From a virus: a stretch of 64,000 nt of DNA. The position numbers and the translations under genes are program-made. Every line of letters begins with the position of its first letter. Position 1 is the first letter of the stretch. Below, one piece after another: positions 1 through 64,000 of this stretch. The notes beneath the pieces were generated by a model. It worked only from the letters and a program-made list of their open reading frames with translations, had not been told where the DNA came from and did not search any database. The DNA lies in IMG/VR virus record IMGVR_UViG_3300034280_001042, positions 1 through 64,000 of that record. The stretch is one strand, 5' to 3'.

Positions 1-290
1 ACTACTACCGGAGGAACTACTACTGGAGGTACAACTACCGGAGGTATAACAACTGGCGGAATTACAACTGGCGGAATTACAACTGGAGGAACTACTACCG
101 GCGGAACAAATGCTGACGGCACACCAGCAGTTCCAATAACTGGAGGAACTACTACTGGAGGTACAACTATCGGTGGTACAACGACCGGAGGAATTACAAC
201 TGGTGGAACTACTATTAATGGAATAACAACTGGAGGAACCACTATAGGAGGTATAACAACTGGAGGAACAACCACTGGAGGAACTACCAC
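1..290 (+). repeat. Degenerate 15-nt coding tandem repeat encoding (T/I)TTGG
   Basis: ACAACTGGCGGAATT at 49-63 and 64-78; the period of 15 continues through the region. Confidence 0.9.
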
Positions 291-2451
291 AAGCAAAAAC
301 CCACCCTCGTGTAACGGTTTAAGCAATAATAGTCTTGTAGGAGTTAACCTAAGTGGCGCTAATCTTAGCGGTTGCAGTGTTACCAATAGCGATTTTATGA
401 ATACTAATTTCGATAGCTCTAATGCGGATGGAATAAACGTTGGAAATAGTAATTTAACTAATACTAATTGGGATAATGGAAATATTAATAATAGCTCTTT
501 CGATAACTCTAATTTAAGCAACACTTCTTTTGATAATACAAATTTTAATAGTACTGTTTTCCATAACGCAAATGCGATAAATAGTAATTTTAAAAGCTCA
601 TCTTTAATCAATAGTAATTTTATTGATAGTAATTTTGATGATAGTAATTTTGATAATAGTAGTCTAAATTTTACTGCTATAAACGATAGCTCAATCAACA
701 ATGTTTCATTTGATAATAGCTTCATAAATAATAGCAATATAAACAACATTTCTTTGAAGAATAGCAGTTTTCAAGACACCTCAATCACAAATAGTTCAAT
801 CAATAACAGCACGGCGACATCGTCGAATTGGAGTAATTCGGACTTTAGTAATACGTCTATTACAGATTCTGAATTTTCTGATACTAATTTTAGCAATGCT
901 AATATTGGTAATGAATTGTCAAATATCACTTCTCAGCGTATTGTACAAATTAATTCTTCTGAGGCTAATATATTTAGCAGTCCAGATACATCTTTAAAAA
1001 TTACTGGAGTTAATTTAGAAACATCGGATTCTGTCAATATAATATTAAGAGATAAAAATAATCAACCAATTAATGTTTCCAGTTTTATCGTAGGTTCTGA
1101 TAATGATATTACTTTATTTGGATTAGACTTGAGTAAAGTAACCGGCCCAATCACCGCTCAAGTTTCTAATGAGAATAGCACAACTTCTGCTGTTCAAGTT
1201 GCAAATGTCGTATCAGATAATACTCCGTCTTCTGTTTTAACTCCCAATATTCCACAGAATATAGCCACTAATGGTAATGTTTTCCAAATTAATGGAAATG
1301 GATTTACAACAGAATCTATCCCACTACTGAAAACCAGCAATAATATACCATTAACTAATTTTACTTTTACGGTCGATTCTCCCAATCTGATAACAGTTTC
1401 TCTTTCCGAACTACCAGCCATTGACACTACAATAGTAGGTCAAGTTAATACTAATAATACATTAAGCAATTCTTCTACTCTAGGAAAGATATCTACACAA
1501 GCTATACCAGCTTCTGTTACTCCAAGTTTTTCTATAATTAATAATCAAACAGCAATTATTAATGGTTCAAATTTTTCTAATAGTAATAATATAGTCCAAT
1601 TATTTACTAAGACTAATGAAATATTGGTTCCGTTAGATATAATTTTAACGAATAAGTCAGGACTACAAGGTGTTGCATCGAACACAGACAAGACACAACT
1701 GACCGTTCAATTAAAAGAAGTTATTCCTCAGGGACCCATATTTGCTATAGTTTCCTCTAATGGAATTCTTTCAGAAAAGGATCCTGTTCAAATAGGAATT
1801 GTTAATTTTAATCTGCCAACAACATCAACTTTCTCAGGATCTGGATCAACAATAACTATTACTAGTCCAAATCATGGATTCTCGATAGGAGATAGTGTTA
1901 ATCTTGACTTTATTAGTGGGTCGATCACAAACGATGGCAACTTTAAGATAATAGCTATTAGCAAAAATACCTTTACAATAATAAACGACAAAGCAGTAGG
2001 TAATACCACAGGTAGTGTGAATATCGAAGGACGCATAGATGGTACTACTGTCATAGATAATAGAACAAAAATTATTCTTTCTAATTTCATATCTTCGTCA
2101 TTCAATGGAGCATCACTAGTTAATACTGTTTTATTTGGATCCTCATTTATTAATAGCGATTTTCAAAATAGTAATTTTATTAACACTGAAATTAATGAAT
2201 CTAATTTTACAAATGCTGATTTCAGAGGAGCTAATCTATCAGAAGCTATTATTATAGATTCTATATTTTGTGGTGTTATTTATGATAGTACTACCATATG
2301 GCCTAAAAACTTTGATGTTATTGCTGCTACGAGGTGTGATGGTAGTTTTTCTCCAACTAAAAAGCCAACTCCTCTGATTGATGGGGTTGGGGGTATTTGG
2401 AGAGCGTCTACTCTGGATCTAAAAGAGCAAAAAGAAGAAGATATTCAATAA
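1..2451 (+). CDS. 5'-truncated repeat protein: (T/I)TTGG tract, pentapeptide repeats, Ig/IPT-like beta-rich inserts, second pentapeptide block; putative virion or surface protein
   Basis: Frame 1 is open from base 1 into the listed 397..2451 ORF (TTTGGTTTGG...GVNLSGANLSGC). Pentapeptide periodicity (SNLSN, TNFSN, ADFRG, ANLSE) occurs at both ends of the listed ORF. Confidence 0.75.
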   Translation, partial: TTTGGTTTGGTTTGGITTGGITTGGITTGGTTTGGTNADGTPAVPITGGTTTGGTTIGGTTTGGITTGGTTINGITTGGTTIGGITTGGTTTGGTTTSKNPPSCNGLSNNSLVGVNLSGANLSGCSVTNSDFMNTNFDSSNADGINVGNSNLTNTNWDNGNINNSSFDNSNLSNTSFDNTNFNSTVFHNANAINSNFKSSSLINSNFIDSNFDDSNFDNSSLNFTAINDSSINNVSFDNSFINNSNINNISLKNSSFQDTSITNSSINNSTATSSNWSNSDFSNTSITDSEFSDTNFSNANIGNELSNITSQRIVQINSSEANIFSSPDTSLKITGVNLETSDSVNIILRDKNNQPINVSSFIVGSDNDITLFGLDLSKVTGPITAQVSNENSTTSAVQVANVVSDNTPSSVLTPNIPQNIATNGNVFQINGNGFTTESIPLLKTSNNIPLTNFTFTVDSPNLITVSLSELPAIDTTIVGQVNTNNTLSNSSTLGKISTQAIPASVTPSFSIINNQTAIINGSNFSNSNNIVQLFTKTNEILVPLDIILTNKSGLQGVASNTDKTQLTVQLKEVIPQGPIFAIVSSNGILSEKDPVQIGIVNFNLPTTSTFSGSGSTITITSPNHGFSIGDSVNLDFISGSITNDGNFKIIAISKNTFTIINDKAVGNTTGSVNIEGRIDGTTVIDNRTKIILSNFISSSFNGASLVNTVLFGSSFINSDFQNSNFINTEINESNFTNADFRGANLSEAIIIDSIFCGVIYDSTTIWPKNFDVIAATRCDGSFSPTKKPTPLIDGVGGIWRASTLDLKEQKEEDIQ

Positions 2452-2459
2452 ATCTCTAC

Positions 2460-2466
2460 GGTGTAT
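2460..2466 (+). promoter_or_regulatory. GGTGTAT intergenic motif (candidate phage-specific promoter)
   Basis: Same heptamer in three short intergenic gaps (2460, 3998, 7452); here followed by an AT tract and an AGGAG RBS. Confidence 0.45.
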
Positions 2467-2490
2467 TTGATTAATAGGAGTTAACTTAAT

Positions 2491-3990
2491 ATGTCTAGTA
2501 GCAATAATATTCCAAATATCGTTTTTGGTAGCGGTATAAACTTTCGCATAAACGCTGCGGGAAATAAGCCTCTACCATCACAAGAGAATTTTGCTCAACA
2601 AATCTTACCTGAAATCGGATTATTTTTTACTCCAACTCCGACTCGCACTCCAACAGTTACTCCAACATTAACTCCTACTATTACCCAAACTCCGACTGGG
2701 GCAACAAAAACCCCCACCCCCACCGCTACAAAAACTCCAACTCAAACAGCATCACAAACAAGAACCCCCACACTAACTCCTAGCGTTACTAGAACAAAAA
2801 CCCCAACCCCAACAGTTACTCCAACTCGAACGATTACTCCAACGATTACTTCAACTGTAACTATTAGTCCAACAGTTACTACTAGTCCAACCCCAACTAG
2901 AGACTGTATTTTAGGAGACAACTTCAGTAGCTACTCATTACCTGCAATCACAGATTGGAAAGACATAACTTATGGCAATAATACTTATATTATTATAGAA
3001 AGTATTAATGCGACATTAGTTAGTTTAGATGCTCGCAATTGGACTCTGGGAGAAGGACTTCCATATTCTGGTCCTAATGCTTGGCAGAGTATCACTTATG
3101 GTGCAGACAATAGGTTTGTGGCTGTTGGATCGTCTCCAAAATCAGCAATCAGTAACGATGGATCAACTTGGGTGGCTGGAAATAATATCATGCCAATAGT
3201 TGCTGTATCTGGTTCAGGTACGCCTCCACCCGTAGAGAATTACACATGGAATCAGATTATATATTCTGAAGAAATACAAAAATATCTAGCAGTTTCTAGT
3301 TCGAGTAATCGATCTACAGCTTCTAGAATAGCTATTAGTAGCGACGGGATCACTTGGACAAGTAACCCCCTACCTACAGCGCCATCTTTCAGCGGTGCTC
3401 CAACAAATAAAAATTGGCTAACCATAGCTTATGGGGCCAATTATTTTGTTGCGGGTAGCGATTCGTCTTTTGGAGATGGTACCATAGAGACAGATTATGA
3501 TCCATCGATAGCCACGAGTACAGATGGTGTTGTATGGACACTAAGATCAATAGGGTCTTCAACAAACTGGAACACTAATAACATAGGAAATATTAAAAAG
3601 ATAGTATATGGTAATGGTAATTTTGTAGCTATTGCACAGGGGAATATAACTGTGGGAAGCTCAGTGAGAGGTTGTTGTCGCGTATTTATAAGCTCTAATG
3701 CTATCAACTGGAACTTGGTTGCAACAATACAAGGATCAAATAGCAACTTGGTATTCGGATCACCTAATTCTTTGGGTATGAGTAAGTTTTTGCTTTTAGT
3801 TAGAAATATTACTACTGGAGATAATGATATTTACTATAGTATGACTGGTTCTGGATGGACGATTTTAAGCTCTCTAGAATCTACAGCTTTTGATATTTCT
3901 AGTATTCAAAGCTTAAATGGTCAATTTATAGCAATTAATCAATCAACAGTTTATTTAGCAGACAATTGTCCTGGAGGATTTTCTCAATAA
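2491..3990 (+). CDS. Thr/Pro-rich stalk plus beta-propeller protein (W..I.YG..FVA / S.DG..W repeats), putative tail or adhesion protein
   Basis: About 90 aa TPTxTPT tract, then repeated WxxIxYG and SxDGxxW blades; AGGAG RBS. Confidence 0.7.
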   Translation: MSSSNNIPNIVFGSGINFRINAAGNKPLPSQENFAQQILPEIGLFFTPTPTRTPTVTPTLTPTITQTPTGATKTPTPTATKTPTQTASQTRTPTLTPSVTRTKTPTPTVTPTRTITPTITSTVTISPTVTTSPTPTRDCILGDNFSSYSLPAITDWKDITYGNNTYIIIESINATLVSLDARNWTLGEGLPYSGPNAWQSITYGADNRFVAVGSSPKSAISNDGSTWVAGNNIMPIVAVSGSGTPPPVENYTWNQIIYSEEIQKYLAVSSSSNRSTASRIAISSDGITWTSNPLPTAPSFSGAPTNKNWLTIAYGANYFVAGSDSSFGDGTIETDYDPSIATSTDGVVWTLRSIGSSTNWNTNNIGNIKKIVYGNGNFVAIAQGNITVGSSVRGCCRVFISSNAINWNLVATIQGSNSNLVFGSPNSLGMSKFLLLVRNITTGDNDIYYSMTGSGWTILSSLESTAFDISSIQSLNGQFIAINQSTVYLADNCPGGFSQ

Positions 3991-3997
3991 TTATAAT

Positions 3998-4004
3998 GGT
4001 GTAT
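3998..4004 (+). promoter_or_regulatory. GGTGTAT intergenic motif
   Basis: Starts 29 nt before ATG 4027, followed by TAATATAAGGA. Confidence 0.45.
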
Positions 4005-4026
4005 TAATATAAGGAATAAAAAAACT

Positions 4027-4257
4027 ATGAACACTTTAAATCATACCACTATCACAATCGATAATAGATGTTTAGATATACTATTAACAGAACAAGAAAT
4101 AGAAATAGCATTCGAGAGATCCATAAAAGAAGAAAATAGATCTTTTATAGATATCAATAAGTGCTGTAAATGCTGGCCTACTAATAAACCACCAGAATGT
4201 GGATTTTGGAAAAAAATCCTAGGTTTATGTGTTAAATGTAATTGTTCATGTAACTAA
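4027..4257 (+). CDS. Small Cys-rich hypothetical protein
   Basis: ORF with AAGGA RBS; CCKC and CVKCNCSC. Confidence 0.55.
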   Translation: MNTLNHTTITIDNRCLDILLTEQEIEIAFERSIKEENRSFIDINKCCKCWPTNKPPECGFWKKILGLCVKCNCSCN

Positions 4258-4278
4258 TATAAATTAAGGCTTATAGCT

Positions 4279-4596
4279 ATGAGCGAAACCATTATTCATT
4301 TCTGGGAAAATATTGCAACAACCAGTATTGGCATTATTGTCACAATGGTAGGGTTTTGGGTGGCTATTGGTAGAAATATGGCTACTAAAGCAGAAGTTTT
4401 AGTTATGATAGAAACTCAAAGTCCATATAACCATGATAAACAGTTTATTATGGAAAGACTTAACAGCAATAAAGAAAGTCAAGCAGCATTTGCATTAGCT
4501 TTGCAAAGAAATACTGAAGTAATGACAGAGTTAAAAATTCAAATAGCAACACTTGGTAAAACCTTAGAAGCCCTAGAAGACAGAATAGAAAGGTAA
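4279..4596 (+). CDS. Single-TM plus coiled-coil membrane protein (holin or antiholin-like architecture)
   Basis: N-terminal hydrophobic IGIIVTMVGFWVAI; C-terminal heptads. Confidence 0.55.
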   Translation: MSETIIHFWENIATTSIGIIVTMVGFWVAIGRNMATKAEVLVMIETQSPYNHDKQFIMERLNSNKESQAAFALALQRNTEVMTELKIQIATLGKTLEALEDRIER

Positions 4597-4599
4597 TTT

Positions 4600-4800
4600 A
4601 TGGCAAATGATATAAATAAAGCAATTAGTGCTAATCAGATAAAAAACGGAACAACCGTTGTCACAACAACAGTTGCAGGAGAGTATTCAACAATAGATAC
4701 ATATGCTAAAAATAGTCCAACAATTAATGATATTCAAGCCAAATATGATAATAGATTCTATAATGGTATTTTTGTTAATGTAATTGCTAGTGGTATTTAA
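4600..4800 (+). CDS. Hypothetical protein
   Basis: ORF tightly packed in the operon. Confidence 0.5.
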   Translation: MANDINKAISANQIKNGTTVVTTTVAGEYSTIDTYAKNSPTINDIQAKYDNRFYNGIFVNVIASGI

Positions 4801-4833
4801 TAAAATAATCACATAATTGGAGAAAATAAATCA

Positions 4834-5160
4834 ATGGTCAAACCCGGCTATAGAACCAGTGAATTCTGGTTTACTTTTGTCAGTTTTATATTTAGTGGAT
4901 TATACCTAATTGGCTTATTGGATAGTAATAGTCAAAAAGAAAATTTAATCGAAGAAACTAGCAGAGGATTAGAAGCTACTATCCTTATTATAGGACAATT
5001 AATGGTATTGTTCAAATATGTTAAAGGAAGAACTGATCTTAAAAAGACTTGGTGGAGCACAGCAACACCAGAAGAAAGAAAAGAAGCTAATAAAAAGAAT
5101 AGTCAACCGCTAAGAAAAAAGAGAAAGAAAAATGCAAACCCAAAACCTATCAGTAAATAA
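4834..5160 (+). CDS. Two-TM holin-like protein
   Basis: KPGYRTSEFW N-terminal motif, two hydrophobic segments, strongly basic C-terminal tail; GGAG RBS. Confidence 0.55.
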   Translation: MVKPGYRTSEFWFTFVSFIFSGLYLIGLLDSNSQKENLIEETSRGLEATILIIGQLMVLFKYVKGRTDLKKTWWSTATPEERKEANKKNSQPLRKKRKKNANPKPISK

Positions 5161-5557
5161 TCTTGGGAATCTAGTAATTAAAGCTAAAGAAATACTAAAT
5201 AGTGCTAAAGCAGTAGCCATGCCACAAGCATGGAATATTTTACAACTAGCTACAGCAGAAGTTATTCAGAGCATAGAAGATAATAGTCCCTCTCTGAGAG
5301 GGGCCGATAAAAAAACATTGGCTATGACTATGATTTCTAACTTTTATGATCAAGTATTTACAATAATAAATTTTCCATTTGTTCCACAGATTTTACAACC
5401 TATTATACAGAAGTATGTGAAACAAATTCTCATGCTATTGGTTAGTGCGACTATTGATGCTTTAGTTACCACTTTTAGAAATAGTGGAGTTTTTGTTGAT
5501 CCAAGCACTAAGGTTGATCCTGTTGTTGATAATACTCCAAAAGTTTCAGATAAATAA
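5132..5557 (+). CDS. Hypothetical alpha-helical protein (GADKK motif)
   Basis: ORF overlapping the upstream gene. Confidence 0.55.
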   Translation: MQTQNLSVNNLGNLVIKAKEILNSAKAVAMPQAWNILQLATAEVIQSIEDNSPSLRGADKKTLAMTMISNFYDQVFTIINFPFVPQILQPIIQKYVKQILMLLVSATIDALVTTFRNSGVFVDPSTKVDPVVDNTPKVSDK

Positions 5558-5571
5558 ACAAGGAAAACAAA

Positions 5572-5973
5572 ATGAATTTTACAGAGAGCTTCCAAGAATT
5601 TAGTAGTCGTTTGAGCACAACGGATTTGGCTCTTTATGCTGGTGCTGGCATTATTATCTGGGTATTGTTTAAGGATAGACTAAGCCCAGTTCAACAATTA
5701 ATTACTTCATTAGTTGAAAAAGTCAAGGGTATAACAAAAGGAAATACTGTTACATTACCAACTGTTGATGTTCCCAAAGTTGATCCAGTAGTATTACCTA
5801 AAGTAGTCGGAGAGAATAAGGACGATGTGTTTTTTAAGCTTGTAGTATCATGGAAACAAACTCGTGATCTAGCAGAAAAGAGTGGTTGTGCCGAGGCTAT
5901 TAAGGTTGCTGATCAAATGTTTCCGTTTCTAAGTCCTAATGTGTGCTCTAAAAAAGAGGATAAAGTAGTATGA
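5572..5973 (+). CDS. Single-TM membrane protein
   Basis: LALYAGAGIIIWVLF; AAGGA RBS. Confidence 0.6.
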   Translation: MNFTESFQEFSSRLSTTDLALYAGAGIIIWVLFKDRLSPVQQLITSLVEKVKGITKGNTVTLPTVDVPKVDPVVLPKVVGENKDDVFFKLVVSWKQTRDLAEKSGCAEAIKVADQMFPFLSPNVCSKKEDKVV

Positions 5974-6464
5974 AAAATAATAACCTATTACTGGTAGTAG
6001 CTGGTTTACTTATTCTGGTTGGCTTAACCAAGTTTGATCTATCAAGACTCAACATTCTACCAAACAAACCTAATGCTGTTGATGTTCTAGAATTACCAGA
6101 ACCAACAGACTCAGCTGTTAAAAAAGAAGCAGATGACGTTGTCTCAGTACTAAAAGAATCTGGAGCAAAAGGCGATGCTAAAAGATTACGAGATTTATAT
6201 CTTGATCTAGCAAAACTTGTTGAGCTTGATGGAGAAAACGAGGTGGTTAGAAATACTGAAGAAATTCGTCAAGCCAATAGTTTGGCTGGTGTTATGCTTA
6301 GACTAGATATTAAGGGTAAGTATCCTGATCTAGCTAAAGAAGCAAAAGAAGTGGTAGTAGCAGCTATTGGAGACGATCAAATTCTTTTATCTAAAGAGCT
6401 AAGGGCTAAGGCCGTAGAAGGTCTTAATGCTTTAGCTTGGGCTTGTAATATGGGGTCAAAATAA
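5970..6464 (+). CDS. Signal-anchored (secreted or periplasmic) helical protein
   Basis: N-terminal LLLVVAGLLILVGL; ATGA overlap with the upstream gene. Confidence 0.6.
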   Translation: MKNNNLLLVVAGLLILVGLTKFDLSRLNILPNKPNAVDVLELPEPTDSAVKKEADDVVSVLKESGAKGDAKRLRDLYLDLAKLVELDGENEVVRNTEEIRQANSLAGVMLRLDIKGKYPDLAKEAKEVVVAAIGDDQILLSKELRAKAVEGLNALAWACNMGSK

Positions 6465-7387
6465 TGGCTAGACTCTCTCCGAAAGAATTATACGATAATT
6501 ATCGTAAGGGATTTAGTGGATGCGTCTGGGAAGAGCATGTGTTCAATCATTTGATGGAAACTTCCAAGTATCCATTATTTGGTGATGCTAGTAAAAAAAT
6601 TAGTGGCAGCGGTAAGGGTAAACTATCAACACCATACAAGAGTGTGTTAAAGTTTGATAAACATCCTTATAATGAAAGACAAACCACTGGGGATTGTGTT
6701 AGTCATGGAACACGAAATGCTTGTGATGTTTCACGAGCAGTAGAAATAGATGTGCATAATGAAAGAGAGGATTGGATAGCAAGGGGTGCAACAGAGGCTA
6801 TCTATGGATATAGAGGATTTAGTGGACAGGGCATGAGTTGTGCCAGAGCAGCTGAGTTTGTCAGCAAGATTGGTGGTCTTGTAGTAAGAAAAAATTATGG
6901 TTTTGTAGATTTCAGTAAATACAATGGTAATTTAGGTGCTGGTTGGGGAGGTCGAGGACTCCCAGACAAAGTACTAGATCTAGCAAATGACCATCAAATC
7001 AAGACCGCCTCATTAATACGAACAGTAGAAGAAGCTAGAGATGCTTTGGCTAACGGTTATGGTTTAGCAGTATGTTCTAACTATGGTTTTAGTAACACTA
7101 GAGATAAAAAGGGATTTGCTAGACAGTCTGGTTCTTGGGCGCATTGTATGGCTTGGATAGCTTGTGACGATACTAATGGAGAACCAGCATTTCTAGTACA
7201 AAATAGCTGGGGAAAATGGAATGATGGTGGTCATCCAGAATGGGGTCCAATTCCTGATGGTTCATTTTTAATTCATTCTGATGTTGCTCAGGGTATGTTG
7301 AGTCAAAACGGATCATATGCTTTTAGTGGTTTTGATGGATTCCCTCTTCAAAAACTACCAAGCTACGGATTTGATGACTATTTGTAG
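6464..7387 (+). CDS. Papain-like cysteine peptidase (C1 family)
   Basis: Q..GDCVSH (oxyanion Gln plus catalytic Cys), WAHCM (His) and VQNSWG (Asn) occur in canonical order. Confidence 0.85.
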   Translation: MARLSPKELYDNYRKGFSGCVWEEHVFNHLMETSKYPLFGDASKKISGSGKGKLSTPYKSVLKFDKHPYNERQTTGDCVSHGTRNACDVSRAVEIDVHNEREDWIARGATEAIYGYRGFSGQGMSCARAAEFVSKIGGLVVRKNYGFVDFSKYNGNLGAGWGGRGLPDKVLDLANDHQIKTASLIRTVEEARDALANGYGLAVCSNYGFSNTRDKKGFARQSGSWAHCMAWIACDDTNGEPAFLVQNSWGKWNDGGHPEWGPIPDGSFLIHSDVAQGMLSQNGSYAFSGFDGFPLQKLPSYGFDDYL

Positions 7388-7451
7388 AGTTAATTTTCAC
7401 TTATCGATATAATCTCCACTATTTCTGGCCAAAAATGCATTAGTGGTATTT

Positions 7452-7458
7452 GGTGTAT
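7452..7458 (+). promoter_or_regulatory. GGTGTAT intergenic motif
   Basis: Third intergenic copy, followed by CATAATAT. Confidence 0.4.
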
Positions 7459-7496
7459 CATAATATGTTACTACCCTATTATACGAGATTATTTCT

Positions 7497-7691
7497 ATGA
7501 GACTAATAGACAGAATAGCTTTAAATAGAGCTATACATATGCTGTTAGGGTTTATCTTGTCTGTATTAAAGATGTTTGAAAAAAACAATCCAGAAAATAA
7601 ACCAGACGATTCGATTAAACCAAAACCACAAAAAAGAAAAAGACTAAAAGACTTGGTAGACAACATACTACCATGGAGAGAACAAAAATGA
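7497..7691 (+). CDS. Small membrane-associated protein
   Basis: Hydrophobic MLLGFILSVL followed by a Pro/Lys-rich tail. Confidence 0.55.
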   Translation: MRLIDRIALNRAIHMLLGFILSVLKMFEKNNPENKPDDSIKPKPQKRKRLKDLVDNILPWREQK

Positions 7692-7984
7692 ATAAATTAT
7701 TTATTAGTCTATTTTGCATTAGTTTATTGTTTTCTGAAGGAAGGTATTACGGCTCAACAACAGCTTCGGTAACTCTTGCTGGTGGAATTATTAAAGCTAA
7801 GCATTCACAAGAAATTACTACAAAATACAAGAGAAAAGATTGTCCAGTATGTAAGGGTAAAGGATGGTATATGAGTGGAGACAATATCAAAAAAATTGAT
7901 TGCAATTATTGCGAACCAGACAACTCAGCACCACTCTCTTCTAAAATAGACCCTAATTGTAAAACTCATATCAAACGCAACTAG
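7688..7984 (+). CDS. Signal-peptide protein with a DnaJ-type zinc-finger motif
   Basis: Likely start ATG 7688 (ATGA overlap); CPVCKGKG...CNYC. Confidence 0.6.
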   Translation: MNKLFISLFCISLLFSEGRYYGSTTASVTLAGGIIKAKHSQEITTKYKRKDCPVCKGKGWYMSGDNIKKIDCNYCEPDNSAPLSSKIDPNCKTHIKRN

Positions 7985-7996
7985 GATTCTGTTATA

Positions 7997-10762
7997 ATGC
8001 CAACATGTAATAGTGCTAATTATAATCTATCAGCAAACTGGAATGGTGTTGTAGGAAATCTTACTTCTGTTGGTACTAATGGAAGTCCCAGCTATTATGA
8101 TACCTATGACCAGTCAGGATCTTTATACGAATGGAATGATTCTATTATTGGGTCCAATAGAGGATTAAGGGGTGGTAGCTGGACAGACTCTACTGTTAGT
8201 AATTTGTCAAAATCATATAGATTTTCTTTTTTGCCTAACGCTAGATTAACTACTGTTGGATTTAGAATAGCTACAATCAATGATGATCGTCAATACAGCA
8301 CCTTTGTAACAGTAGCTAATATTGCTAATGCAGCTGATAGCACAACATATGGTTCTGTTGGATATACATATAAAATACAAAAATATTTAGTTACTAATAC
8401 TGAGTATACGGAATTTCTAAATGCTATAGGTATGACAGATACCTATGGACTGTATTCAGCAACATATATGGGCACAGAAAGCAGAGGAGGTATTGCTAGA
8501 GGAGGATCCAATGGAAGTTATGTATATGCTGTTAAAACTAACATGGGAAATAAACCAGTATACTATATATCTTGGTTTAATGCTGCTAGATTTGTAAACT
8601 GGTTGCATAATGGAAAACCCAGTGGTGCTCAAAATTCATCCTCAACAGAAGACGGAGCATACACCCTCAATGGAGCTATATCTGGATATAGTTTTACAAA
8701 AAATATCTCAGCTAAATATTGGATTCCAACAGAGAACGAATGGTATAAAGCAGCTTATTATGATCCATCTTTGAATACAGGATCGGGTGGATATTACTCT
8801 TACTCAACACGTAGCAACAGCTCCCCAGATTCCGTAACAGCATCTTCAATCGGAGATGCTATATTGCCAATTGGTTGCATAACACCTACTCCAACAGCAT
8901 CTTTCACACCATCTCCTACAAAAACTCCAACTAATACACCGACCAATACAGCAACAGTAACTGCTTCACAAACTAAAACGCCATCGGCAACTCCTACATT
9001 CACACCAACTCCAACAATAACGGCTTCTGTAACGCCAACTGTTACTAAAACTCAAACAACTACCATTACTCCAACAAGAACCGTTACTCCAACACATACT
9101 GCAACCAGTTCTTTAACTCCTTCAATCACTCCAACAAATACAAAGACTCCAACAGCTACTAAAACTAGTACTCCAACAACCACAGTATCTCCGACACCAT
9201 CCAAGTCTTTATGTGATTCTTTAAAACTAGGACAACTAATTCTAAATGAAGCACTATACAATACAAATGACATTACTATATTATATAACGGATTTGTATT
9301 AAGGGGCATAATTGATGATCCCATATTTAGCTTAAGAGAACCTCCAAATGTAACGCCTACAAGAACTCCCACGGTTACTCCTACAAATACAGCAACTCCT
9401 ACGGTTACTCCTACAAAGACTGCAACCCCAACTCTTACCACCAGTTTAACTAATACTCCAACAGCAACAACAACACCTACTAAGACTCCAACACAAACTC
9501 AAACCAGTACAACAACTCCAACAAACACAATAACCCCAACAGTAACGACGACACAAACTCAAACCACAACACAAACAATAACTCCTACAGTTAGTGTTAC
9601 ATCTACTAGTACCTTAACTCCAACTCCTACTAATACTATTACCTCTACTAATACTGTAACTCCAACAAATACTAATACTCAAACAAATACTGGTTCTCTA
9701 ACACCAACTCCCACACTAACAGCTACTACAACTCCTACTATAACTCCAACAAACACTGAAACTCCTACTATAACTCCAACTAGCACTGTTACTCCAACTA
9801 ATAGTACAACTCCAACTAATACTATTACGCCTACAAATACAGCTAGTCAAACCCCAACAAACACAATAACTCCGACATATACAAGAACACCAACTCCAAC
9901 TCCAACTAATCCAATACCAGCTTCATTCGTAGCAGTTGCTTTTAATTCAGACACTGTTGCAACTTCTAATAATGGAATTTCATGGAATAATTATACTTTA
10001 CCAGGATCTAAATATTGGACAGATATAGAATATGGTAACGGAGTATTCGTATCTTGTCCTTATACAGATGCTGTGGGAGCCAAATCTACCAACATTTCTA
10101 GTTGGACCAACCAATCTTTAGGCTCGGCCTCTAATTGGATCAATATAATTTATGGTAATGGTATTTTTGTTGTTATGTCTCAAACTGGTAATACTCAAAT
10201 TTACTCTAGTACCACAGATACATGGTCTTCATCTTCTTTACCTTCTCTGGGTGTTGGTTCAATATGGAAGTGTGGAGCATATGGTAATGGTGTCTACGTT
10301 GCATTGTCCTCTACAAATAATCTAGCCACGTCAAACAATGGAACCAGTTGGAGTCAATCTACATTACCTTCTACTGGGGACTGGCAAGCTATTACATATG
10401 GCAATAATAAGTTTGTAGCAATTGCAAATAACTCTGATAAAGCCATATATTCCAGTAATGGTACAGATTGGTCTGCTAGTACCCTGCCATCTGTCGCCTA
10501 TTGGTCTAGTATAGCTTATGGTAATGGTAAATATGTGGCAGTTGCAAATGATTTTGGTTATGTCGCAGTTTCTTCTGATGGAGTTAATTGGACTCAATAT
10601 GCTTCTCTGTGGGGCCTATGGCAAGGTATCTCTTATGGAAATAACATATTTGTAACTGTTGGTTTTGGTTCAACTACGCTAACGTCAACAAATGGAATAA
10701 CCTGGACTCAAAGAACAATGGTCGGTCGAGATTGGTCAGCAATTACATTTAGAAACGATTAA
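7997..10762 (+). CDS. Circularly permuted FGE-sulfatase-type (C-type lectin fold) domain, long Thr/Pro stalk and beta-propeller; putative receptor-binding or fibre protein
   Basis: DQSGSLYEW, RGLRGGSW and GFRIA come before KYLVTN, KPVYYISWFNAARFVNWL and PTENEWYKAAY; TPTxT tracts at aa ~295-640; YGNG/SxNGxxW repeats. Confidence 0.8.
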   Translation: MPTCNSANYNLSANWNGVVGNLTSVGTNGSPSYYDTYDQSGSLYEWNDSIIGSNRGLRGGSWTDSTVSNLSKSYRFSFLPNARLTTVGFRIATINDDRQYSTFVTVANIANAADSTTYGSVGYTYKIQKYLVTNTEYTEFLNAIGMTDTYGLYSATYMGTESRGGIARGGSNGSYVYAVKTNMGNKPVYYISWFNAARFVNWLHNGKPSGAQNSSSTEDGAYTLNGAISGYSFTKNISAKYWIPTENEWYKAAYYDPSLNTGSGGYYSYSTRSNSSPDSVTASSIGDAILPIGCITPTPTASFTPSPTKTPTNTPTNTATVTASQTKTPSATPTFTPTPTITASVTPTVTKTQTTTITPTRTVTPTHTATSSLTPSITPTNTKTPTATKTSTPTTTVSPTPSKSLCDSLKLGQLILNEALYNTNDITILYNGFVLRGIIDDPIFSLREPPNVTPTRTPTVTPTNTATPTVTPTKTATPTLTTSLTNTPTATTTPTKTPTQTQTSTTTPTNTITPTVTTTQTQTTTQTITPTVSVTSTSTLTPTPTNTITSTNTVTPTNTNTQTNTGSLTPTPTLTATTTPTITPTNTETPTITPTSTVTPTNSTTPTNTITPTNTASQTPTNTITPTYTRTPTPTPTNPIPASFVAVAFNSDTVATSNNGISWNNYTLPGSKYWTDIEYGNGVFVSCPYTDAVGAKSTNISSWTNQSLGSASNWINIIYGNGIFVVMSQTGNTQIYSSTTDTWSSSSLPSLGVGSIWKCGAYGNGVYVALSSTNNLATSNNGTSWSQSTLPSTGDWQAITYGNNKFVAIANNSDKAIYSSNGTDWSASTLPSVAYWSSIAYGNGKYVAVANDFGYVAVSSDGVNWTQYASLWGLWQGISYGNNIFVTVGFGSTTLTSTNGITWTQRTMVGRDWSAITFRND
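8880..9915 (+). repeat. Coding Thr/Pro low-complexity repeats (two tracts; 30-nt periodic units)
   Basis: AACTCCTACTATAACTCCAAC at 9730-9750 and 9760-9780; ACGGTTACTCCTACAAA at 9371 and 9401. Confidence 0.85.
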
Positions 10763-10777
10763 AAAAGGATAAATATT

Positions 10778-11005
10778 ATGACTTTAACATATACAATAGA
10801 AGCAAATAATACAGTAGCGATCTACTCTGACACACAAACAGAACCAATCATTTTACAACCCAATTGGCCTAATGGTACTCCTTGGTCATCGTCCGCAGAA
10901 GCTTCAACTTGGGCAGAATTGTGCATAGCTTCAATGCAAGATCCAAATGCCCCATATGCTCCAGCTGGTCCTGGTTTACCCGGTGACAATAAAACAAACT
11001 CTTAA
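10778..11005 (+). CDS. Small protein, possibly a fibre-assembly chaperone
   Basis: Directly downstream of the fibre-like gene; QPNWPNGTPW; AAGGA RBS; function inferred from position only. Confidence 0.5.
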   Translation: MTLTYTIEANNTVAIYSDTQTEPIILQPNWPNGTPWSSSAEASTWAELCIASMQDPNAPYAPAGPGLPGDNKTNS

Positions 11006-11020
11006 AAAAGAATACTTTAT

Positions 11021-11401
11021 ATGAATAACGAAAAACTAAAACTTATTGCTAACAAAGTTATCGAAAAGTCTCAGATTCCTGAAAAGGATAATTATGGATT
11101 TGCAATTGTTACGGTTTTAATGGTAATTAGTATCATCTTAACGTGCGTAAGGATTCTACAAGAATGCGATAAAAATAAAGTACTCCCTATGGATCAAGCT
11201 CAATATTCTAAAGAAATTAAAGCTCTTACTAATACCAGGGGCTGGTTTACTAAAATGAGAATTAAAAAATTGATTAGAAAAGAATTAACTTCAGAAAATT
11301 ATAGACTTTATAATAAAGCTTTATTAGAAGCTATTCTTGATACAGGAGAAACTCTCACGGAAGAGGAAACATTTACTCTAATGGAGGCGGCTAATGTTTA
11401 A
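11021..11401 (+). CDS. Single-TM membrane protein
   Basis: FAIVTVLMVISIILTCV. Confidence 0.6.
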   Translation: MNNEKLKLIANKVIEKSQIPEKDNYGFAIVTVLMVISIILTCVRILQECDKNKVLPMDQAQYSKEIKALTNTRGWFTKMRIKKLIRKELTSENYRLYNKALLEAILDTGETLTEEETFTLMEAANV

Positions 11402-11642
11402 TTTATTAATGTGGTCTGTGTATGGAATTTTTGTTGGTAGCATTGCTAAGAGTTTAGTTCCGGGAGAAGAACATCTAGGTTTTTTTCAAACCATAGCTCT
11501 AGGTGTTGCTGGTTCCTATATGGGAGGAGCAATCCTATATATGCTCGGAACATACCAAGCAGTTTCTCCAGCTGGTTTATTTATGGGTGTTGTAGGATCT
11601 GTAATTAGTTTGATACTTTACAATAAAGCTATCAAAGTATAG
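11394..11642 (+). CDS. GlsB/YeaQ/YmgE family (transglycosylase-associated) membrane protein
   Basis: G.FVG.IAK.LVPG...G...TIALGVAGS..GG; three TM helices; GGAGG RBS. Confidence 0.8.
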   Translation: MFNLLMWSVYGIFVGSIAKSLVPGEEHLGFFQTIALGVAGSYMGGAILYMLGTYQAVSPAGLFMGVVGSVISLILYNKAIKV

Positions 11643-11657
11643 ATACTTGATTATGCA

Positions 11658-12575
11658 ATGAAATCTCATCAAAAAATTCCGGTATTATTATGGCTATATC
11701 ATAATGATCTTTGGCCAGAATTTCTAGAGCTATTAAGGCCAATCGGTGATCTGATTGATTTGCGTCTTGGATTATGTGTAGAGAATAATATAGATCATAT
11801 CTCTCAAGACTTCTATAGTCATTTTACTGGGTCAATTACTTTGCACCCGAACAAGGGAGTTGATGTTCTCCCTTTTCTTCATCAGATGAGTTTTTTAAAC
11901 ACAGAGAACTCTGATGACGTATTTTTAAAAATACACGGGAAAAAGAGCGAGATAGTCCCAGGCATGAACTGGAGAGCCATTCTGCTTAATAGTTTGATTG
12001 GAAATAGAGAAAATTTCGTATCCAATATAACCAAGTTTAATCAGCCAAATATTGGCATGTTGTCTAGTCAAAATCTAATCTTGTCAAATAGAGAAAGGGC
12101 AAATACTAAGAAAATAAATCAATTATGCCAAATGATGAATATAGACTATTCCATTGTCAACTCTGGTAGTTTTCCTTCTGGTAATATGTTTTTTGGCAGA
12201 ACTAGTTTGTTTAGACAATATTTTAATGAATCAACCATACAAAAACTGAATGACCTATTTAAAGCAGAGTGCGGTAGAGTGATTGATTCTAAAGACGGAA
12301 CATATTGTCATACTCTAGAAAGAATGTTCGGATATCTAGTATCCTATAACAACCAAAAGATTCTCCAGTGTTCCGAAATAAATATTGATATCTTTGGACA
12401 TGACAGTCCTAATCAAATATTTAATATAGTTATAATGTACAACGGAGACTGTTATTATCGAGATAATATGTATGTTTATGGTAAAATTCTTTCTCAAGAT
12501 AAATCTGGAATAGTAGTAGACTGGAAACACACAACACCAAATCAAATAAGAAAATATAAAATAAATGAAAGATGA
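11658..12575 (+). CDS. Rhamnan synthesis protein F (RgpF)-like glycosyltransferase
   Basis: LYH.DLW.E, NKG.DVLPFL, KIHGKKS, WR..L..L, F.SG.MF..R and HTLER motifs. Confidence 0.75.
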   Translation: MKSHQKIPVLLWLYHNDLWPEFLELLRPIGDLIDLRLGLCVENNIDHISQDFYSHFTGSITLHPNKGVDVLPFLHQMSFLNTENSDDVFLKIHGKKSEIVPGMNWRAILLNSLIGNRENFVSNITKFNQPNIGMLSSQNLILSNRERANTKKINQLCQMMNIDYSIVNSGSFPSGNMFFGRTSLFRQYFNESTIQKLNDLFKAECGRVIDSKDGTYCHTLERMFGYLVSYNNQKILQCSEINIDIFGHDSPNQIFNIVIMYNGDCYYRDNMYVYGKILSQDKSGIVVDWKHTTPNQIRKYKINER

Positions 12576-13824
12576 ACCTGAAATAGATATTAAACTATTT
12601 GATCCTGATATTTATATAAAATATAATCCAGACATAGCCAAACATCTCCTTACTCCTGCTAATGCTTCAATTAGTAAGGATTTATTAGATCAGAAACTAC
12701 TAAACCATTATACTAAATGTGGATATAAAGAAAATAGACTCTTTAATAAAGAACAGCTCAAAAAAGTATGGGTCTCAGAAGACGAAATAGATAATGCTTT
12801 TGATCATGAATTTTATCTTGCAGAATATCCTGAAACTATTGAGTTTAGTGCTTATTTGTCTCAAGTATCATTGAGAGAAAGACTGTTTAATCATTATTAT
12901 CAGTTTGGTAAAATAGAAGGAAGATATATAAATCAACAACAAAAATATGCTTATAAAATAAAAACACTAAATATTAGTAAAATTATACCACGGTCTTCTT
13001 TGAAACATTTTACAAATAATCTAGAATGTATTGCTTTATTGGTAACGGATAATGAAATACAAAATGGTCAATATATAGAATTAATTAATCGTTTAATCGA
13101 CAATACAACCAAAGAAGAAGCCCAGAACATACACTTCAACATAATTGTTAACAATATAAACTGCTGTATAGAAACCAAAACTATACAAACCATCTTTTCT
13201 AATGTAAATATTATCAATCTTAATCTAACTGAAGAAGAAGATTTGTATTTGAAAGATGCCCGCAAGTTAGAAAAAATCCCAACATATGGAAGAAAATCTG
13301 GGCCAAATATAATGTTTTATAGAACCATAGAGGTCTGCAAAAACTATAATACCACATTATTTCTGGAAACAGATTGTTTTTTTAGAGAAACATGGCTACA
13401 AAAACTCAAAAACTTTGTTAATCATTCAAACGGCTTTTGGATATCTGGGGCTCTTTATGACGGATTAGTTCCAAACGCAGCAGGATCAGCATTATCAACT
13501 CATATCAATGGAGGAGTAGGATTATATGCTACCGGAAACGAAACGTGTCGATTATTCATGGGTCAGTGCGAAGTCTTTTTGATAGAACAGATCAAAGGAG
13601 GCTTAGCAGTACTAGCTTATGATGTTGGTATAAAAATGTATATAGACCATATAACAAACGCTAATATTAAAAACCCTGAAGATATCCTAGTCGCTAAATT
13701 TCTTAATCGCCAATATTTACCAAATAAAATTATTGGTAATTTTAGCACAACTAAGGATACGATTATTAGTTTAGAACAAATCAGTAATATTTATAACTAC
13801 TATATTATACATAAAAAATCCTAA
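12565..13824 (+). CDS. Two FD..Y...(N/Y)P repeats plus GT-A-like domain
   Basis: FDPDIYIKYNPD..HY..G..E.R twice; LETDC (DxD-like), HINGG..LY and YDV motifs. Confidence 0.5.
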   Translation: MKDEPEIDIKLFDPDIYIKYNPDIAKHLLTPANASISKDLLDQKLLNHYTKCGYKENRLFNKEQLKKVWVSEDEIDNAFDHEFYLAEYPETIEFSAYLSQVSLRERLFNHYYQFGKIEGRYINQQQKYAYKIKTLNISKIIPRSSLKHFTNNLECIALLVTDNEIQNGQYIELINRLIDNTTKEEAQNIHFNIIVNNINCCIETKTIQTIFSNVNIINLNLTEEEDLYLKDARKLEKIPTYGRKSGPNIMFYRTIEVCKNYNTTLFLETDCFFRETWLQKLKNFVNHSNGFWISGALYDGLVPNAAGSALSTHINGGVGLYATGNETCRLFMGQCEVFLIEQIKGGLAVLAYDVGIKMYIDHITNANIKNPEDILVAKFLNRQYLPNKIIGNFSTTKDTIISLEQISNIYNYYIIHKKS

Positions 13825-13856
13825 CGCCTAACATTAATTCTATAGCAACATAAAAT

Positions 13857-14645
13857 ATGAATAAATTAATAGTAACACACAACGCAGGATTATTTTCTTG
13901 TATGAGTCAAAGATTAAGGGCAATAATTGTTTATGCTAATGAGCATAAAATATTCCCTAAAATTGTCGATAGCTCCCAGCAATTTATGTTATATAAACAA
14001 AATCAAGACAATGATATAACTAATTTTTTTCTAGATCAAGATATTCCACAAGAGCTCTCGTATACAGAGCATATCGATTTTACCGATCAGTTTACTGATT
14101 ATTCCAAGCTTAATTTTAATATTTTGAGTCCAATCATTAATCAATATTTTTTCCCAAGTAATTTTGTCACAAAAAAAGTTTTGTATTTTGAAAATAAATA
14201 TAATATACAATACAGCAATCTTTGCTCAGTATTCTATCGGGGCAACGATAAAGCATTAGAATGCAAATTAGCGACCCATGATGACTTTATTAAAAGAGCA
14301 AAAATTGTTAAAAATTTAAATCGTAATATTAGGTTTTTAGTACAAACAGACGATCTGGTTTTTTTGCAACTTTTTTTAGCAGAATTTGAAAATTCTATTC
14401 ACATCGCAGAACTACCAGCAATAAACCGACCATCCACATCTGTGACTGCCTTACTTGATGTGAATAATAGAATAAATTTTGCGATTGATTTTATAGCAGC
14501 GGTCATTGTTGTGTCTCGATGTAACATTATGATAACTCATTCCGGTAATTGTGGTTATTGGGCATCTTTATATAGGGGATCCTCAACTAATATTATTCAA
14601 CACTTTACTAACGAAGCAAATAATAATTATGGATGGATCTCTTAA
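13857..14645 (+). CDS. NodZ/GT23-like fucosyltransferase
   Basis: AGLFS, VFYRGNDK..E, QTDD and SGNCGYW motifs of the alpha-1,2/1,6-fucosyltransferase clan. Confidence 0.65.
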   Translation: MNKLIVTHNAGLFSCMSQRLRAIIVYANEHKIFPKIVDSSQQFMLYKQNQDNDITNFFLDQDIPQELSYTEHIDFTDQFTDYSKLNFNILSPIINQYFFPSNFVTKKVLYFENKYNIQYSNLCSVFYRGNDKALECKLATHDDFIKRAKIVKNLNRNIRFLVQTDDLVFLQLFLAEFENSIHIAELPAINRPSTSVTALLDVNNRINFAIDFIAAVIVVSRCNIMITHSGNCGYWASLYRGSSTNIIQHFTNEANNNYGWIS

Positions 14646-14648
14646 ACT

Positions 14649-15461
14649 ATGCCATATCTAACAGATTATATTAATTTTATTCAAAACGAACTAGATCAAA
14701 GTGATCTCGTAAACTATACAGTTAATCCCAATATCTGTATTAATTGTGAACACAATCTAGTTTGTCCTGAATTTACTCAGAATCATGATTTTCAAAAAGG
14801 AACAATACCACTCCCAAACAAAAAAGACAATTACTTAGTTAGAATAGAAAACTTCAAAGGTTTTGTAAATTCTGATATCTATATCGAATATAGTCAGCCT
14901 AATATTCTTAATATAAAAAACTCAATATACAGTAAATATTTTAATAAAATAATTTATATTCCTCCACTATTGTGTGAGTATAGTCCTAAAAACGACAAAA
15001 AAAATATTGATATATTAACTTGTTTTTATCATGTTTATGGTAGAAGACAGGTATTGTTTAACAATCTAAATAATGGTTTTTCTAGTTATATAAATATTCA
15101 AAATACTTTTGACCAAAATCTGTATGATATATACAAACAAGGCAAAATTCTAGTGAATGTTCATCAAACAGAATATCATCATACATTTGAAGAAATTAGA
15201 GTAATTCCAGCATTATTAAATGGATTGGTGGTTGTTGCAGAGGATAGTCCGTTGAAGGAAGCTGTTCCTTATCATGAATATGTCATCTGGAGCCCGTATG
15301 GGTCCATAGTAGATGCAACAAAAAATATATTAAATAACTACGAATTTTACTTTAATAAAATTCATGGAGAACAATCAAAGCTTAAACAAATATTTCAACA
15401 GATGAAATATAATATTAAAAAGGATATTAACAAATGTATAAAGACGCAGATATTATCGTAA
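14649..15461 (+). CDS. GT-B fold glycosyltransferase-like protein
   Basis: KILVNVH, FEEIR and VVVAEDS. Confidence 0.6.
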   Translation: MPYLTDYINFIQNELDQSDLVNYTVNPNICINCEHNLVCPEFTQNHDFQKGTIPLPNKKDNYLVRIENFKGFVNSDIYIEYSQPNILNIKNSIYSKYFNKIIYIPPLLCEYSPKNDKKNIDILTCFYHVYGRRQVLFNNLNNGFSSYINIQNTFDQNLYDIYKQGKILVNVHQTEYHHTFEEIRVIPALLNGLVVVAEDSPLKEAVPYHEYVIWSPYGSIVDATKNILNNYEFYFNKIHGEQSKLKQIFQQMKYNIKKDINKCIKTQILS

Positions 15462-16213
15462 GCTTAGCAGGCGGCCTTGGTAACAGACTACACACTCTCT
15501 ATAGTGCGCACTACCTTACTATGCATTACGGCTTACCTCTCAAGTATTATTGGCATGACGATTTTGGTAGCGGCTGCGGTTTTAATGATCTGTTTGACGA
15601 TGAGAGATTGGTTATGATTCAAGACAGGGCCGAGCTATATAATAATAGGCTTGAGATACGAAACTCTATGATTACAAATACAGAACTCCAACAAAAGATT
15701 CACTGGGTACACCCATTTACTGCTAGACTTGAACATAGCTCCCACAGCCCTGACCTAGCTGAAACATTCAACAACATCAAACTTCATCCAAGTATTATTG
15801 ATGAGATTAATAATATTAATATCCCAGAAAACACTTTTGGTATACATGTTCGCGGTGGAGATATAAAAGTTGGAAATATAGACCCAAGAGATAAGAGAAA
15901 ATATGTGTCTCCGGAGGCTTTTTTCTCGACTATTGATGACATTTTAAACCATAACAATAATCAAAAATTCCTTTTGTCATGCGAAAACCTAGAAGATGAA
16001 GAACTTTTTACTAATAGATATGATAAACAAAACCTGATTATATTAGGTTCATGCCCATATAATAGAAACTCTAAAAGAGGCATAATATGCGGATTTATTA
16101 ATATCATATTACTATCTAAGTGTATAAAAATCTTTGGAATGGTAAGCTCTTTTTCAAGCGTTGCCGTCCATATATCTAATCTTCCCACAACTAAAATTAA
16201 TTTTTATGCCTAA
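15434..16213 (+). CDS. GT11/O-fucosyltransferase-like protein
   Basis: GGLGNRL, GIHVRGGD and SSFS. Confidence 0.7.
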   Translation: MYKDADIIVSLAGGLGNRLHTLYSAHYLTMHYGLPLKYYWHDDFGSGCGFNDLFDDERLVMIQDRAELYNNRLEIRNSMITNTELQQKIHWVHPFTARLEHSSHSPDLAETFNNIKLHPSIIDEINNINIPENTFGIHVRGGDIKVGNIDPRDKRKYVSPEAFFSTIDDILNHNNNQKFLLSCENLEDEELFTNRYDKQNLIILGSCPYNRNSKRGIICGFINIILLSKCIKIFGMVSSFSSVAVHISNLPTTKINFYA

Positions 16214-18551
16214 TGATATTTTAAGCAAAATAAAAAATAATATAGAAAATATCTTTTATTATTACGAAACTATAACAGATAACTCTTTTTTAGTAAATAA
16301 TTTATTTATTAGCACATCAGTAAAAGATGTGCTTATTAATGATTCTAGCTATGTTAAACTTTTAGTGTCTGACAGACCACTAGATAGTCAATTAATACCC
16401 ATTGAAAATATTAATCTTCTCTATTATAACAATAATAATTTAGATAATTTTGATAATATCTTTAATGATACCGTAGCCTGGTTAATAGACATACCAGAAA
16501 ATTTTGATGAACAACAATATCTAAAAAATAATCCTGAAGTAGCCAATTACTATTTGCCAGACGCTATAAATATGGGTTTTTCAGATCGTCAAAGAATCTA
16601 TCACCATTTTCTATTGTTCTATTATAGATTTTTAAACGACGATCAAAAACTATGGCTACAACCAGTAGACATAGAGTTTAACGAAGAGGACTATCTGAGC
16701 CGATATCCAAAAACAGAGAATTATTATCTGCCTTGGGCTGAAGAAAATGGCTATTCTAAAAGACAAAGACTCTATCATCATTATCTAAGATTTAATCAAA
16801 AATATTATAGTATTCATATCGAAAAAACATCTTCTCATAAAAAAAAATATTTAGTAACTAAATCTAGTTATTCTTACCATAAACAAAAACATCTTACACA
16901 GGATAGTAATGAAAATAAAGACAAGATTAAATGTAAGCTTTTAATAAAAATACCTACTTTAGGTAGAGAGAGTAAACTATTGCGAACACTAGAATCTTTT
17001 CAGACCAACGCATATAGTATAGAAGATATAGCATTTTGTATATCTGGTAATACAAATGATACAACAATAAACAATAAAAGCACAATAAATAAAATTCTTT
17101 CATTTCCAAATGTTCATATTTTTTTCGATAACCACCAGACCAAAATAGAAGCATATAATGCGGACATTAATCGATTCGATTTCGATATAGTAGTAGCTGC
17201 TTCAGATGACATGATAGTTACAGAAAAACATTACGATAGAATTATCGCACAAAGTATGAATAAATATTTTACAGATTTAGACGGGGTTCTTTGGTTCGAC
17301 ACAGGAGACAACGAAAAAACAGACACTTTGAGTATAGTCGGTAAAAAATACTATGAAAGATTTAACTACATATATCATACTAGTTATCAGGGGTATTTTT
17401 GTGATGATGAATTTACTCAAATAGCCTATAAATTAGGAAAGATTATTAGGATTAATAAACAGATTATACGGCACGATATCGCTCAGCATTTAGACATGTC
17501 TGATGACAATACGTATTTAAAAAGTTTAGTTTTTGGAGCTAGCGATAAAGCTATGTATAAAATCAGAAAAAAAATGCAATTTAATATTCCTGGCGCTAAT
17601 ACTCTAGAATACGCATCTTTGCCAGATATTTTTTTTGACGATAAAAGAAACAAGAATGAAACACGCTGGCCAATATATTTTACAAAATACGATGATCCTA
17701 TTAGTGTCCCAGAGCTTTATATTCTAGAAAAAATGGATATAGATATTGCTAATATGACAGCAGAAGAATTTTTAAAATTTGCCCCTAATTATTTTAGAGA
17801 TTTTAGACTATTGATTCCACCTATTATTCATCAGATTTGGTTTGGGGAAATTTCTTCAGAAATTAAAATGATGATGGAGACTTTTTCCAAAGAATATACA
17901 AATAAGTATCCCGGCTGGAGATATATTTTATGGACAGAAGAAAAACTTAATAATTTAGATATGATCAATAAAGACCTTTTTATGAAAGAAAAGAAATATG
18001 ACGCTAAATCAGATATTGCTAGACTAGAAATTTTAAATAGGTTTGGCGGTTGGTACTTGGATTCTGACTTTGTTTGGCTAGGAGACAAGCCTCTGTCTTC
18101 ATTAATATCTGTAGTTAAAAATGGCTTTATTATATCTTATGAAAAAAATGGAACAAAAACAGGGAGCAGATTTCTAGACAAAGATACTACTAGAGTGGCG
18201 AATGGGTTTTTAGGATCTACAATTAGCAATCCTATTATAGCATTTATTATTGGTCAAATGAGAGAGTCTTATGGAGTCAATCAAAATGAGGGTGCGGTTA
18301 TTTGTAGTGGACCTGATTTTGTTCAGTCGTGTTTAGATAGTATTTCTGGTATAGATATCAGCATCTTAGATCATAAGCATTTCTTTCCAGCCTGGTGGTG
18401 CCTAGACAAACAGAGAAATACCAGCTATGATGAACATATACAGAACACAAGTATAAGCATCGCAGAGCTAGGTAAAAAATATCCAAGCTCCATAGCCTAT
18501 CATATGGGATTTACATCAAAAAATGAATATAGTCACGGTAATGAACTATGA
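16206..18551 (+). CDS. Multidomain glycosyltransferase: FD..YL..NP repeats, GT2-like domain, GT32-like domain
   Basis: Likely start ATG 16206; KIPTLGR..SDDM..CDDEFT; IPPIIHQIW..KSDIARLEIL..FGGWYLDSD. Confidence 0.75.
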   Translation: MPNDILSKIKNNIENIFYYYETITDNSFLVNNLFISTSVKDVLINDSSYVKLLVSDRPLDSQLIPIENINLLYYNNNNLDNFDNIFNDTVAWLIDIPENFDEQQYLKNNPEVANYYLPDAINMGFSDRQRIYHHFLLFYYRFLNDDQKLWLQPVDIEFNEEDYLSRYPKTENYYLPWAEENGYSKRQRLYHHYLRFNQKYYSIHIEKTSSHKKKYLVTKSSYSYHKQKHLTQDSNENKDKIKCKLLIKIPTLGRESKLLRTLESFQTNAYSIEDIAFCISGNTNDTTINNKSTINKILSFPNVHIFFDNHQTKIEAYNADINRFDFDIVVAASDDMIVTEKHYDRIIAQSMNKYFTDLDGVLWFDTGDNEKTDTLSIVGKKYYERFNYIYHTSYQGYFCDDEFTQIAYKLGKIIRINKQIIRHDIAQHLDMSDDNTYLKSLVFGASDKAMYKIRKKMQFNIPGANTLEYASLPDIFFDDKRNKNETRWPIYFTKYDDPISVPELYILEKMDIDIANMTAEEFLKFAPNYFRDFRLLIPPIIHQIWFGEISSEIKMMMETFSKEYTNKYPGWRYILWTEEKLNNLDMINKDLFMKEKKYDAKSDIARLEILNRFGGWYLDSDFVWLGDKPLSSLISVVKNGFIISYEKNGTKTGSRFLDKDTTRVANGFLGSTISNPIIAFIIGQMRESYGVNQNEGAVICSGPDFVQSCLDSISGIDISILDHKHFFPAWWCLDKQRNTSYDEHIQNTSISIAELGKKYPSSIAYHMGFTSKNEYSHGNEL

Positions 18552-19359
18552 TTGGAATAATAAGAATAATGTGGCATTATGCTACCTGTGGATTAAACAG
18601 GCCGAGCTTTGGCTTAAAGAAACAGATACTTGTATTATCTTTTCTAGGGATCTTCTACCTAAAATATTGCTAGACAAAATGAGATCTTCAAAAACTTGTA
18701 AATTTAAAAATACCATACATAATGGTTTTGATCAAAAAATTAATTTTCCTGCTGGATCCTTCAAGTCTCGTGGAACAAATTTCACCTATAAATTTTTTGT
18801 TATTTGCTCTATTTCTTTTCCTTTTATTTTCATAGATGCTGATGCTATTATAGTGTCCGACATCAATAAAATAAGAGAGGTTCATAATAATCAGTCGAAA
18901 CCCATTATTTGCATAGATCATGAACAAGATGAACAAATTAAAACAGCAAACTATCCACCATTCATTAATTCTGGTGTTATGTTGATTAATGACCCGCAAA
19001 AAGAAATTATTAACTGGAATAAAATATATGACTATGGTATTAGACACAGATTTATGTTTTATTTTAAGGGTTCAAAACAAATCATTCCAGGAACAGATCA
19101 GGCTATATTAAAATCTTACCTAGATTTTATACAGTATGACTATAGGCACGAAGAAATAGATAGCTCATATAATCCCTGTTCTTTTGGTGTTGAATTCTCT
19201 AAAAATAATAATGGCGTATGGGAAGCATATAAAAATAATGAACCCATGCACATAGTTCACTATTGGCATAACCACAAACCATGGAGTAATATACAGTGTC
19301 CAATGTTTCAAGAGGTAAGAAATGACAAAATGTTCAATAGTTATACTATCATGGAATAG
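18523..19359 (+). CDS. GT8-like glycosyltransferase
   Basis: FIDADA, INSGVM, TDQAIL, YN and HYW..KPW. Confidence 0.7.
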   Translation: MNIVTVMNYDWNNKNNVALCYLWIKQAELWLKETDTCIIFSRDLLPKILLDKMRSSKTCKFKNTIHNGFDQKINFPAGSFKSRGTNFTYKFFVICSISFPFIFIDADAIIVSDINKIREVHNNQSKPIICIDHEQDEQIKTANYPPFINSGVMLINDPQKEIINWNKIYDYGIRHRFMFYFKGSKQIIPGTDQAILKSYLDFIQYDYRHEEIDSSYNPCSFGVEFSKNNNGVWEAYKNNEPMHIVHYWHNHKPWSNIQCPMFQEVRNDKMFNSYTIME

Positions 19360-20527
19360 GCCTAAAAATATAAATAGCATAATCGAAAAATATAATAACT
19401 ATTCTATAGTTGAAGAAATTATAGTATGGAACAATAATAGTTTATTTTTGATTAATAGCAATTTGCCTAAGGTTAAAACCATAAACACAAATAAAGATCT
19501 AGGACTAAACTCAAGATTTAGTGCTGCCCTACTGTGTAAAAATAGATGCGTAGTTGTTCATGATGATGACCTGATTCTCTCTGAACTAAATATCAAAGGA
19601 TTAGTAGATGCTTTCACTTCTGATTATTGTAGAGTATATACTTATGAGGGTAGAAATTTAGTCAATAATTTATATACCAATATTCCTGGTCCGGGCAGAA
19701 TAGAAAAAGTTTCATCTCCTACTGAAGTTGATATATGTTTAACTAGAGCTACGTGTTTTGACAAAAATTTAGCAGCAGAGTATCTTCGACTATCCGACAT
19801 CGTATTCTACGATACCGACATATGTTTAAACGCAGAAGACATACTATTAAGTTATATTTCAACAAACTATTTTGGTAAAAAACCACTAGTAATACCAATT
19901 CCAGATATAAACGGATATGAGGAGCTTCCAGCAGAAGCAGATACAAAAATTTCTACTAGGCCAAATTTTATTAGTGAGAGAAATAAAACTATCAATAGGT
20001 GTCAAATAATACTACCCGAACCTACTTATGAAAATAAACCAAACACAATATTTGGACCGGGGGCATATCCGAATGGATACTACGAAGAATCAATCTGCTA
20101 TAATAGCACGTATTCAAAAATTTTAGTTAAAGATAGCAGTGGTATAAGATATCTGTCTATAGATAATGATCCATCCTACGATTATTCTTGTGCCACTATT
20201 CTACTTACGAAGCCTGTGAATATTTTAAAGAATTTACTCCTAACACTATTTTTTAAAAACAATAGCGTCCCTGTAGAAGTTAAATTCTCTTTCACTCTGA
20301 ATAATCATGACTATGAATCAAACAGAATTCTATTGCAACAAATAAGTGTAAATTATGTTGAGCAATACGAAATCTCTCCCGAGGATATAGTTGCGGGTTT
20401 AGTGTCAGAACAAACAGACTTTTCAGATTTTATGCTATCCGAAATAAAACTGATTATTCATAATAACAAAAAAAAATGTGAGTTATGCATCGCTGATCTA
20501 TCTTATGATAATAAAGGAGAAATTTAA
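19322..20527 (+). CDS. GT64 (EXTL2-like) glycosyltransferase with a C-terminal beta-rich domain
   Basis: ILSWNR, IIVWNN, LNSRF, HDDDL, AEDILL and ISTRP..ER motifs. Confidence 0.65.
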   Translation: MTKCSIVILSWNRPKNINSIIEKYNNYSIVEEIIVWNNNSLFLINSNLPKVKTINTNKDLGLNSRFSAALLCKNRCVVVHDDDLILSELNIKGLVDAFTSDYCRVYTYEGRNLVNNLYTNIPGPGRIEKVSSPTEVDICLTRATCFDKNLAAEYLRLSDIVFYDTDICLNAEDILLSYISTNYFGKKPLVIPIPDINGYEELPAEADTKISTRPNFISERNKTINRCQIILPEPTYENKPNTIFGPGAYPNGYYEESICYNSTYSKILVKDSSGIRYLSIDNDPSYDYSCATILLTKPVNILKNLLLTLFFKNNSVPVEVKFSFTLNNHDYESNRILLQQISVNYVEQYEISPEDIVAGLVSEQTDFSDFMLSEIKLIIHNNKKKCELCIADLSYDNKGEI

Positions 20528-20775
20528 TGTACGAAGATCTAAAAAACTTATTAGAACACTATGAGCCCACAAACAATTTGGAGCAGGATACAAAAATTAA
20601 ACAAATGCTTTCTTTGTGTTTTCAGACTATAATGAGACTAGACACGCAGAACGGCGAATTAGTAGAAAAGATATTAAAGATCGAAAAAGTAGAATCAACT
20701 CTATTAAATGAAATCGAAAGTATCAAAAATAAAACCTCAGATTTTCTTGGTAGCTGGGTTCGTTATAATTGGTAG
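20527..20775 (+). CDS. Small coiled-coil protein
   Basis: AGGAG RBS; heptad pattern. Confidence 0.55.
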   Translation: MYEDLKNLLEHYEPTNNLEQDTKIKQMLSLCFQTIMRLDTQNGELVEKILKIEKVESTLLNEIESIKNKTSDFLGSWVRYNW

Positions 20776-20779
20776 TCTT

Positions 20780-21508
20780 ATGACACAAACTATCAATATT
20801 TTTCAGGTTATTAAAAATAGATCAAAAATAATAACTCCAAATGGAAATTTGCTGTATTTATATCCTAATTGTATAGACTCTATTCTGAATAGTATAGAAG
20901 GGTCTAAGATTAGATATAAAATTACTATTTGTGACTTTGAATCTAATGACTTCCCTTTAGAAGACTGGCTACCACAAAAACTAAAAGGCGTATTGGATTA
21001 TGAAATTATTAAAATATCTCGCAAATTTTTTGATAAGGGTATTGGATTAAATATATCTAGGAGTATTTTTAATCATGAGGATTTTATATTTTATCTAGAT
21101 GCCGACAATCAAATAACCAAGAACGCAATAAATAGAATAGAGCACAGGCTTGAACAATCATGTGATTCGGTTGGTTTTTTAGCGCCTATCTACATAGAAG
21201 AAGACGGAAGTAAAATTCGTAGAGTTGACAGCGTTGGTAATCTATGGATAAGAAACAAAGACTTATTAAGTATACCTCCGTGGATTAATATGAACTGTTG
21301 GGGAGGAGAAGACACAATCTTTTTGTATAACTGCTTAAAGTCCAAACTAAGGGTTTATCGTGAGACCGATGTGGATATCTATCATCAATGGCACCCAGCA
21401 GAATTAAGGAACAAGTATTACAAAGGAGGACTTCCTCCTAAAGATGATTATTCCCAAGCAATTAGGGACTATTATAAAACAGGTGTTCTAAGAGAGATTA
21501 CTAAATGA
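20780..21508 (+). CDS. GT2/GT7-C-like glycosyltransferase
   Basis: Likely start ATG 20780; CDFES, YLDAD, WGGED and HQWH. Confidence 0.7.
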   Translation: MTQTINIFQVIKNRSKIITPNGNLLYLYPNCIDSILNSIEGSKIRYKITICDFESNDFPLEDWLPQKLKGVLDYEIIKISRKFFDKGIGLNISRSIFNHEDFIFYLDADNQITKNAINRIEHRLEQSCDSVGFLAPIYIEEDGSKIRRVDSVGNLWIRNKDLLSIPPWINMNCWGGEDTIFLYNCLKSKLRVYRETDVDIYHQWHPAELRNKYYKGGLPPKDDYSQAIRDYYKTGVLREITK

Positions 21509-22545
21509 AAGTTACTATTCAAGCAATGAGGGGATCCGCAGAGAATACTTTTTTCCCTTATGTAGATTGGATGTATCGTATACTTTTCAAAGAACTAGAG
21601 TCCAAACTTGGATGGAAAATTACACTCAACTCAAGACCATGCGTCAAAGAACAGTTTGGAAATCCACATGGGCAACATCATACTATTCTAAGAATAGAAG
21701 GATGTAAACCAATTGTAATAGATGAAAGAGAGGTTTCTTATATTACTCCAGTCATCAATGACTTTGATGCTTGGTTTATTGTCAAATATGCATATAGAGA
21801 CAAAGAAGGCTTTTATAATAATAGAGGTATTGGGATTGAAAATGATGAACAAAGTAAAAACCTTGGAGGATGTAGACATAAGGTTGTACCATGGGTCGGT
21901 CATGCTTGGGAATATGGAAGATGGAAAACCAAACCATGTGAAACTTGGGTTTCCAATTTTGATAAAGACATAAATCTAATATTTACTGGTACAGACCGAA
22001 GGAATAGAGATACTGAGATTTTAAGATCTAGTATATGCAGGACCATAGAAAAATATCTACCACCAATGTCCTATCTAGGACTACACACCGTTCCGTTTAG
22101 CATAACAAATGGGATAGATAATGTGTATTCTAATATTATCATTAAAAGCCTATACGAAGATTATCAAAATAAGCTTTCTAGGACTAGGATTGGATTAAGC
22201 CTGCCCGGACTTGGCCTTGCCTGTTACAGAGAATACGAATATTTTGCCCAATGTATTCCATGTATAGCTCCCGAGTTTGAAGTCAGGTACGCGGACCCAT
22301 TGATTCCAGATTATCATTACGTGGCATTTGATTTAGAAAAACCAGAATCTTTTAAAGAAGCATATGACAAATTACAATCTAAAGATTTTTATGACTTCGT
22401 TTCTTTTAATGCCTGGAATTGGTGGAGAAAGAATTCTAATCCCAAAAATAAACAAGGAATGCTAGATTCATTTTTATCTGCACTAGGACAATGTGATTCT
22501 TTTAAAGAAAAATTTCCAAACTATTATTTAACAGGTTTTAGATGA
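21505..22545 (+). CDS. GT-B glycosyltransferase-like (exostosin GT47/GT90-like C-terminus)
   Basis: LSLPGLG..CYRE.EYF and P.IP.YHYV. Confidence 0.5.
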   Translation: MKVTIQAMRGSAENTFFPYVDWMYRILFKELESKLGWKITLNSRPCVKEQFGNPHGQHHTILRIEGCKPIVIDEREVSYITPVINDFDAWFIVKYAYRDKEGFYNNRGIGIENDEQSKNLGGCRHKVVPWVGHAWEYGRWKTKPCETWVSNFDKDINLIFTGTDRRNRDTEILRSSICRTIEKYLPPMSYLGLHTVPFSITNGIDNVYSNIIIKSLYEDYQNKLSRTRIGLSLPGLGLACYREYEYFAQCIPCIAPEFEVRYADPLIPDYHYVAFDLEKPESFKEAYDKLQSKDFYDFVSFNAWNWWRKNSNPKNKQGMLDSFLSALGQCDSFKEKFPNYYLTGFR

Positions 22546-22560
22546 TCGGATTGGTGAATT

Positions 22561-23364
22561 ATGAAAAACTTATTGATTGGTTATTTTTATAATGTAAAGT
22601 CTATTGAAGGAATCAAGGTGTTTATAAAGAGCGCTTATTCTTTAAAAAACAAAAGCTTCGATACTGTTTTGCTAGACGCTTCTGACGATGGTTCTGGAGA
22701 GGAGATAACAGAATTTGCAAAAAAAAACGATGTTTCAATTGTCAAAATCAACAAACAAATTGATAGTCTTTATATAGATAGATTTCAAGCATATAAAGAA
22801 TACCTTAGTCAAACCACGTATCAGCATATAATACTGAGTGATTGCACAGATGTTTATTTACAAAAAGATCCTTTCTTAGACTTAGAAACCTATCAATCGG
22901 GGTTGGTTTTATCTTCTGAAAATGCTCTAATTAAAGATATACGGTGGAATTATGACATTATTAAAAACGTATATAATTATCAAATAGCTGATCAGTTTTT
23001 AGAAAAAATGGTAATCAATAGTGGCATAATTTCAGGAGACCAAGCTTCTTTAGATGCTATTTGTGATCTCATTGTTTCCGAGCACAATAAAACACGGCGC
23101 TGTTTTACCGGATCAGACCAAGGAATATTAATGAAAATAATCTATTCTAAACAGTATCCTTATAGCTATCAATTTGCTTCTAGTAATTTTAGTTTAATGT
23201 TAGCTGCTGGTTTTGGTTTTTTTGATAAACTCATCAATAGTCACGGAATTAATATTGACGGGATCAAAATCACAGACAACCTTAATAGGGTGTATTCGAT
23301 AGTTCATCAATACAATAGAAAAGAAAGTTTTAACAATAAAGTAATCCAATATTTCTCAACATAA
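22561..23364 (+). CDS. GT-A fold glycosyltransferase-like protein
   Basis: SDCTDVYLQKDPF, INSGII, SDQG and VHQYNR. Confidence 0.65.
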   Translation: MKNLLIGYFYNVKSIEGIKVFIKSAYSLKNKSFDTVLLDASDDGSGEEITEFAKKNDVSIVKINKQIDSLYIDRFQAYKEYLSQTTYQHIILSDCTDVYLQKDPFLDLETYQSGLVLSSENALIKDIRWNYDIIKNVYNYQIADQFLEKMVINSGIISGDQASLDAICDLIVSEHNKTRRCFTGSDQGILMKIIYSKQYPYSYQFASSNFSLMLAAGFGFFDKLINSHGINIDGIKITDNLNRVYSIVHQYNRKESFNNKVIQYFST

Positions 23365-23476
23365 GCAGAAAAACATGGGTTTCTAATCTACAAATATGAG
23401 AAAAATATCATCTCCAGACGAAGTTAAAAACAAAGTTAAAAAAACAAAACAAAACAAAATATAAAAAGGGGGACAA

Positions 23477-24031
23477 TTGAACATTCACAAAAATGGATTT
23501 TGGTTAGATATGAATTCAGACGGCCATTACTTCGACATAAACCTTAATTCTGAGATGATTAAGTTTTTAAGAGAGGAAAAAATAAATTCTATAATAGACC
23601 TTGGTTGTGGTAACGGAAGCTATTCCAAAGAATTTAAAAAAGAAGGTTTTTCATGCGATTGTTACGACGGAAACCCCAACACAAAAGAGCTTACCGGAGG
23701 GCTCTGCTCAGAGATCAACCTTGCGGAAGAAATCGATTTAAATAAAAAATATGATTGTGTCGTTTCTTTAGAGGTCGGAGAACATATCCCAAAAGAATTT
23801 GAATCTATATTTATAGATAATATAATAAAACACTCAAAAGGACTGATAATTTTATCTTGGGCTGTGGTGGGGCAAGGAGGAAGAGGTCATGTAAACGAAA
23901 GAGATAATGACTACATAGAAAAAACTTTTTTAGACAAAGGATGGAAAAGAAATAAAGAAAAAGAAAAAGAATTAAGAGAGAAAAGTAGCTTAAGTTGGTT
24001 CAAAAAGACTATAATGGTTTACGAAATATAA
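23477..24031 (+). CDS. Class I SAM-dependent methyltransferase
   Basis: IDLGCGNG, SLEVGEHI and GQGGRGHVN; TTG start with an AGGGGG RBS. Confidence 0.85.
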   Translation: MNIHKNGFWLDMNSDGHYFDINLNSEMIKFLREEKINSIIDLGCGNGSYSKEFKKEGFSCDCYDGNPNTKELTGGLCSEINLAEEIDLNKKYDCVVSLEVGEHIPKEFESIFIDNIIKHSKGLIILSWAVVGQGGRGHVNERDNDYIEKTFLDKGWKRNKEKEKELREKSSLSWFKKTIMVYEI

Positions 24032-24073
24032 AAAGATCTCACAAAAAACCTTTTAAAATAACGCAAGGAAAAA

Positions 24074-24634
24074 ATGGAACATTTTTATCAAAAAGTTGAT
24101 GGGTGGTTCAACATGGAAAAACAATATCTAGAATTACTCAGCCATTGCCCGGATGGTGGAACTCTCGTTGAACTAGGGGCGTGGAAAGGGAAAAGCACAT
24201 GCTTCATAGCAACAGAAATTATAAAACAAAAAAGAAACCTAAAGTTTTATACGATAGACACGTTTGAAGGAACTTCGGAACTATCAGATATTGCCGAGAC
24301 GAGTGTTTACAACAAACAAGATAAGAACATACTAGACCAATTTATTAAAAATACGACCCCAGTAAAAGATAACTTGAACTACATAATATCAAAAAGCCAT
24401 GAAGCTGCCAAAGAATTTGACGACTTCTCGGTCGATTCTATATTCATAGACGCAGGACATTCCTACGAATCAGTAAAAAAAGATATAGAATGTTGGTATC
24501 CAAAAATGAAAAAAAATAGCATAATTTCCGGCCATGATTACACAGAAGGTTGGCCAGGAGTAATGAAAGCCGTAAATGAATTTTTTGGAAAACCGGATAA
24601 GGTAGAAAATAGTTGCTGGTTTAAATACTTGTAG
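24074..24634 (+). CDS. Class I SAM methyltransferase (Methyltransf_24-like)
   Basis: VELGAWKGKS, FIDAGHSY and ISGHDY. Confidence 0.85.
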   Translation: MEHFYQKVDGWFNMEKQYLELLSHCPDGGTLVELGAWKGKSTCFIATEIIKQKRNLKFYTIDTFEGTSELSDIAETSVYNKQDKNILDQFIKNTTPVKDNLNYIISKSHEAAKEFDDFSVDSIFIDAGHSYESVKKDIECWYPKMKKNSIISGHDYTEGWPGVMKAVNEFFGKPDKVENSCWFKYL

Positions 24635-24706
24635 CAAAAAAATACCTTCTAGAACACAACTATAGTAATTTATGCTCGATAATAAACTTAACAAGGTGAG
24701 AAAAAA

Positions 24707-25447
24707 ATGAGCACTTTTAGCCAAGTTCCAAGTATCATAGGAGCTAATCAATTAGAAATAACAAAAAAAAATCCATTGTCATATGCTCCCATTTCAAACT
24801 TATCTGTTGTGGTTGGTTTGAAAAACAGGTCCAGAGTTTTACAAACTTCCATAAATTCTTGGCTAATGAAACCAGAAATTAAAGAAATAGTAATAGTCGA
24901 TTGTTCTTCTTCTGATTTTAATTCAAAATACTTTGAATCTTTAGATAAACGAATCATAATTATAAGATCGCATGATGAAGAATACTTTAATCAGTCTAAA
25001 GTTTATAATATTGGAATTGAAAATTGTATTTATGAAAATATTCTAAAATTAGATGTCGATTACATCTTGAATCCTTATATTGATTTGTGCGATTGGCTAA
25101 GTTTTGATTTGGAATCTGAGTTTTTTACCGGGCATTGGGGAGATGGATCGTTGGACAATTCCTTGGGGTTCTTGAAATATTTAAATGGATTTTTGTGTGC
25201 AAAAAAAGAACACATAATTAATGCCGGATTATACCAAGGAAATCAGCATGGTTATGGTTATGATGATTGTGATTTATACTCAAGACTAGAGAAATTAGGA
25301 TTAAATAGACAACGACTTAAATTTGATAAAAATTTTGTACCAATTTTTCATATCCCACATGGCGACTACTTTAGGACAGAAAACTACAAAGAAAAAGATT
25401 TGTCTGTATCTTGGGAAAAAAACATGCATGAAAAAAGATCTCGCTAA
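24707..25447 (+). CDS. GT2/GT7-C-like glycosyltransferase
   Basis: KNR, IVDCSS, KLDVD, YGYDDCDLY.RL and HIPH. Confidence 0.7.
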   Translation: MSTFSQVPSIIGANQLEITKKNPLSYAPISNLSVVVGLKNRSRVLQTSINSWLMKPEIKEIVIVDCSSSDFNSKYFESLDKRIIIIRSHDEEYFNQSKVYNIGIENCIYENILKLDVDYILNPYIDLCDWLSFDLESEFFTGHWGDGSLDNSLGFLKYLNGFLCAKKEHIINAGLYQGNQHGYGYDDCDLYSRLEKLGLNRQRLKFDKNFVPIFHIPHGDYFRTENYKEKDLSVSWEKNMHEKRSR

Positions 25448-25510
25448 TCTGAAAGAATTTTCAGAAGAATGTCCACAGAAAGTCTTTGAAATTATAAAAA
25501 AACTTTTATC

Positions 25511-26161
25511 ATGAAAATATTATTTACACAATGGTTTAAAGCCACGCCCGAAGTTTTAACATACAATCTGTATTGCTTGTATAGAAACCTTTCTAATGAA
25601 AGAATAGACAAACTAGTTCTATTTGTTGACAATTGTGAGTTCAGTAATATTTTCAATGAAAAGCTGATTGTTGTTCCAATACAAATAAGACTTTCCTATA
25701 AAATGTGGATGGACTATGCCGATAAAGAATATCCAGAAGACATAAAAATACTATCTAATTCTGATGTTTATTTTGATGAATCATTATCTTTTTTGGATCA
25801 AATAAATGAGTGGGAAAATAGATTATACGTATTAACAAGAAAAGATTTGACAAAAGATGGGAATATAATTCCCTCCTCTTTAGTGTATAATCCAAATAAC
25901 ACAGAGCAAACCAGCCCTCAGCATTGTCAAGACGCTTGGATATACAAAAACAAACTAGGGGGAGATTTCAATTATAATCTTGGAGTAATGCATTGCGAAA
26001 ATAGTTTCAGAATAAGCGCTCAAGAATTTGGAATAGAAGTATTTAGTCTTTTTGATAATGTTGAATTGATACATGTTGACTGGAGAGGTTCAAAAATATA
26101 CAGTCAAGAACAATATATAATTTATAAAGAACGCCCAAACTTGCCATATATAGAAAAATGA
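25511..26161 (+). CDS. Putative glycosyltransferase (NSD..F / QDAWI type)
   Basis: NSDVYFD, LTR, QDAWIY and G..HCEN. Confidence 0.5.
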   Translation: MKILFTQWFKATPEVLTYNLYCLYRNLSNERIDKLVLFVDNCEFSNIFNEKLIVVPIQIRLSYKMWMDYADKEYPEDIKILSNSDVYFDESLSFLDQINEWENRLYVLTRKDLTKDGNIIPSSLVYNPNNTEQTSPQHCQDAWIYKNKLGGDFNYNLGVMHCENSFRISAQEFGIEVFSLFDNVELIHVDWRGSKIYSQEQYIIYKERPNLPYIEK

Positions 26162-26841
26162 AGAGACAATTAATATCAGTAATAGGAGTGGAAATTGTAG
26201 ACATAGATCTATTTTATCATTTCATAAACTATTATAACCCATATGTTGACGAATTTTCTTTAGTGTTTAATTATAAAAATAAAGATATATTAGATTCTTT
26301 TTATGAAATGGTACCACAAAATAAAAGGAATATACAATTTTGGGATAAAAAATTTACTGAGGATGCCAAAACAAAATATATAAATGAATTAATTAGTTTT
26401 GATGATAGAGTCAGCTTAATAGCAGATCACGATGAATTCATTGAGTTTAATGAAGAGTTTTTTGATTGTCCAAAAAATAAATGTAATGTTGGCGAATTGG
26501 TACAAAGATTTAATGTAGTGAACGATAAAGTGGTTCTATCTAAAGTAGAAAGAGATAAGAGCCTATTTGATCAATTCAAATATTCAAGCACAACAGATAT
26601 ACCTGATGGTCACATAAATACTTTCCGAGCATCAGCAAAAGTTTGTTATGTTCATGATATGCGCGTTTCTGATGGACATCATTGTCTTGAAGGATGGGTG
26701 GGACCAACAGTAGAACAGATTCACACTAAAATAAATGTTTATCATTTCAAATACGATAGCTATTTCCCAAAAGTTGTAAAAAATATTCTTGATGTATATC
26801 CGACTTTCGATGAAATTATAACCCTAGATAAGTTGATTTGA
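26158..26841 (+). CDS. GT2-like protein
   Basis: HF.NYY, ADHDEF, GHH and YHFKY. Confidence 0.55.
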   Translation: MKRQLISVIGVEIVDIDLFYHFINYYNPYVDEFSLVFNYKNKDILDSFYEMVPQNKRNIQFWDKKFTEDAKTKYINELISFDDRVSLIADHDEFIEFNEEFFDCPKNKCNVGELVQRFNVVNDKVVLSKVERDKSLFDQFKYSSTTDIPDGHINTFRASAKVCYVHDMRVSDGHHCLEGWVGPTVEQIHTKINVYHFKYDSYFPKVVKNILDVYPTFDEIITLDKLI

Positions 26842-26844
26842 CAA

Positions 26845-27474
26845 ATGACCAAAACAGTATACACATATTATGAGCCTCTGGGGATGGGTAGAAATTACGC
26901 AGAAGAAGATCTAATTAAAATTTGTGCAGAATCTTGGGAGAAAAATGGTTGGAAACTTGTAGTTTTAAATTATGAATTAGCCAAATCGCATGATTTTTAT
27001 TCAAGCTATTCTGAAGTTATTAAACAATTGCCTTCTGTTAATCCAGCCTTCTATGATTATCACTGCTATATTAGATGGCTAGCTATGTCTAAAATTGGCG
27101 GCGGTATAATGATAGATTACGATGTTGCTAATCTGAGTTTAACAGACGATTCTATTTTTCAACAAAAAATTATTACAGGATTTCAAGGACACGTTCCATG
27201 TGTTGTTTCAGGAACAGCGGAACAATATCTCGGGGTGTGCAAAATTTTCTGCGAATTAAGAGACAATGAAAAATGCATAGACAATAATTATAAAAAACCG
27301 CACACATCAGACATGATGATGATAGCCAGAGGATTTAAAGAAGATCAATTTAATAAAATTAATTATGTTGTTGATTACCCAAAAACGGCTCCACTTGTTC
27401 ATTGTCCTCAAGATGCGTGCTTAAAAAACAAAAGGACCAAACTTGAAGCTATGAGAGAGATTCTTAAACTATGA
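26845..27474 (+). CDS. DxD-type glycosyltransferase-like protein
   Basis: SW...GW and RWLAM..GG.MIDYDV. Confidence 0.5.
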   Translation: MTKTVYTYYEPLGMGRNYAEEDLIKICAESWEKNGWKLVVLNYELAKSHDFYSSYSEVIKQLPSVNPAFYDYHCYIRWLAMSKIGGGIMIDYDVANLSLTDDSIFQQKIITGFQGHVPCVVSGTAEQYLGVCKIFCELRDNEKCIDNNYKKPHTSDMMMIARGFKEDQFNKINYVVDYPKTAPLVHCPQDACLKNKRTKLEAMREILKL

Positions 27475-27653
27475 AAATATTATTCACACAATGGTTCAAA
27501 ACCACGCCCGAAGTTCTATCCTACAATCTTTACTGTTTGTATCAAAACCTTTCTAATGAAAGATTTGAACATATAGATTTGATACATGTTGATTGGAGAC
27601 AAGAGAAGAAGTATACTCAAAGCGCCTATCATTCTTGGCAAGATATAACCTAA
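27471..27653 (+). pseudogene. Internally deleted, in-frame paralog of 25511..26161
   Basis: First 93 nt match 25511-25603 at 82/93; the sequence then jumps to match aa ~181 onward (LIHVDWR). Confidence 0.8.
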
Positions 27654-27680
27654 ACTATAGTATAAAGAAAGGAGAAACTT

Positions 27681-28418
27681 ATGATATGTGTTTTTACCCA
27701 AACCCATGGCGACAAAAGATCAAAGCTTTATGATTGGAAGGCTAGAGATGAGAACCTTAACTTTTTCATCAGCCAATTTGATCACTCCATAATGTCATTT
27801 CATAATTCTCCTGATGAGTATAGAAAAGAAATATTAAAAAAATACAATGTTTTCAAAGAGATAAAAATTTTTAATGGAATTTTGTATGCCGAATGTATTA
27901 AGAGAATCGTAGACTATGTGAAGGAAAATAACTTCACCAAGTTTATTTTTTTTCACGATGATGTATTTAGTGTCCAGAAAGATCGTGAATTTTATGAGGA
28001 ATTGGTTGATTTCATCAAGAATTCTTCGCACGATATGATGTGCTTGGAATATGAAGGAAATCCCGAGCAACACAAGGTTCTGGAGAGTAGAAACAACTTC
28101 AATGTATTTAACACCACCAACCACGATCTGGTGAAGTCCGATCCTAAGATATGGCATTTTGATGACGCCGCGTTCGTTGCAAATGTCAAATTCTTAGACA
28201 CGATCTATAGCAAGGAATTCTTCGCAGCAGACGACCGAAAGCCGTGGGTACAAGACGGAGGACACGCAGAGTGCATACTGAGAAGCCAGATGCAACAAAA
28301 GGTCATACCTAGATATGTGCTTGACAAAAAGAGTTTAGTCAGGTGCAACCTAGTTGGTCCCTCAAGCAATAAGACGACCGAAAAGTGGTTAATAAAGAGA
28401 TTTAAGGAGGAGGATTGA
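27681..28418 (+). CDS. Putative GT-A glycosyltransferase
   Basis: FFHDDV; AGGAG RBS; visibly more GC3-rich codons than its neighbours. Confidence 0.45.
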   Translation: MICVFTQTHGDKRSKLYDWKARDENLNFFISQFDHSIMSFHNSPDEYRKEILKKYNVFKEIKIFNGILYAECIKRIVDYVKENNFTKFIFFHDDVFSVQKDREFYEELVDFIKNSSHDMMCLEYEGNPEQHKVLESRNNFNVFNTTNHDLVKSDPKIWHFDDAAFVANVKFLDTIYSKEFFAADDRKPWVQDGGHAECILRSQMQQKVIPRYVLDKKSLVRCNLVGPSSNKTTEKWLIKRFKEED

Positions 28419-28419
28419 A

Positions 28420-29001
28420 ATGATAAAAAACGAAACCAATTGGTTCAATTATGCTAATTTTTACGAGTTTATAGCAGAGCAAAATTTTAAAACTTTTGTT
28501 GAAGTTGGCGTATTTTTTGGCTTGTCAATTAGTTTTTTAGCCCAAAAAGTCAAAAGCAAAGATGGCGTAAAAATATACGGAGTTGATTTATTTGAAACTT
28601 GGGCGGGAAAAGAACAAATTGAATATTTGTATGACATAAAAGGCTTGTCTGACAAAGATAGATTGGAAAAACTTGGTGAATACAAGTATAATTTCGTTGT
28701 CAATAGATTAAATGAAGTTGGATGTAATCATTTTGTTGAACTTATAAAAAGCGATAGTTCTGCTGCCGCCTCGTTGTTTGAAAATGAATCATTAGATTTT
28801 GTTTTTATAGACGGAAACCACTGGTACGATTATGTAAAAAAAGATATAGAAGCATGGTTGCCCAAAATTAAAAAAGGTGGTATTATTTCTGGACATGACT
28901 ATCAAGCGGCGGGAGTTTCAACTGCGGTAGGAGAGACCTTTGGCGATTCGGCTAAAGTTTTTAAAGAATCTCGATCCTGCTGGTATGTGGATATCAAATA
29001 A
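28420..29001 (+). CDS. Class I SAM methyltransferase (Methyltransf_24-like), paralog of 24074
   Basis: VEVGVFFG.S, FIDGNH.Y and GGIISGHDY. Confidence 0.85.
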   Translation: MIKNETNWFNYANFYEFIAEQNFKTFVEVGVFFGLSISFLAQKVKSKDGVKIYGVDLFETWAGKEQIEYLYDIKGLSDKDRLEKLGEYKYNFVVNRLNEVGCNHFVELIKSDSSAAASLFENESLDFVFIDGNHWYDYVKKDIEAWLPKIKKGGIISGHDYQAAGVSTAVGETFGDSAKVFKESRSCWYVDIK

Positions 29002-29762
29002 TGAATATGCAAGTTATCATGTCCGACAATAGAGATGTTGAGTTTGATTTGGAAAAATGCGAATACAACACATTATCTGCAATAATAAATTACGAGTATT
29101 CTTGTCTGCACAAATATGACTTCAAGTACTTTAGGCCTTTGATAAAAGGCAAAGTTGAGTTGGCTAATTGTCTATCTCCAACTAAAAAACCCAGACATGC
29201 GGCATGGTCTAAAATTCTTTCTTGCATTAAGGCCATAGAAGAAGGTTACAAATACGATTTTGTTGTATATCTGGACTCGGATTGTGTTTTCAGTCATCAC
29301 GAAACTTCTTTAACTGATTACATTGACCGAAGCAAGAATGTATTGAATAAAAATTTGAACATGAAGTTTGATGTGTTTTTCATGAACAACCAACCATGGC
29401 ATCGCTTCTTGCCATGCTCCGGTTTTTTTCTGTTTAGGCCCAATTCCAAAGCTCTTGATTTTTTCAAAACTTGGTATCAACAAAATCAAGACGACAAGTA
29501 TAATCTTAATCATCCATGGGAACAGCACTGCCTACAGAGTTACTTAATCAAAAGTTCTAAATTTGAAGTAATAAACGACTGGATGTTTAATGATCGGAAA
29601 CAAAATCAATACTTGAGACACATAGGTCGTGGAAATCCGTTAAGAAAAACCTTTTTTAATCAAATTATTAATACATACAATCAGGAAAAAATAGAGTCTA
29701 GTCTTGAAGCGCTTAAAGAGCTTGTTGTAGCTTACGATACTACTACTATTAAGTACGATTAA
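29001..29762 (+). CDS. GT34-like (GMA12/MNN10) glycosyltransferase
   Basis: Y...H.Y, WSKI, YLDSD, SGFF and WEQ. Confidence 0.65.
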   Translation: MNMQVIMSDNRDVEFDLEKCEYNTLSAIINYEYSCLHKYDFKYFRPLIKGKVELANCLSPTKKPRHAAWSKILSCIKAIEEGYKYDFVVYLDSDCVFSHHETSLTDYIDRSKNVLNKNLNMKFDVFFMNNQPWHRFLPCSGFFLFRPNSKALDFFKTWYQQNQDDKYNLNHPWEQHCLQSYLIKSSKFEVINDWMFNDRKQNQYLRHIGRGNPLRKTFFNQIINTYNQEKIESSLEALKELVVAYDTTTIKYD

Positions 29763-29775
29763 TTAGGAACAAAAA

Positions 29776-31107
29776 ATGATTTCTAAAGACGACTACGTCT
29801 GCCCAAGCTGTCATAATGATGATAAGCAAAGAATAATCTTCTTAGGTTCAGATTTTTCTTATCAATGCAAACATTGTTTGGCTATTCATGTGTTTGTAGA
29901 AAATCTATATTCAAAATTTCAAGATAATTTTAAACATCATGGTTGCGGCTCTTATAGGTGGAAAATTAATCGATATATAGGAACATATTCTCAACAAAAT
30001 CAGTGGATTGATAATATTAATACTACGGCTAAGGATACTCATGAAATTAATCAATACGCTAACGCTAGGAAAGGTTTTGAAAAAATTATTTTAGGCATAG
30101 GTTCTGATTATAATAAAATAAATATTACTAAAGAAAAAATATCTAATAAAAATATTGATGCTAATACTTCTATTTTTATTGCTAATGCCATCAACACTAA
30201 ACACTTTCAGGATTCTTTCAGGGCGATTGTGAGAATGAAAGAAAGATTACTAGAAGAAAAAGAATCATATAAAATATTAATTATGCAACCTAATATGCAT
30301 ATTTGTAAGAACCCAGTATCAAAACTAGAGGGCATTGATGAAATATGGGTTGTTAATGATTGGAATGATAAAATGGATTGGTATTATATGTTGGGGGAAA
30401 ACGATAATAATTTGAATGATATAAAAAACCTATCCTATAGTCTAACTCAAGCACTAGACAGTTATAGAGATAATGAAACAGAGGCTGTCTCAAAAAGACC
30501 AGGACCGATGAAACAAGGAACCAAACCAATTAAAGACTTATTATACGTCCCAAAAAGAGAGCTAAGAGATAACAAGAATAGATTAATTGATGGCAAGTAT
30601 TTAGCAATTTTAATTAGAAATGATTATCCGAGCAGAGCTGGACTAGAAACAACATCTCAAATACAAGAAATATGTGAAGCTATTAAGAATCAAGGTTTTA
30701 AACCAGTCATCATAGCTTGTGATAATAGAGAAGAAGATATTTGTAAATTATTAACATTAGATGATCCTATAATAATAGCAAAAAACTTAGAAGAACAAGT
30801 AATTTTTTATAATGAACATTGCTACGGTCTTATAGGAACGAACTGTTCAGGATGTAATTTACCAGTATTATATAGTATACCAATGTTTATTTTAGCTAAA
30901 ACAAGATTTTTCCCAGACGACTTTTATTGTATGGGGCGCATATTATCCCCTCATGACTGCAATAAACTATTTAATGGCGACCTTACCAAACCAGATAATG
31001 TAAAAGAGATAAGAACAATCACGGACCAGCATACCAGTATTAAGAACCACTTAGTAGAATTTGAGGAGTGGTTGTATTCTTTAGGTAAACAAATTATTAA
31101 CACATAA
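29776..31107 (+). CDS. Zinc ribbon plus putative GT-B-like protein
   Basis: CPSC...CKHC N-terminus; ILIRN and IGTNCSG..LP in the C-terminal half. Confidence 0.4.
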   Translation: MISKDDYVCPSCHNDDKQRIIFLGSDFSYQCKHCLAIHVFVENLYSKFQDNFKHHGCGSYRWKINRYIGTYSQQNQWIDNINTTAKDTHEINQYANARKGFEKIILGIGSDYNKINITKEKISNKNIDANTSIFIANAINTKHFQDSFRAIVRMKERLLEEKESYKILIMQPNMHICKNPVSKLEGIDEIWVVNDWNDKMDWYYMLGENDNNLNDIKNLSYSLTQALDSYRDNETEAVSKRPGPMKQGTKPIKDLLYVPKRELRDNKNRLIDGKYLAILIRNDYPSRAGLETTSQIQEICEAIKNQGFKPVIIACDNREEDICKLLTLDDPIIIAKNLEEQVIFYNEHCYGLIGTNCSGCNLPVLYSIPMFILAKTRFFPDDFYCMGRILSPHDCNKLFNGDLTKPDNVKEIRTITDQHTSIKNHLVEFEEWLYSLGKQIINT

Positions 31108-31871
31108 TGAACAAAAAATTAGCATTCATATATACTTATGGTAGGATAGGATCTACAAGTTTATTTCGTAGCATATCTAATAAAACAGATGCTCATCATT
31201 TTCATAATTTCAAACCATATTTTGACAACCATCTGAATACAACAAATAATTATACTAATATAGAACAACTATTATCTTCTCAGGAATCTATCTATATAGT
31301 CACGGGGGTACGCGACCCTATAGCCAGAACAATATCTGCTCTTTTTACATGGATCACCAAAGAAGGCAGACTCAATAATTTAACTCAGTATTCTGGAGGA
31401 GGTAAGTACTTTTTAGGCCATAATAAAGAAGAAATCAAAAAGCTTGATATTAATTTGATAATACAGAAACTTTTAAACTGTTTGTCTAACGATAATATGT
31501 TTGATCAAAAAGACTGTTGGTTCAATAATAATATTCGTAATTTTTTTGATATAGATATATATAATTATTCATTCAATACCAACCAAGGATATATTCTGAT
31601 TAATCAAGATAAATATAAAACTCTAGTATATAGGCAGGAAAACTTAAGAGATAATCATGAAATGGTTAATTCTTGGTTGAACACAAGCGATATTTTGCTG
31701 GTGTCAGAAAATGAATCCAAAACCAAGTGGTACTATGACTTATACAAACAGCTATTAGAAAATATAAAATTTTCTCAAGAAATCTTGGATAAAGTATATG
31801 ATAATAAAAAAATTCGTCATTTTTATAGCGATACAGAAATATCTAACTTTTATAAGTATTATCTTTCATGA
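31107..31871 (+). CDS. Sulfotransferase-fold protein (capsular polysaccharide synthesis NKWYS-type)
   Basis: GRIGSTS (5'-PSB-like), VRDPIARTIS (3'-PB-like), N.S..KWY..LY and HFYS..EI. Confidence 0.7.
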   Translation: MNKKLAFIYTYGRIGSTSLFRSISNKTDAHHFHNFKPYFDNHLNTTNNYTNIEQLLSSQESIYIVTGVRDPIARTISALFTWITKEGRLNNLTQYSGGGKYFLGHNKEEIKKLDINLIIQKLLNCLSNDNMFDQKDCWFNNNIRNFFDIDIYNYSFNTNQGYILINQDKYKTLVYRQENLRDNHEMVNSWLNTSDILLVSENESKTKWYYDLYKQLLENIKFSQEILDKVYDNKKIRHFYSDTEISNFYKYYLS

Positions 31872-32566
31872 AAGAACCTAAAGAACCCACTAACGAATGG
31901 CGGCTGTCTTCTGATTATGATGAAGCAATTCATCTTAACGGTGGATATACTCTAGCTCTTGGATATTGCTATCTTAATAGACTAGAATATCTTTTTAAAC
32001 AGAATAATAGAAGGCTATTCCAGTTCAGAACCAAGTGGGGCTGGTGTGGTGTGAATTTTTTATTCTCTGCTATGCGGCCCGATAATATACTGATTATTAA
32101 CTCTTGGGCTAATTCTGCTATGGTTGCTAAGTCTCATACTACGCTATTTTATGTTTGGTCAGCTATTTTAAGAAACATATTAGAGGTCAGAGGACCAGAT
32201 AATAAGCCGATACCAACTATGATCATTGATATGCCAGCAGCTATCCATAGACATCTAAACTTAGAGGACAGCACAATAGATAAAACCAAATTCCTACAAA
32301 ATAGAGAAAAATATAAAGCTAAAATTATTGATCCAATTATATCTGATAATCCTAGTCATATTAGATATATTGATCTTCTCGACTATTTTTCGGCAGAGTG
32401 GGAGATGATAATAGAAAATCAAAAAAATGAGCATAATAGATCTCCTTGGCATATATCTGATCAGGTATTAGACACCATCTTTAGTCACTTTTTACAATTT
32501 ACCAATAATGCCGAACACTATTCTCACATGAATCTGATCAAAGACTTAAAACAACTAAAATTATGA
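31868..32566 (+). CDS. Hypothetical protein (possibly SGNH-like)
   Basis: ORF coupled to both neighbours; LGYC and a C-terminal PWH give only a weak hint. Confidence 0.45.
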   Translation: MKEPKEPTNEWRLSSDYDEAIHLNGGYTLALGYCYLNRLEYLFKQNNRRLFQFRTKWGWCGVNFLFSAMRPDNILIINSWANSAMVAKSHTTLFYVWSAILRNILEVRGPDNKPIPTMIIDMPAAIHRHLNLEDSTIDKTKFLQNREKYKAKIIDPIISDNPSHIRYIDLLDYFSAEWEMIIENQKNEHNRSPWHISDQVLDTIFSHFLQFTNNAEHYSHMNLIKDLKQLKL

Positions 32567-33417
32567 AAACCAAAATAGCAGATCAAAACTATAGCAAGCC
32601 TATACCCACAGCTGTAGATGGTAATAATCTATTAATAGATAAATTAAAATCTGATAAAATATTTTTCGCTGGTAGATCTGGTGGAACAGAGTGTGAGATC
32701 GTTCAAAAAATTTATAGATATAAAGAAAAAGTTCCACACCACGTTAGAGAGAGAGCATTTAAAGTAGCAGGAATATATCCTTTAACAGATGATAATTACC
32801 AAAAATTTGTAGATACATATATAAGAGGAATTAGAACTCTTGACGTTGTTGGAGTTTGGGGTGTTATTGGTTACGATTGGTTAGTAGATACCTTTTGTCC
32901 AGAAGCAGATTATATTAGATTAACTAGTCTAGAGCCTTATTATTTCCCAGATAATCCATGGAGTGCTTTTTTACAGGACAAGAAAATTCTAGTTATTCAT
33001 CCATTTGTTAATAGCATACAAAATAATTTTCTTAAAAGAGAACATCTTTTTAGAGAGACAAAAATTTTACCAAATTTCTATCTTACAACCTTAAAAGCCG
33101 ACCAAAATTATGGTAAACAAGCTGATTGGTTTGAGAGCTTAGATAAAATGAAGAATGAAATACTAAATATAGATTTTGATATAGCGATTATTGGGTGTGG
33201 CGCTTTTGGGTTGCCTTTAGGATCTTTTATTAAGGAAGTAGTTAAAAAAACAGCGATTCATTTAGGAGGTCCAGTTCAGATATTATTTGGTGTTATGGGC
33301 AGGAGATGGGAAACCAACAGCGGTATTATGAGGTTCCACAACGAATACTGGACACGACCTTTGCCCGAAGAAACTCCGGAATCTTATATGTCTGTAGAAA
33401 AAGGATGTTACTGGTAA
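32563..33417 (+). CDS. GT-D-fold-like polysaccharide biosynthesis protein
   Basis: R.GGTE, LEPYY..PW, LVIHPF, IIGCGAFGLPL and HLGG..QILFG. Confidence 0.6.
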   Translation: MKTKIADQNYSKPIPTAVDGNNLLIDKLKSDKIFFAGRSGGTECEIVQKIYRYKEKVPHHVRERAFKVAGIYPLTDDNYQKFVDTYIRGIRTLDVVGVWGVIGYDWLVDTFCPEADYIRLTSLEPYYFPDNPWSAFLQDKKILVIHPFVNSIQNNFLKREHLFRETKILPNFYLTTLKADQNYGKQADWFESLDKMKNEILNIDFDIAIIGCGAFGLPLGSFIKEVVKKTAIHLGGPVQILFGVMGRRWETNSGIMRFHNEYWTRPLPEETPESYMSVEKGCYW

Positions 33418-34274
33418 TGTCTAGTATAGACTATTTTATAGTTTGTCATAGTCAAGAATCTATTATTGAATTTTTGGATACAAAAAAATTTAATACGCTA
33501 CCTAATTATCGTTTTCTATTTGTTGGTAACAGAGAAACTAATCAACTTAAACCACTATCTAACGTAATTGTCTGTAATAAATTACCAAAAAATATAGAAG
33601 AATGTGCCAATCTATGTAGCTTTACAGCATGGTACGCTATTTCTAAAAATAAACTATACAATTCTAATCATTTATGTTTATTAGAATATGATATCGAGTA
33701 TTCTCAAGAACTACATAATAAAAATACATTTGCTATTTCCAATGAAACCAAACCATCTATTTATGGATATTCTATAGCTCCTGTTAACCATCGTGTGTTC
33801 TATAGAAGCACACCAATACTAGAACTAGCAATTCATAAAACATATAATATTGATCTATTAAATTTTATAAATAATTATGGATCTCAAGAAAAATACTGGC
33901 TCACCACCACAAACATGATGATGCATCAAAATACTCTGCGCTCATTTGTAGACTGGTATATGCCGATGATAGAACAATTTAAATATGAACCTATGAGCGC
34001 GTATGTTCATGAAAGAGCTATACATATATTTTTTTTACTTAAGAATATTCAGCTTAACTATATAAAAAATGCTATTAAACATCACCAAAAATGTTCACAC
34101 AGCATAGAAGATGTTTATGGATATTTTTTGAAAAACAAACAAGAAAAATACCTGATCTCCTCGGATATGCCAGAATACGATCTATTGTACACAAACATAC
34201 TATGCGAGCTTGACAAAAAGTACAACTCCAGTATGATAGACCATGTAAACTCAAAGGAAACAGGATCAAAATGA
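33417..34274 (+). CDS. Putative glycosyltransferase-like protein
   Basis: Likely start ATG 33417 (TAATG overlap); FTAWY, LLEYD and HER. Confidence 0.45.
   Translation: MSSIDYFIVCHSQESIIEFLDTKKFNTLPNYRFLFVGNRETNQLKPLSNVIVCNKLPKNIEECANLCSFTAWYAISKNKLYNSNHLCLLEYDIEYSQELHNKNTFAISNETKPSIYGYSIAPVNHRVFYRSTPILELAIHKTYNIDLLNFINNYGSQEKYWLTTTNMMMHQNTLRSFVDWYMPMIEQFKYEPMSAYVHERAIHIFFLLKNIQLNYIKNAIKHHQKCSHSIEDVYGYFLKNKQEKYLISSDMPEYDLLYTNILCELDKKYNSSMIDHVNSKETGSK
34210..34237 (+). promoter_or_regulatory. Sigma70-type promoter (TTGACA-16 nt-TATGAT) for the nucleotide-metabolism block
   Basis: TTGACA 34210-34215 and TATGAT 34232-34237, 33 nt upstream of the dCMP deaminase ATG. Confidence 0.6.
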
Positions 34275-34738
34275 GACCATCTTGGACGGATTATTTTTTG
34301 GGATTGTCTAAAGTTGTTTCTCAACGAAGTCATGATATACATACTCAACATGGGTGCGTAATAACAGACAATCATAATAGAATTTTGGGAGTAGGATACA
34401 ATGGATTTGCCAGAGGGCTAGATGACTCATTATTACCTAAAACCAGACCAGAAAAATATCATTGGATGATCCATGCTGAACGTAATGCTTTATCAAATTG
34501 TGTTGTTCGTCCAGATAATGGAATCGCTTATGTCTCAGGCCAATGCTGTAATGACTGTATAATGGCCTTATGGCAAGAAGGAATTACCAAAGTAATTATG
34601 TCAAATGATCATGGTACAAAGTTGTTTGATGCTGAAGCTTCAGAAAAATTTGACTTATTTGTTAAAATGAGTGGAATTTCTGTGGAAAAAATTTCTCCAG
34701 ATCTTTCTTGGCTGAAACAGCTTTGTGGTGTATCTTGA
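34271..34738 (+). CDS. dCMP deaminase (ComEB-like)
   Basis: RPSW..YF, GYNG, HAE.NA and CCNDC zinc motif. Confidence 0.9.
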   Translation: MRPSWTDYFLGLSKVVSQRSHDIHTQHGCVITDNHNRILGVGYNGFARGLDDSLLPKTRPEKYHWMIHAERNALSNCVVRPDNGIAYVSGQCCNDCIMALWQEGITKVIMSNDHGTKLFDAEASEKFDLFVKMSGISVEKISPDLSWLKQLCGVS

Positions 34739-34872
34739 TTACAAGAACATGTTTTTACATATTATATATACTGTATTTTTATCATTCTTTTACTGGTGAC
34801 ACAAATATGATCAATCATCATTTTGAAGTTGCCACTCTCACTGGACTACTAGTACTAATTAATAGGAGATAA
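34735..34872 (+). CDS. Unlisted 45-aa hydrophobic protein (MITRTCFYILYILYFYHSF...ATLTGLLVLINRR)
   Basis: TTG overlaps the upstream TGA; the stop ends 1 nt before the RNR ATG, so the ORF fills the gap. Confidence 0.5.
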   Translation: MITRTCFYILYILYFYHSFTGDTNMINHHFEVATLTGLLVLINRR

Positions 34873-34873
34873 T

Positions 34874-37066
34874 ATGTCGGCTCTTCAAGAATTGCAGAAT
34901 TATACATTTGTTAGCAAATATGCTCGTTGGTTAGAAAATCAAAATCGTCGTGAAACATGGAAAGAAGCAGTTGAACGTGTTAAAAATATGATGCATACAA
35001 AGTATGCTGATAAAGATATTGCCGACGAAATTAATTGGGCATATGATGCGATGTATAAGAAGAAGGTTCTTGGGAGTCAAAGAGCACTTCAATTTGGAGG
35101 AGATCCAATACTAAAGAGACATGCCAAAATATATAATTGTACTAGCTCTTATTGTGATAGATTAAGATTTTTCCAAGAGTGTTTTTGGCTATTGCTATGC
35201 GGTAGTGGAACAGGATTTAGCGTACAAAAGCATCATGTTGCAAAACTACCGTCTCTCGAACACAATGTGGAAGAAGGTATTTGTACAAAATATGTTATAG
35301 ACGATTCTATAGAGGGTTGGTCAGATGCGCTCGGGGTTTTACTAAGTTCATATTTCAGTAAGCCAGTAGAAGAATTTAAACAATACAAAAATTGTCATAT
35401 AGCATTTGATTATTCTAATATTCGCCCAAAGGGTTCTTCATTAGCTTCTGGAGTAGGCAAAGCTCCTGGATACGAACCACTAGCAAATGGTCTAGAAAAA
35501 ATCAGAGCTTTATTAGATCGTTGTGTGGCTGGTGGTCAAAAGAAATTACGTCCAATCGATGCTTATGATATTGTTATGCATAGTAGTGATGCTGTGCTGT
35601 CTGGTGGTGTTCGTAGAAGTGCTTCTTTAGCATTGTTTAGTCATGATGATGAAGAAATGGCCAAGGCTAAAACAGGCAATTGGTATCTTGATAATCCACA
35701 GAGAGCACGAAGTAATAACTCGGCATTGCTACTAAAGCAAGAAACAACTTTTAATGAATTTAATACCCTTATGCAATCTGTGAAGGAATTTGGTGAGCCT
35801 GGATTTATTTGGAGCGAATCAACAGAAATGATCTTCAATCCATGTGTAGAGATTGGTATGTGGCCTGTTGATGAAGAAACACAAAAGAGCGGATGGCAGG
35901 GATGTAATCTGTCAACAATTAATTGTTCGAGTGTGATGGACGAAGAAGATTTTTATGAAAGATGTAGAGCAGCAGCAATAATAGGTACTCTACAGGCTGG
36001 CTTTACAACACTAGCATATCTAGGAGACATTAGTCAACGTATTTTTGAGAGAGAGGCTTTATTAGGAGTTTCTCTTACCGGAACCATGGAAAAACATGAC
36101 CTAGTATTATCTGAAAAGGTATTGACAAAGGGAGCAAAAATTGCTGTTGAGACAAATAAGAAAATTGCTCAGAAAATCAATATTAACCAAGCAGCAAGAG
36201 TCACCTGTTTAAAGCCAGAAGGAACGTCTTCAAGTATGCTAGGAACATCGTCAGGTATACATCCTCATCACGCTAAACGATACATACGCCATGTACAGGC
36301 CAATGTTTTAGAAGCCCCATACCAACACTTTAAGAAACTAAACCCACAGGCTTGTGAGAAATCTTCGTGGTCAGCAAACAATACTGATGAAGTTGTTAAG
36401 TTTCCAATTGAAGTTCCAGATGGTGCCAAGCTTAAGAATCAGTTACCAGCAGTAGAAATGTTGTCTATTGTAAAGGATACCCAGAAGAATTGGGTTCATT
36501 CTGGTAAAAATAGAGCATTATGCACACAGGAATATTTAAGTCATAACGTTAGCAACACAGTAACTGTTAAGCCTGATGAATGGGATGACGTTACCAAATA
36601 TATTTATGATAATCGTAAGTATTTTGCTGGTATTAGTCTTATTCCTCAAAGTGGAGATAAAGACTATCCACAAGCTCCATTTACAACAGTTTATACTAGT
36701 CGTGAAATTGTTAAAGAATATGGAGACGCAGCACTATGGTGCTCTGGATTGATTGAATTAGGACTAAATAGCTTTAATAATAACTTATGGGCAGCATGTG
36801 ATTATATATCCATGAACCAATACAAAGACGGTGATTCAGAAGATAAACTATTATTTGCCACAAAAATGAAAAACTTTGCTGGTAAATATTTTAATGCAGA
36901 TGTTAGACGGTTAACATACTGTATGAAAGATGTTTATAATTGGAAAATCTATTGCGATCTTTTCGAAAGCTTTAAGAAGGTTGATTATACGCAACTGGCT
37001 GAGACTGAAGACAATACCGTAGGAATAGAGGAAATTAGTTGCGCTGGCGGCGCCTGTCTAATTTAA
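34874..37066 (+). CDS. nrdJ: Class II (adenosylcobalamin-dependent) ribonucleotide reductase, RTPR type
   Basis: RRETW, YNC, GGVRRSA, NPCVEI, GCNL, KPEGTSS and C-terminal CAGGAC. Confidence 0.88.
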   Translation: MSALQELQNYTFVSKYARWLENQNRRETWKEAVERVKNMMHTKYADKDIADEINWAYDAMYKKKVLGSQRALQFGGDPILKRHAKIYNCTSSYCDRLRFFQECFWLLLCGSGTGFSVQKHHVAKLPSLEHNVEEGICTKYVIDDSIEGWSDALGVLLSSYFSKPVEEFKQYKNCHIAFDYSNIRPKGSSLASGVGKAPGYEPLANGLEKIRALLDRCVAGGQKKLRPIDAYDIVMHSSDAVLSGGVRRSASLALFSHDDEEMAKAKTGNWYLDNPQRARSNNSALLLKQETTFNEFNTLMQSVKEFGEPGFIWSESTEMIFNPCVEIGMWPVDEETQKSGWQGCNLSTINCSSVMDEEDFYERCRAAAIIGTLQAGFTTLAYLGDISQRIFEREALLGVSLTGTMEKHDLVLSEKVLTKGAKIAVETNKKIAQKININQAARVTCLKPEGTSSSMLGTSSGIHPHHAKRYIRHVQANVLEAPYQHFKKLNPQACEKSSWSANNTDEVVKFPIEVPDGAKLKNQLPAVEMLSIVKDTQKNWVHSGKNRALCTQEYLSHNVSNTVTVKPDEWDDVTKYIYDNRKYFAGISLIPQSGDKDYPQAPFTTVYTSREIVKEYGDAALWCSGLIELGLNSFNNNLWAACDYISMNQYKDGDSEDKLLFATKMKNFAGKYFNADVRRLTYCMKDVYNWKIYCDLFESFKKVDYTQLAETEDNTVGIEEISCAGGACLI

Positions 37067-37089
37067 CTACTATTCGTAAAGGGTAACAC

Positions 37090-37815
37090 TTGAGAAAAAA
37101 TAATAAAAACGTAAAGAAAAAAGCAAAGCTTATAGACGCTACTCATGATTTGGTTGTACCTCAGCTTTATAGAAACAGACTAAGACCTCGCAGTGAAAAT
37201 CAAAAACAGTATATTAGAAATATAGCAGAAAACACTATTTCATTTTGCCAAGGTGCTGCCGGAAGTGGTAAGACGCATATAGCTGTTGGAATGGCATTAG
37301 AATATTTGTTAGAAGAGAAAGTTAAGAAAATAATTATCACCAGACCCGTGGTAGAATCTGGTGAAAAAATAGGATATCTACCAGGAACAGCAGAAGAAAA
37401 ATTACATCCATATTTATTACCACTACTAGATGAAGTGCACCACTTTATCTCTGGTGGTCAATATGCTGGTTTAAAGACAAACAATAAAATCGAAATTGTT
37501 CCATTGGGACTCATGAGAGGTAGGAATTTTCACGATTGTTTTATTGTTGCCGATGAGTGTCAGAATGCTTCTTATGATCAGCTTAAAATGTTATTGACAA
37601 GAATAGGAAATAATAGTAAAATGGTCTTGACAGGAGATATTAGCCAGTCAGACCTACTAAGACATATGCGTGGGGGATTTTTTGAAATGATGACCAGTCT
37701 TGAAGGCATAGAGGGTATATCAATAAGTCGTTTAGACTTTTCAGATATAGTTAGAAATCCTATTATATCCAAGATTCTTCAAAGATTAGATAGTTATGAG
37801 TCAGACAAAACATAA
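37090..37815 (+). CDS. phoH: PhoH family ATPase
   Basis: GAAGSGKT, ITRP, GYLPG, MRGR, DECQN, TRIG, GD..QSD and DIVRNP. Confidence 0.93.
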   Translation: MRKNNKNVKKKAKLIDATHDLVVPQLYRNRLRPRSENQKQYIRNIAENTISFCQGAAGSGKTHIAVGMALEYLLEEKVKKIIITRPVVESGEKIGYLPGTAEEKLHPYLLPLLDEVHHFISGGQYAGLKTNNKIEIVPLGLMRGRNFHDCFIVADECQNASYDQLKMLLTRIGNNSKMVLTGDISQSDLLRHMRGGFFEMMTSLEGIEGISISRLDFSDIVRNPIISKILQRLDSYESDKT

Positions 37816-38380
37816 ATGCTTATTATTAAACTCTGATTATACTCCTATGACTATAGTTGATTGGCAAAAAGCTATTATATGGTCTTTGAGGTCATATAAT
37901 GATCAGAAAAAATATGGGATTGAAATTTTAGATTTTCATAAAGAACAATACGTTATTGGCACAGGAGGAAGAAAATACAAAATTCCTTCTGTTGCCAGAA
38001 CTATAAGATTTTTTAATCATTACAATAAGCGAATTCATTTTTCTAGACGTAATTTATTTTTAAGAGATGATCATACTTGCCAATATTGTAAAAATCATTT
38101 TCATCCTAATCAGTTAACATATGATCATGTTATTCCTAAGTCTCGTTATAAAACCTCTTTACAAAAAAAATGTACTAATTGGACCAATATTGTAACATCT
38201 TGTATTACGTGTAACTTTAAAAAGGGCAATAGAACCCCGGAAGAAGCTGGTATGACATTAGCAACAATGCCATGTGAACCAAAATATTCGGATAAATACT
38301 TGCCTTGGCACAACGAAGCTCTTAAGATATACCAGACACAAGAACTAGAGACTTGGAAACCGTTCATTAATTTTAAATAG
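37796..38380 (+). CDS. HNH endonuclease
   Basis: LLLNSDY, RD..TCQYC, TYDHVIP and N.V.SC..CN..KG. Confidence 0.9.
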   Translation: MSQTKHKCLLLNSDYTPMTIVDWQKAIIWSLRSYNDQKKYGIEILDFHKEQYVIGTGGRKYKIPSVARTIRFFNHYNKRIHFSRRNLFLRDDHTCQYCKNHFHPNQLTYDHVIPKSRYKTSLQKKCTNWTNIVTSCITCNFKKGNRTPEEAGMTLATMPCEPKYSDKYLPWHNEALKIYQTQELETWKPFINFK

Positions 38381-38390
38381 GATAGGATAA

Positions 38391-38798
38391 ATGGCTGAAC
38401 ATATATTTAGAACACAAAATCCAGATACTCAAAGTATGTTTTATTGTCTTTCTGGTCAAGAAGATTTTATCGATAATGAAAATAATCCCAGAGTCAAAGA
38501 AGAACAAGACAATAGAGTAACGGCTAAAGCTGTGCAAAATAAAAAACCTAAACACTTTAAAGACTCATCTAATCAATATAGATATTACATTAAAATAAAT
38601 CCAAATCTAGAAATATATAATCCAATTAATCTACATTCTTCTATTAAAGACAAGAAAAAATTTTCTCATATTAATACTGTATGTAAAAATGACTGGATTT
38701 TTAAAGAAGTAGACAAATCAATATTCGATAAATATGTAGCATTCCTGAAACACCAAAATGCTCAAAGTCTTAAGGATCTTGAAAGACAAATCAAATAA
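38391..38798 (+). CDS. Hypothetical protein, paralog of 39502..39885
   Basis: Shared QEDF.D, PR, AK, IKI, NP, TVC, F..V, F..Y..FL and ER. Confidence 0.65.
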   Translation: MAEHIFRTQNPDTQSMFYCLSGQEDFIDNENNPRVKEEQDNRVTAKAVQNKKPKHFKDSSNQYRYYIKINPNLEIYNPINLHSSIKDKKKFSHINTVCKNDWIFKEVDKSIFDKYVAFLKHQNAQSLKDLERQIK

Positions 38799-38800
38799 TT

Positions 38801-39148
38801 ATGCCAACATACACATATAAGTGCGAACAATGTGAAGTAAAATTTGAATTATTTTTTACGATGAACAAATACGATGAACACCCCCTATGTACGTCTTGTA
38901 AGTCTAAAAAAACAAACAGATCTTATGAAGACGATATGTCTACAATATCTAGCTCTGTAAAAAAATCAGACAGTGAACTAAAAACGATTGGAGACTTAGC
39001 TAATCGTAATAGAGACAAAATGAGCAATGATCATAAGCAATATTTACAAGAAAAGCATAACGAATATAAAGATACGGAATTAGAAAAACAACTTCCCAAG
39101 GGTATGAACAGAATAAAAAAGCCCAAAAAGAAAATTAAATGGACATAA
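38801..39148 (+). CDS. FmdB-family zinc-ribbon protein
   Basis: MPTYTYKCEQC...FE...CTSC. Confidence 0.75.
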   Translation: MPTYTYKCEQCEVKFELFFTMNKYDEHPLCTSCKSKKTNRSYEDDMSTISSSVKKSDSELKTIGDLANRNRDKMSNDHKQYLQEKHNEYKDTELEKQLPKGMNRIKKPKKKIKWT

Positions 39149-39149
39149 T

Positions 39150-39509
39150 ATGGTAGAAAAAATAAAGTTACAACCGGAAACACTTGAACAGCTAAAAGAT
39201 CTAACAGACGCTATTGAACATACAGTAGCAAAAGAATCCTACACAGCATTTCAAGAACTGATAGACTATAATAGTACTACTAAACTTACTAATTCTCCTC
39301 ATGAAATAGTATTTGATATTACTGCTTCTGTATTTGAAGAAAACACAAAAGGAGAGCTTGTTGGAACAAAAGAAATTTGTACAAAGAAATTTCATATACC
39401 AGTTCCTATTGATAAAGAATATGAACTGTTCATGAAAACTTTTTTCACACATCTTGAAAAATGTATATTAGCATCTACCCAAGCAGCATACGAGGATAAT
39501 AATGGATAG
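39150..39509 (+). CDS. Hypothetical protein
   Basis: Tightly packed ORF. Confidence 0.55.
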   Translation: MVEKIKLQPETLEQLKDLTDAIEHTVAKESYTAFQELIDYNSTTKLTNSPHEIVFDITASVFEENTKGELVGTKEICTKKFHIPVPIDKEYELFMKTFFTHLEKCILASTQAAYEDNNG

Positions 39510-39885
39510 TTTTATATTTCAACAAAAACCAAACAAACAAGAGACAATCGAAACAGAATACTATACTGATCCAGATCAAGAAGACTTTGTAGACATGAGC
39601 GGGCTACCAAGAACGAACAATCCAAATAATAAGCATATAGTGGCTAAAAAAATTACTAAATTAGACGCTCAGCCTAAATATTCTATTAAGATAGGAATTA
39701 ACAATAAATTATTAAATCCTCTGTCTATTTATGGAAAAGATAAAGACTCTTCGTTTTTGGATACTGTATGTAGAGCTAATGATAGATTTATCGATGTAAA
39801 TCTAAAAGCGTTTGAATTATATCTGAATTTTCTTAGAACAAAAAATTCTTCATGGCTATATAATGCCGAAAGGGAACTAACATAA
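39502..39885 (+). CDS. Hypothetical protein, paralog of 38391..38798
   Basis: See paralog motifs; GAGG RBS. Confidence 0.65.
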   Translation: MDSFIFQQKPNKQETIETEYYTDPDQEDFVDMSGLPRTNNPNNKHIVAKKITKLDAQPKYSIKIGINNKLLNPLSIYGKDKDSSFLDTVCRANDRFIDVNLKAFELYLNFLRTKNSSWLYNAERELT

Positions 39886-40208
39886 TGTCTCGTATTAATA
39901 AAACAACAATTTATGCAATCAAATGGTTAAGTAGTCAGGGACATGATATAGAATCTATAGCTAACGAACTGTCTGTTTCTAAAAAGCAGGTAGAGGCCCA
40001 CACAGACCTGCCTCAACCAGTTCAGACTAGTCCAGAAGAACCACCCAAAATTACACCTAAAAATCTTATGATAACACAAACAAGTGTTAAGAAAACAAAC
40101 AACGTTGCTATTATGACTGGTGAAGCATCTATGCTCAGTGACCATATCAAGAAAAATCAAAAAGCAACACCAAAACATCAAACAGGAATTTTCCGACCAA
40201 AACAATAA
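39885..40208 (+). CDS. N-terminal helix-turn-helix protein
   Basis: G.DIESIANELSVSKKQV. Confidence 0.55.
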   Translation: MSRINKTTIYAIKWLSSQGHDIESIANELSVSKKQVEAHTDLPQPVQTSPEEPPKITPKNLMITQTSVKKTNNVAIMTGEASMLSDHIKKNQKATPKHQTGIFRPKQ

Positions 40209-40630
40209 TGAGTAATATTTATCCATCTAGGTATTCTAATGGTAAGAAGGTTTCGGCTGCTCAGTATATTACTGAATTAATATGTGAAAATAAAGCAAAG
40301 CAAGATAAATTAGATTTACATCATAGATTTTGGTTGAACCCAGAGTGGTCCAAATACTATAGAAATCAAATAGGGACTGCTAATCAACTATTAAAGAAAT
40401 ACAGTCCTAAAGCGATTATCAAAGCTTTACAAGACAACAAAGCACAAAAAATCTATTCTTTGCGAGCACCTCACCTTGTGGCTATTATAGACCAATACCA
40501 GTCCATAGTAGACTCTGAAAATACAGAATTTACCAAAGATATAGAACGTAAAGAAGTTAAAACTTACAGAAAAGAACAACCCAAAACTAGTCTACTATCA
40601 AAACTAAAGGAACTAGACGATGAGTCTTAA
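40208..40630 (+). CDS. Hypothetical protein preceding recA
   Basis: Coupled ORF. Confidence 0.6.
   Translation: MSNIYPSRYSNGKKVSAAQYITELICENKAKQDKLDLHHRFWLNPEWSKYYRNQIGTANQLLKKYSPKAIIKALQDNKAQKIYSLRAPHLVAIIDQYQSIVDSENTEFTKDIERKEVKTYRKEQPKTSLLSKLKELDDES
40460..40488 (+). promoter_or_regulatory. Possible sigma70 promoter upstream of recA (TTGCGA-17-TATTAT)
   Basis: Partial consensus match inside the upstream CDS; could be chance. Confidence 0.25.
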
Positions 40631-41645
40631 AGAAGATGTTGCTAAAAATTTTGGAAATGAAATTATCTTATCAGGTAATGCTATAGTAGATAGAAAGTCT
40701 ATTATCATACCCGTAAGCCCATCGTTGGATATGGTTTTAAATGGAGGTATCCCAGAAGGAAGTTTTGTGGTATTCACAGGACAACCCAAATGTGGAAAAA
40801 CCACGACCTCTCTTTCTTTCGCCGCTACTGCACAAAGGCCCGAGTACAAGGGAGACTTAGCGAAAGATCGTCATGTGTATTACCTAAATATTGAGGGTAG
40901 ATTAAAAAAGAGAGATCTTGAAGGTATTCCAGGATTAGATCTTAATAGGATTGATGTTATAGGATCTCAACAAGGTAAAATTCTTCATGCAGAAGAATAT
41001 CTGCAAATTGGAGAAAGAATCATTAATGAAATTCCTGGTTCTATATTAATTATCGACTCATATTCTGCACTATGTACAGAAGCAGAAATTACTAGTGATA
41101 TGGATAAAATGCAACGCGCAGACGGCGCTAAATTATTAGCAAAGTTTTGTCGTAAGGTAGCAAATGTAATACCTGTTAATAAAAATATTGTAATTGGTAT
41201 CACTCATCTTATGGGTAATCCAACGGGATATGGGGCAGAATTTAAGGAGAAGTCTGGGCAGGCTATTGCTTATCAGACGGATGTTAAGATAAAGGCTAAG
41301 ACTTTTAAGCCATGGATTATCGGAACAGATGCTACTCAAATAGGCCAAGAAGTAGAATGGCAAGTTCTATGTTCCGCTCTCGGTCCTCCGGGAGCTTCTA
41401 TCACTAGTTATATTAGGTATGGTCAAGGTATTGATCAATATACTGAATCGATCATGTTGGCTTGTGATATTGGTCTAATCAATAAGGCCGGAGCTTGGTA
41501 TACTTTAGACTTTGTTGATGAAGGAACAGAGAAAAAACCAAAGATGCAAGGCACCGAAAAAATCAGGCAGTTTTTGCTTGACAATCCGGAAACATATAGT
41601 AAACTCAACGCATCAATCAAGAGTACCATGGGAATCAAATGCTAG
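40620..41645 (+). CDS. recA: RecA-family recombinase
   Basis: LD.VLNGGIP.G, GQPKCGKTT, IIDS, I.YGQGID and KAGAWY. Confidence 0.88.
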   Translation: MSLKEDVAKNFGNEIILSGNAIVDRKSIIIPVSPSLDMVLNGGIPEGSFVVFTGQPKCGKTTTSLSFAATAQRPEYKGDLAKDRHVYYLNIEGRLKKRDLEGIPGLDLNRIDVIGSQQGKILHAEEYLQIGERIINEIPGSILIIDSYSALCTEAEITSDMDKMQRADGAKLLAKFCRKVANVIPVNKNIVIGITHLMGNPTGYGAEFKEKSGQAIAYQTDVKIKAKTFKPWIIGTDATQIGQEVEWQVLCSALGPPGASITSYIRYGQGIDQYTESIMLACDIGLINKAGAWYTLDFVDEGTEKKPKMQGTEKIRQFLLDNPETYSKLNASIKSTMGIKC

Positions 41646-42046
41646 TAAAGGACTTGGATGGCATTGCTCACACTTGGAACTTGACAGGAAATATGGCTCA
41701 TGGAAAGACTACTAATAAGTCCTCTTTGCATATAAGAGCCAGAGCCTTGTTATCTACTCAGTTTCCAACACTACAATTGCTGGAAGAAATTCCAATTATA
41801 TTGCGTAAGTCTGAGACTTTGTACTTAGATTTTTATATGCCTCTTAATAGAACTTGTGTGGAAGTTCATGGAGAACAACACTATAAATTCGTTGGTCATT
41901 ATCATAATAATGCTCTAGGCTTCATGAAGCACAAAAAGAGAGATAAAGAAAAACTGGAATGGTGTGAATTAAACGGTATTAAATATATAGAACTACCCTT
42001 TAATGAGTCTGATTCAGAATGGCTAAATAGGATTACAGGGAAATGA
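41639..42046 (+). CDS. PD-(D/E)xK / DUF559-like endonuclease
   Basis: LDFYMP..VEVHGEQHY..RD..K..WC..NGI. Confidence 0.7.
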   Translation: MLVKDLDGIAHTWNLTGNMAHGKTTNKSSLHIRARALLSTQFPTLQLLEEIPIILRKSETLYLDFYMPLNRTCVEVHGEQHYKFVGHYHNNALGFMKHKKRDKEKLEWCELNGIKYIELPFNESDSEWLNRITGK

Positions 42047-42528
42047 ATACTAAAGAACAAGTTGAAGAATGGGATCGTATATTAGACGAATATGAAAAAT
42101 CTATTGGTCTAGGAACATATTCTGATATTCATAATTTTACAGAAGAAGAATTAAATTCCTACTTCTCTATGTCACGGGATGTGATAGAAAAATTAACCCC
42201 AGAAGATTGTGCACAGATCTCCTTGAGATTAGCCCAATATGCTTTGTTCTTACAAAGAACTATTAATAGAGAAATAGCTAGACATAACTGGGCCGAAGAA
42301 TCAATTAAGGAATCTATCGCTGACGAAATTAATAACTATAAGGGATATGGGTATATAGAAAAATCTCTTCAGGCTATTAAGCATAACGATAAGGCTAGTG
42401 GATTAAATCGTATAAAAAAATATGCAAAACAAAGAATGGACAGATTATCCTATTTAGCGAACAATATTAAAAACTTATCCGATATTATATTAGCAGTACA
42501 GAAAACAAAGGTGAAACATGGATCTTAA
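42043..42528 (+). CDS. Helical hypothetical protein (possible UvsY-like recombination mediator)
   Basis: Long helices and position after recA; function is a guess. Confidence 0.45.
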   Translation: MNTKEQVEEWDRILDEYEKSIGLGTYSDIHNFTEEELNSYFSMSRDVIEKLTPEDCAQISLRLAQYALFLQRTINREIARHNWAEESIKESIADEINNYKGYGYIEKSLQAIKHNDKASGLNRIKKYAKQRMDRLSYLANNIKNLSDIILAVQKTKVKHGS

Positions 42529-42946
42529 TGACCTAATAAAAAATCCAGATCAAATTAAAAGTCTCATAGAGGTTCTGCAAGCTCTTTTACCAAAAGAGCA
42601 AGAAAATACAGAGTCTGTTGTAGCAACAAGTAAAATTAAGAGTAAAAACTCAACTAGATCAACATCCACAATCAAGACACGCGGAGGACAAAAGCGCCGT
42701 AAGTCTAACAGTGGTGATGGTCTTAATAAGTTTGAAAGTATGTCTGAATTTGGTATGCATAAAGAGGATTCTGCAATAGATAAAGTTTTGTCTAAAATTC
42801 CACCGGTTGCTAGAACAAGAGACGAAGCCGAGCCGGTGAATGTGGTTTGTAGAATATGTGGAAAAAAAGAGAGTGTCAGTCCCTCGTTAATTTTTGATTC
42901 AATCTCTCGTTATAAATGTAATACTTGCGCTACACAATCAGGTTAA
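42518..42946 (+). CDS. Hypothetical protein with a C-terminal zinc ribbon
   Basis: CRICG...CNTC. Confidence 0.6.
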   Translation: MDLNDLIKNPDQIKSLIEVLQALLPKEQENTESVVATSKIKSKNSTRSTSTIKTRGGQKRRKSNSGDGLNKFESMSEFGMHKEDSAIDKVLSKIPPVARTRDEAEPVNVVCRICGKKESVSPSLIFDSISRYKCNTCATQSG

Positions 42947-42964
42947 TTTTAAGGTTTATTAAAT

Positions 42965-44425
42965 ATGATTTTATGCGATCCTTCGGCAGAAAGAGCCGTA
43001 TTAAGTGGCATTCTTCAATATGGTGAAGATGCTTTTTTAGACGTTAGTGATCTTATACAAGAGTCTACATTTACAGTAGATAGTAATCAGCTTATTTTTC
43101 GGTGTTTAAAAACAATATGTGAAAAGCACCAAAAACCCAACATAGACTTGGCACTAATCTACTCTACTGCACAAGAACTAGAAATTGGACATATTCTCAC
43201 AAAGAAAGAAGAAGCTTTACATTTAAAGGCTATTAGTGATTTTCCTGTTAATCTAGAAAACATTCGCAAATTTGCTGCAAAAATCAGAAAACTTGAAATT
43301 GCTAGACTTCTACATAAGCAACTCAAAACCGCTCAAGATAAAATCTTAGACGTTAATGGTAGCGAAAGTATTTCCTCTATCATAGGTATTGCTGAAGATA
43401 GTGTTTTTAATTTTGCTTCTTCTATTAATAATGATAACGATAATGCTCCGTCCTTAATGGGAGAAGGCTTAGAAGAATACATAGAATATCTACAAACCAA
43501 TACTATTGATCAGGTTGGTATTCCTACTGGCTTTCCGGTTTATGATCAAGCTATCGGAGGAGGATTGAGAAAGGGTACTGTTAATGTTATTGGAGCTAGA
43601 CCAAAAACTGGTAAAACACTATTGTCTGACAATATGGGTAGAAATATAGCTAAACTAGGTATACCTGTTTTAAACATGGATACCGAAATGAGCAAAAAAG
43701 ACCATATACATAGACTACTAGCTATGTCATCAGAAATAGAAATAGCTAAAATTGAAACTGGAAAATTCACAGAGTCTCCAGTACATAAAGCAAAAATACT
43801 AGAAGCTGTGACAGAACTAAAAAATATGCCTATACATCATAAGGTAATAGCAGGAAAACCTTTTGAAGAACAGCTATCCATTATGAGAAGATGGATAGTT
43901 AAAGAAGTAGGATTAAATGACGACGGTACAGCTAAAGATTGTGTTATCTTTTATGACTATCTTAAGCTTATGGATACGGCAGGAATGGATAAAGATCTCA
44001 AAGAGTATCAGCTACTAGGCTTTATGATGACAGCACTTCATAACTTTGCTGTAAAGTATCAAGTTCCAATCATGGCTTTTATTCAATTGAATCGAGATGG
44101 TATTACTAAAGAAAGTACAGATTCTGCTAGTGGTTCTGATCGTATTATATGGTTGTGTAGCAATTTCAGCATCTTCAAACGAAAGTCTGATGAAGAAATA
44201 GCAGAAGACGGGGTTGAGGGAGGTAATAGAAAACTTATTACTTTGATCGCTCGTCACGGAGGAGGTTTGGATGACAATGACTATATCAACTGTAATATGA
44301 AGGGCTGGTGCGCTAAAATTACAGAGGGTAAGACTAGACTAGAACTATTGAGTAATAATAAACAACACCAAGATGGATTTATCGTTGATGACGAAAATAA
44401 TAAAGAAGACATTCCCTTCGTATAA
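42965..44425 (+). CDS. dnaB: Replicative DNA helicase, DnaB family
   Basis: AERAVL, GIPTGF..D...GG, GARPKTGKT, TEM, DYL.LM, QLNR and GSD.I. Confidence 0.92.
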   Translation: MILCDPSAERAVLSGILQYGEDAFLDVSDLIQESTFTVDSNQLIFRCLKTICEKHQKPNIDLALIYSTAQELEIGHILTKKEEALHLKAISDFPVNLENIRKFAAKIRKLEIARLLHKQLKTAQDKILDVNGSESISSIIGIAEDSVFNFASSINNDNDNAPSLMGEGLEEYIEYLQTNTIDQVGIPTGFPVYDQAIGGGLRKGTVNVIGARPKTGKTLLSDNMGRNIAKLGIPVLNMDTEMSKKDHIHRLLAMSSEIEIAKIETGKFTESPVHKAKILEAVTELKNMPIHHKVIAGKPFEEQLSIMRRWIVKEVGLNDDGTAKDCVIFYDYLKLMDTAGMDKDLKEYQLLGFMMTALHNFAVKYQVPIMAFIQLNRDGITKESTDSASGSDRIIWLCSNFSIFKRKSDEEIAEDGVEGGNRKLITLIARHGGGLDDNDYINCNMKGWCAKITEGKTRLELLSNNKQHQDGFIVDDENNKEDIPFV

Positions 44426-45491
44426 TCAGTATCAGTTAAAAGAATTGTCTGATGCTGTTTGTGATGACATAGAAAATTTGTTAATTACTTTGGGTATTGA
44501 AGACTATAAGATTCTTGATAAAATGGTTATTATGCCATGCCCCATTCACAGTGGGGATAATGCTTCTGCTTTTAATCTTTATTACCAAGGAGATTCTTAT
44601 AGAGGAAACTGGAAATGTAGAACACATCAATGTGAGGGTGTTTTTAAATCTTCTATTATTGGTTTTATACGTGGATGTTTATCCAGAATCAAAAAAAACT
44701 GGACAAAACCAGGCGATGATATGATATCTTTTAATGAAGCCGTAGAGTATGCTGTACAATTTAGTAATCACAACGTTCGTGCAATATCTACACCTAAAAA
44801 AGATCAAGAAAAACATACATTTGTTAATACCGTTAACTATATCACCAAGAATAATACCAAAGCTACCAATCAAATAGCTCGTTCAACAGTGGTGAAGTCT
44901 TTACAAATCCCATCGTCTTATTTTCAAACTAGGAACTTTAGCAAGAAGATTCTAACAAAATACGATGTTGGAGAATGTACAACTAGCGGCAGAGAGATGT
45001 ACAACAGAGCTGTGGTTCCGATCTATGATCAAGACCATAAGCATATGATAGGATGTACTGGGCGAACAATTAATAATGAAAACCCAAAATGGAGACACAG
45101 CAAAGGATTTTCTGCTAATGAATCTTTGTATAATTTCTGGTATGCTAAAGAACACATTAAAGCACTCGGTGGAGTAGTTTTGGTGGAAAGCCCTGGTAAT
45201 GTATGGAGACTTGAAGAAGCAGGAATACACAACTCTGTTGCTATATTTGGTTCTTCGTTGGGAGATAAACAAAAAATGCTTCTTGATATTTCTGGCGCTA
45301 TGACTATTGTAACCTTAATGGATAACGACGAAGCTGGTAAAAAAGCAGCAGATCAGATTCTACAAAAATGTCAAAGAACGTATAATGTTAAACATATTCA
45401 ACTCACCGACTATCCAGATGTTGCAGAAATGCCTTTGGAAAAAGTAATAAAAGATATTAAACCATTAATTGAAAGCCATATCAAATGCTAA
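44373..45491 (+). CDS. DNA primase (zinc finger plus TOPRIM)
   Basis: CPIH..DN...C...C, GR, VESPG, MDNDEAG and DV.E. Confidence 0.85.
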   Translation: MDLSLMTKIIKKTFPSYNQYQLKELSDAVCDDIENLLITLGIEDYKILDKMVIMPCPIHSGDNASAFNLYYQGDSYRGNWKCRTHQCEGVFKSSIIGFIRGCLSRIKKNWTKPGDDMISFNEAVEYAVQFSNHNVRAISTPKKDQEKHTFVNTVNYITKNNTKATNQIARSTVVKSLQIPSSYFQTRNFSKKILTKYDVGECTTSGREMYNRAVVPIYDQDHKHMIGCTGRTINNENPKWRHSKGFSANESLYNFWYAKEHIKALGGVVLVESPGNVWRLEEAGIHNSVAIFGSSLGDKQKMLLDISGAMTIVTLMDNDEAGKKAADQILQKCQRTYNVKHIQLTDYPDVAEMPLEKVIKDIKPLIESHIKC

Positions 45492-46213
45492 TATTAGGAA
45501 TATCTGGAAGAAAACAGTCCGGTAAAAGTACTACTGGAAATTTTATATACTCTATCTATATGTCTAATCTTGGCATATCCAATAAAGTATATATCAACGA
45601 GTATGGACAAATTATAGTATCTGATTTATTGGGGGATACTAATTATGCTGGAGTATTTGATCCTACCAATCATTATGGTAATAACGACTATATTATTTCC
45701 CAAGTGTTTGAAAAATTAGCTCCATATATTAAGATATATAATTTTGCAGATGTCTTGAAGAGGGATATTTGTATGAATATTCTTGGATTAACCTATGATC
45801 AATGTTATGGTTCTGATGAAGAAAAAAATGCGCCAACGAACCTTCAATTAGACGGTAAGTGTCTATCAGCCAGAGATATTTTACAATATATAGGAACCGA
45901 CGTATTTCGTAAAATTAAACCAGACGTTTGGGTGGAAGCTACGATTACTAAAATAAAGAAAGATAAACCAGAGTTAGCTATTATTACAGACTGCAGATTT
46001 CCAAATGAAGTAGACATAGTTAAAAATAATAATGGTAAAATTCTGAGACTTTCAAGAGATTTGCATCATTCTGACCACATTAGCGAAACCATCTTAGATC
46101 CAGAAAATTATAATTGGACAAATTTTGATTTTGTATTAAATAATGATAATATGTCCATATTAGAACAACTAACAGAAACCAAAAATATTTTAGAGGAGAT
46201 ACTAAAATTATAA
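45485..46213 (+). CDS. Deoxynucleoside monophosphate kinase
   Basis: GISGRKQSGKST, FAD.LK, R..LQ.IGT and ITDCRFPNE. Confidence 0.85.
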   Translation: MLILGISGRKQSGKSTTGNFIYSIYMSNLGISNKVYINEYGQIIVSDLLGDTNYAGVFDPTNHYGNNDYIISQVFEKLAPYIKIYNFADVLKRDICMNILGLTYDQCYGSDEEKNAPTNLQLDGKCLSARDILQYIGTDVFRKIKPDVWVEATITKIKKDKPELAIITDCRFPNEVDIVKNNNGKILRLSRDLHHSDHISETILDPENYNWTNFDFVLNNDNMSILEQLTETKNILEEILKL

Positions 46214-47247
46214 TCACATACTTTCGAAGTAGTTCATATAATACCCACAGTCTTTGTGAGCAACAATATTTTATTGAATATGTTCTTGGATGGAGAGGTC
46301 CGTCTGGTCAAAAGGCCGATAAAGGAACTATTGTCCATAAGGTTTTAGAAATTTTAGCTGTCATTAAAAAAGGACAGCAAGACGGTATGACCGAAATAGA
46401 CGATGATGTAGTTGGCCATATTGATGTGAATAATTATAATCTGGATACTATCACACAAAAAGTATACAAGCACTACACAGAGAGATCTCCGCATCACAAG
46501 TGGGCACCTAAAGACTATAAGGATTGTCATTCCTGGGTTTATAAGGCAATCGAATTAAATAATGGCATGTTTGATCCTAGAAATCGTAATATTTTAATGC
46601 CAGAACAACATTTTGATTTTGAAATAAAAAAACCATGGTCTAAATACTCTTATAATCTTACAGACGGTTCTGTATTAGAGGGTAATTTGGCCATGAAAGG
46701 TACTATTGATTTAATAACTCTTGTTAATAAAGATACTATCGAGGTAATTGACTGGAAAACAGGTAAAAGATTAGACTGGGCAACGGGACAAGAAAAAACC
46801 CAAGAAAAGCTTGAGAACGATCCACAACTAAGAATTTACCACTATGCCATTAAACACTTATATCCTGATATTAAAAACATTATATTCTCTATCTATTTTA
46901 TTAATGATGGTGGACCTTTTTCTATTTGTTTTCATGATAGCGATATTGCTGAAACAGAAAATATACTTCGTAGAAAATTTGATATAATAAAACAAACTAC
47001 TAAACCTAAACTTAATAAGTCTTGGATGTGTAGTAAACTGTGTCATTTTGGTAAGACTACTTTTGCTAATACTAGTATCGAACCTGTTATCGAGTATAGA
47101 AATGGTCAGTTGTGCTCAAAGGACACGACCATGACAAAGTGCGAACAAATAAAACACGATCTAGACTTATATGGAATCGACGCTACTATAGGGCTATACA
47201 AGCACCCGAATCACTCCTTTGGATCATACAAAGCTCCCGGAACATGA
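46207..47247 (+). CDS. Cas4/RecB-like PD-(D/E)xK exonuclease; probable non-canonical ATT start
   Basis: Frame is open upstream of ATG 46387 and encodes IITYFRSSSY..HSLCEQQY..GTIVH..LE; GTIDL, IDWKTG, QL.IY and C-terminal Cys cluster; GAGGAG lies 8 nt before ATT 46207. Confidence 0.8.
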   Translation: MIITYFRSSSYNTHSLCEQQYFIEYVLGWRGPSGQKADKGTIVHKVLEILAVIKKGQQDGMTEIDDDVVGHIDVNNYNLDTITQKVYKHYTERSPHHKWAPKDYKDCHSWVYKAIELNNGMFDPRNRNILMPEQHFDFEIKKPWSKYSYNLTDGSVLEGNLAMKGTIDLITLVNKDTIEVIDWKTGKRLDWATGQEKTQEKLENDPQLRIYHYAIKHLYPDIKNIIFSIYFINDGGPFSICFHDSDIAETENILRRKFDIIKQTTKPKLNKSWMCSKLCHFGKTTFANTSIEPVIEYRNGQLCSKDTTMTKCEQIKHDLDLYGIDATIGLYKHPNHSFGSYKAPGT

Positions 47248-49109
47248 AACAATACATCCCTTTGCATGTACATTCTCATTATAGTCTTATGGATGGTCTT
47301 AGTAAGCCAGCTCAAATAGCAACTAGATGTGCTAAAATTGGAGTTCAATCTTGTGCTATTACTGATCATGGATCTATTTCTGGAACAGTACAGTTTTATC
47401 AAGCACTTAAGAAACAAAAGATAAAACCAATACTAGGTTGTGAGCTATATATTTCTAAAGACAATAGTTCATTAAAAGTCAAAGAAAATAGCAAACTAAG
47501 TCACTTTTTAGTTTTGGCTAAAAACTATGCTGGGTGGAAAACCTTGATTAATATTGTTTCAGAATCTAACTCAGAATCTAACTTTTATCATAAGCCAAGA
47601 CTAGACTTTAAAACACTATCCAAGCTATTAGATGGTAATATTATAGGATTTTGTGGTCATTTGGGATCCAGTCTAGCTAATCTAATTCAAGAATCCACAG
47701 ATTCCATAGAAAAGTCTGGCACAGAATTCATTGCTCAAATGAAAGATATTTTTGGTCAAGACAATTTCTTTCTAGAAGCACAACTAATGGATAGAGAGTA
47801 TTCTAAAGAACAAATAGAAATGACAGAGCATATTAGAAGGCTTGGTCAAATAACTAATACTAAAGTAATCTGTACTCCAGATGCCCATTATTGTGAAAAA
47901 GAAGACGCTATTGATCAACGCATATTACTATGTAATAATCTTAAAACAACACTAATTGATGTCAATAAAAAAATTCTTAACGATGAATCTGTAGCTATGG
48001 ATTGTTTTTTTAAGTCAGATAATTTCCATATTCTAAGTCCAGAAGAAATGGCAAGTCTACATACAGACGAAGAAATAGAAAATACTAACTATGTAAATTC
48101 ATTATGTGAAGAATACGATATTCTACACAAACCTCTTCTTCCAGAATTTAAATGTCCGCCAAACTTTAATCCCGACGAATATCTAAGAGAACTATGTCGT
48201 AAAGGATGGAGAGAAAAAATAGATAAGCAAATAGCTAAAGAAGACCATCAACAGTATGTAGATAGAATCAAATTTGAACTAGAAATCTTACAAGGTGCCG
48301 GATTATCTAGTTACTTTTTAATTGTGCAAGATATTGTTAATCTCGTTAGATCTAAGGGTTGGTTGCCGGGTCCGGGTAGAGGTTCTGCTGCTGGATGTTT
48401 AGTATCATATCTAATCGGAATCACGTCTATCAATCCTATAAAGTATGATTTGATCTTTGAAAGATTTTATAATGCTGGTAGAAACACATCAGACCATATC
48501 TCTATGCCAGATATTGATGTTGACGTACCCATTAATAAAAGAGAACAGATTATCTCATATATTAAAAACAAGTATGGTCACGATAAAGTATCTCAAATGA
48601 TTACATTTAATACTATGAAGGGTCGAGGAGCCCTAAAAGAAGTATTAAGAGTCTATGGTAATATTAGTTTCGACGAAATGAACCGTATAACTAAATACAT
48701 TCCGGATGAAGCTAAAATTGCAGACGAACTACAAGAGATGAAAGAAGATACTGGAGAAGCATCAATTATTCGATGGGCCTTAGAAAATAATGTTGACAAA
48801 CTCAAAGAATGGTGCTATATATCTGAAGACAATACACTAGCAGGCCCTCTTGCTAAAAGATTTGAACAAGCTATACGTTTAGAAGGAACAAAATCTAACC
48901 AATCGAAACATGCTGCTGGTGTAGTTATTAGTAGCGAAAATCTAAAACTTGTTTGTCCTATGATATATGATTCTAAGAACAAGCAGTCGATTGCTGGTAT
49001 GGAGATGCAAGATTTAGAAAGCCTTGGCGTGATTAAATTTGATATTCTTGGTATAGCTATGTTGGATAAAATTATGACTATAACAGATATCCTTAAAAAT
49101 GGAGAATAA
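47244..49109 (+). CDS. dnaE: DNA polymerase III alpha, N-terminal half (PHP plus palm/thumb)
   Basis: Start ATG 47244 (ATGA overlap); HVHSHYS, TDHG, DAHY, GRGSAAG, FERF, MPDIDVD, HAAGVV and KFDILG. Confidence 0.92.
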   Translation: MKQYIPLHVHSHYSLMDGLSKPAQIATRCAKIGVQSCAITDHGSISGTVQFYQALKKQKIKPILGCELYISKDNSSLKVKENSKLSHFLVLAKNYAGWKTLINIVSESNSESNFYHKPRLDFKTLSKLLDGNIIGFCGHLGSSLANLIQESTDSIEKSGTEFIAQMKDIFGQDNFFLEAQLMDREYSKEQIEMTEHIRRLGQITNTKVICTPDAHYCEKEDAIDQRILLCNNLKTTLIDVNKKILNDESVAMDCFFKSDNFHILSPEEMASLHTDEEIENTNYVNSLCEEYDILHKPLLPEFKCPPNFNPDEYLRELCRKGWREKIDKQIAKEDHQQYVDRIKFELEILQGAGLSSYFLIVQDIVNLVRSKGWLPGPGRGSAAGCLVSYLIGITSINPIKYDLIFERFYNAGRNTSDHISMPDIDVDVPINKREQIISYIKNKYGHDKVSQMITFNTMKGRGALKEVLRVYGNISFDEMNRITKYIPDEAKIADELQEMKEDTGEASIIRWALENNVDKLKEWCYISEDNTLAGPLAKRFEQAIRLEGTKSNQSKHAAGVVISSENLKLVCPMIYDSKNKQSIAGMEMQDLESLGVIKFDILGIAMLDKIMTITDILKNGE

Positions 49110-49111
49110 TT

Positions 49112-49297
49112 ATGGAGAAACAGTTCAGTCAATTAGCAGTAGGTGATAAGTTTATGGTAAATGGCGTACAATATGTTAAAGCAGTAGAAGTTAAAGTTAG
49201 TTGTTGCAAGTCGATCAACGCAACTGCTTCGGCTAACAGTAACGAGAAGACTTTTTTCCCAGGAAATACCCTAGTAACAGTGGAAACCAATGGCTAA
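49112..49297 (+). CDS. Small beta-rich protein inside the split dnaE locus
   Basis: GGAG RBS; its stop overlaps the exonuclease start; SCCK motif. Confidence 0.6.
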   Translation: MEKQFSQLAVGDKFMVNGVQYVKAVEVKVSCCKSINATASANSNEKTFFPGNTLVTVETNG

Positions 49298-49988
49298 TTT
49301 TCAAAAATTTTGTGTGTTCGATTTAGAGACAGATGGTTCTAATCCAGATGTCTGTAGTCCAGTACAAATTGCTGCTGTGATTATAGATCCTTTTAGATTA
49401 GAAATAGTGAAAGATTCAGAGTTTAATATCACACTAAAACCAGCAGCTTTGGAAGAAAAAGAAGAATACGCCTATGAAGATAGCGATGTTCTTGATTTTC
49501 ATGCCAAAGTAAGGGGGTGCGCTAAAGACAAGATTCTATCAGATTGGCATTCTTATCAGAAACAAGAGCATGGATGGAAGATGTTTGTATCTTACCTAGA
49601 TATGTATCATACAAGGTCCGATAGAAAATCTTGCTTTAGTGCCCCTATTGCTGCTGGATATAATATTAACAGATTCGACTTAAAAATCATAGATAGATTA
49701 AGTCAGAAATATAAGAACATCAATAAGGAAGGAAAATCCAGTCTTTTTTATCCAAGAGACGTTGTGGATTTAATGAATGTTGTATTTTATTGGTTCGAAG
49801 GTAATAACGAACTCAAAAATTACACACTAGACCATGTAAGAGATTACTTTGGTTTAAGCAAAGAAGGTTCACATGATGCTCTTAAAGATGTTAAAGACAC
49901 AGCAGAGCTTTTGATTAGGTTTATGAGACTATTTAGGAACACATCATCTAAGGTAAAATTTAAAGGATCGTGTACAGCAAATGGCTGA
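49290..49988 (+). CDS. DEDDh 3'-5' exonuclease (DnaQ/epsilon-like)
   Basis: ExoI FDLET, ExoII YN..RFD and ExoIII HDAL.D. Confidence 0.9.
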   Translation: MANFQKFCVFDLETDGSNPDVCSPVQIAAVIIDPFRLEIVKDSEFNITLKPAALEEKEEYAYEDSDVLDFHAKVRGCAKDKILSDWHSYQKQEHGWKMFVSYLDMYHTRSDRKSCFSAPIAAGYNINRFDLKIIDRLSQKYKNINKEGKSSLFYPRDVVDLMNVVFYWFEGNNELKNYTLDHVRDYFGLSKEGSHDALKDVKDTAELLIRFMRLFRNTSSKVKFKGSCTANG

Positions 49989-51606
49989 GTATTATACTTT
50001 TGATTGCGGTTGTAAATTTCCTGTTATTTCTCAGTCTGGTGAATTCCCTAAAATTGATTTTACTCCAAATGTAGAGAATCTAAATTTAGATTGCCAAAGA
50101 ACATGGGAACTGATATCAGAAGGAAATACAAAAGGTTGTTTTCAGCTAGAGTCTAGGTTAGGCCAAACGATGGCCCGTAAGCTTAAACCAGAAAATATGG
50201 AACAGCTATCTGGTCTGATCAGTATTCTTAGACCAGGATGTTTGGAAGCCTATAGAGATGGCAAAAGCGTATCTAATCACTATATAGATAAAAAGAATGG
50301 ATCTGAGTCAATTGACTTTTTCCATCCTGCTCTTGAAGAATCTTTAAAGAGTACCTACTCAGAAATGGTCTACCAAGAACAGGCTATGCAAATCTCACAA
50401 AAAATTGCGGGATTTGATCTTCAAGAAGCCGATATGTTAAGAAAAGCTATTGGGAAAAAGAAACCAGAAGAAATGGCTAAGGTTAAAAAGAAATTCATTG
50501 AGGGAGCAAAAAAGGTTAAAATTGTTGACGAATCTGAAGCAGAAGAGATTTTCGGTTGGATAGAAAAATCTCAGAGATATAGTTTTAATAAGTCCCACGC
50601 GATTTCATATGCTATTAATGCTTATATGTCAGCATATGCGAAAGCACACTTCCCAAGAATCTTTTTTGCATCATATCTAAGATTTGCTAAAGACAAAATA
50701 GATCCTCAACAGGAAATAAAAGAGCTGGTTAGAAATGCAACCGAAATGGATATTATTGTTTCTATTCCAGATATACGATATCTAAACGAATTCTTTATTC
50801 TCAAGAATAAGATTATTTATTTTGGATTAACAGATATCAAAGGGGTTGGTCAATCTGTCTTTAAGAAGATATTAAGCTTAACAAAAGAAATAGACCTCAA
50901 AACCGCAACATGGCTACAAATCCTAACTCAACTACTGCTCAATATTAATTCAACAGCAAGTAAAGCATTGATCTCTGCTGGGGCTTTGGACTATTTAAAA
51001 AAGAATAGAACAGAGATGCTATTTGAATATGATATATGCTCTTCTTTAACTAAAAAAGAATTACAGCTTTTAATGGAAATAATATCAGAAAGCAATCCCA
51101 AGAACCTCAAAGAAGCATTAGGTTCTATGTTGTTAATCAAAAAAGTGACTAAAAATAGGCAACCTAATATTCAAGCTTTAATTCAGTCTATAGATAAACC
51201 TCCATATTCTTTGCTAGATAAAATTGAGTGGTTATCTGACTCTGAGAATTCTTTACTTGGCACAGCAATAACCTGTTCCAAGCTGGATACTTATGATACT
51301 AGTATGTCAAACTGTAACTGTAAAACATTTAAAACTACTTTTACCAAAGAAAATATTGTTTTAGCTGCCGAAATTAGTAATATCAATATTACCAAAACCA
51401 AAAACGGTAAAAATCCAGGACAAGAAATGGCCTTTCTCACAATTGAAGATCAGTACGGAGTATTGGATTCTGTTGTCTTTTTTCCAGAACAATTAGCTAA
51501 ATATAAACATCATTTATTTGTTGAGAATATTCTCGTTTTTGTAGGAAATAAAAGCAAGACCAAAGACGGTCTTATAGTAGAAAAATGTTTCATCCCAGTC
51601 ACTTGA
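49981..51606 (+). CDS. dnaE: DNA polymerase III alpha, C-terminal half (fingers, HhH, OB)
   Basis: T.GCFQLES, RPG, VYQEQ.M, AD.LRKAIGKKK, YSFNKSHA.SY, FGL..IKGVG and MAFLT.ED. Confidence 0.92.
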   Translation: MAEYYTFDCGCKFPVISQSGEFPKIDFTPNVENLNLDCQRTWELISEGNTKGCFQLESRLGQTMARKLKPENMEQLSGLISILRPGCLEAYRDGKSVSNHYIDKKNGSESIDFFHPALEESLKSTYSEMVYQEQAMQISQKIAGFDLQEADMLRKAIGKKKPEEMAKVKKKFIEGAKKVKIVDESEAEEIFGWIEKSQRYSFNKSHAISYAINAYMSAYAKAHFPRIFFASYLRFAKDKIDPQQEIKELVRNATEMDIIVSIPDIRYLNEFFILKNKIIYFGLTDIKGVGQSVFKKILSLTKEIDLKTATWLQILTQLLLNINSTASKALISAGALDYLKKNRTEMLFEYDICSSLTKKELQLLMEIISESNPKNLKEALGSMLLIKKVTKNRQPNIQALIQSIDKPPYSLLDKIEWLSDSENSLLGTAITCSKLDTYDTSMSNCNCKTFKTTFTKENIVLAAEISNINITKTKNGKNPGQEMAFLTIEDQYGVLDSVVFFPEQLAKYKHHLFVENILVFVGNKSKTKDGLIVEKCFIPVT

Positions 51607-51630
51607 CACCAACCCGACTCCAAATATAAT
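51603..51630 (+). promoter_or_regulatory. Consensus sigma70 promoter for ssb (TTGACA-16 nt-TATAAT)
   Basis: Perfect -35 (overlapping the dnaE-C stop) and perfect -10. Confidence 0.8.
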
Positions 51631-51681
51631 ACTCATGGCGTTTGAGTTTTTTTGAGTTTAAACTTTTAGGAGAATATTCAT

Positions 51682-52056
51682 ATGAATATTACTTTGCTTC
51701 GAGGGAATTTAGCTAGAGATCCAGAATTGCGTATTGTTAACACTTCAGGTAAGCAAACATCTGTGGTCAACTTTACTGTTGCAGTATCTAGAGAGTATGT
51801 GAAGGCTAGCGGAGATAAGGATAAGATTACTTCCTTTATTAACTGTGAAGCCTGGGATACCGGGGCTGAGATGATTGCAGAATCCTTTAAGAAGGGTGAT
51901 CTAGTAATGATTGAGGGATCTTTACGAAATGACTCGTGGGAAAAAGACGGTGTGAAACACAGCAGCTTGAAGGTTAGAGTAAATAACTTTTCAAAGATCG
52001 CTAAGCTATCACGACCAAGTAGTAAAACAGAAAATGCTGAGTCTGTAGCTTTCTGA
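51682..52056 (+). CDS. ssb: Single-stranded DNA-binding protein
   Basis: L.GNL.RDPELR, F.VAV, CEAW, KG..V.IEG.L..W and a short tail ending AF; AGGAG RBS. Confidence 0.93.
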   Translation: MNITLLRGNLARDPELRIVNTSGKQTSVVNFTVAVSREYVKASGDKDKITSFINCEAWDTGAEMIAESFKKGDLVMIEGSLRNDSWEKDGVKHSSLKVRVNNFSKIAKLSRPSSKTENAESVAF

Positions 52057-52079
52057 ACATAATTCATCCAGGAAAAAGC

Positions 52080-52110
52080 AGAATACGGGGGCGAAAGCCC
52101 CCTTATTTTG
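52080..52110 (+). terminator. Intrinsic terminator after ssb
   Basis: GGGGGC-GAAA-GCCCCC hairpin (52087-52102) followed by TTATTTT. Confidence 0.75.
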
Positions 52111-52120
52111 TATCTATAAT

Positions 52121-53785
52121 ATGTCAAACAAACTTAAAATCTTAATGTGTTCCGAAGCTAGTTTTTTAAATTCTGGATTTGGAACGTATACCAAAGAACT
52201 ACTCTCTCGTCTTCATAAAACCAACAAATATGTTATTGCAGAATTTGCTTCTTATGGTTTTGTCAATGACCCAAGAGACAAAGACATTGAGTGGACCTAC
52301 TACGCAAACGCTGTAAAAGACACGGACCCTAGACATAAAGAATATACGTCTAGAGGAGATAACCAATTTGGTCGATGGAGATTTGAGAAAGTTCTATTAG
52401 ATTTTAAGCCAGATGTAGTTATTGATATTAGAGACTATTGGATGACAGCATACCAAGAAACGTCGCCTTTGCGTAAGTATTTTCATTGGATTCTGATGCC
52501 AACAGTGGATTCTGAACCACAACAAGAGGACTGGATAGATACCTTCTTATCGGCAGATGCTATTTTTACATATTCTGATTGGGGTGCAGAAGTTCTTAAA
52601 AAACAAAGCTCCAACAAGATTAAATATATTGATACTGTTTCTCCAGGAGTTGATTTAAATACATTTAAGATCAAAGACAGAACAGCTATAAAAAAAGCAG
52701 CAGGATTCAAAGATAATGACATTATCATTGGTTCTGTCATGAGAAATCAAAAAAGGAAACTCTTTCCAGAACTGCTAACATCTTTTCGCTCTGTCTTAGA
52801 TAATCTTGAAAATACTAATCCAGAACTTGGCTCAAGACTATTTTTATATCTACATACCAGCTATCCAGATATGGGATGGGATATTCCCGAACTCTTAAAG
52901 GATACTAGATTAGCTAACAAGGTTTTCTTTTCGTATGTATGCAAAAGTTGCAAAAATACTAGCTGTAATGTTTATAGTGGTGTTCAAACAGTTTGTCAAA
53001 AATGTTTGCACAAAACATGCGGTATGCCATCTGTTACAGATGGATTTAGCTCATCAAATTTAGCAGACGTATATAATCTGTTCGATCTTTACGTTCAATA
53101 TTCCATATGTGAGGGATTTGGGATGCCTCAAGTGGAGGCCGGGGCCTGTGGAGTACCCGTTGCAACGGTTGATTATAGTGCTATGTGCGACGTTATTAAA
53201 AAGCTCGATGCCTTCCCAATCAGGGTTAAAACCAAGTTCAAGGAACTCGAAACCAAAGCATTAAGAGTATATCCAGATAATGATCACTTGGCCAGTATTA
53301 TCTTAGATTATATACAGTTACCAGAAGATATTAGAAACAATAAAAGACAAACAATTAGAAAATTGACAGAAAAATATTATGATTGGGATCAAGTAGCCGA
53401 AACATGGGAAAAGTATCTGGATAGCTTAGACCAATCAGGGTTCAGATCAAATTGGGACTCTAAAGCCCAGACGATTGGCCCAATACAAAAATCTCAAAAT
53501 ATTAATCGTCACGATCATTTCGAAACACTATTATCAACCTGTAGCTATCCTTTCAACAAACCGGACATGATAGCATCTGCAAAAATTCTAGGTATGCTAC
53601 GAGATGCTGATTATGGATTTGCTCAAGGCGGACCAACTCAAATTATTCCTTTTGGATATAACAACATAGAAGACTATTTACAAATCTTGGTTAATAATCA
53701 AAACCATGCTGAGAAGGTCAAAGAAGACAAAGTTTCTTTTGACGAAGATTTTATCCTATACGCAAAGCTGAAGAATCAAAAATGA
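52121..53785 (+). CDS. GT4-family (GT-B) glycosyltransferase with a Cys-rich insertion
   Basis: SGFG, PGVD, RNQKRK, YNLFD and EGFGMP.VEA.ACG.P; CKSC..C..CQKC..C insert. Confidence 0.85.
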   Translation: MSNKLKILMCSEASFLNSGFGTYTKELLSRLHKTNKYVIAEFASYGFVNDPRDKDIEWTYYANAVKDTDPRHKEYTSRGDNQFGRWRFEKVLLDFKPDVVIDIRDYWMTAYQETSPLRKYFHWILMPTVDSEPQQEDWIDTFLSADAIFTYSDWGAEVLKKQSSNKIKYIDTVSPGVDLNTFKIKDRTAIKKAAGFKDNDIIIGSVMRNQKRKLFPELLTSFRSVLDNLENTNPELGSRLFLYLHTSYPDMGWDIPELLKDTRLANKVFFSYVCKSCKNTSCNVYSGVQTVCQKCLHKTCGMPSVTDGFSSSNLADVYNLFDLYVQYSICEGFGMPQVEAGACGVPVATVDYSAMCDVIKKLDAFPIRVKTKFKELETKALRVYPDNDHLASIILDYIQLPEDIRNNKRQTIRKLTEKYYDWDQVAETWEKYLDSLDQSGFRSNWDSKAQTIGPIQKSQNINRHDHFETLLSTCSYPFNKPDMIASAKILGMLRDADYGFAQGGPTQIIPFGYNNIEDYLQILVNNQNHAEKVKEDKVSFDEDFILYAKLKNQK

Positions 53786-54777
53786 ATACAATATATCTAG
53801 GACCATATAGAGATAATACAATTAATGGGGTGTGGTCGTATAATATTTTATCCAGCCTATTAGAACATCCAAACCATCAAGTAACTTGCAGACCAATATA
53901 CTTAGAATCATCAAATGTAAGTACTCGCAATCCTAGAAATAACGATTCTGCTATATCGGCAGCAGAACATACCATTCAGTCAACATATGACTGCTTGATT
54001 CAACATATACGTCCAGAAAATATTGTTTCTAATAAATCTCTTAAAAATATTTGTATACCAATTATAGATAGTGAATTTTTATCTCATAAAGCTATTACCA
54101 ATCTTAAGAATTGTGATTTAATTCTAGTTGATAATGCATTAAATTTCCAAAAGTTATCTACCATACTTGAACAAACCTCAAACATAGAGCTATTTCAATA
54201 TGGGGTTGATACTAATTATGGCAATGATACATATGATTTTGGTCCATATTCGTATATGAAAAAAATGTATACGATAGCGAATTATGCTGCAAATTCTGAT
54301 CTTTATAGCGATCTTTTGATAGACTTTATTATTTTGACACAAAAATATGAAAACTTATGTTTGGTTTTATTTGTTGTAGATTCCGGAGGGTCTATACAAG
54401 AAATACAAAAGATAATAGATAAAACATATGAGAGCCTCAATATAATAGCTTCGCTCAAAAAGATTTGTATTATACCAATCTTACCAACTATAGAAAATCT
54501 GGTTTCTTGTCATAAAATATGTGATATGTATTTGAATATTAACGATGACATTCGTAGCACAGCAAACTCTGCATATGCGTATGCCTTAGATAAGCCAACA
54601 ATTGAACACCATAATCTATCGTTTCAAATGACCCCTATAAGAAATAGTAAAATTAGTAAACATTGGTACGATGTCCCATCTAATCAGAGTATAATGACAG
54701 CTATGCAAAATATTTTATCTAATCCAACTAAGGGTCAGTTTTTACCAAATTCAAAATCTCTGGAATTGTTTTTATGA
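53782..54777 (+). CDS. Divergent GT-B-like protein
   Basis: YLGPYRD, H..P and H..CD.YL; weak match. Confidence 0.45.
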   Translation: MNTIYLGPYRDNTINGVWSYNILSSLLEHPNHQVTCRPIYLESSNVSTRNPRNNDSAISAAEHTIQSTYDCLIQHIRPENIVSNKSLKNICIPIIDSEFLSHKAITNLKNCDLILVDNALNFQKLSTILEQTSNIELFQYGVDTNYGNDTYDFGPYSYMKKMYTIANYAANSDLYSDLLIDFIILTQKYENLCLVLFVVDSGGSIQEIQKIIDKTYESLNIIASLKKICIIPILPTIENLVSCHKICDMYLNINDDIRSTANSAYAYALDKPTIEHHNLSFQMTPIRNSKISKHWYDVPSNQSIMTAMQNILSNPTKGQFLPNSKSLELFL

Positions 54778-55643
54778 GTTCTAACTTTGTCTATAATACG
54801 CTTAATAAATTATTAGATAGTAATATTAATATATTATATGAACCAAATCAAAGCTTATTTGATGTTGTATTTCCTGAAATAGACGCAACAATATTACGAA
54901 CAGAATCAGCTTCTTCTAAGTATTTTTACTATGATGCTTATGTAACCAGTAATTTTTTCTCTCATGTAAATTATAGAAATAAATTCTTACACAATCATCA
55001 AACTCAAGACGTTGTAATCTTTCATCAAAAAACCCCAAATGTATTTAAAAAAGAAGATAAAACGATATTAAGAAACAATTTGTCTTCTGCCTATAAAATA
55101 TTTCCAACCAGCGTTATTGCAGACGAGTGGGGAATACAAGATAAAAAATCAATAACTATTAATTATGGAATACCAAGTATAAAACATGAATTAATACCAT
55201 TTAAAAACAGAAATACTGTTTTATTTATGAATTTTAATGATGATACAAATGTAAATAATTTATTTGCTAGTATTAAAACATTTTTCCCTGATGCTATTTT
55301 AATAAACAAATTAGTAAATAACAGTTTAGAAGAAACACTTAAATTAATATCCAACTATAAAATAGTTATAGATTTAGCACATCCATTCAACGCCCTATGT
55401 GCAACAGCTTGTGGGTGCTTCACTGTAACTAATCAGATTAGTGATGATTCAATTAAGTCTTGCTTGGTTACACAGAATTTTAGAGACGCAAAAGAATTAC
55501 TATCGGATATTATTAATAACGCTAATACCGATTTAATTGAAAAAGATAAAGAGTACATTATAATGAATTATTCAATGAACATCTTTATAGATAATATGAC
55601 AAAACTATTTAATAGAATCAAAATGGAGCCATTCATAATATGA
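54774..55643 (+). CDS. Divergent GT-B-like protein
   Basis: I.YGIP, YKIVID and A.ACGC. Confidence 0.45.
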   Translation: MSSNFVYNTLNKLLDSNINILYEPNQSLFDVVFPEIDATILRTESASSKYFYYDAYVTSNFFSHVNYRNKFLHNHQTQDVVIFHQKTPNVFKKEDKTILRNNLSSAYKIFPTSVIADEWGIQDKKSITINYGIPSIKHELIPFKNRNTVLFMNFNDDTNVNNLFASIKTFFPDAILINKLVNNSLEETLKLISNYKIVIDLAHPFNALCATACGCFTVTNQISDDSIKSCLVTQNFRDAKELLSDIINNANTDLIEKDKEYIIMNYSMNIFIDNMTKLFNRIKMEPFII

Positions 55644-56053
55644 AACGTAATATTCATTTGTGTAATATTCACAGTAAACAAGTATCAGATGCTGAACCAG
55701 TAGACATATCTACTATTTCTAGTGTTGTTAATTTGTCTGTCGATACTATTTTTTGCGATTCTTTAGAGTCTATAGCAGCAGAAGATTTGTCTAAAAAATT
55801 TGTAGAAATATTAAACAAAATCCGACCTAATGGATATCTGATATTAAATATCTTAGACATAAAAAAACTTTGCTCAGAGTACTTACAAAATACTATTTCA
55901 AACCAAGTTTTCTTATCACTAATCAAAGACAAAAATAATTTTATTAGTATAGATAATATATATTCTTTAATAGACACTAAACATTTTCAAATTATGAAAA
56001 TCGATACTGATCAAAATACTATTTCTGTAGTTATTCAAAGGACAAAAATATGA
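55640..56053 (+). CDS. Degenerate methyltransferase-like protein
   Basis: VD.I...LE.I..KIRPNG.LIL...D; no glycine-rich motif I. Confidence 0.4.
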   Translation: MKRNIHLCNIHSKQVSDAEPVDISTISSVVNLSVDTIFCDSLESIAAEDLSKKFVEILNKIRPNGYLILNILDIKKLCSEYLQNTISNQVFLSLIKDKNNFISIDNIYSLIDTKHFQIMKIDTDQNTISVVIQRTKI

Positions 56054-56802
56054 CAGCAACATCTTGTAAGGACTGTGTTTTTGCTCATTCAATTAATTCT
56101 ATTAAGTCATGTGATTTTAATCTTATTGATAGTATAAAAAATACTAGAGATATAGAAACTAAAGACAATTATAACTATATTCCAAACTATCACTGTAAGT
56201 ATGGCCTATCTAAAAAAACATATTACGCCAATAAGGATAAGTTTGAAGAAATTGATTTGATGAACTATATTCGACATAGAAATCTAATAAAATATTATCT
56301 TGTCATAGATTTAGAAGACGAGACTAATATTGAAGCATTATGCTTACATATCAATTCTTTATCGATTAAACCTGATTTTGTTTCTATATTAGCCTATGCA
56401 TCTGATATGGCTGATCTTATAGAAGTTATCAAAACTAACATTGGTTCGGATATAAGGTGGAAACTGCACAATTTAATAAATAAAGACATGGATCATAGTC
56501 TTGCTTTAAAGGTTGCTTTAGATACGAGTCCTATTCTTGATAAAACACAGTTTATCTGGATTAATAGATCATCTGATATGCAATATATAGCTGAGTCTGA
56601 TATTGTATCTAAAATTAACTATATCGTAAATATAGAGCAGCCTGTTTGTAATTTTGTTGGCTCTCAAATCTTATCAAGCGATAATTTCCATAATTTATTG
56701 ATGTCTGTTGCCACATACAAACACATTATTAAACATATTTCCTCTTCCTTAGCAGATGGCATAAAGCAATTAGGAACAACAGTAACAGCTTATTATGATT
56801 AA
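56050..56802 (+). CDS. Hypothetical protein with a Cys-rich N-terminus
   Basis: CKDCVFA..C..C. Confidence 0.55.
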   Translation: MTATSCKDCVFAHSINSIKSCDFNLIDSIKNTRDIETKDNYNYIPNYHCKYGLSKKTYYANKDKFEEIDLMNYIRHRNLIKYYLVIDLEDETNIEALCLHINSLSIKPDFVSILAYASDMADLIEVIKTNIGSDIRWKLHNLINKDMDHSLALKVALDTSPILDKTQFIWINRSSDMQYIAESDIVSKINYIVNIEQPVCNFVGSQILSSDNFHNLLMSVATYKHIIKHISSSLADGIKQLGTTVTAYYD

Positions 56803-57469
56803 TGTTTTAGTTTTAATACCAGAAATAACAAAGGGAATGAAATCCATTGGATCAAAATCTTTGTTAAAAATTAAAAACTCTAAATCTATCATAGAACACC
56901 AAATCGAACTATTGCTTTCTATGAAGAATAAAGTCTCTATTAATATTGCAACAGGATTTGATAATGACAAAATAAATAAAACTATAGATAAATACAAAAA
57001 TATTAATATCATATATAATGATCAATATGAAAATACTAATTATGGTAAATGTATAAAATTATTCATACAACAAAATCCGAATATTGATAATTTATTTGTG
57101 ATCGGGAGCGGTATTCTTTTTAAAGAGAATATTTTTTCGCAAAGTTCTTTTGGTAATATATCTAGAATTTTTATATTAGACAAACCAGCCAATAATTTTA
57201 ACATAGGATGTAATCCCAATAAAAATATTGAATATTTGTTTTATGATTTACCAGAGCCTTGGGCAGAGTGTGTGTATTTCGATCTTTCCGGAATCGGAGG
57301 ATTGAAAACTTTAATAGAACAGAAAAATATAGATCAGATGTATATTTTTGAAATAATCAACGATTTATTATTATTGAATATAGATTTTCAGAAAGAGTAT
57401 TTTTCTAGAAGCAAGTTTTTTAAAATATCTAGTACAAAAGACATAAATAGGGCTAAATTATTTATATGA
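56795..57469 (+). CDS. Nucleotidyltransferase-like protein (LicC/NTP_transf fold)
   Basis: GMKSIG.KSLL.I, IE.QI, TGF and N..Y..TN. Confidence 0.6.
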   Translation: MINVLVLIPEITKGMKSIGSKSLLKIKNSKSIIEHQIELLLSMKNKVSINIATGFDNDKINKTIDKYKNINIIYNDQYENTNYGKCIKLFIQQNPNIDNLFVIGSGILFKENIFSQSSFGNISRIFILDKPANNFNIGCNPNKNIEYLFYDLPEPWAECVYFDLSGIGGLKTLIEQKNIDQMYIFEIINDLLLLNIDFQKEYFSRSKFFKISSTKDINRAKLFI

Positions 57470-58194
57470 GTATATTATTTATTCAGGATTCGGATAATAA
57501 GTTCGTTAATAATATAAAATTAACACAGATTCCAAACCACCAGATAATGTTTGGTCCTATAAATCAAAATTTATATGGTTTATACTATAATTATCGTTTT
57601 AGTCATTTGATACTCATGGCTTCTATGCTGGACCAAGAAACTCTACAGTTTGTGTCAGAATATCATGCAGAAATTAAATGCTATGTATATAGCGATATTT
57701 ATATAAGTCCTAATATAGTAGAGCTATATAAGAATAAGGTTACTTTTATCTTAAGAAACAAACAGAATCATATCTCTAAAGATAATTCTATTATACTACC
57801 TAAACTAGTGAACGAAGAACTCTTTAATAGTCTCAATCAATCGCCAAACAGACATAATTCTATTATTTGTTTTATAGATCATTTAGATAAAATTCCTGAC
57901 TCATTAAATCAATATTTATATCCAATGACAAAGCTACCAATTAAATTATTTAATAATAGTAACATAAAACATCATCAAAACCTAGGAACTCTATCAGAGA
58001 TAGACAAAGCATCTATGCTGCAACAGGTTCGATATTATCTTACTATTGACGAGCACTATCTTGCTGAAGCTTGGGCTGGAGGATGCGATGTTTTGACTAT
58101 AGAGGAATTAGACCTAATACAACCCAAAAAATATAAACATAAAAAACAATGTCAAACATATAAAAGCTTTATGGAGAATTTTTTAAATGCTTAA
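57466..58194 (+). CDS. Divergent GT-B-like protein
   Basis: QNLG.LSE and Y..EA.AGGC. Confidence 0.4.
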   Translation: MSILFIQDSDNKFVNNIKLTQIPNHQIMFGPINQNLYGLYYNYRFSHLILMASMLDQETLQFVSEYHAEIKCYVYSDIYISPNIVELYKNKVTFILRNKQNHISKDNSIILPKLVNEELFNSLNQSPNRHNSIICFIDHLDKIPDSLNQYLYPMTKLPIKLFNNSNIKHHQNLGTLSEIDKASMLQQVRYYLTIDEHYLAEAWAGGCDVLTIEELDLIQPKKYKHKKQCQTYKSFMENFLNA

Positions 58195-58654
58195 ATCGTC
58201 AGATATCGGTTTTGTATCGCTAAAGCTTACTAATACTAGTTTTTATGAAAATCTACTACAAACAGCAAGACAATTTATAGATAATCAACCATACAATCAA
58301 ATTGTGGTATTTAATAGTTTTTGTGATAAAATAGATACTCATTCTGTGCCAATATTACACCTTAACCATGCTAAGTTTTTTAATGGGAATCTTATATTGT
58401 TTGATTTGGCTAGTGTTCTTTTAACACAAAGCTTCACTAATATTAAAAAACGATTTCTTTATACTAAAGACACTCCATGGGCTACTTCGCCAACTACTAA
58501 GTATACCGAATGGTTAAAGTTATATGGGTCTAGTAATCTTGATATTATTGTTCCAAACCACCAACTATATGATATATACAGCATATGTTGGAAACAACCA
58601 GTAGGAATATCGGAGAATTTTCATTATGAAGAAATCAAAAATTTTATACTCTAA
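58187..58654 (+). CDS. Hypothetical protein
   Basis: Coupled ORF; GGAG RBS. Confidence 0.55.
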   Translation: MLKSSDIGFVSLKLTNTSFYENLLQTARQFIDNQPYNQIVVFNSFCDKIDTHSVPILHLNHAKFFNGNLILFDLASVLLTQSFTNIKKRFLYTKDTPWATSPTTKYTEWLKLYGSSNLDIIVPNHQLYDIYSICWKQPVGISENFHYEEIKNFIL

Positions 58655-59423
58655 TTTGTCAGACGAAGAAAAGTATACCATATTAGATCAACTATATTCT
58701 CAACAACAACAAAGTTTTGCAGATATAGCTGATGCGTATGAGACATATCCTAATAAGGTTCGCAGAGACGCTAAGAGACTTCAAATTCAAATTAGAAATA
58801 AATCTGAGGCTCAAAAAAATGCCTTATCTTCTGGCAAACATAAACATCCAACAAAGGGTAAGCCAAGGTCTGCCGACATAAAAAAGAAAATAGGTTCTGG
58901 AGTTCTTAGTTCATGGGAAGAATTGACAGATCAAGAACTTCAGTTAAGAAAAGATAAAGCAAAAGAAAACTGGCAAAAGTTGAGTGAAGAAGAAAAACAG
59001 AACATGCAAAGAGCAGCAACTAATGCTGTAAGATTAAGTAGCAAGGTAGGATCTAAGTTAGAGAAATTTATTTTGACACAATTACTTGCAGATGGTTATT
59101 ATGTTGAATTCCACAAAGAACAAACTCTTGTAAATACCAAGTTGCAAATCGACCTGTTTCTTCCTAAGATAAACACAGCGATTGAGATTGATGGACCTTC
59201 TCATTTTTTGCCGGTTTGGGGAGAAAATGCATTACAAAAAAATATCTCCTATGATCAAAAAAAGGAAGGATTGATTCTAGGAAAAGGCTGGCATCTGATT
59301 AGGATCAAACAGCTACGAGATTTTTCTACTACCAGATCACAAATTCTATACGATAAATTAATTCAAGTAATAAGCCAAATAGATTCTAATACTACCCCAC
59401 AAAGAATTATAGTTGAGGACTAA
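58626..59423 (+). CDS. HTH, NUMOD3-like motif and Vsr/DUF559-like endonuclease
   Basis: SFADIA..Y..YP.KVRR; HPTKGKPRS...KKKIG; IDLF....AIEIDGPSHF..D..K..G..LIR. Confidence 0.7.
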   Translation: MKKSKILYSNLSDEEKYTILDQLYSQQQQSFADIADAYETYPNKVRRDAKRLQIQIRNKSEAQKNALSSGKHKHPTKGKPRSADIKKKIGSGVLSSWEELTDQELQLRKDKAKENWQKLSEEEKQNMQRAATNAVRLSSKVGSKLEKFILTQLLADGYYVEFHKEQTLVNTKLQIDLFLPKINTAIEIDGPSHFLPVWGENALQKNISYDQKKEGLILGKGWHLIRIKQLRDFSTTRSQILYDKLIQVISQIDSNTTPQRIIVED

Positions 59424-59424
59424 A

Positions 59425-60153
59425 ATGATCAAAAAAGATAAAGTTGAAAACAAGTTAGAAACTGAACATGAACAGGAAGCTGTCCGTATTCCAATTATTA
59501 CGGATATAGAATGGACAGACTATGTATTAGGTCTATTATCTGATGATGAAAAAATAGCCGGAAATCCAACAACAGATGGATTAAGAAGAGTTTTTGAAAT
59601 TGCTCTAAATTGTCTGGTAATTAATGCGTCTACTAATGTGGTCCAATCTCCGGCCCCTGACAACGAAAAAAGAGCTACTGTTGTTCACACCATTGACTAT
59701 GTATTAAAAGATGTTCCGTCAGAGGAGTCTGAGTTTAAATACAGGTCTGTAAGTGGCTCTGCTGACGTTTATTGGGGGAATTGTGACAAGATCTATCGTA
59801 ATCATCCCGTTGCTGTTGCAGAAACTCGGGCTGAAGGTAGAGCACTAAGACGAGCACTAAGGCTTAGAAAAGTTGTGGCAGCAGAAGAAATTGCCAAGGA
59901 CATGGAGGATCATCCTGATCAAAATTCTGTATCCAAGATTAGCCATAATCAAATAAATTTTGTTGACGTAATGGCACAAAGACTTAATATAAGTGTAATT
60001 AAGCTGTTGGAAAGCAATCAATTGGTAACAGATAATATCTACAATTTATTGCATGAAGATGCTGTTAAAGTAATTAGGCAGTTATCTAAATTCCAACAGA
60101 ATATATCGGAAATTCCCGAAAACATTTTAGGTTACTCTAGCGACTGGAAATAA
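59425..60153 (+). CDS. Rad52/Sak-like single-strand annealing protein (putative)
   Basis: Likely start ATG 59425 after GAGGA; GL, G.AD and AVAETRAEGRALRRAL...AEE motif. Confidence 0.55.
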   Translation: MIKKDKVENKLETEHEQEAVRIPIITDIEWTDYVLGLLSDDEKIAGNPTTDGLRRVFEIALNCLVINASTNVVQSPAPDNEKRATVVHTIDYVLKDVPSEESEFKYRSVSGSADVYWGNCDKIYRNHPVAVAETRAEGRALRRALRLRKVVAAEEIAKDMEDHPDQNSVSKISHNQINFVDVMAQRLNISVIKLLESNQLVTDNIYNLLHEDAVKVIRQLSKFQQNISEIPENILGYSSDWK

Positions 60154-60155
60154 AC

Positions 60156-60491
60156 ATGAAAGTTACTTATAAGGCTAATGATAAGCTACAGTTTGAACTT
60201 GAAGGATCTGGACAAAAGGAAGTATTCAAAGAACTCTCCTTAATACAAGAAATCTTCAGCGAAGACAAATGCGGAGCTTGTGGTAAAAATAACTTTAAGT
60301 TCGTAGTTAGAAATGTTGATAGTAATGACTATTATGAACTAAGATGTAATGAATGTAGTGCTGTCTTATCATTTGGTCAACACAAAAAGGGTGGTACTTT
60401 ATTTCCAAAGCGCAAAGATGACGAAGGAACATATCTACCCAACAAGGGATGGCACAAGTGGGTACCGGACGGAAAAGAAGCTAAGAAGTAA
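60156..60491 (+). CDS. Zinc-ribbon hypothetical protein
   Basis: CGACG...YYELRCNEC. Confidence 0.6.
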   Translation: MKVTYKANDKLQFELEGSGQKEVFKELSLIQEIFSEDKCGACGKNNFKFVVRNVDSNDYYELRCNECSAVLSFGQHKKGGTLFPKRKDDEGTYLPNKGWHKWVPDGKEAKK

Positions 60492-60492
60492 T

Positions 60493-60897
60493 TTAGATCT
60501 CTTTTTTCCACTTTCCAACTGGACACTCTTGATCCGCCCAAGCCAATTTACTAGCAAACATTTTGTTACGAAATAAGGGACACCCACATTTTGTACATGT
60601 GTCTTCTTTAAAGAATTCACAAGTCATACAGATGTCATGTCTTTTAATAATCTGTTCTTCTGTACAGGTAGGCATTCCTGTTTTTAAATGATTAATTGCA
60701 GCACCAGCAAAGTTCTTAATCTTTTGGGAAAAAGAAATTTTATCCTCTAATGATCTTTGCAAAGATTTTTTACACGGAAACATCGGTGGAGAATCGATAG
60801 GATCCTGAACAGTTATTTTTATTCCACAGTTTTTGCATTCGTAGTGAATATTATCAAGTGTTATAAACTCACAAAAGATATTATATGTCGTATTCAT
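60493..60897 (-). CDS. Cys-rich protein (R..IC..C...C..CGC...K...CP.GKW, DUF6171-like)
   Basis: C-terminal Cys motif; overlaps the end of the upstream minus-strand gene. Confidence 0.7.
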   Translation of the reverse strand: MNTTYNIFCEFITLDNIHYECKNCGIKITVQDPIDSPPMFPCKKSLQRSLEDKISFSQKIKNFAGAAINHLKTGMPTCTEEQIIKRHDICMTCEFFKEDTCTKCGCPLFRNKMFASKLAWADQECPVGKWKKEI

Positions 60898-63800
60898 ATG
60901 GAATAAGTTCCCATGGAGACAAACTCTTTAACTCATCTGTTTTATTCTCTATGCCATCAACGCTACCAAAAAAGGCTCTATACAACATTTCATTTTGTAA
61001 CTTTAAAAAATCTGGAGTTGTGCTATATTGTAGTTGATTATTTTGGTCTTTCTGCAAACACTGCCATACATAAAAATAATTATTTAAACTTTGACCAATA
61101 TTTAGTTCCGGTGGAGACTCAAAACTGGAGTTAGGTCTAAACTCAGTTCCAGCGCTACCATATTTGTATACTGTAGTATAATAATCTATGGATCTAACTT
61201 GTCTAGGAACTTTTCGGAATCTAACCTTAAGTGTATTTTGATCGTCTAAATTAAAAATATTGTAAACTCTAGTTAGGGTATTCTGTCTAGAACCAAATGG
61301 ACCAGCTAATCCCTTACTGACATCCGCAGACCCATCGTTTTTATAGCAACTAGTCGGAATTGGATTGTTGTCAGTTTTAATATGACAAGGAACGGCTAAA
61401 AGATAGGTTTCTGTTGCTCTTACAACAAGGTCTTGAGTACCGGCGGCGAAATCGTCATTAACAAAAAAAGTTCGTTCAACAATATGATTAGTTTTCCATT
61501 TGATATTAGGATATTTAGTTTCATATTCTTGTTTTTGTTTGTCAATAGTAACTTGTGGAATTTCATATGTAATCCTCATATCACTTCCAAACAAACCTCC
61601 AGGAATAGATCCCGCTCCGAGACTAACAGCCCCACCAGATACAGGTATTTGACCACCAGCTAACATATTGCCAGGACAAATATTGTTGTCTAGTGGTCCA
61701 CTAGCAGCATTAGCGTATCCACATACATATTGAGTTTTGATTAAAATTTTAGGACAGTCTTCTTCAGCAATACTACAAGATTGTTTTGGGTCGATATTTA
61801 TCCAATAATAATTATCAGATATGTCTTCATATGTAATAGATAAAGAACCTTCTCCTACAGTATTATTACTGTTTTGATTAGCTGGTGTTACCGATACTCT
61901 AGTATATGGTAAAATACTCGAATTGGATGTTTTGGCTGTATAAGTAACATTTCCGTCTGCATCTGTTGTTCTAGTCGTTTGATTTTGTAATAGTCTTATG
62001 AGATCATTTCTTTCTTTATATCTATTAAGTATTGCTTGTTTAGTTAATCTTTTATAACAAGAAGATCTATTACTAGAATTTGATTTTTGATAGCACGATA
62101 GTGGGTCTTCTTCTAAAGAATTATAGTGATTTTCTAAGTCAGAAATACTACCCACATTGATAATATTTGAAGTTCGAGCAGGTTTACCTATCTCGCTGGT
62201 TATATCTATATTATTAGACTCTAAGGAATTAAGCCTAGTCACCACAGTAGTAATAGTCTCTTGATCTAAATGGTTGGTTGGTGCTGCTTGTATGTAGTCT
62301 TCATCAAAAATTATTTCTCCATATCTAACGCTAGATAGTTCTTCGGATGCTAAATGAGGACATTTAATAAAAATAATTTGCATAGCAGTGTCAGGAATAT
62401 CTGCTACAGTATTCGTTAACGCTTCAAGCAGAGTTTCGTATTGTGCATCTGTCATATTAGGATGACGAATAAATTTGAATCCCCCATTCAAGAAAATATT
62501 CTTAATATCTTTGAGAGAGCAGGCATAACCTAAAGCTCCATTATTATTTTCTATAGGAGTAACTGTGGTTGTAGTCTGTCCATCTTCAGTTAATGATTCT
62601 GTAAATATTGTCATATTATTAAATTTAAATCTATCATTAATATGATTATTAAATAGTTCATATATTGTTTTAAGTTGATTCTTTTGTAGTTTATAGGTTA
62701 AAATTTCTTTGTTTTTGAATGGAGAACCATTACCATATGCTCCTAGTCCAGTAGTAGAAAATTGAGTGTCTGGTACTGTCTGATGTATTTGTTCTTTTTC
62801 CAAACCCCAAACATTGATTGGTTGTTCTGTAATCTTGGTTGTTTGTGGTTTAAATACTACAATTGTGTCACTATTACTAACGTGACTAATAAGATTATTG
62901 GTATTAATAGAAGCTGACAACTCTAATACCGTGTAGTATCTATTGTCTTTGATAATGAGTCCCTTTTGATTAATAATAACAGAGACTGGGTCGGTACTAT
63001 CTCTTGTAGATTCATTATATATATTAACCGTATCTGAAACACCAAATACGTAAAATGGTATTTTACCCTCTAAGAGAACAAGATTATTCAGAGGGGAGTT
63101 GAAGATATTTGTTTTATAGCTTAATATATTATTGTGTGATAAAATTTTATTAGAACTAACTAAGCGCCCAGGCTCTAACGGTAAATCGCTGTCACGAGAA
63201 CCTGATTTGGTAATTCTATAAATAGTATCGTTATCTTTAATATAAAACCCACCAAGGTAGTCCTGTGCCAAAGGAACTGTACAGGTTAATTGAAACAATG
63301 TCCCATCTGCTAGACTGCTTATTTTATCTATGTCTTTGATTTTGCTCGCAAGATAAGATACATTTGACTCTGTACCTTCTTGAGCATTAATTAAATCTAG
63401 TTCTCCTAAAGATATGTTAATAAACATATTATTATCTAATAATTGACCAACGTCTGTAACGGATTCCATAGCAAATTCTGATAGTCCCGGCATAGTTCCT
63501 CTGCCTAACTTAACAAATTTGTATTTATTGTGTTCAAGAACTGGAGTATTTTTATACTTAAAGACAGAAGCTTCTAATTTATACCAAATACCACCATCTT
63601 TACTAACGTTTAATAGTATCTTTTCTGGAGAACCAAAAGGGAAATTACTATATCTTGGAGCATAGGCGAATCTTGCTTTTTCTGTGATATTATTATATAA
63701 TCTGTTGCTAGCAAAATACTCCATAATCTGATTAAAACCGCTGGAGTAACTGGCTCCAAAACCCATAGTTGCTCCAATCAGACCTCCTCCTCCTGATGCA

Positions 63801-63982
63801 AAACCGGATGTTGTGCCTACCATAATGTTAAGTATAGCATCTGTCGGGAAAGTAGGAGGCCTAATCATAGATGCTTTGGGTCTGTTGTCGGGGTCGGCAA
63901 AATCACAGAGAGAAGAGTCGTTAATATACACATATGGAGCATTTAGATTAACATTCGGTAATAGATGTTTTTTATTGCTCAT
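60881..63982 (-). CDS. Large hypothetical protein, probably structural
   Basis: 1033-aa ORF with no recognisable motif. Confidence 0.65.
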   Translation of the reverse strand: MSNKKHLLPNVNLNAPYVYINDSSLCDFADPDNRPKASMIRPPTFPTDAILNIMVGTTSGFASGGGGLIGATMGFGASYSSGFNQIMEYFASNRLYNNITEKARFAYAPRYSNFPFGSPEKILLNVSKDGGIWYKLEASVFKYKNTPVLEHNKYKFVKLGRGTMPGLSEFAMESVTDVGQLLDNNMFINISLGELDLINAQEGTESNVSYLASKIKDIDKISSLADGTLFQLTCTVPLAQDYLGGFYIKDNDTIYRITKSGSRDSDLPLEPGRLVSSNKILSHNNILSYKTNIFNSPLNNLVLLEGKIPFYVFGVSDTVNIYNESTRDSTDPVSVIINQKGLIIKDNRYYTVLELSASINTNNLISHVSNSDTIVVFKPQTTKITEQPINVWGLEKEQIHQTVPDTQFSTTGLGAYGNGSPFKNKEILTYKLQKNQLKTIYELFNNHINDRFKFNNMTIFTESLTEDGQTTTTVTPIENNNGALGYACSLKDIKNIFLNGGFKFIRHPNMTDAQYETLLEALTNTVADIPDTAMQIIFIKCPHLASEELSSVRYGEIIFDEDYIQAAPTNHLDQETITTVVTRLNSLESNNIDITSEIGKPARTSNIINVGSISDLENHYNSLEEDPLSCYQKSNSSNRSSCYKRLTKQAILNRYKERNDLIRLLQNQTTRTTDADGNVTYTAKTSNSSILPYTRVSVTPANQNSNNTVGEGSLSITYEDISDNYYWINIDPKQSCSIAEEDCPKILIKTQYVCGYANAASGPLDNNICPGNMLAGGQIPVSGGAVSLGAGSIPGGLFGSDMRITYEIPQVTIDKQKQEYETKYPNIKWKTNHIVERTFFVNDDFAAGTQDLVVRATETYLLAVPCHIKTDNNPIPTSCYKNDGSADVSKGLAGPFGSRQNTLTRVYNIFNLDDQNTLKVRFRKVPRQVRSIDYYTTVYKYGSAGTEFRPNSSFESPPELNIGQSLNNYFYVWQCLQKDQNNQLQYSTTPDFLKLQNEMLYRAFFGSVDGIENKTDELKSLSPWELIPYEYDI

Positions 63983-64000
63983 ATCCGCAATAAAACCATA

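Follow-up and report, generated by a model that had tools for sequence, protein, structure and literature searches.

A replaceable glycan-gene cassette near Thr/Pro-rich, fibre-like proteins of an uncultured large tailed phage, and its possible role in virion glycosylation

Glycosyltransferase genes occur beside tail-fibre genes in pelagimyophages and cyanomyophages, in a host recognition cluster for which the authors favour modification of the host O-chain (PMC7029224). A precedent for O-glycosylation of the virion itself comes from mycobacteriophages (Freeman et al., 2023, as cited in PMC12619734). In the literature, GT60 enzymes are known exclusively as polypeptide Thr/Hyp α-GlcNAc-transferases, with GlcNAcα1-O-Thr on mucins or GlcNAc-O-Hyp on cytoplasmic Skp1 as products (PMC8724618, PMC9472816, PMC6939170). 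Where aquatic phages carry large islands of glycosyltransferase genes, these have so far been assumed to change the host surface.

Mimivirus fibrils and chlorovirus capsids carry methylated, unusual glycans on virion surface proteins, which are made by virus-encoded soluble pathways. The giant viruses with self-glycosylation infect eukaryotic hosts and encode their own nucleotide-sugar synthesis.

The window analysed here covers the opening 64 kb of an IMG/VR phage contig of 92 kb, whose CheckV completeness of 66% implies a genome of roughly 135-140 kb. The source is an uncultured large tailed phage, and the window shows its variable host-interaction region. No cultured relative of this phage was found. 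The contig encodes a split DnaE-type polymerase (best polymerase matches ~33% identical), gave no DNA-level match to GenBank phages by megablast, and yielded almost no PHROG matches, none of them T4-type, for the structural proteins tested; on these three grounds, a T4-like backbone of the pelagimyophage/cyanomyophage type was rejected.

A conserved slot with exchanged contents

The island is a replaceable cassette that starts with an RgpF-like transferase and occupies a conserved slot flanked by GlsB-like and dCMP deaminase genes (Table 1). This slot measures 22.6 kb here and 10.6 kb in G006, the closest relative; a collinear relative has 1.6 kb in its place, others have about 6-7 kb, and the relatives have almost no slot genes in common. 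Between this contig and G006, the flanks are 70-86% identical in nucleotide sequence, and no similarity was found within the island. Among 57 non-redundant slot ORFs of the relatives, the recurring families are all glycan families (GT2, GT1/4, sugar epimerases, RmlC, sulfotransferases, methyltransferases, GT8, GT25, GT47 and GT61). The only slot gene of relative G001 is weakly similar to Mimivirus R655 (E 7e-5).

Table 1. Features of the window, with positions counted from its first nucleotide
Feature	Position	Strand	Remarks
Fibre- or adhesin-like ORF, 5'-truncated	1..2451	+	TTTGG/ITTGG repeats (1-290), pentapeptide repeats, Ig-like repeats
499-aa protein	2491..3990	+	Short N-terminus, Thr/Pro tract 2605-2922, C-terminal propeller-type repeats
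Small membrane protein cluster around peptidase-like protein	4279..7984	+	Left-hand conserved backbone, 74-93% identity in relatives
Peptidase-like protein	6464-7387	+	Peptidase label taken from the preliminary description
921-aa protein	7997..10762	+	N to C: FGE-sulfatase (lectin-like) N-domain, Thr/Pro 8867-9226, small Cys-containing module, Thr/Pro 9326-9949, β-propeller 9920-10759
Slot left flank: TM protein and Transgly_assoc (GlsB-like) small membrane protein	11021..11642	+	Conserved in at least 27 related loci
RgpF-like glycosyltransferase	11658..12575	+	Anchors the slot recurrently; seen at 71 IMG/VR loci
Variable cassette of 25 ORFs for glycan synthesis; those without a row below are unassigned	12565..34274	+	
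GT32-type DXD domain ORF	16161-18551	+	
GT8-like ORF	18523-19359	+	Weak
GT64 ORF	19322-20527	+	
GT2-like ORF	20708-21508	+	Weak
Methyltransferase ORFs	23477-24031, 24074-24634, 28420-29001	+	
GT2/GT7-like ORF	24707-25447	+	
Nucleotid_trans ORF	29001-29762	+	
GT9-like GT-B ORF	29776-31107	+	Structure comparison
NKWYS ORF	31107-31871	+	
GT-D-like ORF	32563-33417	+	Weak
Slot right flank: dCMP deaminase	34271..34738	+	69-86% identity in relatives
Second sugar-enzyme block: GT4 plus seven ORFs	52121..58654	+	Conserved; collinear in relative G001, 28-62% identity

The preliminary description had claimed a contiguous gene island, and 26 + strand ORFs do occupy 11658-34274, with mostly overlapping or <20-nt junctions, intact reading frames and a GC3 near that of core genes. 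About 13 of them match glycosyltransferase, methyltransferase or sulfotransferase-like families. Of the enzyme families named at the outset, Pfam recovered RgpF, Gly_transf_sug (GT32-type), GT64, GT2/GT7C and three methyltransferases, together with Nucleotid_trans (PF03407, presumably GT77) and NKWYS. The matches to GT8, a second GT2 and GT-D lie below the curated Pfam cut-offs, the two supposed fucosyltransferase-like ORFs found no support, and the supposed sulfotransferase reduces to the NKWYS family and a P-loop-like motif. For ten island ORFs tested, relaxing the Pfam threshold to E<=1 still gave nothing credible. The RgpF-like ORF scored 51.5 bits against PF05045 (cut-off 25), a match spanning model positions 268-499 only, and its profile matched no solved structure. 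The GT9-like ORF has no Pfam match; its AF2 model (pLDDT 91) adopts a GT-B fold closest by structure to GT9, with WaaF (Z 14.6), WaaC (Z 13) and TibC (Z 11) as matches at 7-12% identity, and its family comprises only 22 clusters among 1.84 billion representatives.

The absence of export machinery and the solubility of the enzymes, both proposed earlier, were borne out by Kyte-Doolittle analysis: no island ORF has more than one hydrophobic segment or encodes a polytopic membrane protein, and an N-terminal hydrophobic stretch occurs in 20708-21508 alone. The Pfam search of the island returned no initiating transferases, flippases, polymerases or ABC exporters, and no sugar-nucleotide genes were recognised in it. 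By these tests, 11658-34274 does not belong to the Wzx/Wzy- or ABC-dependent surface polysaccharide loci. Solubility is also compatible with action on lipid-linked host glycans. The second sugar-enzyme block is not part of the finding, yet it falls within the glycan gene set of the phage.

Thr/Pro-rich proteins and a GT60-type gene of relatives

The claimed Thr/Pro tracts were confirmed by translation and a six-frame scan, as one tract in the 499-aa protein and two in the 921-aa protein, and the claimed Thr/Gly tract exists as TTTGG-type repeats in the 5'-open ORF; the contig begins within this repeat. The tracts are degenerate in DNA (66-91% matches), indicating that their composition is maintained and that they have not recently expanded. 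The gene for the 921-aa protein is an indel relative to G006; ortholog P0096 (67% identity) keeps both Thr/Pro tracts at unchanged positions. Such tracts are present in 37 of 70 N-terminal-FGE homologs and reach 1070 Thr/Pro-tract residues in one protein. The FGE/lectin-like domain recurs in a structural-module protein, and in relative G001 Thr/Pro tracts also lie inside the structural module. The β-propeller (model pLDDT 96.6) matches viral proteins annotated as tail-collar, intramolecular-chaperone, short-tail-fibre, tailspike, baseplate and virion-structural, and in phage Xoo-sp13 the same propeller repeat terminates a 'host specificity protein' adjoining tail sheath genes. These fibre-type modules support the original claim of virion stalk-type proteins: the Thr/Pro proteins look like fibres, with Thr/Pro spacers between an FGE/lectin-like domain and β-propeller binding modules, and are probably virion components. 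Thr/Pro linkers can function without glycosylation.

PF11397, presumably the GT60 family, is matched at 205-213 bits in relatives G002 and G006, with no match in G001 or in this 66% complete contig. In the relatives, the gene maps to a part of the genome that this contig does not cover; its absence here may be a consequence of truncation, and extrapolation from the relatives suggests that this phage has it as well. The relatives' protein is soluble and has a DSH motif (metal-site-like). The gene was found in 52 related IMG/VR loci, with 55-97% identity in 47 of them, many on contigs that also bear slot or FGE/Thr-Pro genes. A Thr/Pro-rich ORF lies within 10 kb in 22 of 35 lineages, at differing relative positions and with a count confounded by shared ancestry; enrichment at <=3 genes from the GT60-type gene, compared with the rest of the same loci, was not significant (p=0.25). 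A 2OG-Fe(II) oxygenase gene is nearby in one relative only (G002), so there is no sign of a Hyp linkage.

Relatives do not consistently keep the cassette next to Thr/Pro genes. Just upstream of the RgpF-like gene, Thr/Pro-rich ORFs are overrepresented (8/64 vs 7/681, Fisher p=8e-6), and 25 of 37 RgpF lineages have no Thr/Pro gene within 10 kb, both counts being confounded by shared ancestry. At the syntenic site G006 lacks a Thr/Pro gene, although its cassette has 11 genes, whereas G001 and G004 combine long Thr/Pro tracts with a one-gene slot. Island size therefore does not track Thr/Pro genes among the relatives, with G006 and the collinear relative departing in opposite directions.

Virion fibres, host envelope and other candidate targets

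The leading reading, which we hold tentatively and with somewhat less than even confidence on the strength of sequence comparisons, is that the phage runs a cytoplasmic, mucin-type O-glycosylation of its own virion fibres. A phage-made sugar coat on the fibres is plausible because relatives encode an enzyme of a family that performs mucin-type initiation. A conserved, soluble GT60-type polypeptide GlcNAc-transferase would prime Thr residues in the Thr/Pro tracts, the likely substrate of the cassette, whose soluble transferases, O-methyltransferases and sulfotransferase-like enzyme would then extend and decorate the glycans with host nucleotide sugars as donors, so that the fibres would end up with a strain-specific glycan coat. 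Fibre glycosylation, as first suggested, is thus favoured by the fibre-type modules, the soluble enzymes and the GT60-type gene of relatives, and disfavoured by the independence of island size from Thr/Pro genes and by RgpF- and GT9-like enzymes whose nearest types are those of polysaccharide and LPS.

These last observations bear on an alternative that is a substantial, though lesser, possibility: that during infection the cassette alters glycans of the host envelope (LPS core, O-chain or capsule intermediates), drawing on the host's initiating transferase and exporters, for instance as a barrier to superinfection or re-adsorption, with the Thr/Pro tracts as plain spacers or bearing at most a simple GT60-added sugar. 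RgpF is a rhamnan family, the GT9-like ORF fits TibC, a protein heptosyltransferase, less well than LPS heptosyltransferases, GT8 and GT25 are families typical of LPS synthesis, and peripheral cytoplasmic transferases of LPS and O-antigen synthesis likewise have no membrane spans. Small membrane proteins adjoin the slot, its turnover is independent of Thr/Pro genes, and host modification is the published reading of the analogous hypervariable cluster (PMC7029224, PMC12801897), although there too it is an assumption. However, initiating transferase, flippase, polymerase and exporter are all missing among about 26-27 genes, many slot families (GT7, GT61, GT47, GT64, Nucleotid_trans and Sulfotransfer_2) are of the kind that builds protein glycans in the Golgi or cytosol, and this alternative gives no account of the GT60-type gene or the mucin-like tracts.

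It is unlikely that the cassette acts on a different target or on several (such as non-fibre proteins of host or phage, or a soluble oligosaccharide), or is mostly drifting accessory cargo without a single pathway. The ORFs without credible Pfam matches, the rarity of the GT9-like family and the near absence of shared slot genes would fit, but operon-like packing, intact frames, core-like GC3 and glycan-related slot content across lineages would not. Glycosylation of phage DNA as a defence against restriction, as in hypermodified-base phages, is very improbable. Glycosylated phage DNA is well known in the literature, nucleotide-metabolism genes (dCMP deaminase, RNR) abut the island, and the conserved GT4 ORF 52121-53785 adjoins replication genes and has a weak PC4-like ssDNA-binding match (E about 1e-3). 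That match, however, was not recovered in a Pfam search at E<=0.01, and thymidylate-synthase/hydroxymethylase homologs (PF00303, PF02511) are absent from the incomplete 92-kb contig. Known DNA glycosylation systems use one to a few transferases, unlike the present cassette, whose 26 genes include O-methyl and sulfo enzymes.

Self-glycosylation of fibres may extend further, a proposal that we hold somewhat less firmly than the leading reading: widespread uncultured large tailed phages may make their own mucins, with conserved GT60-type initiation of O-glycans on Thr/Pro tracts of fibre proteins, reaching >1000 residues, and a cassette that recombines, differs between strains and comprises transferases, O-methyltransferases and sulfotransferases that would diversify these glycans, yielding a phage glycocalyx under diversifying selection. 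A GT60-type enzyme beside huge Thr/Pro tracts in relatives offers a concrete alternative to host-surface change, in which the phage glycosylates its own fibres. If so, self-made virion glycans would reach beyond mycobacteriophages and giant viruses to a broad, metagenome-only phage group, a mucin-type initiation enzyme would enter phage biology, and glycan cassettes would join receptor-binding proteins among the variable traits that determine adsorption, resistance to proteases or evasion of recognition.

Comparison with known systems

This island resembles the giant-virus systems in its proposed soluble pathway for methylated glycans on virion surface proteins and differs in having no recognised sugar-nucleotide genes. 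With the GT60-started mucin-type and protist Skp1 pathway, the phages share a PF11397/GT60-type enzyme, candidate Thr/Pro-rich acceptors and putative soluble follow-on enzymes of GT2 and GT8 type; the characterised enzymes are eukaryotic, whereas the phage enzyme is putative.

Like the pelagimyophage/cyanomyophage cluster (PMC7029224), the locus is a big non-syntenic island of tail-fibre genes and many glycosyltransferases with conserved modules around it and synteny elsewhere, and it is hypervariable between conserved flanks (slot 1.6 to 22.6 kb). That cluster lies in the structural region, whereas the slot here lies between the GlsB-like and dCMP deaminase genes, and Thr/Pro mucin-like tracts with a GT60-type gene are, as far as found, not described for it. 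In the mycobacteriophage system, according to the account cited above, phage-encoded transferases act in the cytoplasm on virion proteins of the phage itself, as is proposed here; a small operon is responsible, and the glycans were located by mass spectrometry at the C-termini of capsid and tail-tube subunits. The system proposed here, known from its sequence alone, would instead use long Thr/Pro fibre spacers as acceptors and has a gene set that is far larger and hypervariable.

An exchangeable sugar-enzyme cassette in a fixed slot

The source record of the window (G000) is a 91,971-bp linear IMG/VR virus, estimated by CheckV to be 66% complete, that encodes a split, DnaE-type polymerase together with a DnaB-like helicase, a primase, a UvsX-like recombinase and ribonucleotide reductase. 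From this gene content, the absence of any DNA-level match when 20 kb were compared with GenBank phages by megablast, best polymerase matches of ~33% identity, and structural proteins that in G000 and its relative G001 found almost no matches in PHROGs and Pfam (most lacking a PHROG match), G000 was assigned to an uncharacterised lineage of tailed phages. A tblastn search of GenBank phages with the RgpF-like, GT64-like and NKWYS-like ORFs also returned no match, and promoter and terminator scans gave counts no better than chance.

The preliminary description had counted about 27 glycan genes downstream of the Thr/Pro proteins; 26 co-directional ORFs were found, with junctions that mostly overlap or span at most 20 nt. 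Its claim that transmembrane segments and export machinery are not evident in the island fits the hydrophobicity scan, in which no ORF has more than one hydrophobic segment. Pfam recovered RgpF, a GT32-type DXD domain, GT64, GT2/GT7C, Nucleotid_trans, NKWYS and three methyltransferases, while GT8, a second GT2 and a GT-D-like domain fell below curated cut-offs; two fucosyltransferase-like calls were left unsupported because ten tested island ORFs matched no family even at E ≤ 1. The family of the island's GT-B protein is rare, comprising 22 of 1.84 billion representative clusters. Its model (pLDDT 91) most resembles two GT9 heptosyltransferases, WaaF and WaaC (Z 13-14.6), and TibC follows at Z 11. 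In sequence searches of solved structures, the sole match of a 796-aa ORF was a 40-residue DXD stretch of Legionella SetA, and the RgpF profile was uninformative. Island GC3 is about that of the core genes.

Comparison with related IMG/VR phages placed the island in a defined slot between a GlsB-like gene and a dCMP deaminase gene. The 95.7-kb G001 is collinear with G000 over its whole length, and its slot holds one transferase gene in 1.6 kb versus 22.6 kb in G000; two other relatives (G003 and G005) have slots of ~7 kb, and that of G004 carries an RgpF-like gene plus two Thr/Pro fibre genes. In G006, the closest relative, the slot flanks retain 70-86% nucleotide identity around a 10.6-kb, 11-gene cassette that lacks nucleotide similarity to that of G000 and whose RgpF-like protein is only 36% identical. 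The RgpF-like gene was found at 71 IMG/VR loci, in the same slot in at least 27-36 of these. Family matches of 57 non-redundant slot ORFs from relatives were exclusively glycan-related, comprising GT2, GT1/4, NDP-sugar epimerases and dehydratases, RmlC, sulfotransferases, methyltransferases, GT7C, GT8, GT25, GT47 and GT61. By comparison of these genomes, cassettes appear to have been exchanged over a long time, in the manner of bacterial O-antigen loci.

A second sugar block, consisting of a GT4 gene and seven further ORFs, is conserved in G001, collinear yet fast-evolving (28-41% identity). An analogy to GtfA/GtfB found no support, a GtfA match being absent, and comparison of the ORF after GT4 with solved structures was uninformative.

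Features of G000 and its relatives, with coordinates
Feature	Sequence	Position	Observation
TTTGG-type repeats	G000	1-290	At contig start, in a 5'-open ORF that also has pentapeptide repeats
Poly-Pro/Thr-Pro repeats	G001 (L007)	2-253	At contig start
499-aa Thr/Pro protein	G000	2491-3990	Tract 2605-2922
307-aa soluble protein	G000	6464-7387	Left flank, among small membrane proteins; flank's most conserved gene (74-93% identity in relatives); no match in Pfam or PHROG
FGE/Thr-Pro/propeller gene	G000	7915-11025	Indel versus G006, which has 145 bp there
921-aa Thr/Pro protein	G000	7997-10762	Tracts 8867-9226 and 9326-9949
Glycan island	G000	11658-34274	
Transferase ORF	G000	24707-25447	Nearest by sequence to β4-galactosyltransferases 1 and 7
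GT-B protein	G000	29776-31107	
Second sugar block	G000	52121-58654	
GT4	G000	52121-53785	First of the eight genes; 62% identity to G001 counterpart; residues 78-121 weakly match the ssDNA-binding PC4 fold (E ~1e-3)
Giant proteins	G000	60.9 kb to contig end, minus strand	FN3 and FGE-sulfatase domains; weak tail-protein matches
43-aa ORF, tail module	G000, outside window	~76473-76604, minus strand (L002 ~16473-16604)	Cys-Cys motif, then Thr/Pro tract
Large Thr/Pro proteins	L015; L110; G002	2629, 10898; 7706; 46463	N-termini with the same Cys-Cys-then-Thr/Pro start
G001 slot protein	L007	12282-13889	F-D-W-x-x-Y-L-x-x-x-P-D-L-type motif; weak matches to Mimivirus R655, GT25 and procollagen galactosyltransferase
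Other large slot proteins	L022; L076; L085; L097	16403; 11848; 4190; 11034	Same motif, recurrently N-terminal, ahead of transferase domains
2OG-Fe(II) oxygenase	G002 (L065)	11861-12691	PF13640, 30 bits; ~2 kb from a Thr/Pro-rich ORF
GT60-type gene	G006	52583-53899	Matches PF11397

Thr/Pro tracts in fibre-like proteins

The low-complexity tracts reported earlier proved real on translation and six-frame scanning. Their DNA is degenerate, and in an ortholog 67% identical overall the tract positions are unchanged. The 921-aa protein consists, in order, of an FGE/lectin-like domain, a Thr/Pro tract, a small Cys-containing module, a further Thr/Pro tract and a C-terminal repeat domain that it has in common with the 499-aa protein. 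This repeat domain is modelled as a β-propeller (pLDDT 96.6), and the predicted viral structures that it matches best include proteins annotated as intramolecular-chaperone, tail-collar, short-tail-fibre, baseplate and virion-structural. The propeller repeat is abundant among long metagenomic proteins, and in phage Xoo-sp13 it closes a 'host specificity protein' adjoining tail sheath genes; the propeller sequence was uninformative against solved structures, and the C-terminus of the 499-aa protein found no match among viral contigs. The FGE domain is present too in a 1172-aa structural-module protein, Thr/Pro tracts lie within the structural module of G001, and 37 of 70 FGE-domain homologs carry such tracts, reaching 1070 residues in a 3719-aa protein. 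From the propeller matches, the FGE domain and the tracts in structural modules, a virion location for the Thr/Pro proteins is thus a well-motivated inference. Because the entire FGE/Thr-Pro/propeller gene forms an indel in comparison with G006, in which a Thr/Pro FGE gene is located ~32-34 kb from the syntenic site, these fibre genes move as cassettes.

A conserved GT60-type gene

The G002 record had been considered a separate lineage, which was rejected when G006 showed it to be the genome segment upstream of the start of G000; G006 joins the two, and the G002-type segment is the part missing from G000. The G000 and G001 contigs both start within low-complexity repeats, and since such repeats probably break assemblies, this would explain the loss. 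The segment carries additional variable sugar-enzyme blocks and Thr/Pro proteins, such as an 891-aa protein with a ~450-residue Thr/Pro tract, and encodes a 438-aa soluble protein with a 213-bit match to PF11397. Among 52 IMG/VR loci, 47 have this gene at 55-97% identity, and at many of its loci the same contig carries the RgpF slot or FGE/Thr-Pro genes. In 22 of 35 lineages the gene has a Thr/Pro-rich ORF no more than 10 kb away, and in distant lineages such an ORF directly adjoins it, at varying positions; counted over the three nearest genes, Thr/Pro ORFs were not in significant excess over the rest of the loci (p=0.25). A sequence search of solved structures with the protein was uninformative. 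Two records named GVMAG, for giant-virus MAGs (L197 and L198), contain the gene at 55-56% identity to that of the phage, which points either to gene sharing or to mis-binning of phage contigs.

PF11397 is presumably equivalent to CAZy family GT60. Characterised GT60 members are polypeptide α-GlcNAc-transferases whose acceptor is either Thr, on which they initiate mucin-type O-glycans (in Trypanosoma cruzi and Dictyostelium), or hydroxyproline in the cytoplasmic protein Skp1 (PMC8724618, PMC9472816, PMC6939170). Hydroxyproline-linked glycosylation was unsupported here, a 2OG-Fe(II) oxygenase occurring in just one of five records; that enzyme, in G002, is possibly a prolyl hydroxylase. Because it is present in a single relative, linkage to Thr is the simpler guess.

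Candidate acceptors of the glycans and comparison with known systems

The proposal that these enzymes glycosylate virion fibres kept its acceptor-like tracts, fibre-type modules and soluble enzymes, and was weakened by the cassette's independence from the Thr/Pro genes and by the RgpF and GT9/GT8/GT25 affinities. O-glycosylation of fibre proteins is favoured tentatively, at somewhat under an even chance: tracts and modules argue for it, as does a conserved enzyme whose family has only polypeptides as known acceptors, and it fits enzyme solubility and several slot families of protein-glycan type. Thr/Pro-rich ORFs are over-represented among genes one or two places upstream of the RgpF-like gene (8/64 versus 7/681, p=8e-6, in phylogenetically non-independent counts), a pattern confined to 6 of 37 lineages. 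A correlation of island size with Thr/Pro length was rejected: some relatives combine long tracts with a one-gene slot, and G006 has a large island with no adjacent Thr/Pro gene, the FGE/Thr-Pro gene being missing from its syntenic site.

That independence, together with the RgpF and GT9/GT8/GT25 affinities, speaks for cassette action on host envelope glycans, a less probable but substantial alternative. Peripheral LPS transferases are soluble too, so the lack of membrane components is compatible with a host target, which is also the published reading of comparable pelagimyophage and cyanomyophage islands, where fibre genes accompany transferases (PMC7029224, PMC12801897). A mixed outcome, in which the GT60-type enzyme primes fibres and the cassette targets the host, is possible. 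The conserved GT4 with its weak PC4-like match could point to glycosylation of phage DNA; this is very improbable, as a search of the G000 contig for a hydroxymethylase-type gene found none and the enzyme set, with its O-methyl and sulfo enzymes, is too large. The fibre-glycosylation hypothesis has partial support and is directly testable.

Hypervariable islands that combine fibre and transferase genes are already known from pelagimyophages and cyanomyophages (PMC7029224), and phage virion glycosylation is known as well (cited in PMC12619734). What is new is the lineage, the fixed slot with its RgpF-like anchor, Thr/Pro tracts on a mucin-like scale and, for tailed phages, a conserved GT60-type gene. 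Thirteen transferases have been claimed as perhaps the highest number for a marine phage (PMC12801897); the G000 island has ~9-10 recognisable ones, on two-thirds of a genome smaller than that phage's.

Follow-up and report, generated by a model that had tools for sequence, protein, structure and literature searches.

A probable circularly permuted FGE-sulfatase/C-type-lectin-like domain at the head of a stalked protein from an uncultured phage

FGE-fold proteins and the layout of the phage gene

The FGE/C-type-lectin (CLec) fold is a classic scaffold of programmable binding in phages and bacteria, and FGE catalysis needs a copper-binding cysteine pair. Among the described proteins, FGE and pFGE (PDB 1y1e, 1y4j, 6muj), EgtB, and PvdO share both Pfam family and fold with the phage head analyzed here; FGE carries the catalytic cysteine pair in the normal chain order, whereas the phage head lacks this pair and has a permuted order, and EgtB possesses a DinB domain that the phage head does not have. 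TvpA (variable protein 1 of Treponema denticola, PDB 2y3c) shares the fold class (Z 5.8 in VIA across 142 residues, profile E 2.5e-8) and resembles the phage head in the absence of the FGE catalytic cysteines and in the variable stretch after GGSW. In contrast to the permuted phage head, whose 92-kb contig showed no DGR parts, TvpA keeps the normal order and is DGR-diversified. A further group comprises FGE proteins of Verrucomicrobiota and Planctomycetota, which are either single-domain proteins of about 350 aa or NCNC arrays (e.g., Chthoniobacter flavus Ellin428, L038). These are about 40–55% identical to the phage head in both halves and have the motifs NWLHN, EWYKAAYY, NSANY, and TVGTNG in common with it; a minority also share its Cys pair, which in them closes a loop of 12–13 residues. 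Unlike the phage head, they read N-half then C-half with a connector of 17–60 aa in 80/80 loci and are located in bacterial genomes, not on phage contigs. A jumbo-phage review mentions the fold in its normal form only. A paper on a permuted FGE/CLec domain was not found in the literature searched, Pfam, NCBIfam, and PHROG contain no model of their own for such a variant, and the permuted fold variant seems to be undescribed.

The window analyzed here, a stretch of 64,000 nucleotides, belongs to an uncultured phage contig of 92 kb (IMG/VR virus record IMGVR_UViG_3300034280_001042, approximately 66% complete). The ORF at 7997..10762 (+), the strand of all features described below, encodes a 921-aa product consisting of an apparently permuted FGE/CLec-fold head, a Pro/Thr linker, a small domain, another Pro/Thr linker, and a 7-bladed beta-propeller. 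The gene is situated between a membrane-protein/peptidase cassette on one side and a glycosyltransferase island on the other, outside the tail module. The long stalk that the initial annotation had placed after the head was recovered as two Pro/Thr-rich linkers, aa 296–401 (8882..9199, 62% Thr+Pro) and aa 453–645 (9353..9931, 65% Thr+Pro), split by a 51-aa non-PT segment (aa 402–452, 9200..9352, including LGQLILNEALYNTNDITILYNGFVLRG). This segment had no match in the Pfam search and is also found between the PT linkers of the relatives P0056, P0121, P0138, and P0144. The propeller (aa 646–921, 9932..10759), characterized by W...YGNG.FV repeats, was modeled by AF2 with a pLDDT of 96.7 and a pTM of 0.92, and the model resembles 7-bladed and Kelch/Ycf48 propellers with TM up to 0.77 (Foldseek). 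It has more than 3000 relatives and weak Pfam matches; when the whole protein was compared by tblastn with 50,697 GenBank phage records, only the propeller was matched and the FGE part never.

Swapped order and predicted fold of residues 5–295

The FGE-sulfatase profile had been expected to match in two stretches of swapped order, which is what the search returned: in PF03781, aa 14–92 correspond to profile positions 157–254 and aa 124–257 to positions 36–126 (of 255), with a score of 47.3 bits (cut-off 23.3), and the genome-wide search agrees. Because the C-half precedes the N-half, the domain reads as a permuted variant and not as the canonical topology. Pairwise alignments with EgtB are swapped as well, query residues 38–92 corresponding to chain residues 384–437, and query residues 184–211 and 242–292 to chain residues ~293–338. 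The normally C-terminal half (aa 5–92, 8009..8272) carries the motifs NSANY...GN.T.VG...YDQSG...EW...RGGSW...GFR and is followed by a short linker (aa 93–99, 8273..8293) between the old C- and N-termini. The normally N-terminal half (aa 100–260, 8294..8776) comes next, with the motifs FV.V...Y.I.KY.VTN.EY..FLN...KPV...W...ARF.NWLHN...IPTENEWYKAAYY, and the domain ends in a tail (aa 261–295, 8777..8881, GGYYSYSTRSNSSPDSVTASSIGDAILPIGC). In normal-order relatives the chain reads from this tail into the NSANY head motif and the connectors run uninterrupted, which puts the permutation break immediately past the tail. The old termini would be bridged by aa 93–99, and the chain would have been cut within a surface loop left unbroken by the normal-order relatives. 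Residues 5–295 most probably constitute one intact circularly permuted, non-enzymatic FGE-sulfatase/C-type-lectin-like domain that belongs to a large lineage, encountered in this analysis in phage DNA only, and sits as the N-terminal head of this protein.

That the two segments form a single domain, as first proposed from the sequence, agrees with the structure prediction. AlphaFold2, given the 300 residues as one body, produced a single compact domain for aa 1–300 (pTM 0.88, mean pLDDT 83), with a pLDDT of about 60 for aa 1–30 and below 50 past aa 295. All of the top 12 VIA structural matches (12/12) are FGE-fold chains, with middling Z-scores of 5–6.6 (CarF 6.6, TvpA 5.8, ToxD 5.4, EgtB 5.3, PorK 5.0), and each alignment covers one half in the expected register. 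The modeled halves superpose on the matching parts of solved FGE-fold proteins: aa 2–94 on residues 334–442 of EgtB-IV, aa 6–92 on residues 266–374 of Mtd, and aa 94–291 on the N-terminal parts of CarF, TvpA, PorK, PvdO, and pFGE. By sequence, the family profile matches pFGE, TvpA, CarF, PorK, and FGE.

Two separate small domains or sub-domains brought together by domain shuffling, with the FGE fold not re-formed, would also place the halves in this order. The Foldseek search of the permuted-domain model against the PDB gave no match at E <= 0.001, hence no whole-domain match, and every VIA alignment is limited to a single half, as such a reading would have it; one-half alignments are nevertheless expected for a permuted fold, since sequential aligners cannot align both of its halves together. 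Domain shuffling is further opposed by the pTM obtained for the 300 residues as one body and by the gap between C-half and N-half, which in permuted modules is nearly always kept at 3–13 aa (median about 6), whereas separate permuted modules within proteins are spaced by tens to hundreds of residues. The continuity of tail and head as one loop in normal-order relatives also speaks against it, as do Cys12 (first segment) and Cys279 (tail of the second segment), which covary almost perfectly: in 172 modules both occur in 62, one alone in 1 and 3, and neither in 106. Such tight covariation shows the head and tail segments to be in contact. We therefore regard domain shuffling as improbable and retain a single permuted domain.

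Relatives and origin of the permuted modules

A representative search yielded 8125 proteins (E <= 0.001), and the permuted layout is common to the query and 172 non-identical modules. The further permuted homologs that the initial annotation had called for are numerous: about 95 IMG/VR viral loci were recovered, and the order is swapped in all of the best 79 and the best 22 loci. In contrast, the best 80 loci of bacterial genomes, retrieved with identical order-blind search patterns, are of normal order in 80/80 and belong almost exclusively to Verrucomicrobiota or Planctomycetota. A scan of viral contigs seeded with the bacterial normal-order protein P0256 found nothing, its patterns being too specific. 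In this sampling, permuted modules are confined to phage DNA, where they are abundant, with thousands of 50%-identity clusters and often several copies per phage. Their closest normal-order relatives, ~50% identical, are Verrucomicrobiota and Planctomycetota proteins. In a tree of 308 re-ordered units, with order labels assigned from whole proteins, chain order switches 3 times (78–93 with shuffled labels), and the query is placed inside the permuted clade. The permuted lineage probably arose once; two small normal-order groups (P0005 and L035/L067/P0083) are nested within the permuted clade, so that a single origin is not proven.

The same genome encodes a permuted paralog (40% identical, E 6e-49) at aa 740–1025 of a 1172-aa tail protein. 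The gene of this paralog is part of the tail module and follows a tape-measure-like gene; the gene at 7997..10762 lies elsewhere. This paralog bears on the earlier suggestion that the permutation exists to place the binding head at the N-terminal end of the stalk, which the comparison does not support: only 50/172 permuted modules are N-terminal, the remainder being internal or C-terminal, and the paralog itself is internal.

The distribution of the modules also bears on whether the head could be the remnant of a tandem FGE array truncated through a mistaken start, a frameshift, or faulty assembly, that is, one and a half ordinary domains. Normal-order NCNC... arrays with short C-to-N junctions do exist (e.g., P0011), and the upstream ORF at 7673–7984 shares the frame of the gene. 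This ORF is, however, closed by a stop codon and has no FGE similarity, and the start of the 921-aa protein is therefore not a truncation. There is, moreover, no second C-half past aa 260, the Pro/Thr stalk beginning at aa 296, and independent assemblies begin their proteins 4–14 residues before the same NSANY motif. The paralog, with its permuted unit in mid-protein between unrelated flanks, and the swapped order in about 95 viral loci likewise run counter to a truncated tandem or an assembly error, which we consider hardly credible. The evidence instead favors the intact permuted domain.

Cysteine pairs, variability, and proposed function

The 921-aa protein contains five cysteines (residues 4, 294, 406, 687, and 759), of which the FGE-type domain has exactly two, one at each end. 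Cys4 (codon 8006..8008) is located one residue ahead of the conserved N-[ST]-A-N-[YF] head motif, and Cys294 (codon 8876..8878) is the final residue ahead of the Pro/Thr stalk, within C-[IV]-[ST]-P-T-P-T. Between residues 5 and 293 there is no cysteine, so the FGE catalytic pair after GGSW is absent. The JGI automatic annotation of relatives as 'formylglycine-generating enzyme required for sulfatase activity' is thus almost certainly the wrong name for the permuted family.

Comparison across the family suggests that a Cys4–Cys294 disulfide ties the two cut ends, as the initial annotation had proposed. A tail Cys accompanies Cys4 wherever the latter occurs (14/14 modules, scored over the tail window, as the exact column drifts in the enlarged alignment), and 13 of these 14 modules form the N-terminal head of their protein, followed by a Pro/Thr stalk. 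The support for this pairing is comparative, and in the model the termini have low pLDDT. Alternatively, within a genuine permuted domain, Cys4 and Cys294 might not pair with each other, being free or bound to Cys406, another subunit, or a metal. In line with this, the termini are poorly modeled, the number of cysteines in the protein is odd, and phage proteins are synthesized in the reducing cytoplasm. Other subfamilies combine the tail Cys with Cys135 instead (46/49 Cys135 modules have it, by the same window-based scoring), and 25 modules carry a tail Cys without an identified partner. The 14 Cys4 modules may also represent one or a few clades, in which case the number of independent events behind the co-occurrence may be small. 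Against non-pairing, the tail Cys is kept in all 14 at 47–60% identity, and Cys12, Cys279, and Cys135 are absent from every one of them; Cys406 is not conserved, being absent from P0056 and P0144; and the Cys12/Cys279 covariation places head and tail next to each other. That Cys4 and Cys294 do not pair with each other consequently appears unlikely, if by no means far-fetched, and the Cys4–Cys294 pair is the favored reading. The bond would form once the protein enters oxidizing water, where it would re-close the cut loop and anchor the free N-terminal end at the foot of the stalk.

A broader evolutionary scenario can be offered tentatively, as one we hold to be possible but do not favor. A single permutation of a Verrucomicrobiota/Planctomycetota surface-protein domain would have given rise to a phage-only adhesin, and the opening of the loop would have repeatedly selected re-closing staples, namely Cys12–Cys279 (inherited from a loop disulfide), Cys135–tail, and Cys4–tail in N-terminal heads.

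Concerning variability, the region of aa 60–90 pointed out in the initial annotation does contain the variability peak of the folded domain, at aa 61–80 (8177..8236) after GGSW (86 permuted modules, 2.9–3.1 bits per column). These residues correspond to the region varied in DGR-type CLec proteins. A DGR variable protein like TvpA or Mtd, with a hypermutated GGSW-to-GFR segment, would fit this fold class and the equivalent place of the peak, and the completeness of the contig is no more than about 66%. Nevertheless, no match to a reverse transcriptase (PF00078) and no template-like repeat of the domain DNA were detected on the 92-kb contig, where the sole similar DNA is the diverged paralog. 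DGR diversification of this segment thus found no backing, and we judge it very unlikely. Placed at the N-terminus of a protein built of head, Pro/Thr stalk, and propeller, the domain might bind a ligand on a surface, probably of glycan nature, with the variable stretch after GGSW as the main contact.

The permuted head is not field-changing. The alternative Cys pairs at its cut ends nonetheless provide a directly testable case of natural permuted-domain stabilization, and the module may hint at Verrucomicrobiota or Planctomycetota hosts. If a single origin with repeated staples is true, the family would represent a natural series of permuted-fold re-stabilization and a marker for phages of poorly cultured Verrucomicrobiota/Planctomycetota. 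Since permuted modules are abundant and phage-confined in this sampling, a dedicated model would allow the receptor-binding proteins of large uncultured phages to be annotated better.

The swapped domain and its genome setting

The permuted-head gene (7997-10762, +), encoding the 921-aa protein P0001, lies in a low-G+C (about 33%) window covering bases 1-64,000 of an IMG/VR virus record of 91,971 bp with an estimated completeness of 66%. Phage replication genes, namely ribonucleotide reductase, a DnaB-like helicase and a split DNA polymerase, were identified on the window, and the tail module of the phage is located beyond it. The block of large and possibly surface-exposed proteins to which the gene belongs also includes, just upstream, a 684-aa ORF (397-2451) with pentapeptide-repeat regions at both termini (Pfam E 2e-24).

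As the initial annotation had predicted, the FGE-sulfatase profile PF03781 matched P0001 (47.3 bits, cut-off 23.3) as two segments in the opposite order to the profile, with aa 14-92 corresponding to profile positions 157-254 (of 255) and aa 124-257 to positions 36-126. The swap was also visible in pairwise alignments of the query to EgtB chains, and the family profile matched pFGE, TvpA, CarF, PorK, CalU17 and FGE, its head region pairing with their C-terminal ends. An AlphaFold2 model of residues 1-300, built on a 27-sequence alignment, reached a mean pLDDT of 83 and a pTM of 0.88, being weaker at residues 1-30 (pLDDT about 60) and falling below 50 past residue 295. Foldseek returned no match for the domain model in the PDB; the top 12 matches of a Foldseek-independent structure search were FGE-fold chains. 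Model residues 98-282 aligned with CarF 2-185 (Z 6.6), 94-287 with TvpA 54-240 (Z 5.8), 2-94 with EgtB-IV 334-442 (rmsd 2.3 Å over 85 residues) and 6-92 with the variable C-terminal part of Mtd (266-374), so that the structural match of each half agrees with the position expected from its sequence. Such middling Z-scores are to be expected, since a sequential aligner can fit only a single half of a permuted fold in one alignment. According to the model, the region is one domain with its halves in swapped order, in agreement with the circular permutation originally proposed.

An alternative reading, that the N-terminal segment is the remnant of a tandem domain truncated by an assembly error, is contradicted by a paralog in the same genome. 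A second permuted copy lies outside the window, within a protein of 1172 aa (G000:C1:84966-88484, minus strand; L005:4967-8485) whose gene comes directly after a tape-measure-like gene; residues 740-1025 of this protein match query residues 6-257 (40% identity, E 6e-49), again with the halves swapped. Moreover, the 103-aa ORF at 7673-7984, in frame with the permuted-head gene, terminates at a stop 12 nt ahead of the start codon of that gene. Its product is an unrelated Cys-rich signal-peptide protein that has an N-terminal hydrophobic segment and two CxxC-like motifs and resembles DnaJ-type zinc fingers only weakly (E about 0.2). The swapped order, shared by the paralog and many relatives, is not an artefact. 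The 1172-aa tail protein ends in a stretch of roughly 70 residues with about 18 cysteines (..FLCSSNTDCETCEVCSGGLCVASNDECCLADCCLPGG..), a knot-like module at the tail-protein tip.

Break point and cysteine arrangements

In normal-order relatives, the connector runs unbroken (...EWYKAAYY..GGYW.YPT.S..P......NSANY...) and corresponds to the query tail (aa 248-290) followed by the query head (aa 5-9). This continuity indicates that the permuted chain opened in a loop and that the new ends exit the domain at one spot; in the query, aa 93-99 join the old ends of the fold.

The query domain has exactly two cysteines, at positions 4 and 294. Among 172 non-identical permuted modules surveyed, Cys12 and Cys279 (query numbering) occurred together in 62, one alone in 1 and 3, and neither in 106 (Fisher p 6e-42, kinship ignored), a co-occurrence that places the head strand and the tail in contact. 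At the equivalent positions, 15 of 233 normal-order connectors also have paired cysteines, which there close a loop of 12-13 residues. A tail cysteine accompanied Cys135 in 46 of 49 modules. All 14 modules with Cys4 carry a cysteine directly before the Pro/Thr stalk, none contains Cys12, Cys279 or Cys135, and 13 stand at the start of their protein. Across these sequences, the tail appears to be tethered by three alternative cysteine arrangements, the query having the type typical of N-terminal heads. The Cys4-Cys294 disulfide suggested in the initial annotation gains comparative support from the pre-stalk cysteine, short of proof; counting against it are the poor modelling of the termini, the synthesis of the protein in a reducing cytoplasm and the possibility that the 14 modules stem from only a few separate lineages.

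Distribution of the two layouts

The set of 1.84 billion cluster representatives, searched exhaustively, yielded 8125 proteins at E <= 0.001, of which 2459 reached E <= 1e-30. When half-domain HMMs were mapped on the best 150 of the 8125, the gap from C-half to N-half in permuted modules was nearly always 3-13 residues, with tens to hundreds of residues between whole modules; normal-order units, single or in NCNC arrays, had N-to-C connectors of 17-60 residues. Genome and viral collections were both searched with the same two peptide patterns, R[YF]xNWLHN and EWYKAA[YF], which are blind to order. In the genome collection, over 589 relatives were retrieved; nearly all of the top 80, Chthoniobacter flavus Ellin428 among them, came from Verrucomicrobiota and Planctomycetota, and the order was normal in 80 of these 80 loci. 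The viral collection yielded 273 relatives and was permuted in 79 of its 79 best loci, as were 22 of 22 loci in a first viral scan. Because a permuted query tends to lift permuted matches in a similarity ranking, their absence from the bacterial best 80 is more telling.

On a tree of 308 units re-ordered to a common order, the layout switches 3 times, compared with 78-93 times under shuffled labels, and 198 of 205 normal-order units form one clade (support 92). The sequence tree thus suggests that the permutation likely arose once. Two small normal-order groups, P0005 (a relative on a 188-kb NCBI/ENA contig) and L035/L067/P0083, nest among permuted units, so a single origin is not proven; these units could be the ancestor's closest extant relatives, could have reverted, or could be misplaced on the tree.

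The idea that permutation serves to put the head at the N-terminus found no general support: no more than 50 of the 172 modules stand at the N-terminus, many proteins have two or three permuted modules spread along the chain, and the copy in the 1172-aa tail protein is close to the C-terminus. The permuted form had no model in Pfam, NCBIfam or PHROG, and literature searches found no description of a permuted FGE/CLec form. This analysis adds a mapped break point, the tree of layouts and the three covarying cysteine arrangements.

Probable function of the head and its stalk

With no cysteine between residues 5 and 293, the query domain cannot be a formylglycine-generating enzyme. Many Cys-poor permuted or PVC-type relatives bear the automatic JGI name 'formylglycine-generating enzyme required for sulfatase activity', which for the permuted FGE/CLec family is probably a systematic mis-annotation. 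Across permuted modules, variability peaked at aa 61-80, just past GGSW, the site of the variable residues in CLec proteins of the diversity-generating retroelement type. Neither a reverse transcriptase nor a template-like repeat was found on the 92-kb contig.

The rest of P0001 comprises two Pro/Thr linkers (62-65% T+P) flanking a small conserved non-PT segment, followed by a 7-bladed beta-propeller. The segment between the linkers (9200-9352, aa 402-452; IGQLI..IY..D..ILY.GF.L.G) had no match in Pfam and occupies the same place in the relatives P0056, P0121, P0138 and P0144. The propeller (9932-10759, aa 646-921), with W...YGNG.FV repeats, is confidently predicted (pLDDT 96.7), and its family is very large, with over 3000 members at E <= 1e-5. 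Many propeller relatives are about 1500 aa long, with several propellers each, on contigs of 180-280 kb that are perhaps jumbo phages. Taken as a whole, we infer that P0001 is a putative ligand-binding head on a flexible stalk.

What the first reader, a model, noticed from the sequence alone, without database searches (positions are those of the whole stretch)
47244..51606. Intein-free split DnaE with the proofreading exonuclease gene and a 61-aa ORF nested between the halves
Seen: the N-half ends ...KFDILGIAMLDKIMTITDILKNGE* just after the third catalytic Asp. The C-half begins with a ~20-aa CGC-containing extension and resumes at PKIDF...LDCQRTWELISEGNTKGCFQLES. Established: in E. coli DnaE the segment KFDFLGL...KNGEPPLDI...FQLES is continuous, so the break falls in the loop after the palm and essentially nothing is missing. 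Neither half has intein motifs, unlike cyanobacterial split dnaE. The small ORF/exonuclease and exonuclease/dnaE-C junctions use near-identical 8-nt overlaps (ATGGCTAA, ATGGCTGA), consistent with coupled, stoichiometric synthesis. Inference: a 3-4 subunit C-family replicase that assembles non-covalently, with the 61-aa protein as a possible theta-like or assembly subunit.
Basis: partly seen in the sequence, partly recalled or inferred. Interest (0 to 1): 0.8.

Follow-up and report, generated by a model that had tools for sequence, protein, structure and literature searches.

The report
Intein-free split phage DnaE polymerase
An uncultured jumbo phage encodes its only recognisable DNA polymerase (a bacterial-type Pol III alpha) as two separate genes cut at the palm/fingers border, with a small gene and a proofreading-exonuclease gene in between; the layout is real and widespread in related environmental phages, but it is a variant of known split phage polymerases.

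Summary
dnaE-N (47244-49109, PHP and palm), a 61-aa ORF (49112-49297), a DEDDh DnaQ-like exonuclease (49290-49988) and dnaE-C (49981-51606, fingers, HhH and OB) sit exactly as described. The 8-nt overlaps are there, and only about 7 profile positions of DnaE are missing at the break.

There is no intein or intron signal. All 61 IMG/VR relatives with enough flank keep the order N-S-X-C, including complete 197-244 kb genomes with no PolA or PolB match. This rules out misassembly and decay.

A whole-database search shows that N-halves ending at this same site dominate the 150 closest cluster representatives (37-68% identity). A few fused forms are nested among them. One cultured phage, Rossellomorea phiT1, is split at the same site.

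The most likely mechanism is a non-covalent two-chain alpha with a composite active site, made from one operon together with its exonuclease.

The 61-aa protein is confined to this clade and evolves faster than its neighbours. It folds as an SH3/Tudor-like barrel, not a theta-like helix bundle, so its role as a subunit is unproven.

This is a new variant of a known kind. Known relatives of the idea are split T4-type gp43, split phiKZ PolB, minimal split Pol III alpha and split-intein DnaE. This scan had also noted the same stretch once before (e1-6012911).

The parts
47244..49109 (+). dnaE-N: PHP domain plus palm, 621 aa. Carries all three catalytic Asp (D423, D425 in PDIDVD; D600 in KFDILG). 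PHP metal-ligand positions are occupied (H8, H10, D17, H42, E67, H87, H139, D213, H215). Ends ...ILKNGE*. Its start overlaps the stop of the upstream PD-(D/E)XK nuclease gene by 4 nt.
   Evidence: The alignment to Taq Pol III alpha (2hpi) runs to chain residue 627.
49112..49297 (+). S: 61-aa ORF with a five-strand SH3/Tudor/KOW-like beta-barrel and invariant F14, C31, C32. Starts 2 nt after the dnaE-N stop, with GGAGA 7 nt upstream. No Pfam, NCBIfam or PDB sequence match.
   Evidence: (AF2 pLDDT 91.5).
49290..49988 (+). X: DnaQ-like DEDDh 3'-5' exonuclease, 232 aa. Exo I is D11/E13, Exo II is D130, Exo III is H195/D200. Overlaps S by 8 nt (ATGGCTAA).
   Evidence: PF00929, 41.7 bits against cut-off 24; phrog_192; PolC exonuclease domain 2p1j.
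49981..51606 (+). dnaE-C: fingers, HhH (beta-binding-type) domain and OB fold, 541 aa. Overlaps X by 8 nt (ATGGCTGA). No tau-binding C-terminal domain was matched; the profile match ends at 1052 of 1146.
   Evidence: AF2 pLDDT 86.7.
49981..50052 (+). Lineage-specific N-terminal extension of dnaE-C, about 24 aa. Predicted beta-hairpin with invariant F7-x-C9-G10-C11-x-F13. A further lineage-specific Cys (C38) follows at 50092-50094. The extension is absent from fused relatives.
   Evidence: present in distant L088; absent in L087; absent in fused forms.
51603..51630 (+). Perfect sigma-70 consensus (TTGACA-16-TATAAT) immediately after the dnaE-C stop. It marks the 3' limit of the replicase transcription unit. 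The scan found one weak terminator-like site (45518-45538) and no other on the + strand before 52087.

Best explanation
The phage's replicative C-family polymerase alpha subunit is made as two polypeptides that associate non-covalently. The cut lies about 20 residues after the third catalytic Asp, at the palm/fingers border (about E. coli alpha residues 575-585). The N-chain supplies the PHP domain and the three catalytic aspartates. The C-chain supplies the fingers, the HhH duplex-binding domain and the OB fold. The active site is therefore composite, and neither chain should polymerise alone. The four genes lie in one operon with near-zero or negative spacing, so the chains and the DEDDh exonuclease are made together and probably assemble into one proofreading polymerase. 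Shown here: gene anatomy, completeness of the two halves, absence of intein and intron signals, conservation, selection, and absence of other polymerase families in complete relatives. Inferred: physical association, stoichiometry, docking of the exonuclease, and any role of the 61-aa protein or of the CGC hairpin at the new N-terminus as a docking element. The role of the fingers motif LRKAIGKKK in dNTP binding rests on my own knowledge of Pol III alpha, not on a test here.
For: The halves abut on DnaE profiles with at most 7 positions missing and align to Taq and E. coli alpha up to and from the break. No intein domains, no intron and no convincing internal terminator were found. The order N-S-X-C holds in 61 of 61 relatives from independent metagenomes, and the S/X -8 overlap in 57 of 61. 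dN/dS is about 0.04 for N, X and C. Complete relatives of 197-244 kb have no PolA, PolB or beta-clamp match, so split DnaE is the only recognisable polymerase. In a phmmer search of 1.84 billion representatives, nearly all of the 150 closest proteins (37-68% identity) are 600-670-aa N-halves ending 14-25 residues after KFDILG. Four fused 1100-1400-aa forms exist and fall in two small clades nested among split forms (local support 0.84-0.98), so fused and split states interconvert. In distant split lineages the exonuclease gene still sits directly upstream of dnaE-C (L087, L088). Precedent: the split gp43 chains of Aeromonas phage 25 co-purify and have polymerase activity (PMC2988022), and phiKZ PolB is a 1:1 two-chain complex (PMC13648687).
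Against: No protein-level evidence exists, and no multimer prediction could be run. S was not found near the distant split loci, and the exonuclease is not between the halves in phiT1, so neither is needed for the split as such. Only gene predictions from metagenomes support the fused and split states of distant relatives. The tree is midpoint-rooted on one region only.
Confidence: 0.8

Rival explanations
1. The 61-aa ORF is not a polymerase subunit. It is an unrelated small phage protein that settled in the gap between the halves, which acts as a landing site for extra genes. Only N, C and probably X form the enzyme.
For: No S homologue was found within about 6 kb in the distant split loci L087 and L088, in the fused locus L089 or in phiT1. 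The gap in L087 holds about 2.5 kb of unrelated genes including a LAGLIDADG endonuclease, and phiT1 has an unrelated 49-aa ORF there. S has dN/dS of about 0.43 against 0.04 for its neighbours. Its fold matches many small uncharacterised phage proteins, including N4 gp21.
Against: S is present in every relative of the clade. Its 8-nt overlap with the exonuclease gene is conserved in 57 of 61, the gap after dnaE-N is usually 2 nt, and the Cys pair is invariant. This tight coupling fits co-assembly.
Confidence: 0.45
2. The halves are joined after transcription or translation, by an unrecognised intron, a trans-splicing intein or ribosomal bypass, to give one full-length alpha.
For: Relatives of this DnaE group do carry inteins and split inteins at other sites.
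Against: Neither half has a Hint or intein match. The N-half ends 21 residues after the catalytic Asp, with no room for an N-intein. The 24-aa C-half extension has no terminal HN+C/S/T. No Rfam intron was found. The 870-nt spacer encodes two conserved proteins, one under strong selection. Junction spacing varies among relatives, so a programmed frameshift is unlikely.
Confidence: 0.04
3. The gene is a disrupted, decaying dnaE, and the phage replicates with the host polymerase.
For: No clamp or clamp-loader match was found in the phage or in complete relatives, so host factors are probably used for processivity.
Against: Both halves are intact, keep all catalytic and PHP ligand residues, and are under strong purifying selection across relatives down to 37% identity. 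The phage also encodes its own DnaB, primase and SSB.
Confidence: 0.03
4. The two halves have separate jobs, for example the N-half as a PHP nuclease or phosphatase and the C-half as a DNA-binding factor, and do not form a polymerase.
For: The PHP metal ligands are complete, so the N-half could have a nuclease activity of its own.
Against: The halves always co-occur in the same operon, evolve at similar rates and are found fused in nested relatives.
Confidence: 0.04

Closest known systems
Bacterial DnaE / Pol III alpha (E. coli, Thermus aquaticus; PDB 2hnh, 2hpi)
   Same: Same domain order: PHP, palm, fingers, HhH, OB. Same catalytic Asp triad. A separate DEDDh exonuclease is present, as with E. 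coli epsilon.
   Different: Here the chain is cut between palm and fingers into two genes. No tau-binding C-terminal domain was matched. No phage clamp or clamp loader was found. The exonuclease gene lies inside the split.
Cyanobacterial split-intein DnaE (DnaE-N/DnaE-C; NCBIfam NF007079 and NF005616)
   Same: A C-family alpha subunit encoded by two genes.
   Different: The cyanobacterial halves are ligated by a split intein and are cut after the fingers. The window's C-half spans both models (residues 30-202 on NF007079, 201-534 on NF005616), so the break here lies about 200 residues upstream. There is no intein here.
Split B-family gp43 of T4-related Aeromonas phages (43A/43B) and the two-chain PolB of phiKZ
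   Same: A phage replicative polymerase encoded as two cistrons without an intein. The chains co-purify or form a 1:1 complex and are active (PMC2988022; PMC13648687). The gaps can hold mobile elements.
   Different: Different polymerase family (B, not C) and a different cut site. No exonuclease gene lies between the halves.
Minimal split Pol III alpha of group 2.2 jumbo phages (Iyer et al. 2021, PMC7824862)
   Same: A phage-encoded Pol III alpha catalytic module split into N- and C-terminal proteins.
   Different: That version is a minimal module without PHP and the other domains. It is encoded by distant genes and accompanies a family B replicase. Here a full-length DnaE is split within one operon and is the only polymerase detected.
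Rossellomorea phage phiT1 gp20 / gp19 / gp18 (PV767480)
   Same: DnaE split at the same palm/fingers site, with a small ORF between the halves; annotated as two 'DNA polymerase III subunit alpha' CDS.
   Different: About 33% identity. Its 49-aa ORF is unrelated to S. There is no exonuclease between the halves and no CGC extension. The close relative Bacillus phage PK-1 is fused.
PolC of Firmicutes
   Same: A C-family polymerase with a DnaQ-type exonuclease placed within the polymerase coding region.
   Different: By my own knowledge, in PolC the exonuclease is a domain inserted in the PHP domain of one chain. Here it is a separate gene placed at the palm/fingers border.

Membership tests
C-family DNA polymerase, DnaE type (Pol III alpha) | N-terminal PHP domain | tested here: met
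   PF02811 at 8.4e-38, N-half residues 7-180. The nine metal-ligand positions are occupied.
C-family DNA polymerase, DnaE type (Pol III alpha) | Pol-beta-like palm with three catalytic Asp | tested here: met
   PF07733 at 1.8e-73. PDIDVD (D423, D425) and KFDILG (D600) align to the Taq motifs.
C-family DNA polymerase, DnaE type (Pol III alpha) | Fingers domain followed by HhH duplex-binding domain | tested here: met
   PF17657 at 1.5e-44 and PF14579 at 2.2e-9 in the C-half. It aligns to Taq 646-947 and E. coli 587-898.
C-family DNA polymerase, DnaE type (Pol III alpha) | OB fold after the HhH domain | tested here: inconclusive
   PF01336 scores 24.8 bits, below the cut-off of 27. The AF2 model shows a beta-rich C-terminal domain at 459-537.
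C-family DNA polymerase, DnaE type (Pol III alpha) | C-terminal tau-binding domain and clamp-binding motif | tested here: inconclusive
   The PRK05673 match ends at 1052 of 1146. No clear QxxLF-type motif was identified by eye. No clamp or clamp-loader match was found in the genome or in complete relatives.
C-family DNA polymerase, DnaE type (Pol III alpha) | Single continuous polypeptide | tested here: not met
   Two ORFs are separated by 871 nt that hold two genes. The same holds in 61 of 61 relatives.
Split-intein DnaE (cyanobacterial type) | N-intein at the end of the N-part and C-intein at the start of the C-part | tested here: not met
   No Hint or Intein_splicing hit at E<=0.01. The same search detects inteins in relatives P0129-P0131, P0144 and P0145. 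The tail and the extension are too short, and there is no HN+C/S/T.
Split-intein DnaE (cyanobacterial type) | Split site after the fingers domain | tested here: not met
   The window's C-half spans the NF007079/NF005616 boundary at its residue of about 201.
DnaQ / epsilon-like DEDDh 3'-5' exonuclease | Exo I (DxE), Exo II (NxxxFD) and Exo III (Hx4D) motifs | tested here: met
   PF00929 at 41.7 bits against cut-off 24. FDLETDG, YNINRFD and SHDALKD are present. Local match to the PolC exonuclease domain 2p1j.
DnaQ / epsilon-like DEDDh 3'-5' exonuclease | Binds the polymerase (PHP domain) as its proofreading subunit | not testable with these tools
   No multimer prediction is available. Only gene linkage supports it.
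Theta (HolE) subunit of Pol III core | Small three-helix-bundle protein that binds epsilon (fold known from my own knowledge) | tested here: not met
   The AF2 model of S (pLDDT 91.5) is five beta-strands with no helix. The best PDB matches are SH3/Tudor/KOW-like barrels at Z<=5.1. Binding was not testable.

The most novel reading that the evidence does not exclude
The intein-free cut at the palm/fingers border is the ancestral and dominant state of a very large, uncultured aquatic phage DnaE lineage. Covalent continuity was replaced by a dedicated docking element, the invariant CGC beta-hairpin at the new N-terminus, possibly a metal knuckle together with C38. In the window's clade the SH3-like 61-aa protein and the exonuclease are built in co-translationally. 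The result would be a four-chain proofreading polymerase that has re-fused to one chain at least twice.
Probability: 0.2. Interest if true: 0.65.

Novelty: new variant of a known kind. Interest (0 to 1): 0.5.

Why it matters
Pol III alpha is the textbook single-chain bacterial replicase, and the known natural dnaE split in cyanobacteria is repaired by an intein. A large natural set of intein-free two-chain alphas, with fused and split forms interleaved on the tree, identifies a permissive cut site between palm and fingers. It offers ready-made material for studying how a composite C-family active site assembles. It also shows how mobile-element landing sites remodel replication genes, and how a proofreading exonuclease is recruited without clamp, tau or theta. 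For annotation, half-length 'DNA polymerase III alpha' calls in phage metagenomes should not be taken as fragments or pseudogenes.

Tried and rejected
- **Introns:** the Rfam E-value scan of 46000-52500 found no group I or II intron.
- **Close cultured relatives:** the best N-half match in the phage collection is 34% identity, and the best TerL match is 25% or less.
- **Genomic context of distant representatives:** I used the search for related loci with P0135 (nothing), P0149 (1 locus) and P0265 (2 loci) instead.
- **S in databases:** no Pfam or NCBIfam match, only viral hypothetical clusters in the ESM Atlas, and no PDB match better than a generic SH3/Tudor fold. Two S homologues carry a precomputed PF26909 tag, which the local Pfam copy did not reproduce.
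- **Inter-chain four-Cys site (CGC plus the S Cys pair, or N-half C571):** considered and set aside. L088 has CGC and C38 but no S nearby, and fused forms keep C571 but lack CGC.
- **Literature:** the searches found no description of this exact layout. The library is incomplete, so this is weak evidence of novelty.
Full report
**What is there**

The window is the first 64 kb of a 91,971-bp IMG/VR virus record. CheckV estimates it at 66% complete. It has about 33% G+C, and almost all genes are on the + strand.

At the stated coordinates there are four tightly packed ORFs:
- dnaE-N, 47244-49109, 621 aa
- a 61-aa ORF, called S here, 49112-49297
- a 232-aa ORF, called X here, 49290-49988
- dnaE-C, 49981-51606, 541 aa

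Upstream lie DnaB, primase, a dNMP kinase and a PD-(D/E)XK nuclease. The nuclease stop overlaps the dnaE-N start. SSB lies downstream.

The N-half stop TAA is followed by 2 nt and then the S start, with GGAGA 7 nt upstream. S/X overlap in ATGGCTAA, and X/C overlap in ATGGCTGA.

The consensus scan lists only one weak terminator-like site on the + strand upstream (45518-45538). The next is a strong hairpin at 52087, after SSB. A perfect sigma-70 consensus sits at 51603-51630, right after dnaE-C. The four genes therefore appear to end one replication operon.

**The two halves make one complete DnaE**

- The N-half has PHP (8e-38) and the Pol III alpha palm (2e-73). The C-half has fingers (1.5e-44), the HhH domain (2e-9) and a weak OB match.
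- On phrog_405 the halves cover positions 41-615 and 622-1053 of 1190.
- On NCBIfam PRK05673 they cover 5-575 and 583-1052 of 1146.
- Against solved structures, the N-half aligns to Taq alpha up to residue 627. The C-half aligns from Taq 646 and E. coli 587.

The cut therefore lies about 20 residues after the third catalytic Asp, and essentially nothing is missing.

The N-half holds D423, D425 and D600, and all nine PHP ligand positions are occupied. The C-half holds the conserved fingers motif LRKAIGKKK. From my own knowledge of Pol III alpha ternary complexes, that motif contacts the incoming dNTP. If so, the active site is composite.

The first 24 or so residues of the C-half are extra. AF2 predicts a beta-hairpin there, with pLDDT about 80.

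**It is not an intein, an intron or an artefact**

- Neither half has a Hint or intein match. The same search does find inteins in relatives.
- The N-half tail and the C-half extension are too short for intein pieces, and they lack the terminal HN+C/S/T.
- Rfam finds no intron.
- The cyanobacterial split-DnaE models NF007079 and NF005616 meet at about residue 201 of the window's C-half. The cyanobacterial cut is therefore about 200 residues further downstream.
- IMG/VR holds 227 relatives of the N-half. In the best 80 (71-98% identity), every locus with enough flank (61) has N-S-X-C in this order.
- The S/X overlap is -8 nt in 57 of 61. The N/S gap is usually 2 nt. X/C ranges from -20 to +24 nt.
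- dN/dS is about 0.04 for N, X and C and about 0.43 for S.

**The phage and its other replication genes**

Relatives include complete genomes of 197-244 kb; two of the three have direct terminal repeats. TerL has at most 25% identity to any cultured phage, so this is an uncultured jumbo-phage clade.

These complete genomes give no PolA, PolB or beta-clamp match. The split DnaE is thus the only recognisable DNA polymerase. The window's own record has no clamp or clamp-loader match either.

**How far the split reaches**

A phmmer search of 1.84 billion cluster representatives gave 7,522 hits at E<=1e-30. Of the 150 best (37-68% identity), nearly all are 600-670-aa proteins that end 14-25 residues after the KFDILG strand. 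These are N-halves cut at the same site.

The exceptions fall into three groups:
- four fused forms of 1102-1396 aa
- two forms that end in an N-terminal split-intein piece after the fingers, which is the cyanobacterial-type site
- about fifteen N-halves with inteins inside

On a FastTree of the N-half region, the fused and split-intein forms make two small clades nested among split forms, with local support of 0.84-0.98. This suggests re-fusion, or repeated splitting at one permissive site. The tree is midpoint-rooted, so the direction of change is not settled.

The C-half N-terminal region has 1,673 clusters at E<=1e-5. JGI annotates many of the listed ones simply as DNA polymerase III alpha.

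**What lies in the gap in other lineages**

- **L087** (45% identity): dnaE-N is followed by about 2.5 kb of unrelated genes, including a LAGLIDADG endonuclease. X and dnaE-C come after that. There is no S and no CGC extension.
- **L088:** the N-half itself carries a split intein with a free-standing ORF between the intein pieces. About 3 kb of other genes follow, then X, then a C-half that begins MDYSFECGCKFP.
- **L089:** DnaE is fused (1134 aa), and X lies 2 kb downstream.
- **Cultured phages:** Rossellomorea phage phiT1 has gp20 (573 aa), an unrelated 49-aa ORF and gp18 (469 aa), cut at the same site with no exonuclease between. Bacillus phage PK-1, Streptomyces phage Anedea and Pseudomonas phage Y1 are fused.

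So the cut site recurs, the X-then-C adjacency is widespread, and S is confined to the window's clade.

**The small protein and the extension**

S is a confident five-strand barrel (pLDDT 91.5). Its nearest PDB folds are SH3/Tudor/KOW/EF-P domain I at Z<=5.1. It resembles many small uncharacterised phage proteins in BFVD, including N4 gp21. It is not theta-like in fold. Its invariant residues are F14, C31 and C32.

The C-half extension has an invariant F-x-CGC-x-F motif plus C38. Fused relatives lack both.

I considered a shared metal site between CGC and the Cys pair of S. L088 has CGC but no S nearby, so that idea is weakened. A role of the hairpin in docking the two halves remains an untested inference.

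**The exonuclease**

X meets the DEDDh definition: D11/E13, D130 and H195/D200, with PF00929 above its cut-off and a local match to the PolC exonuclease domain. Since the PHP ligands are also complete, the enzyme may have two potential proofreading sites. Which one is used is unknown.

**Comparison with what is known**

- Intein-free split replicative polymerases are established in phages for family B. The 43A/43B chains of Aeromonas phage 25 co-purify and are active (PMC2988022). The phiKZ PolB is a 1:1 two-chain complex (PMC13648687).
- Iyer et al. 2021 (PMC7824862) described a minimal split Pol III alpha in group 2.2 jumbo phages. It is encoded by distant genes and sits beside a PolB.
- Cyanobacterial DnaE is split but is ligated by an intein.
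- I found no description of the layout seen here: a full-length DnaE cut at the palm/fingers border within one operon, with the exonuclease gene in the gap. GenBank records such as phiT1, and several PHROG families of partial DnaE, show that such pieces are already annotated.

I therefore rate it a new variant of a known kind, of moderate interest.

**Limits**

- No multimer prediction or structure coordinates were available.
- The literature library is incomplete.

Noticed in passing
window 51603-51630 and 52087-52102: A perfect sigma-70 consensus promoter (TTGACA-16-TATAAT) sits directly after dnaE-C, and a strong GC hairpin terminator follows SSB. SSB therefore looks like its own, probably strongly expressed, transcription unit.
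   Followed up: no
L088 5226-8356: In a distant relative the dnaE N-half carries a split intein (...GCGRG|CFTPDS... and ...GVHN|SAAGC...) with a free-standing 287-aa ORF between the intein halves. This is a 'fractured gene' layout on top of the palm/fingers split.
   Followed up: partly
L087 9433-10374: A LAGLIDADG-type homing endonuclease gene lies in the gap between dnaE-N and the exonuclease gene. The gap behaves as a landing site for mobile DNA.
   Followed up: partly
P0131, P0145 (database proteins, 881-891 aa): Phage-type DnaE relatives (46-52% identity) end in an N-terminal split-intein piece after the fingers. A cyanobacterial-type split site therefore also occurs in this phage lineage.
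   Followed up: partly
window 47244-47900 (N-half PHP domain): All nine PHP metal-ligand positions are occupied (His139 takes the place of the usual Cys). The polymerase may have PHP proofreading as well as the DnaQ-like exonuclease.
   Followed up: partly
G001, G002, G003 (complete relatives, 197-244 kb): No beta-clamp, PolA or PolB Pfam match was found in complete jumbo-phage relatives. How processivity is obtained is open; it may come from the host clamp or from an unrecognised factor.
   Followed up: partly
window 16161-33417 and 52121-58654: There are many glycosyltransferase-like genes, as earlier notes of this scan also say. Only one was touched here (phrog_14945 hit for 16161-18548).
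   Followed up: no
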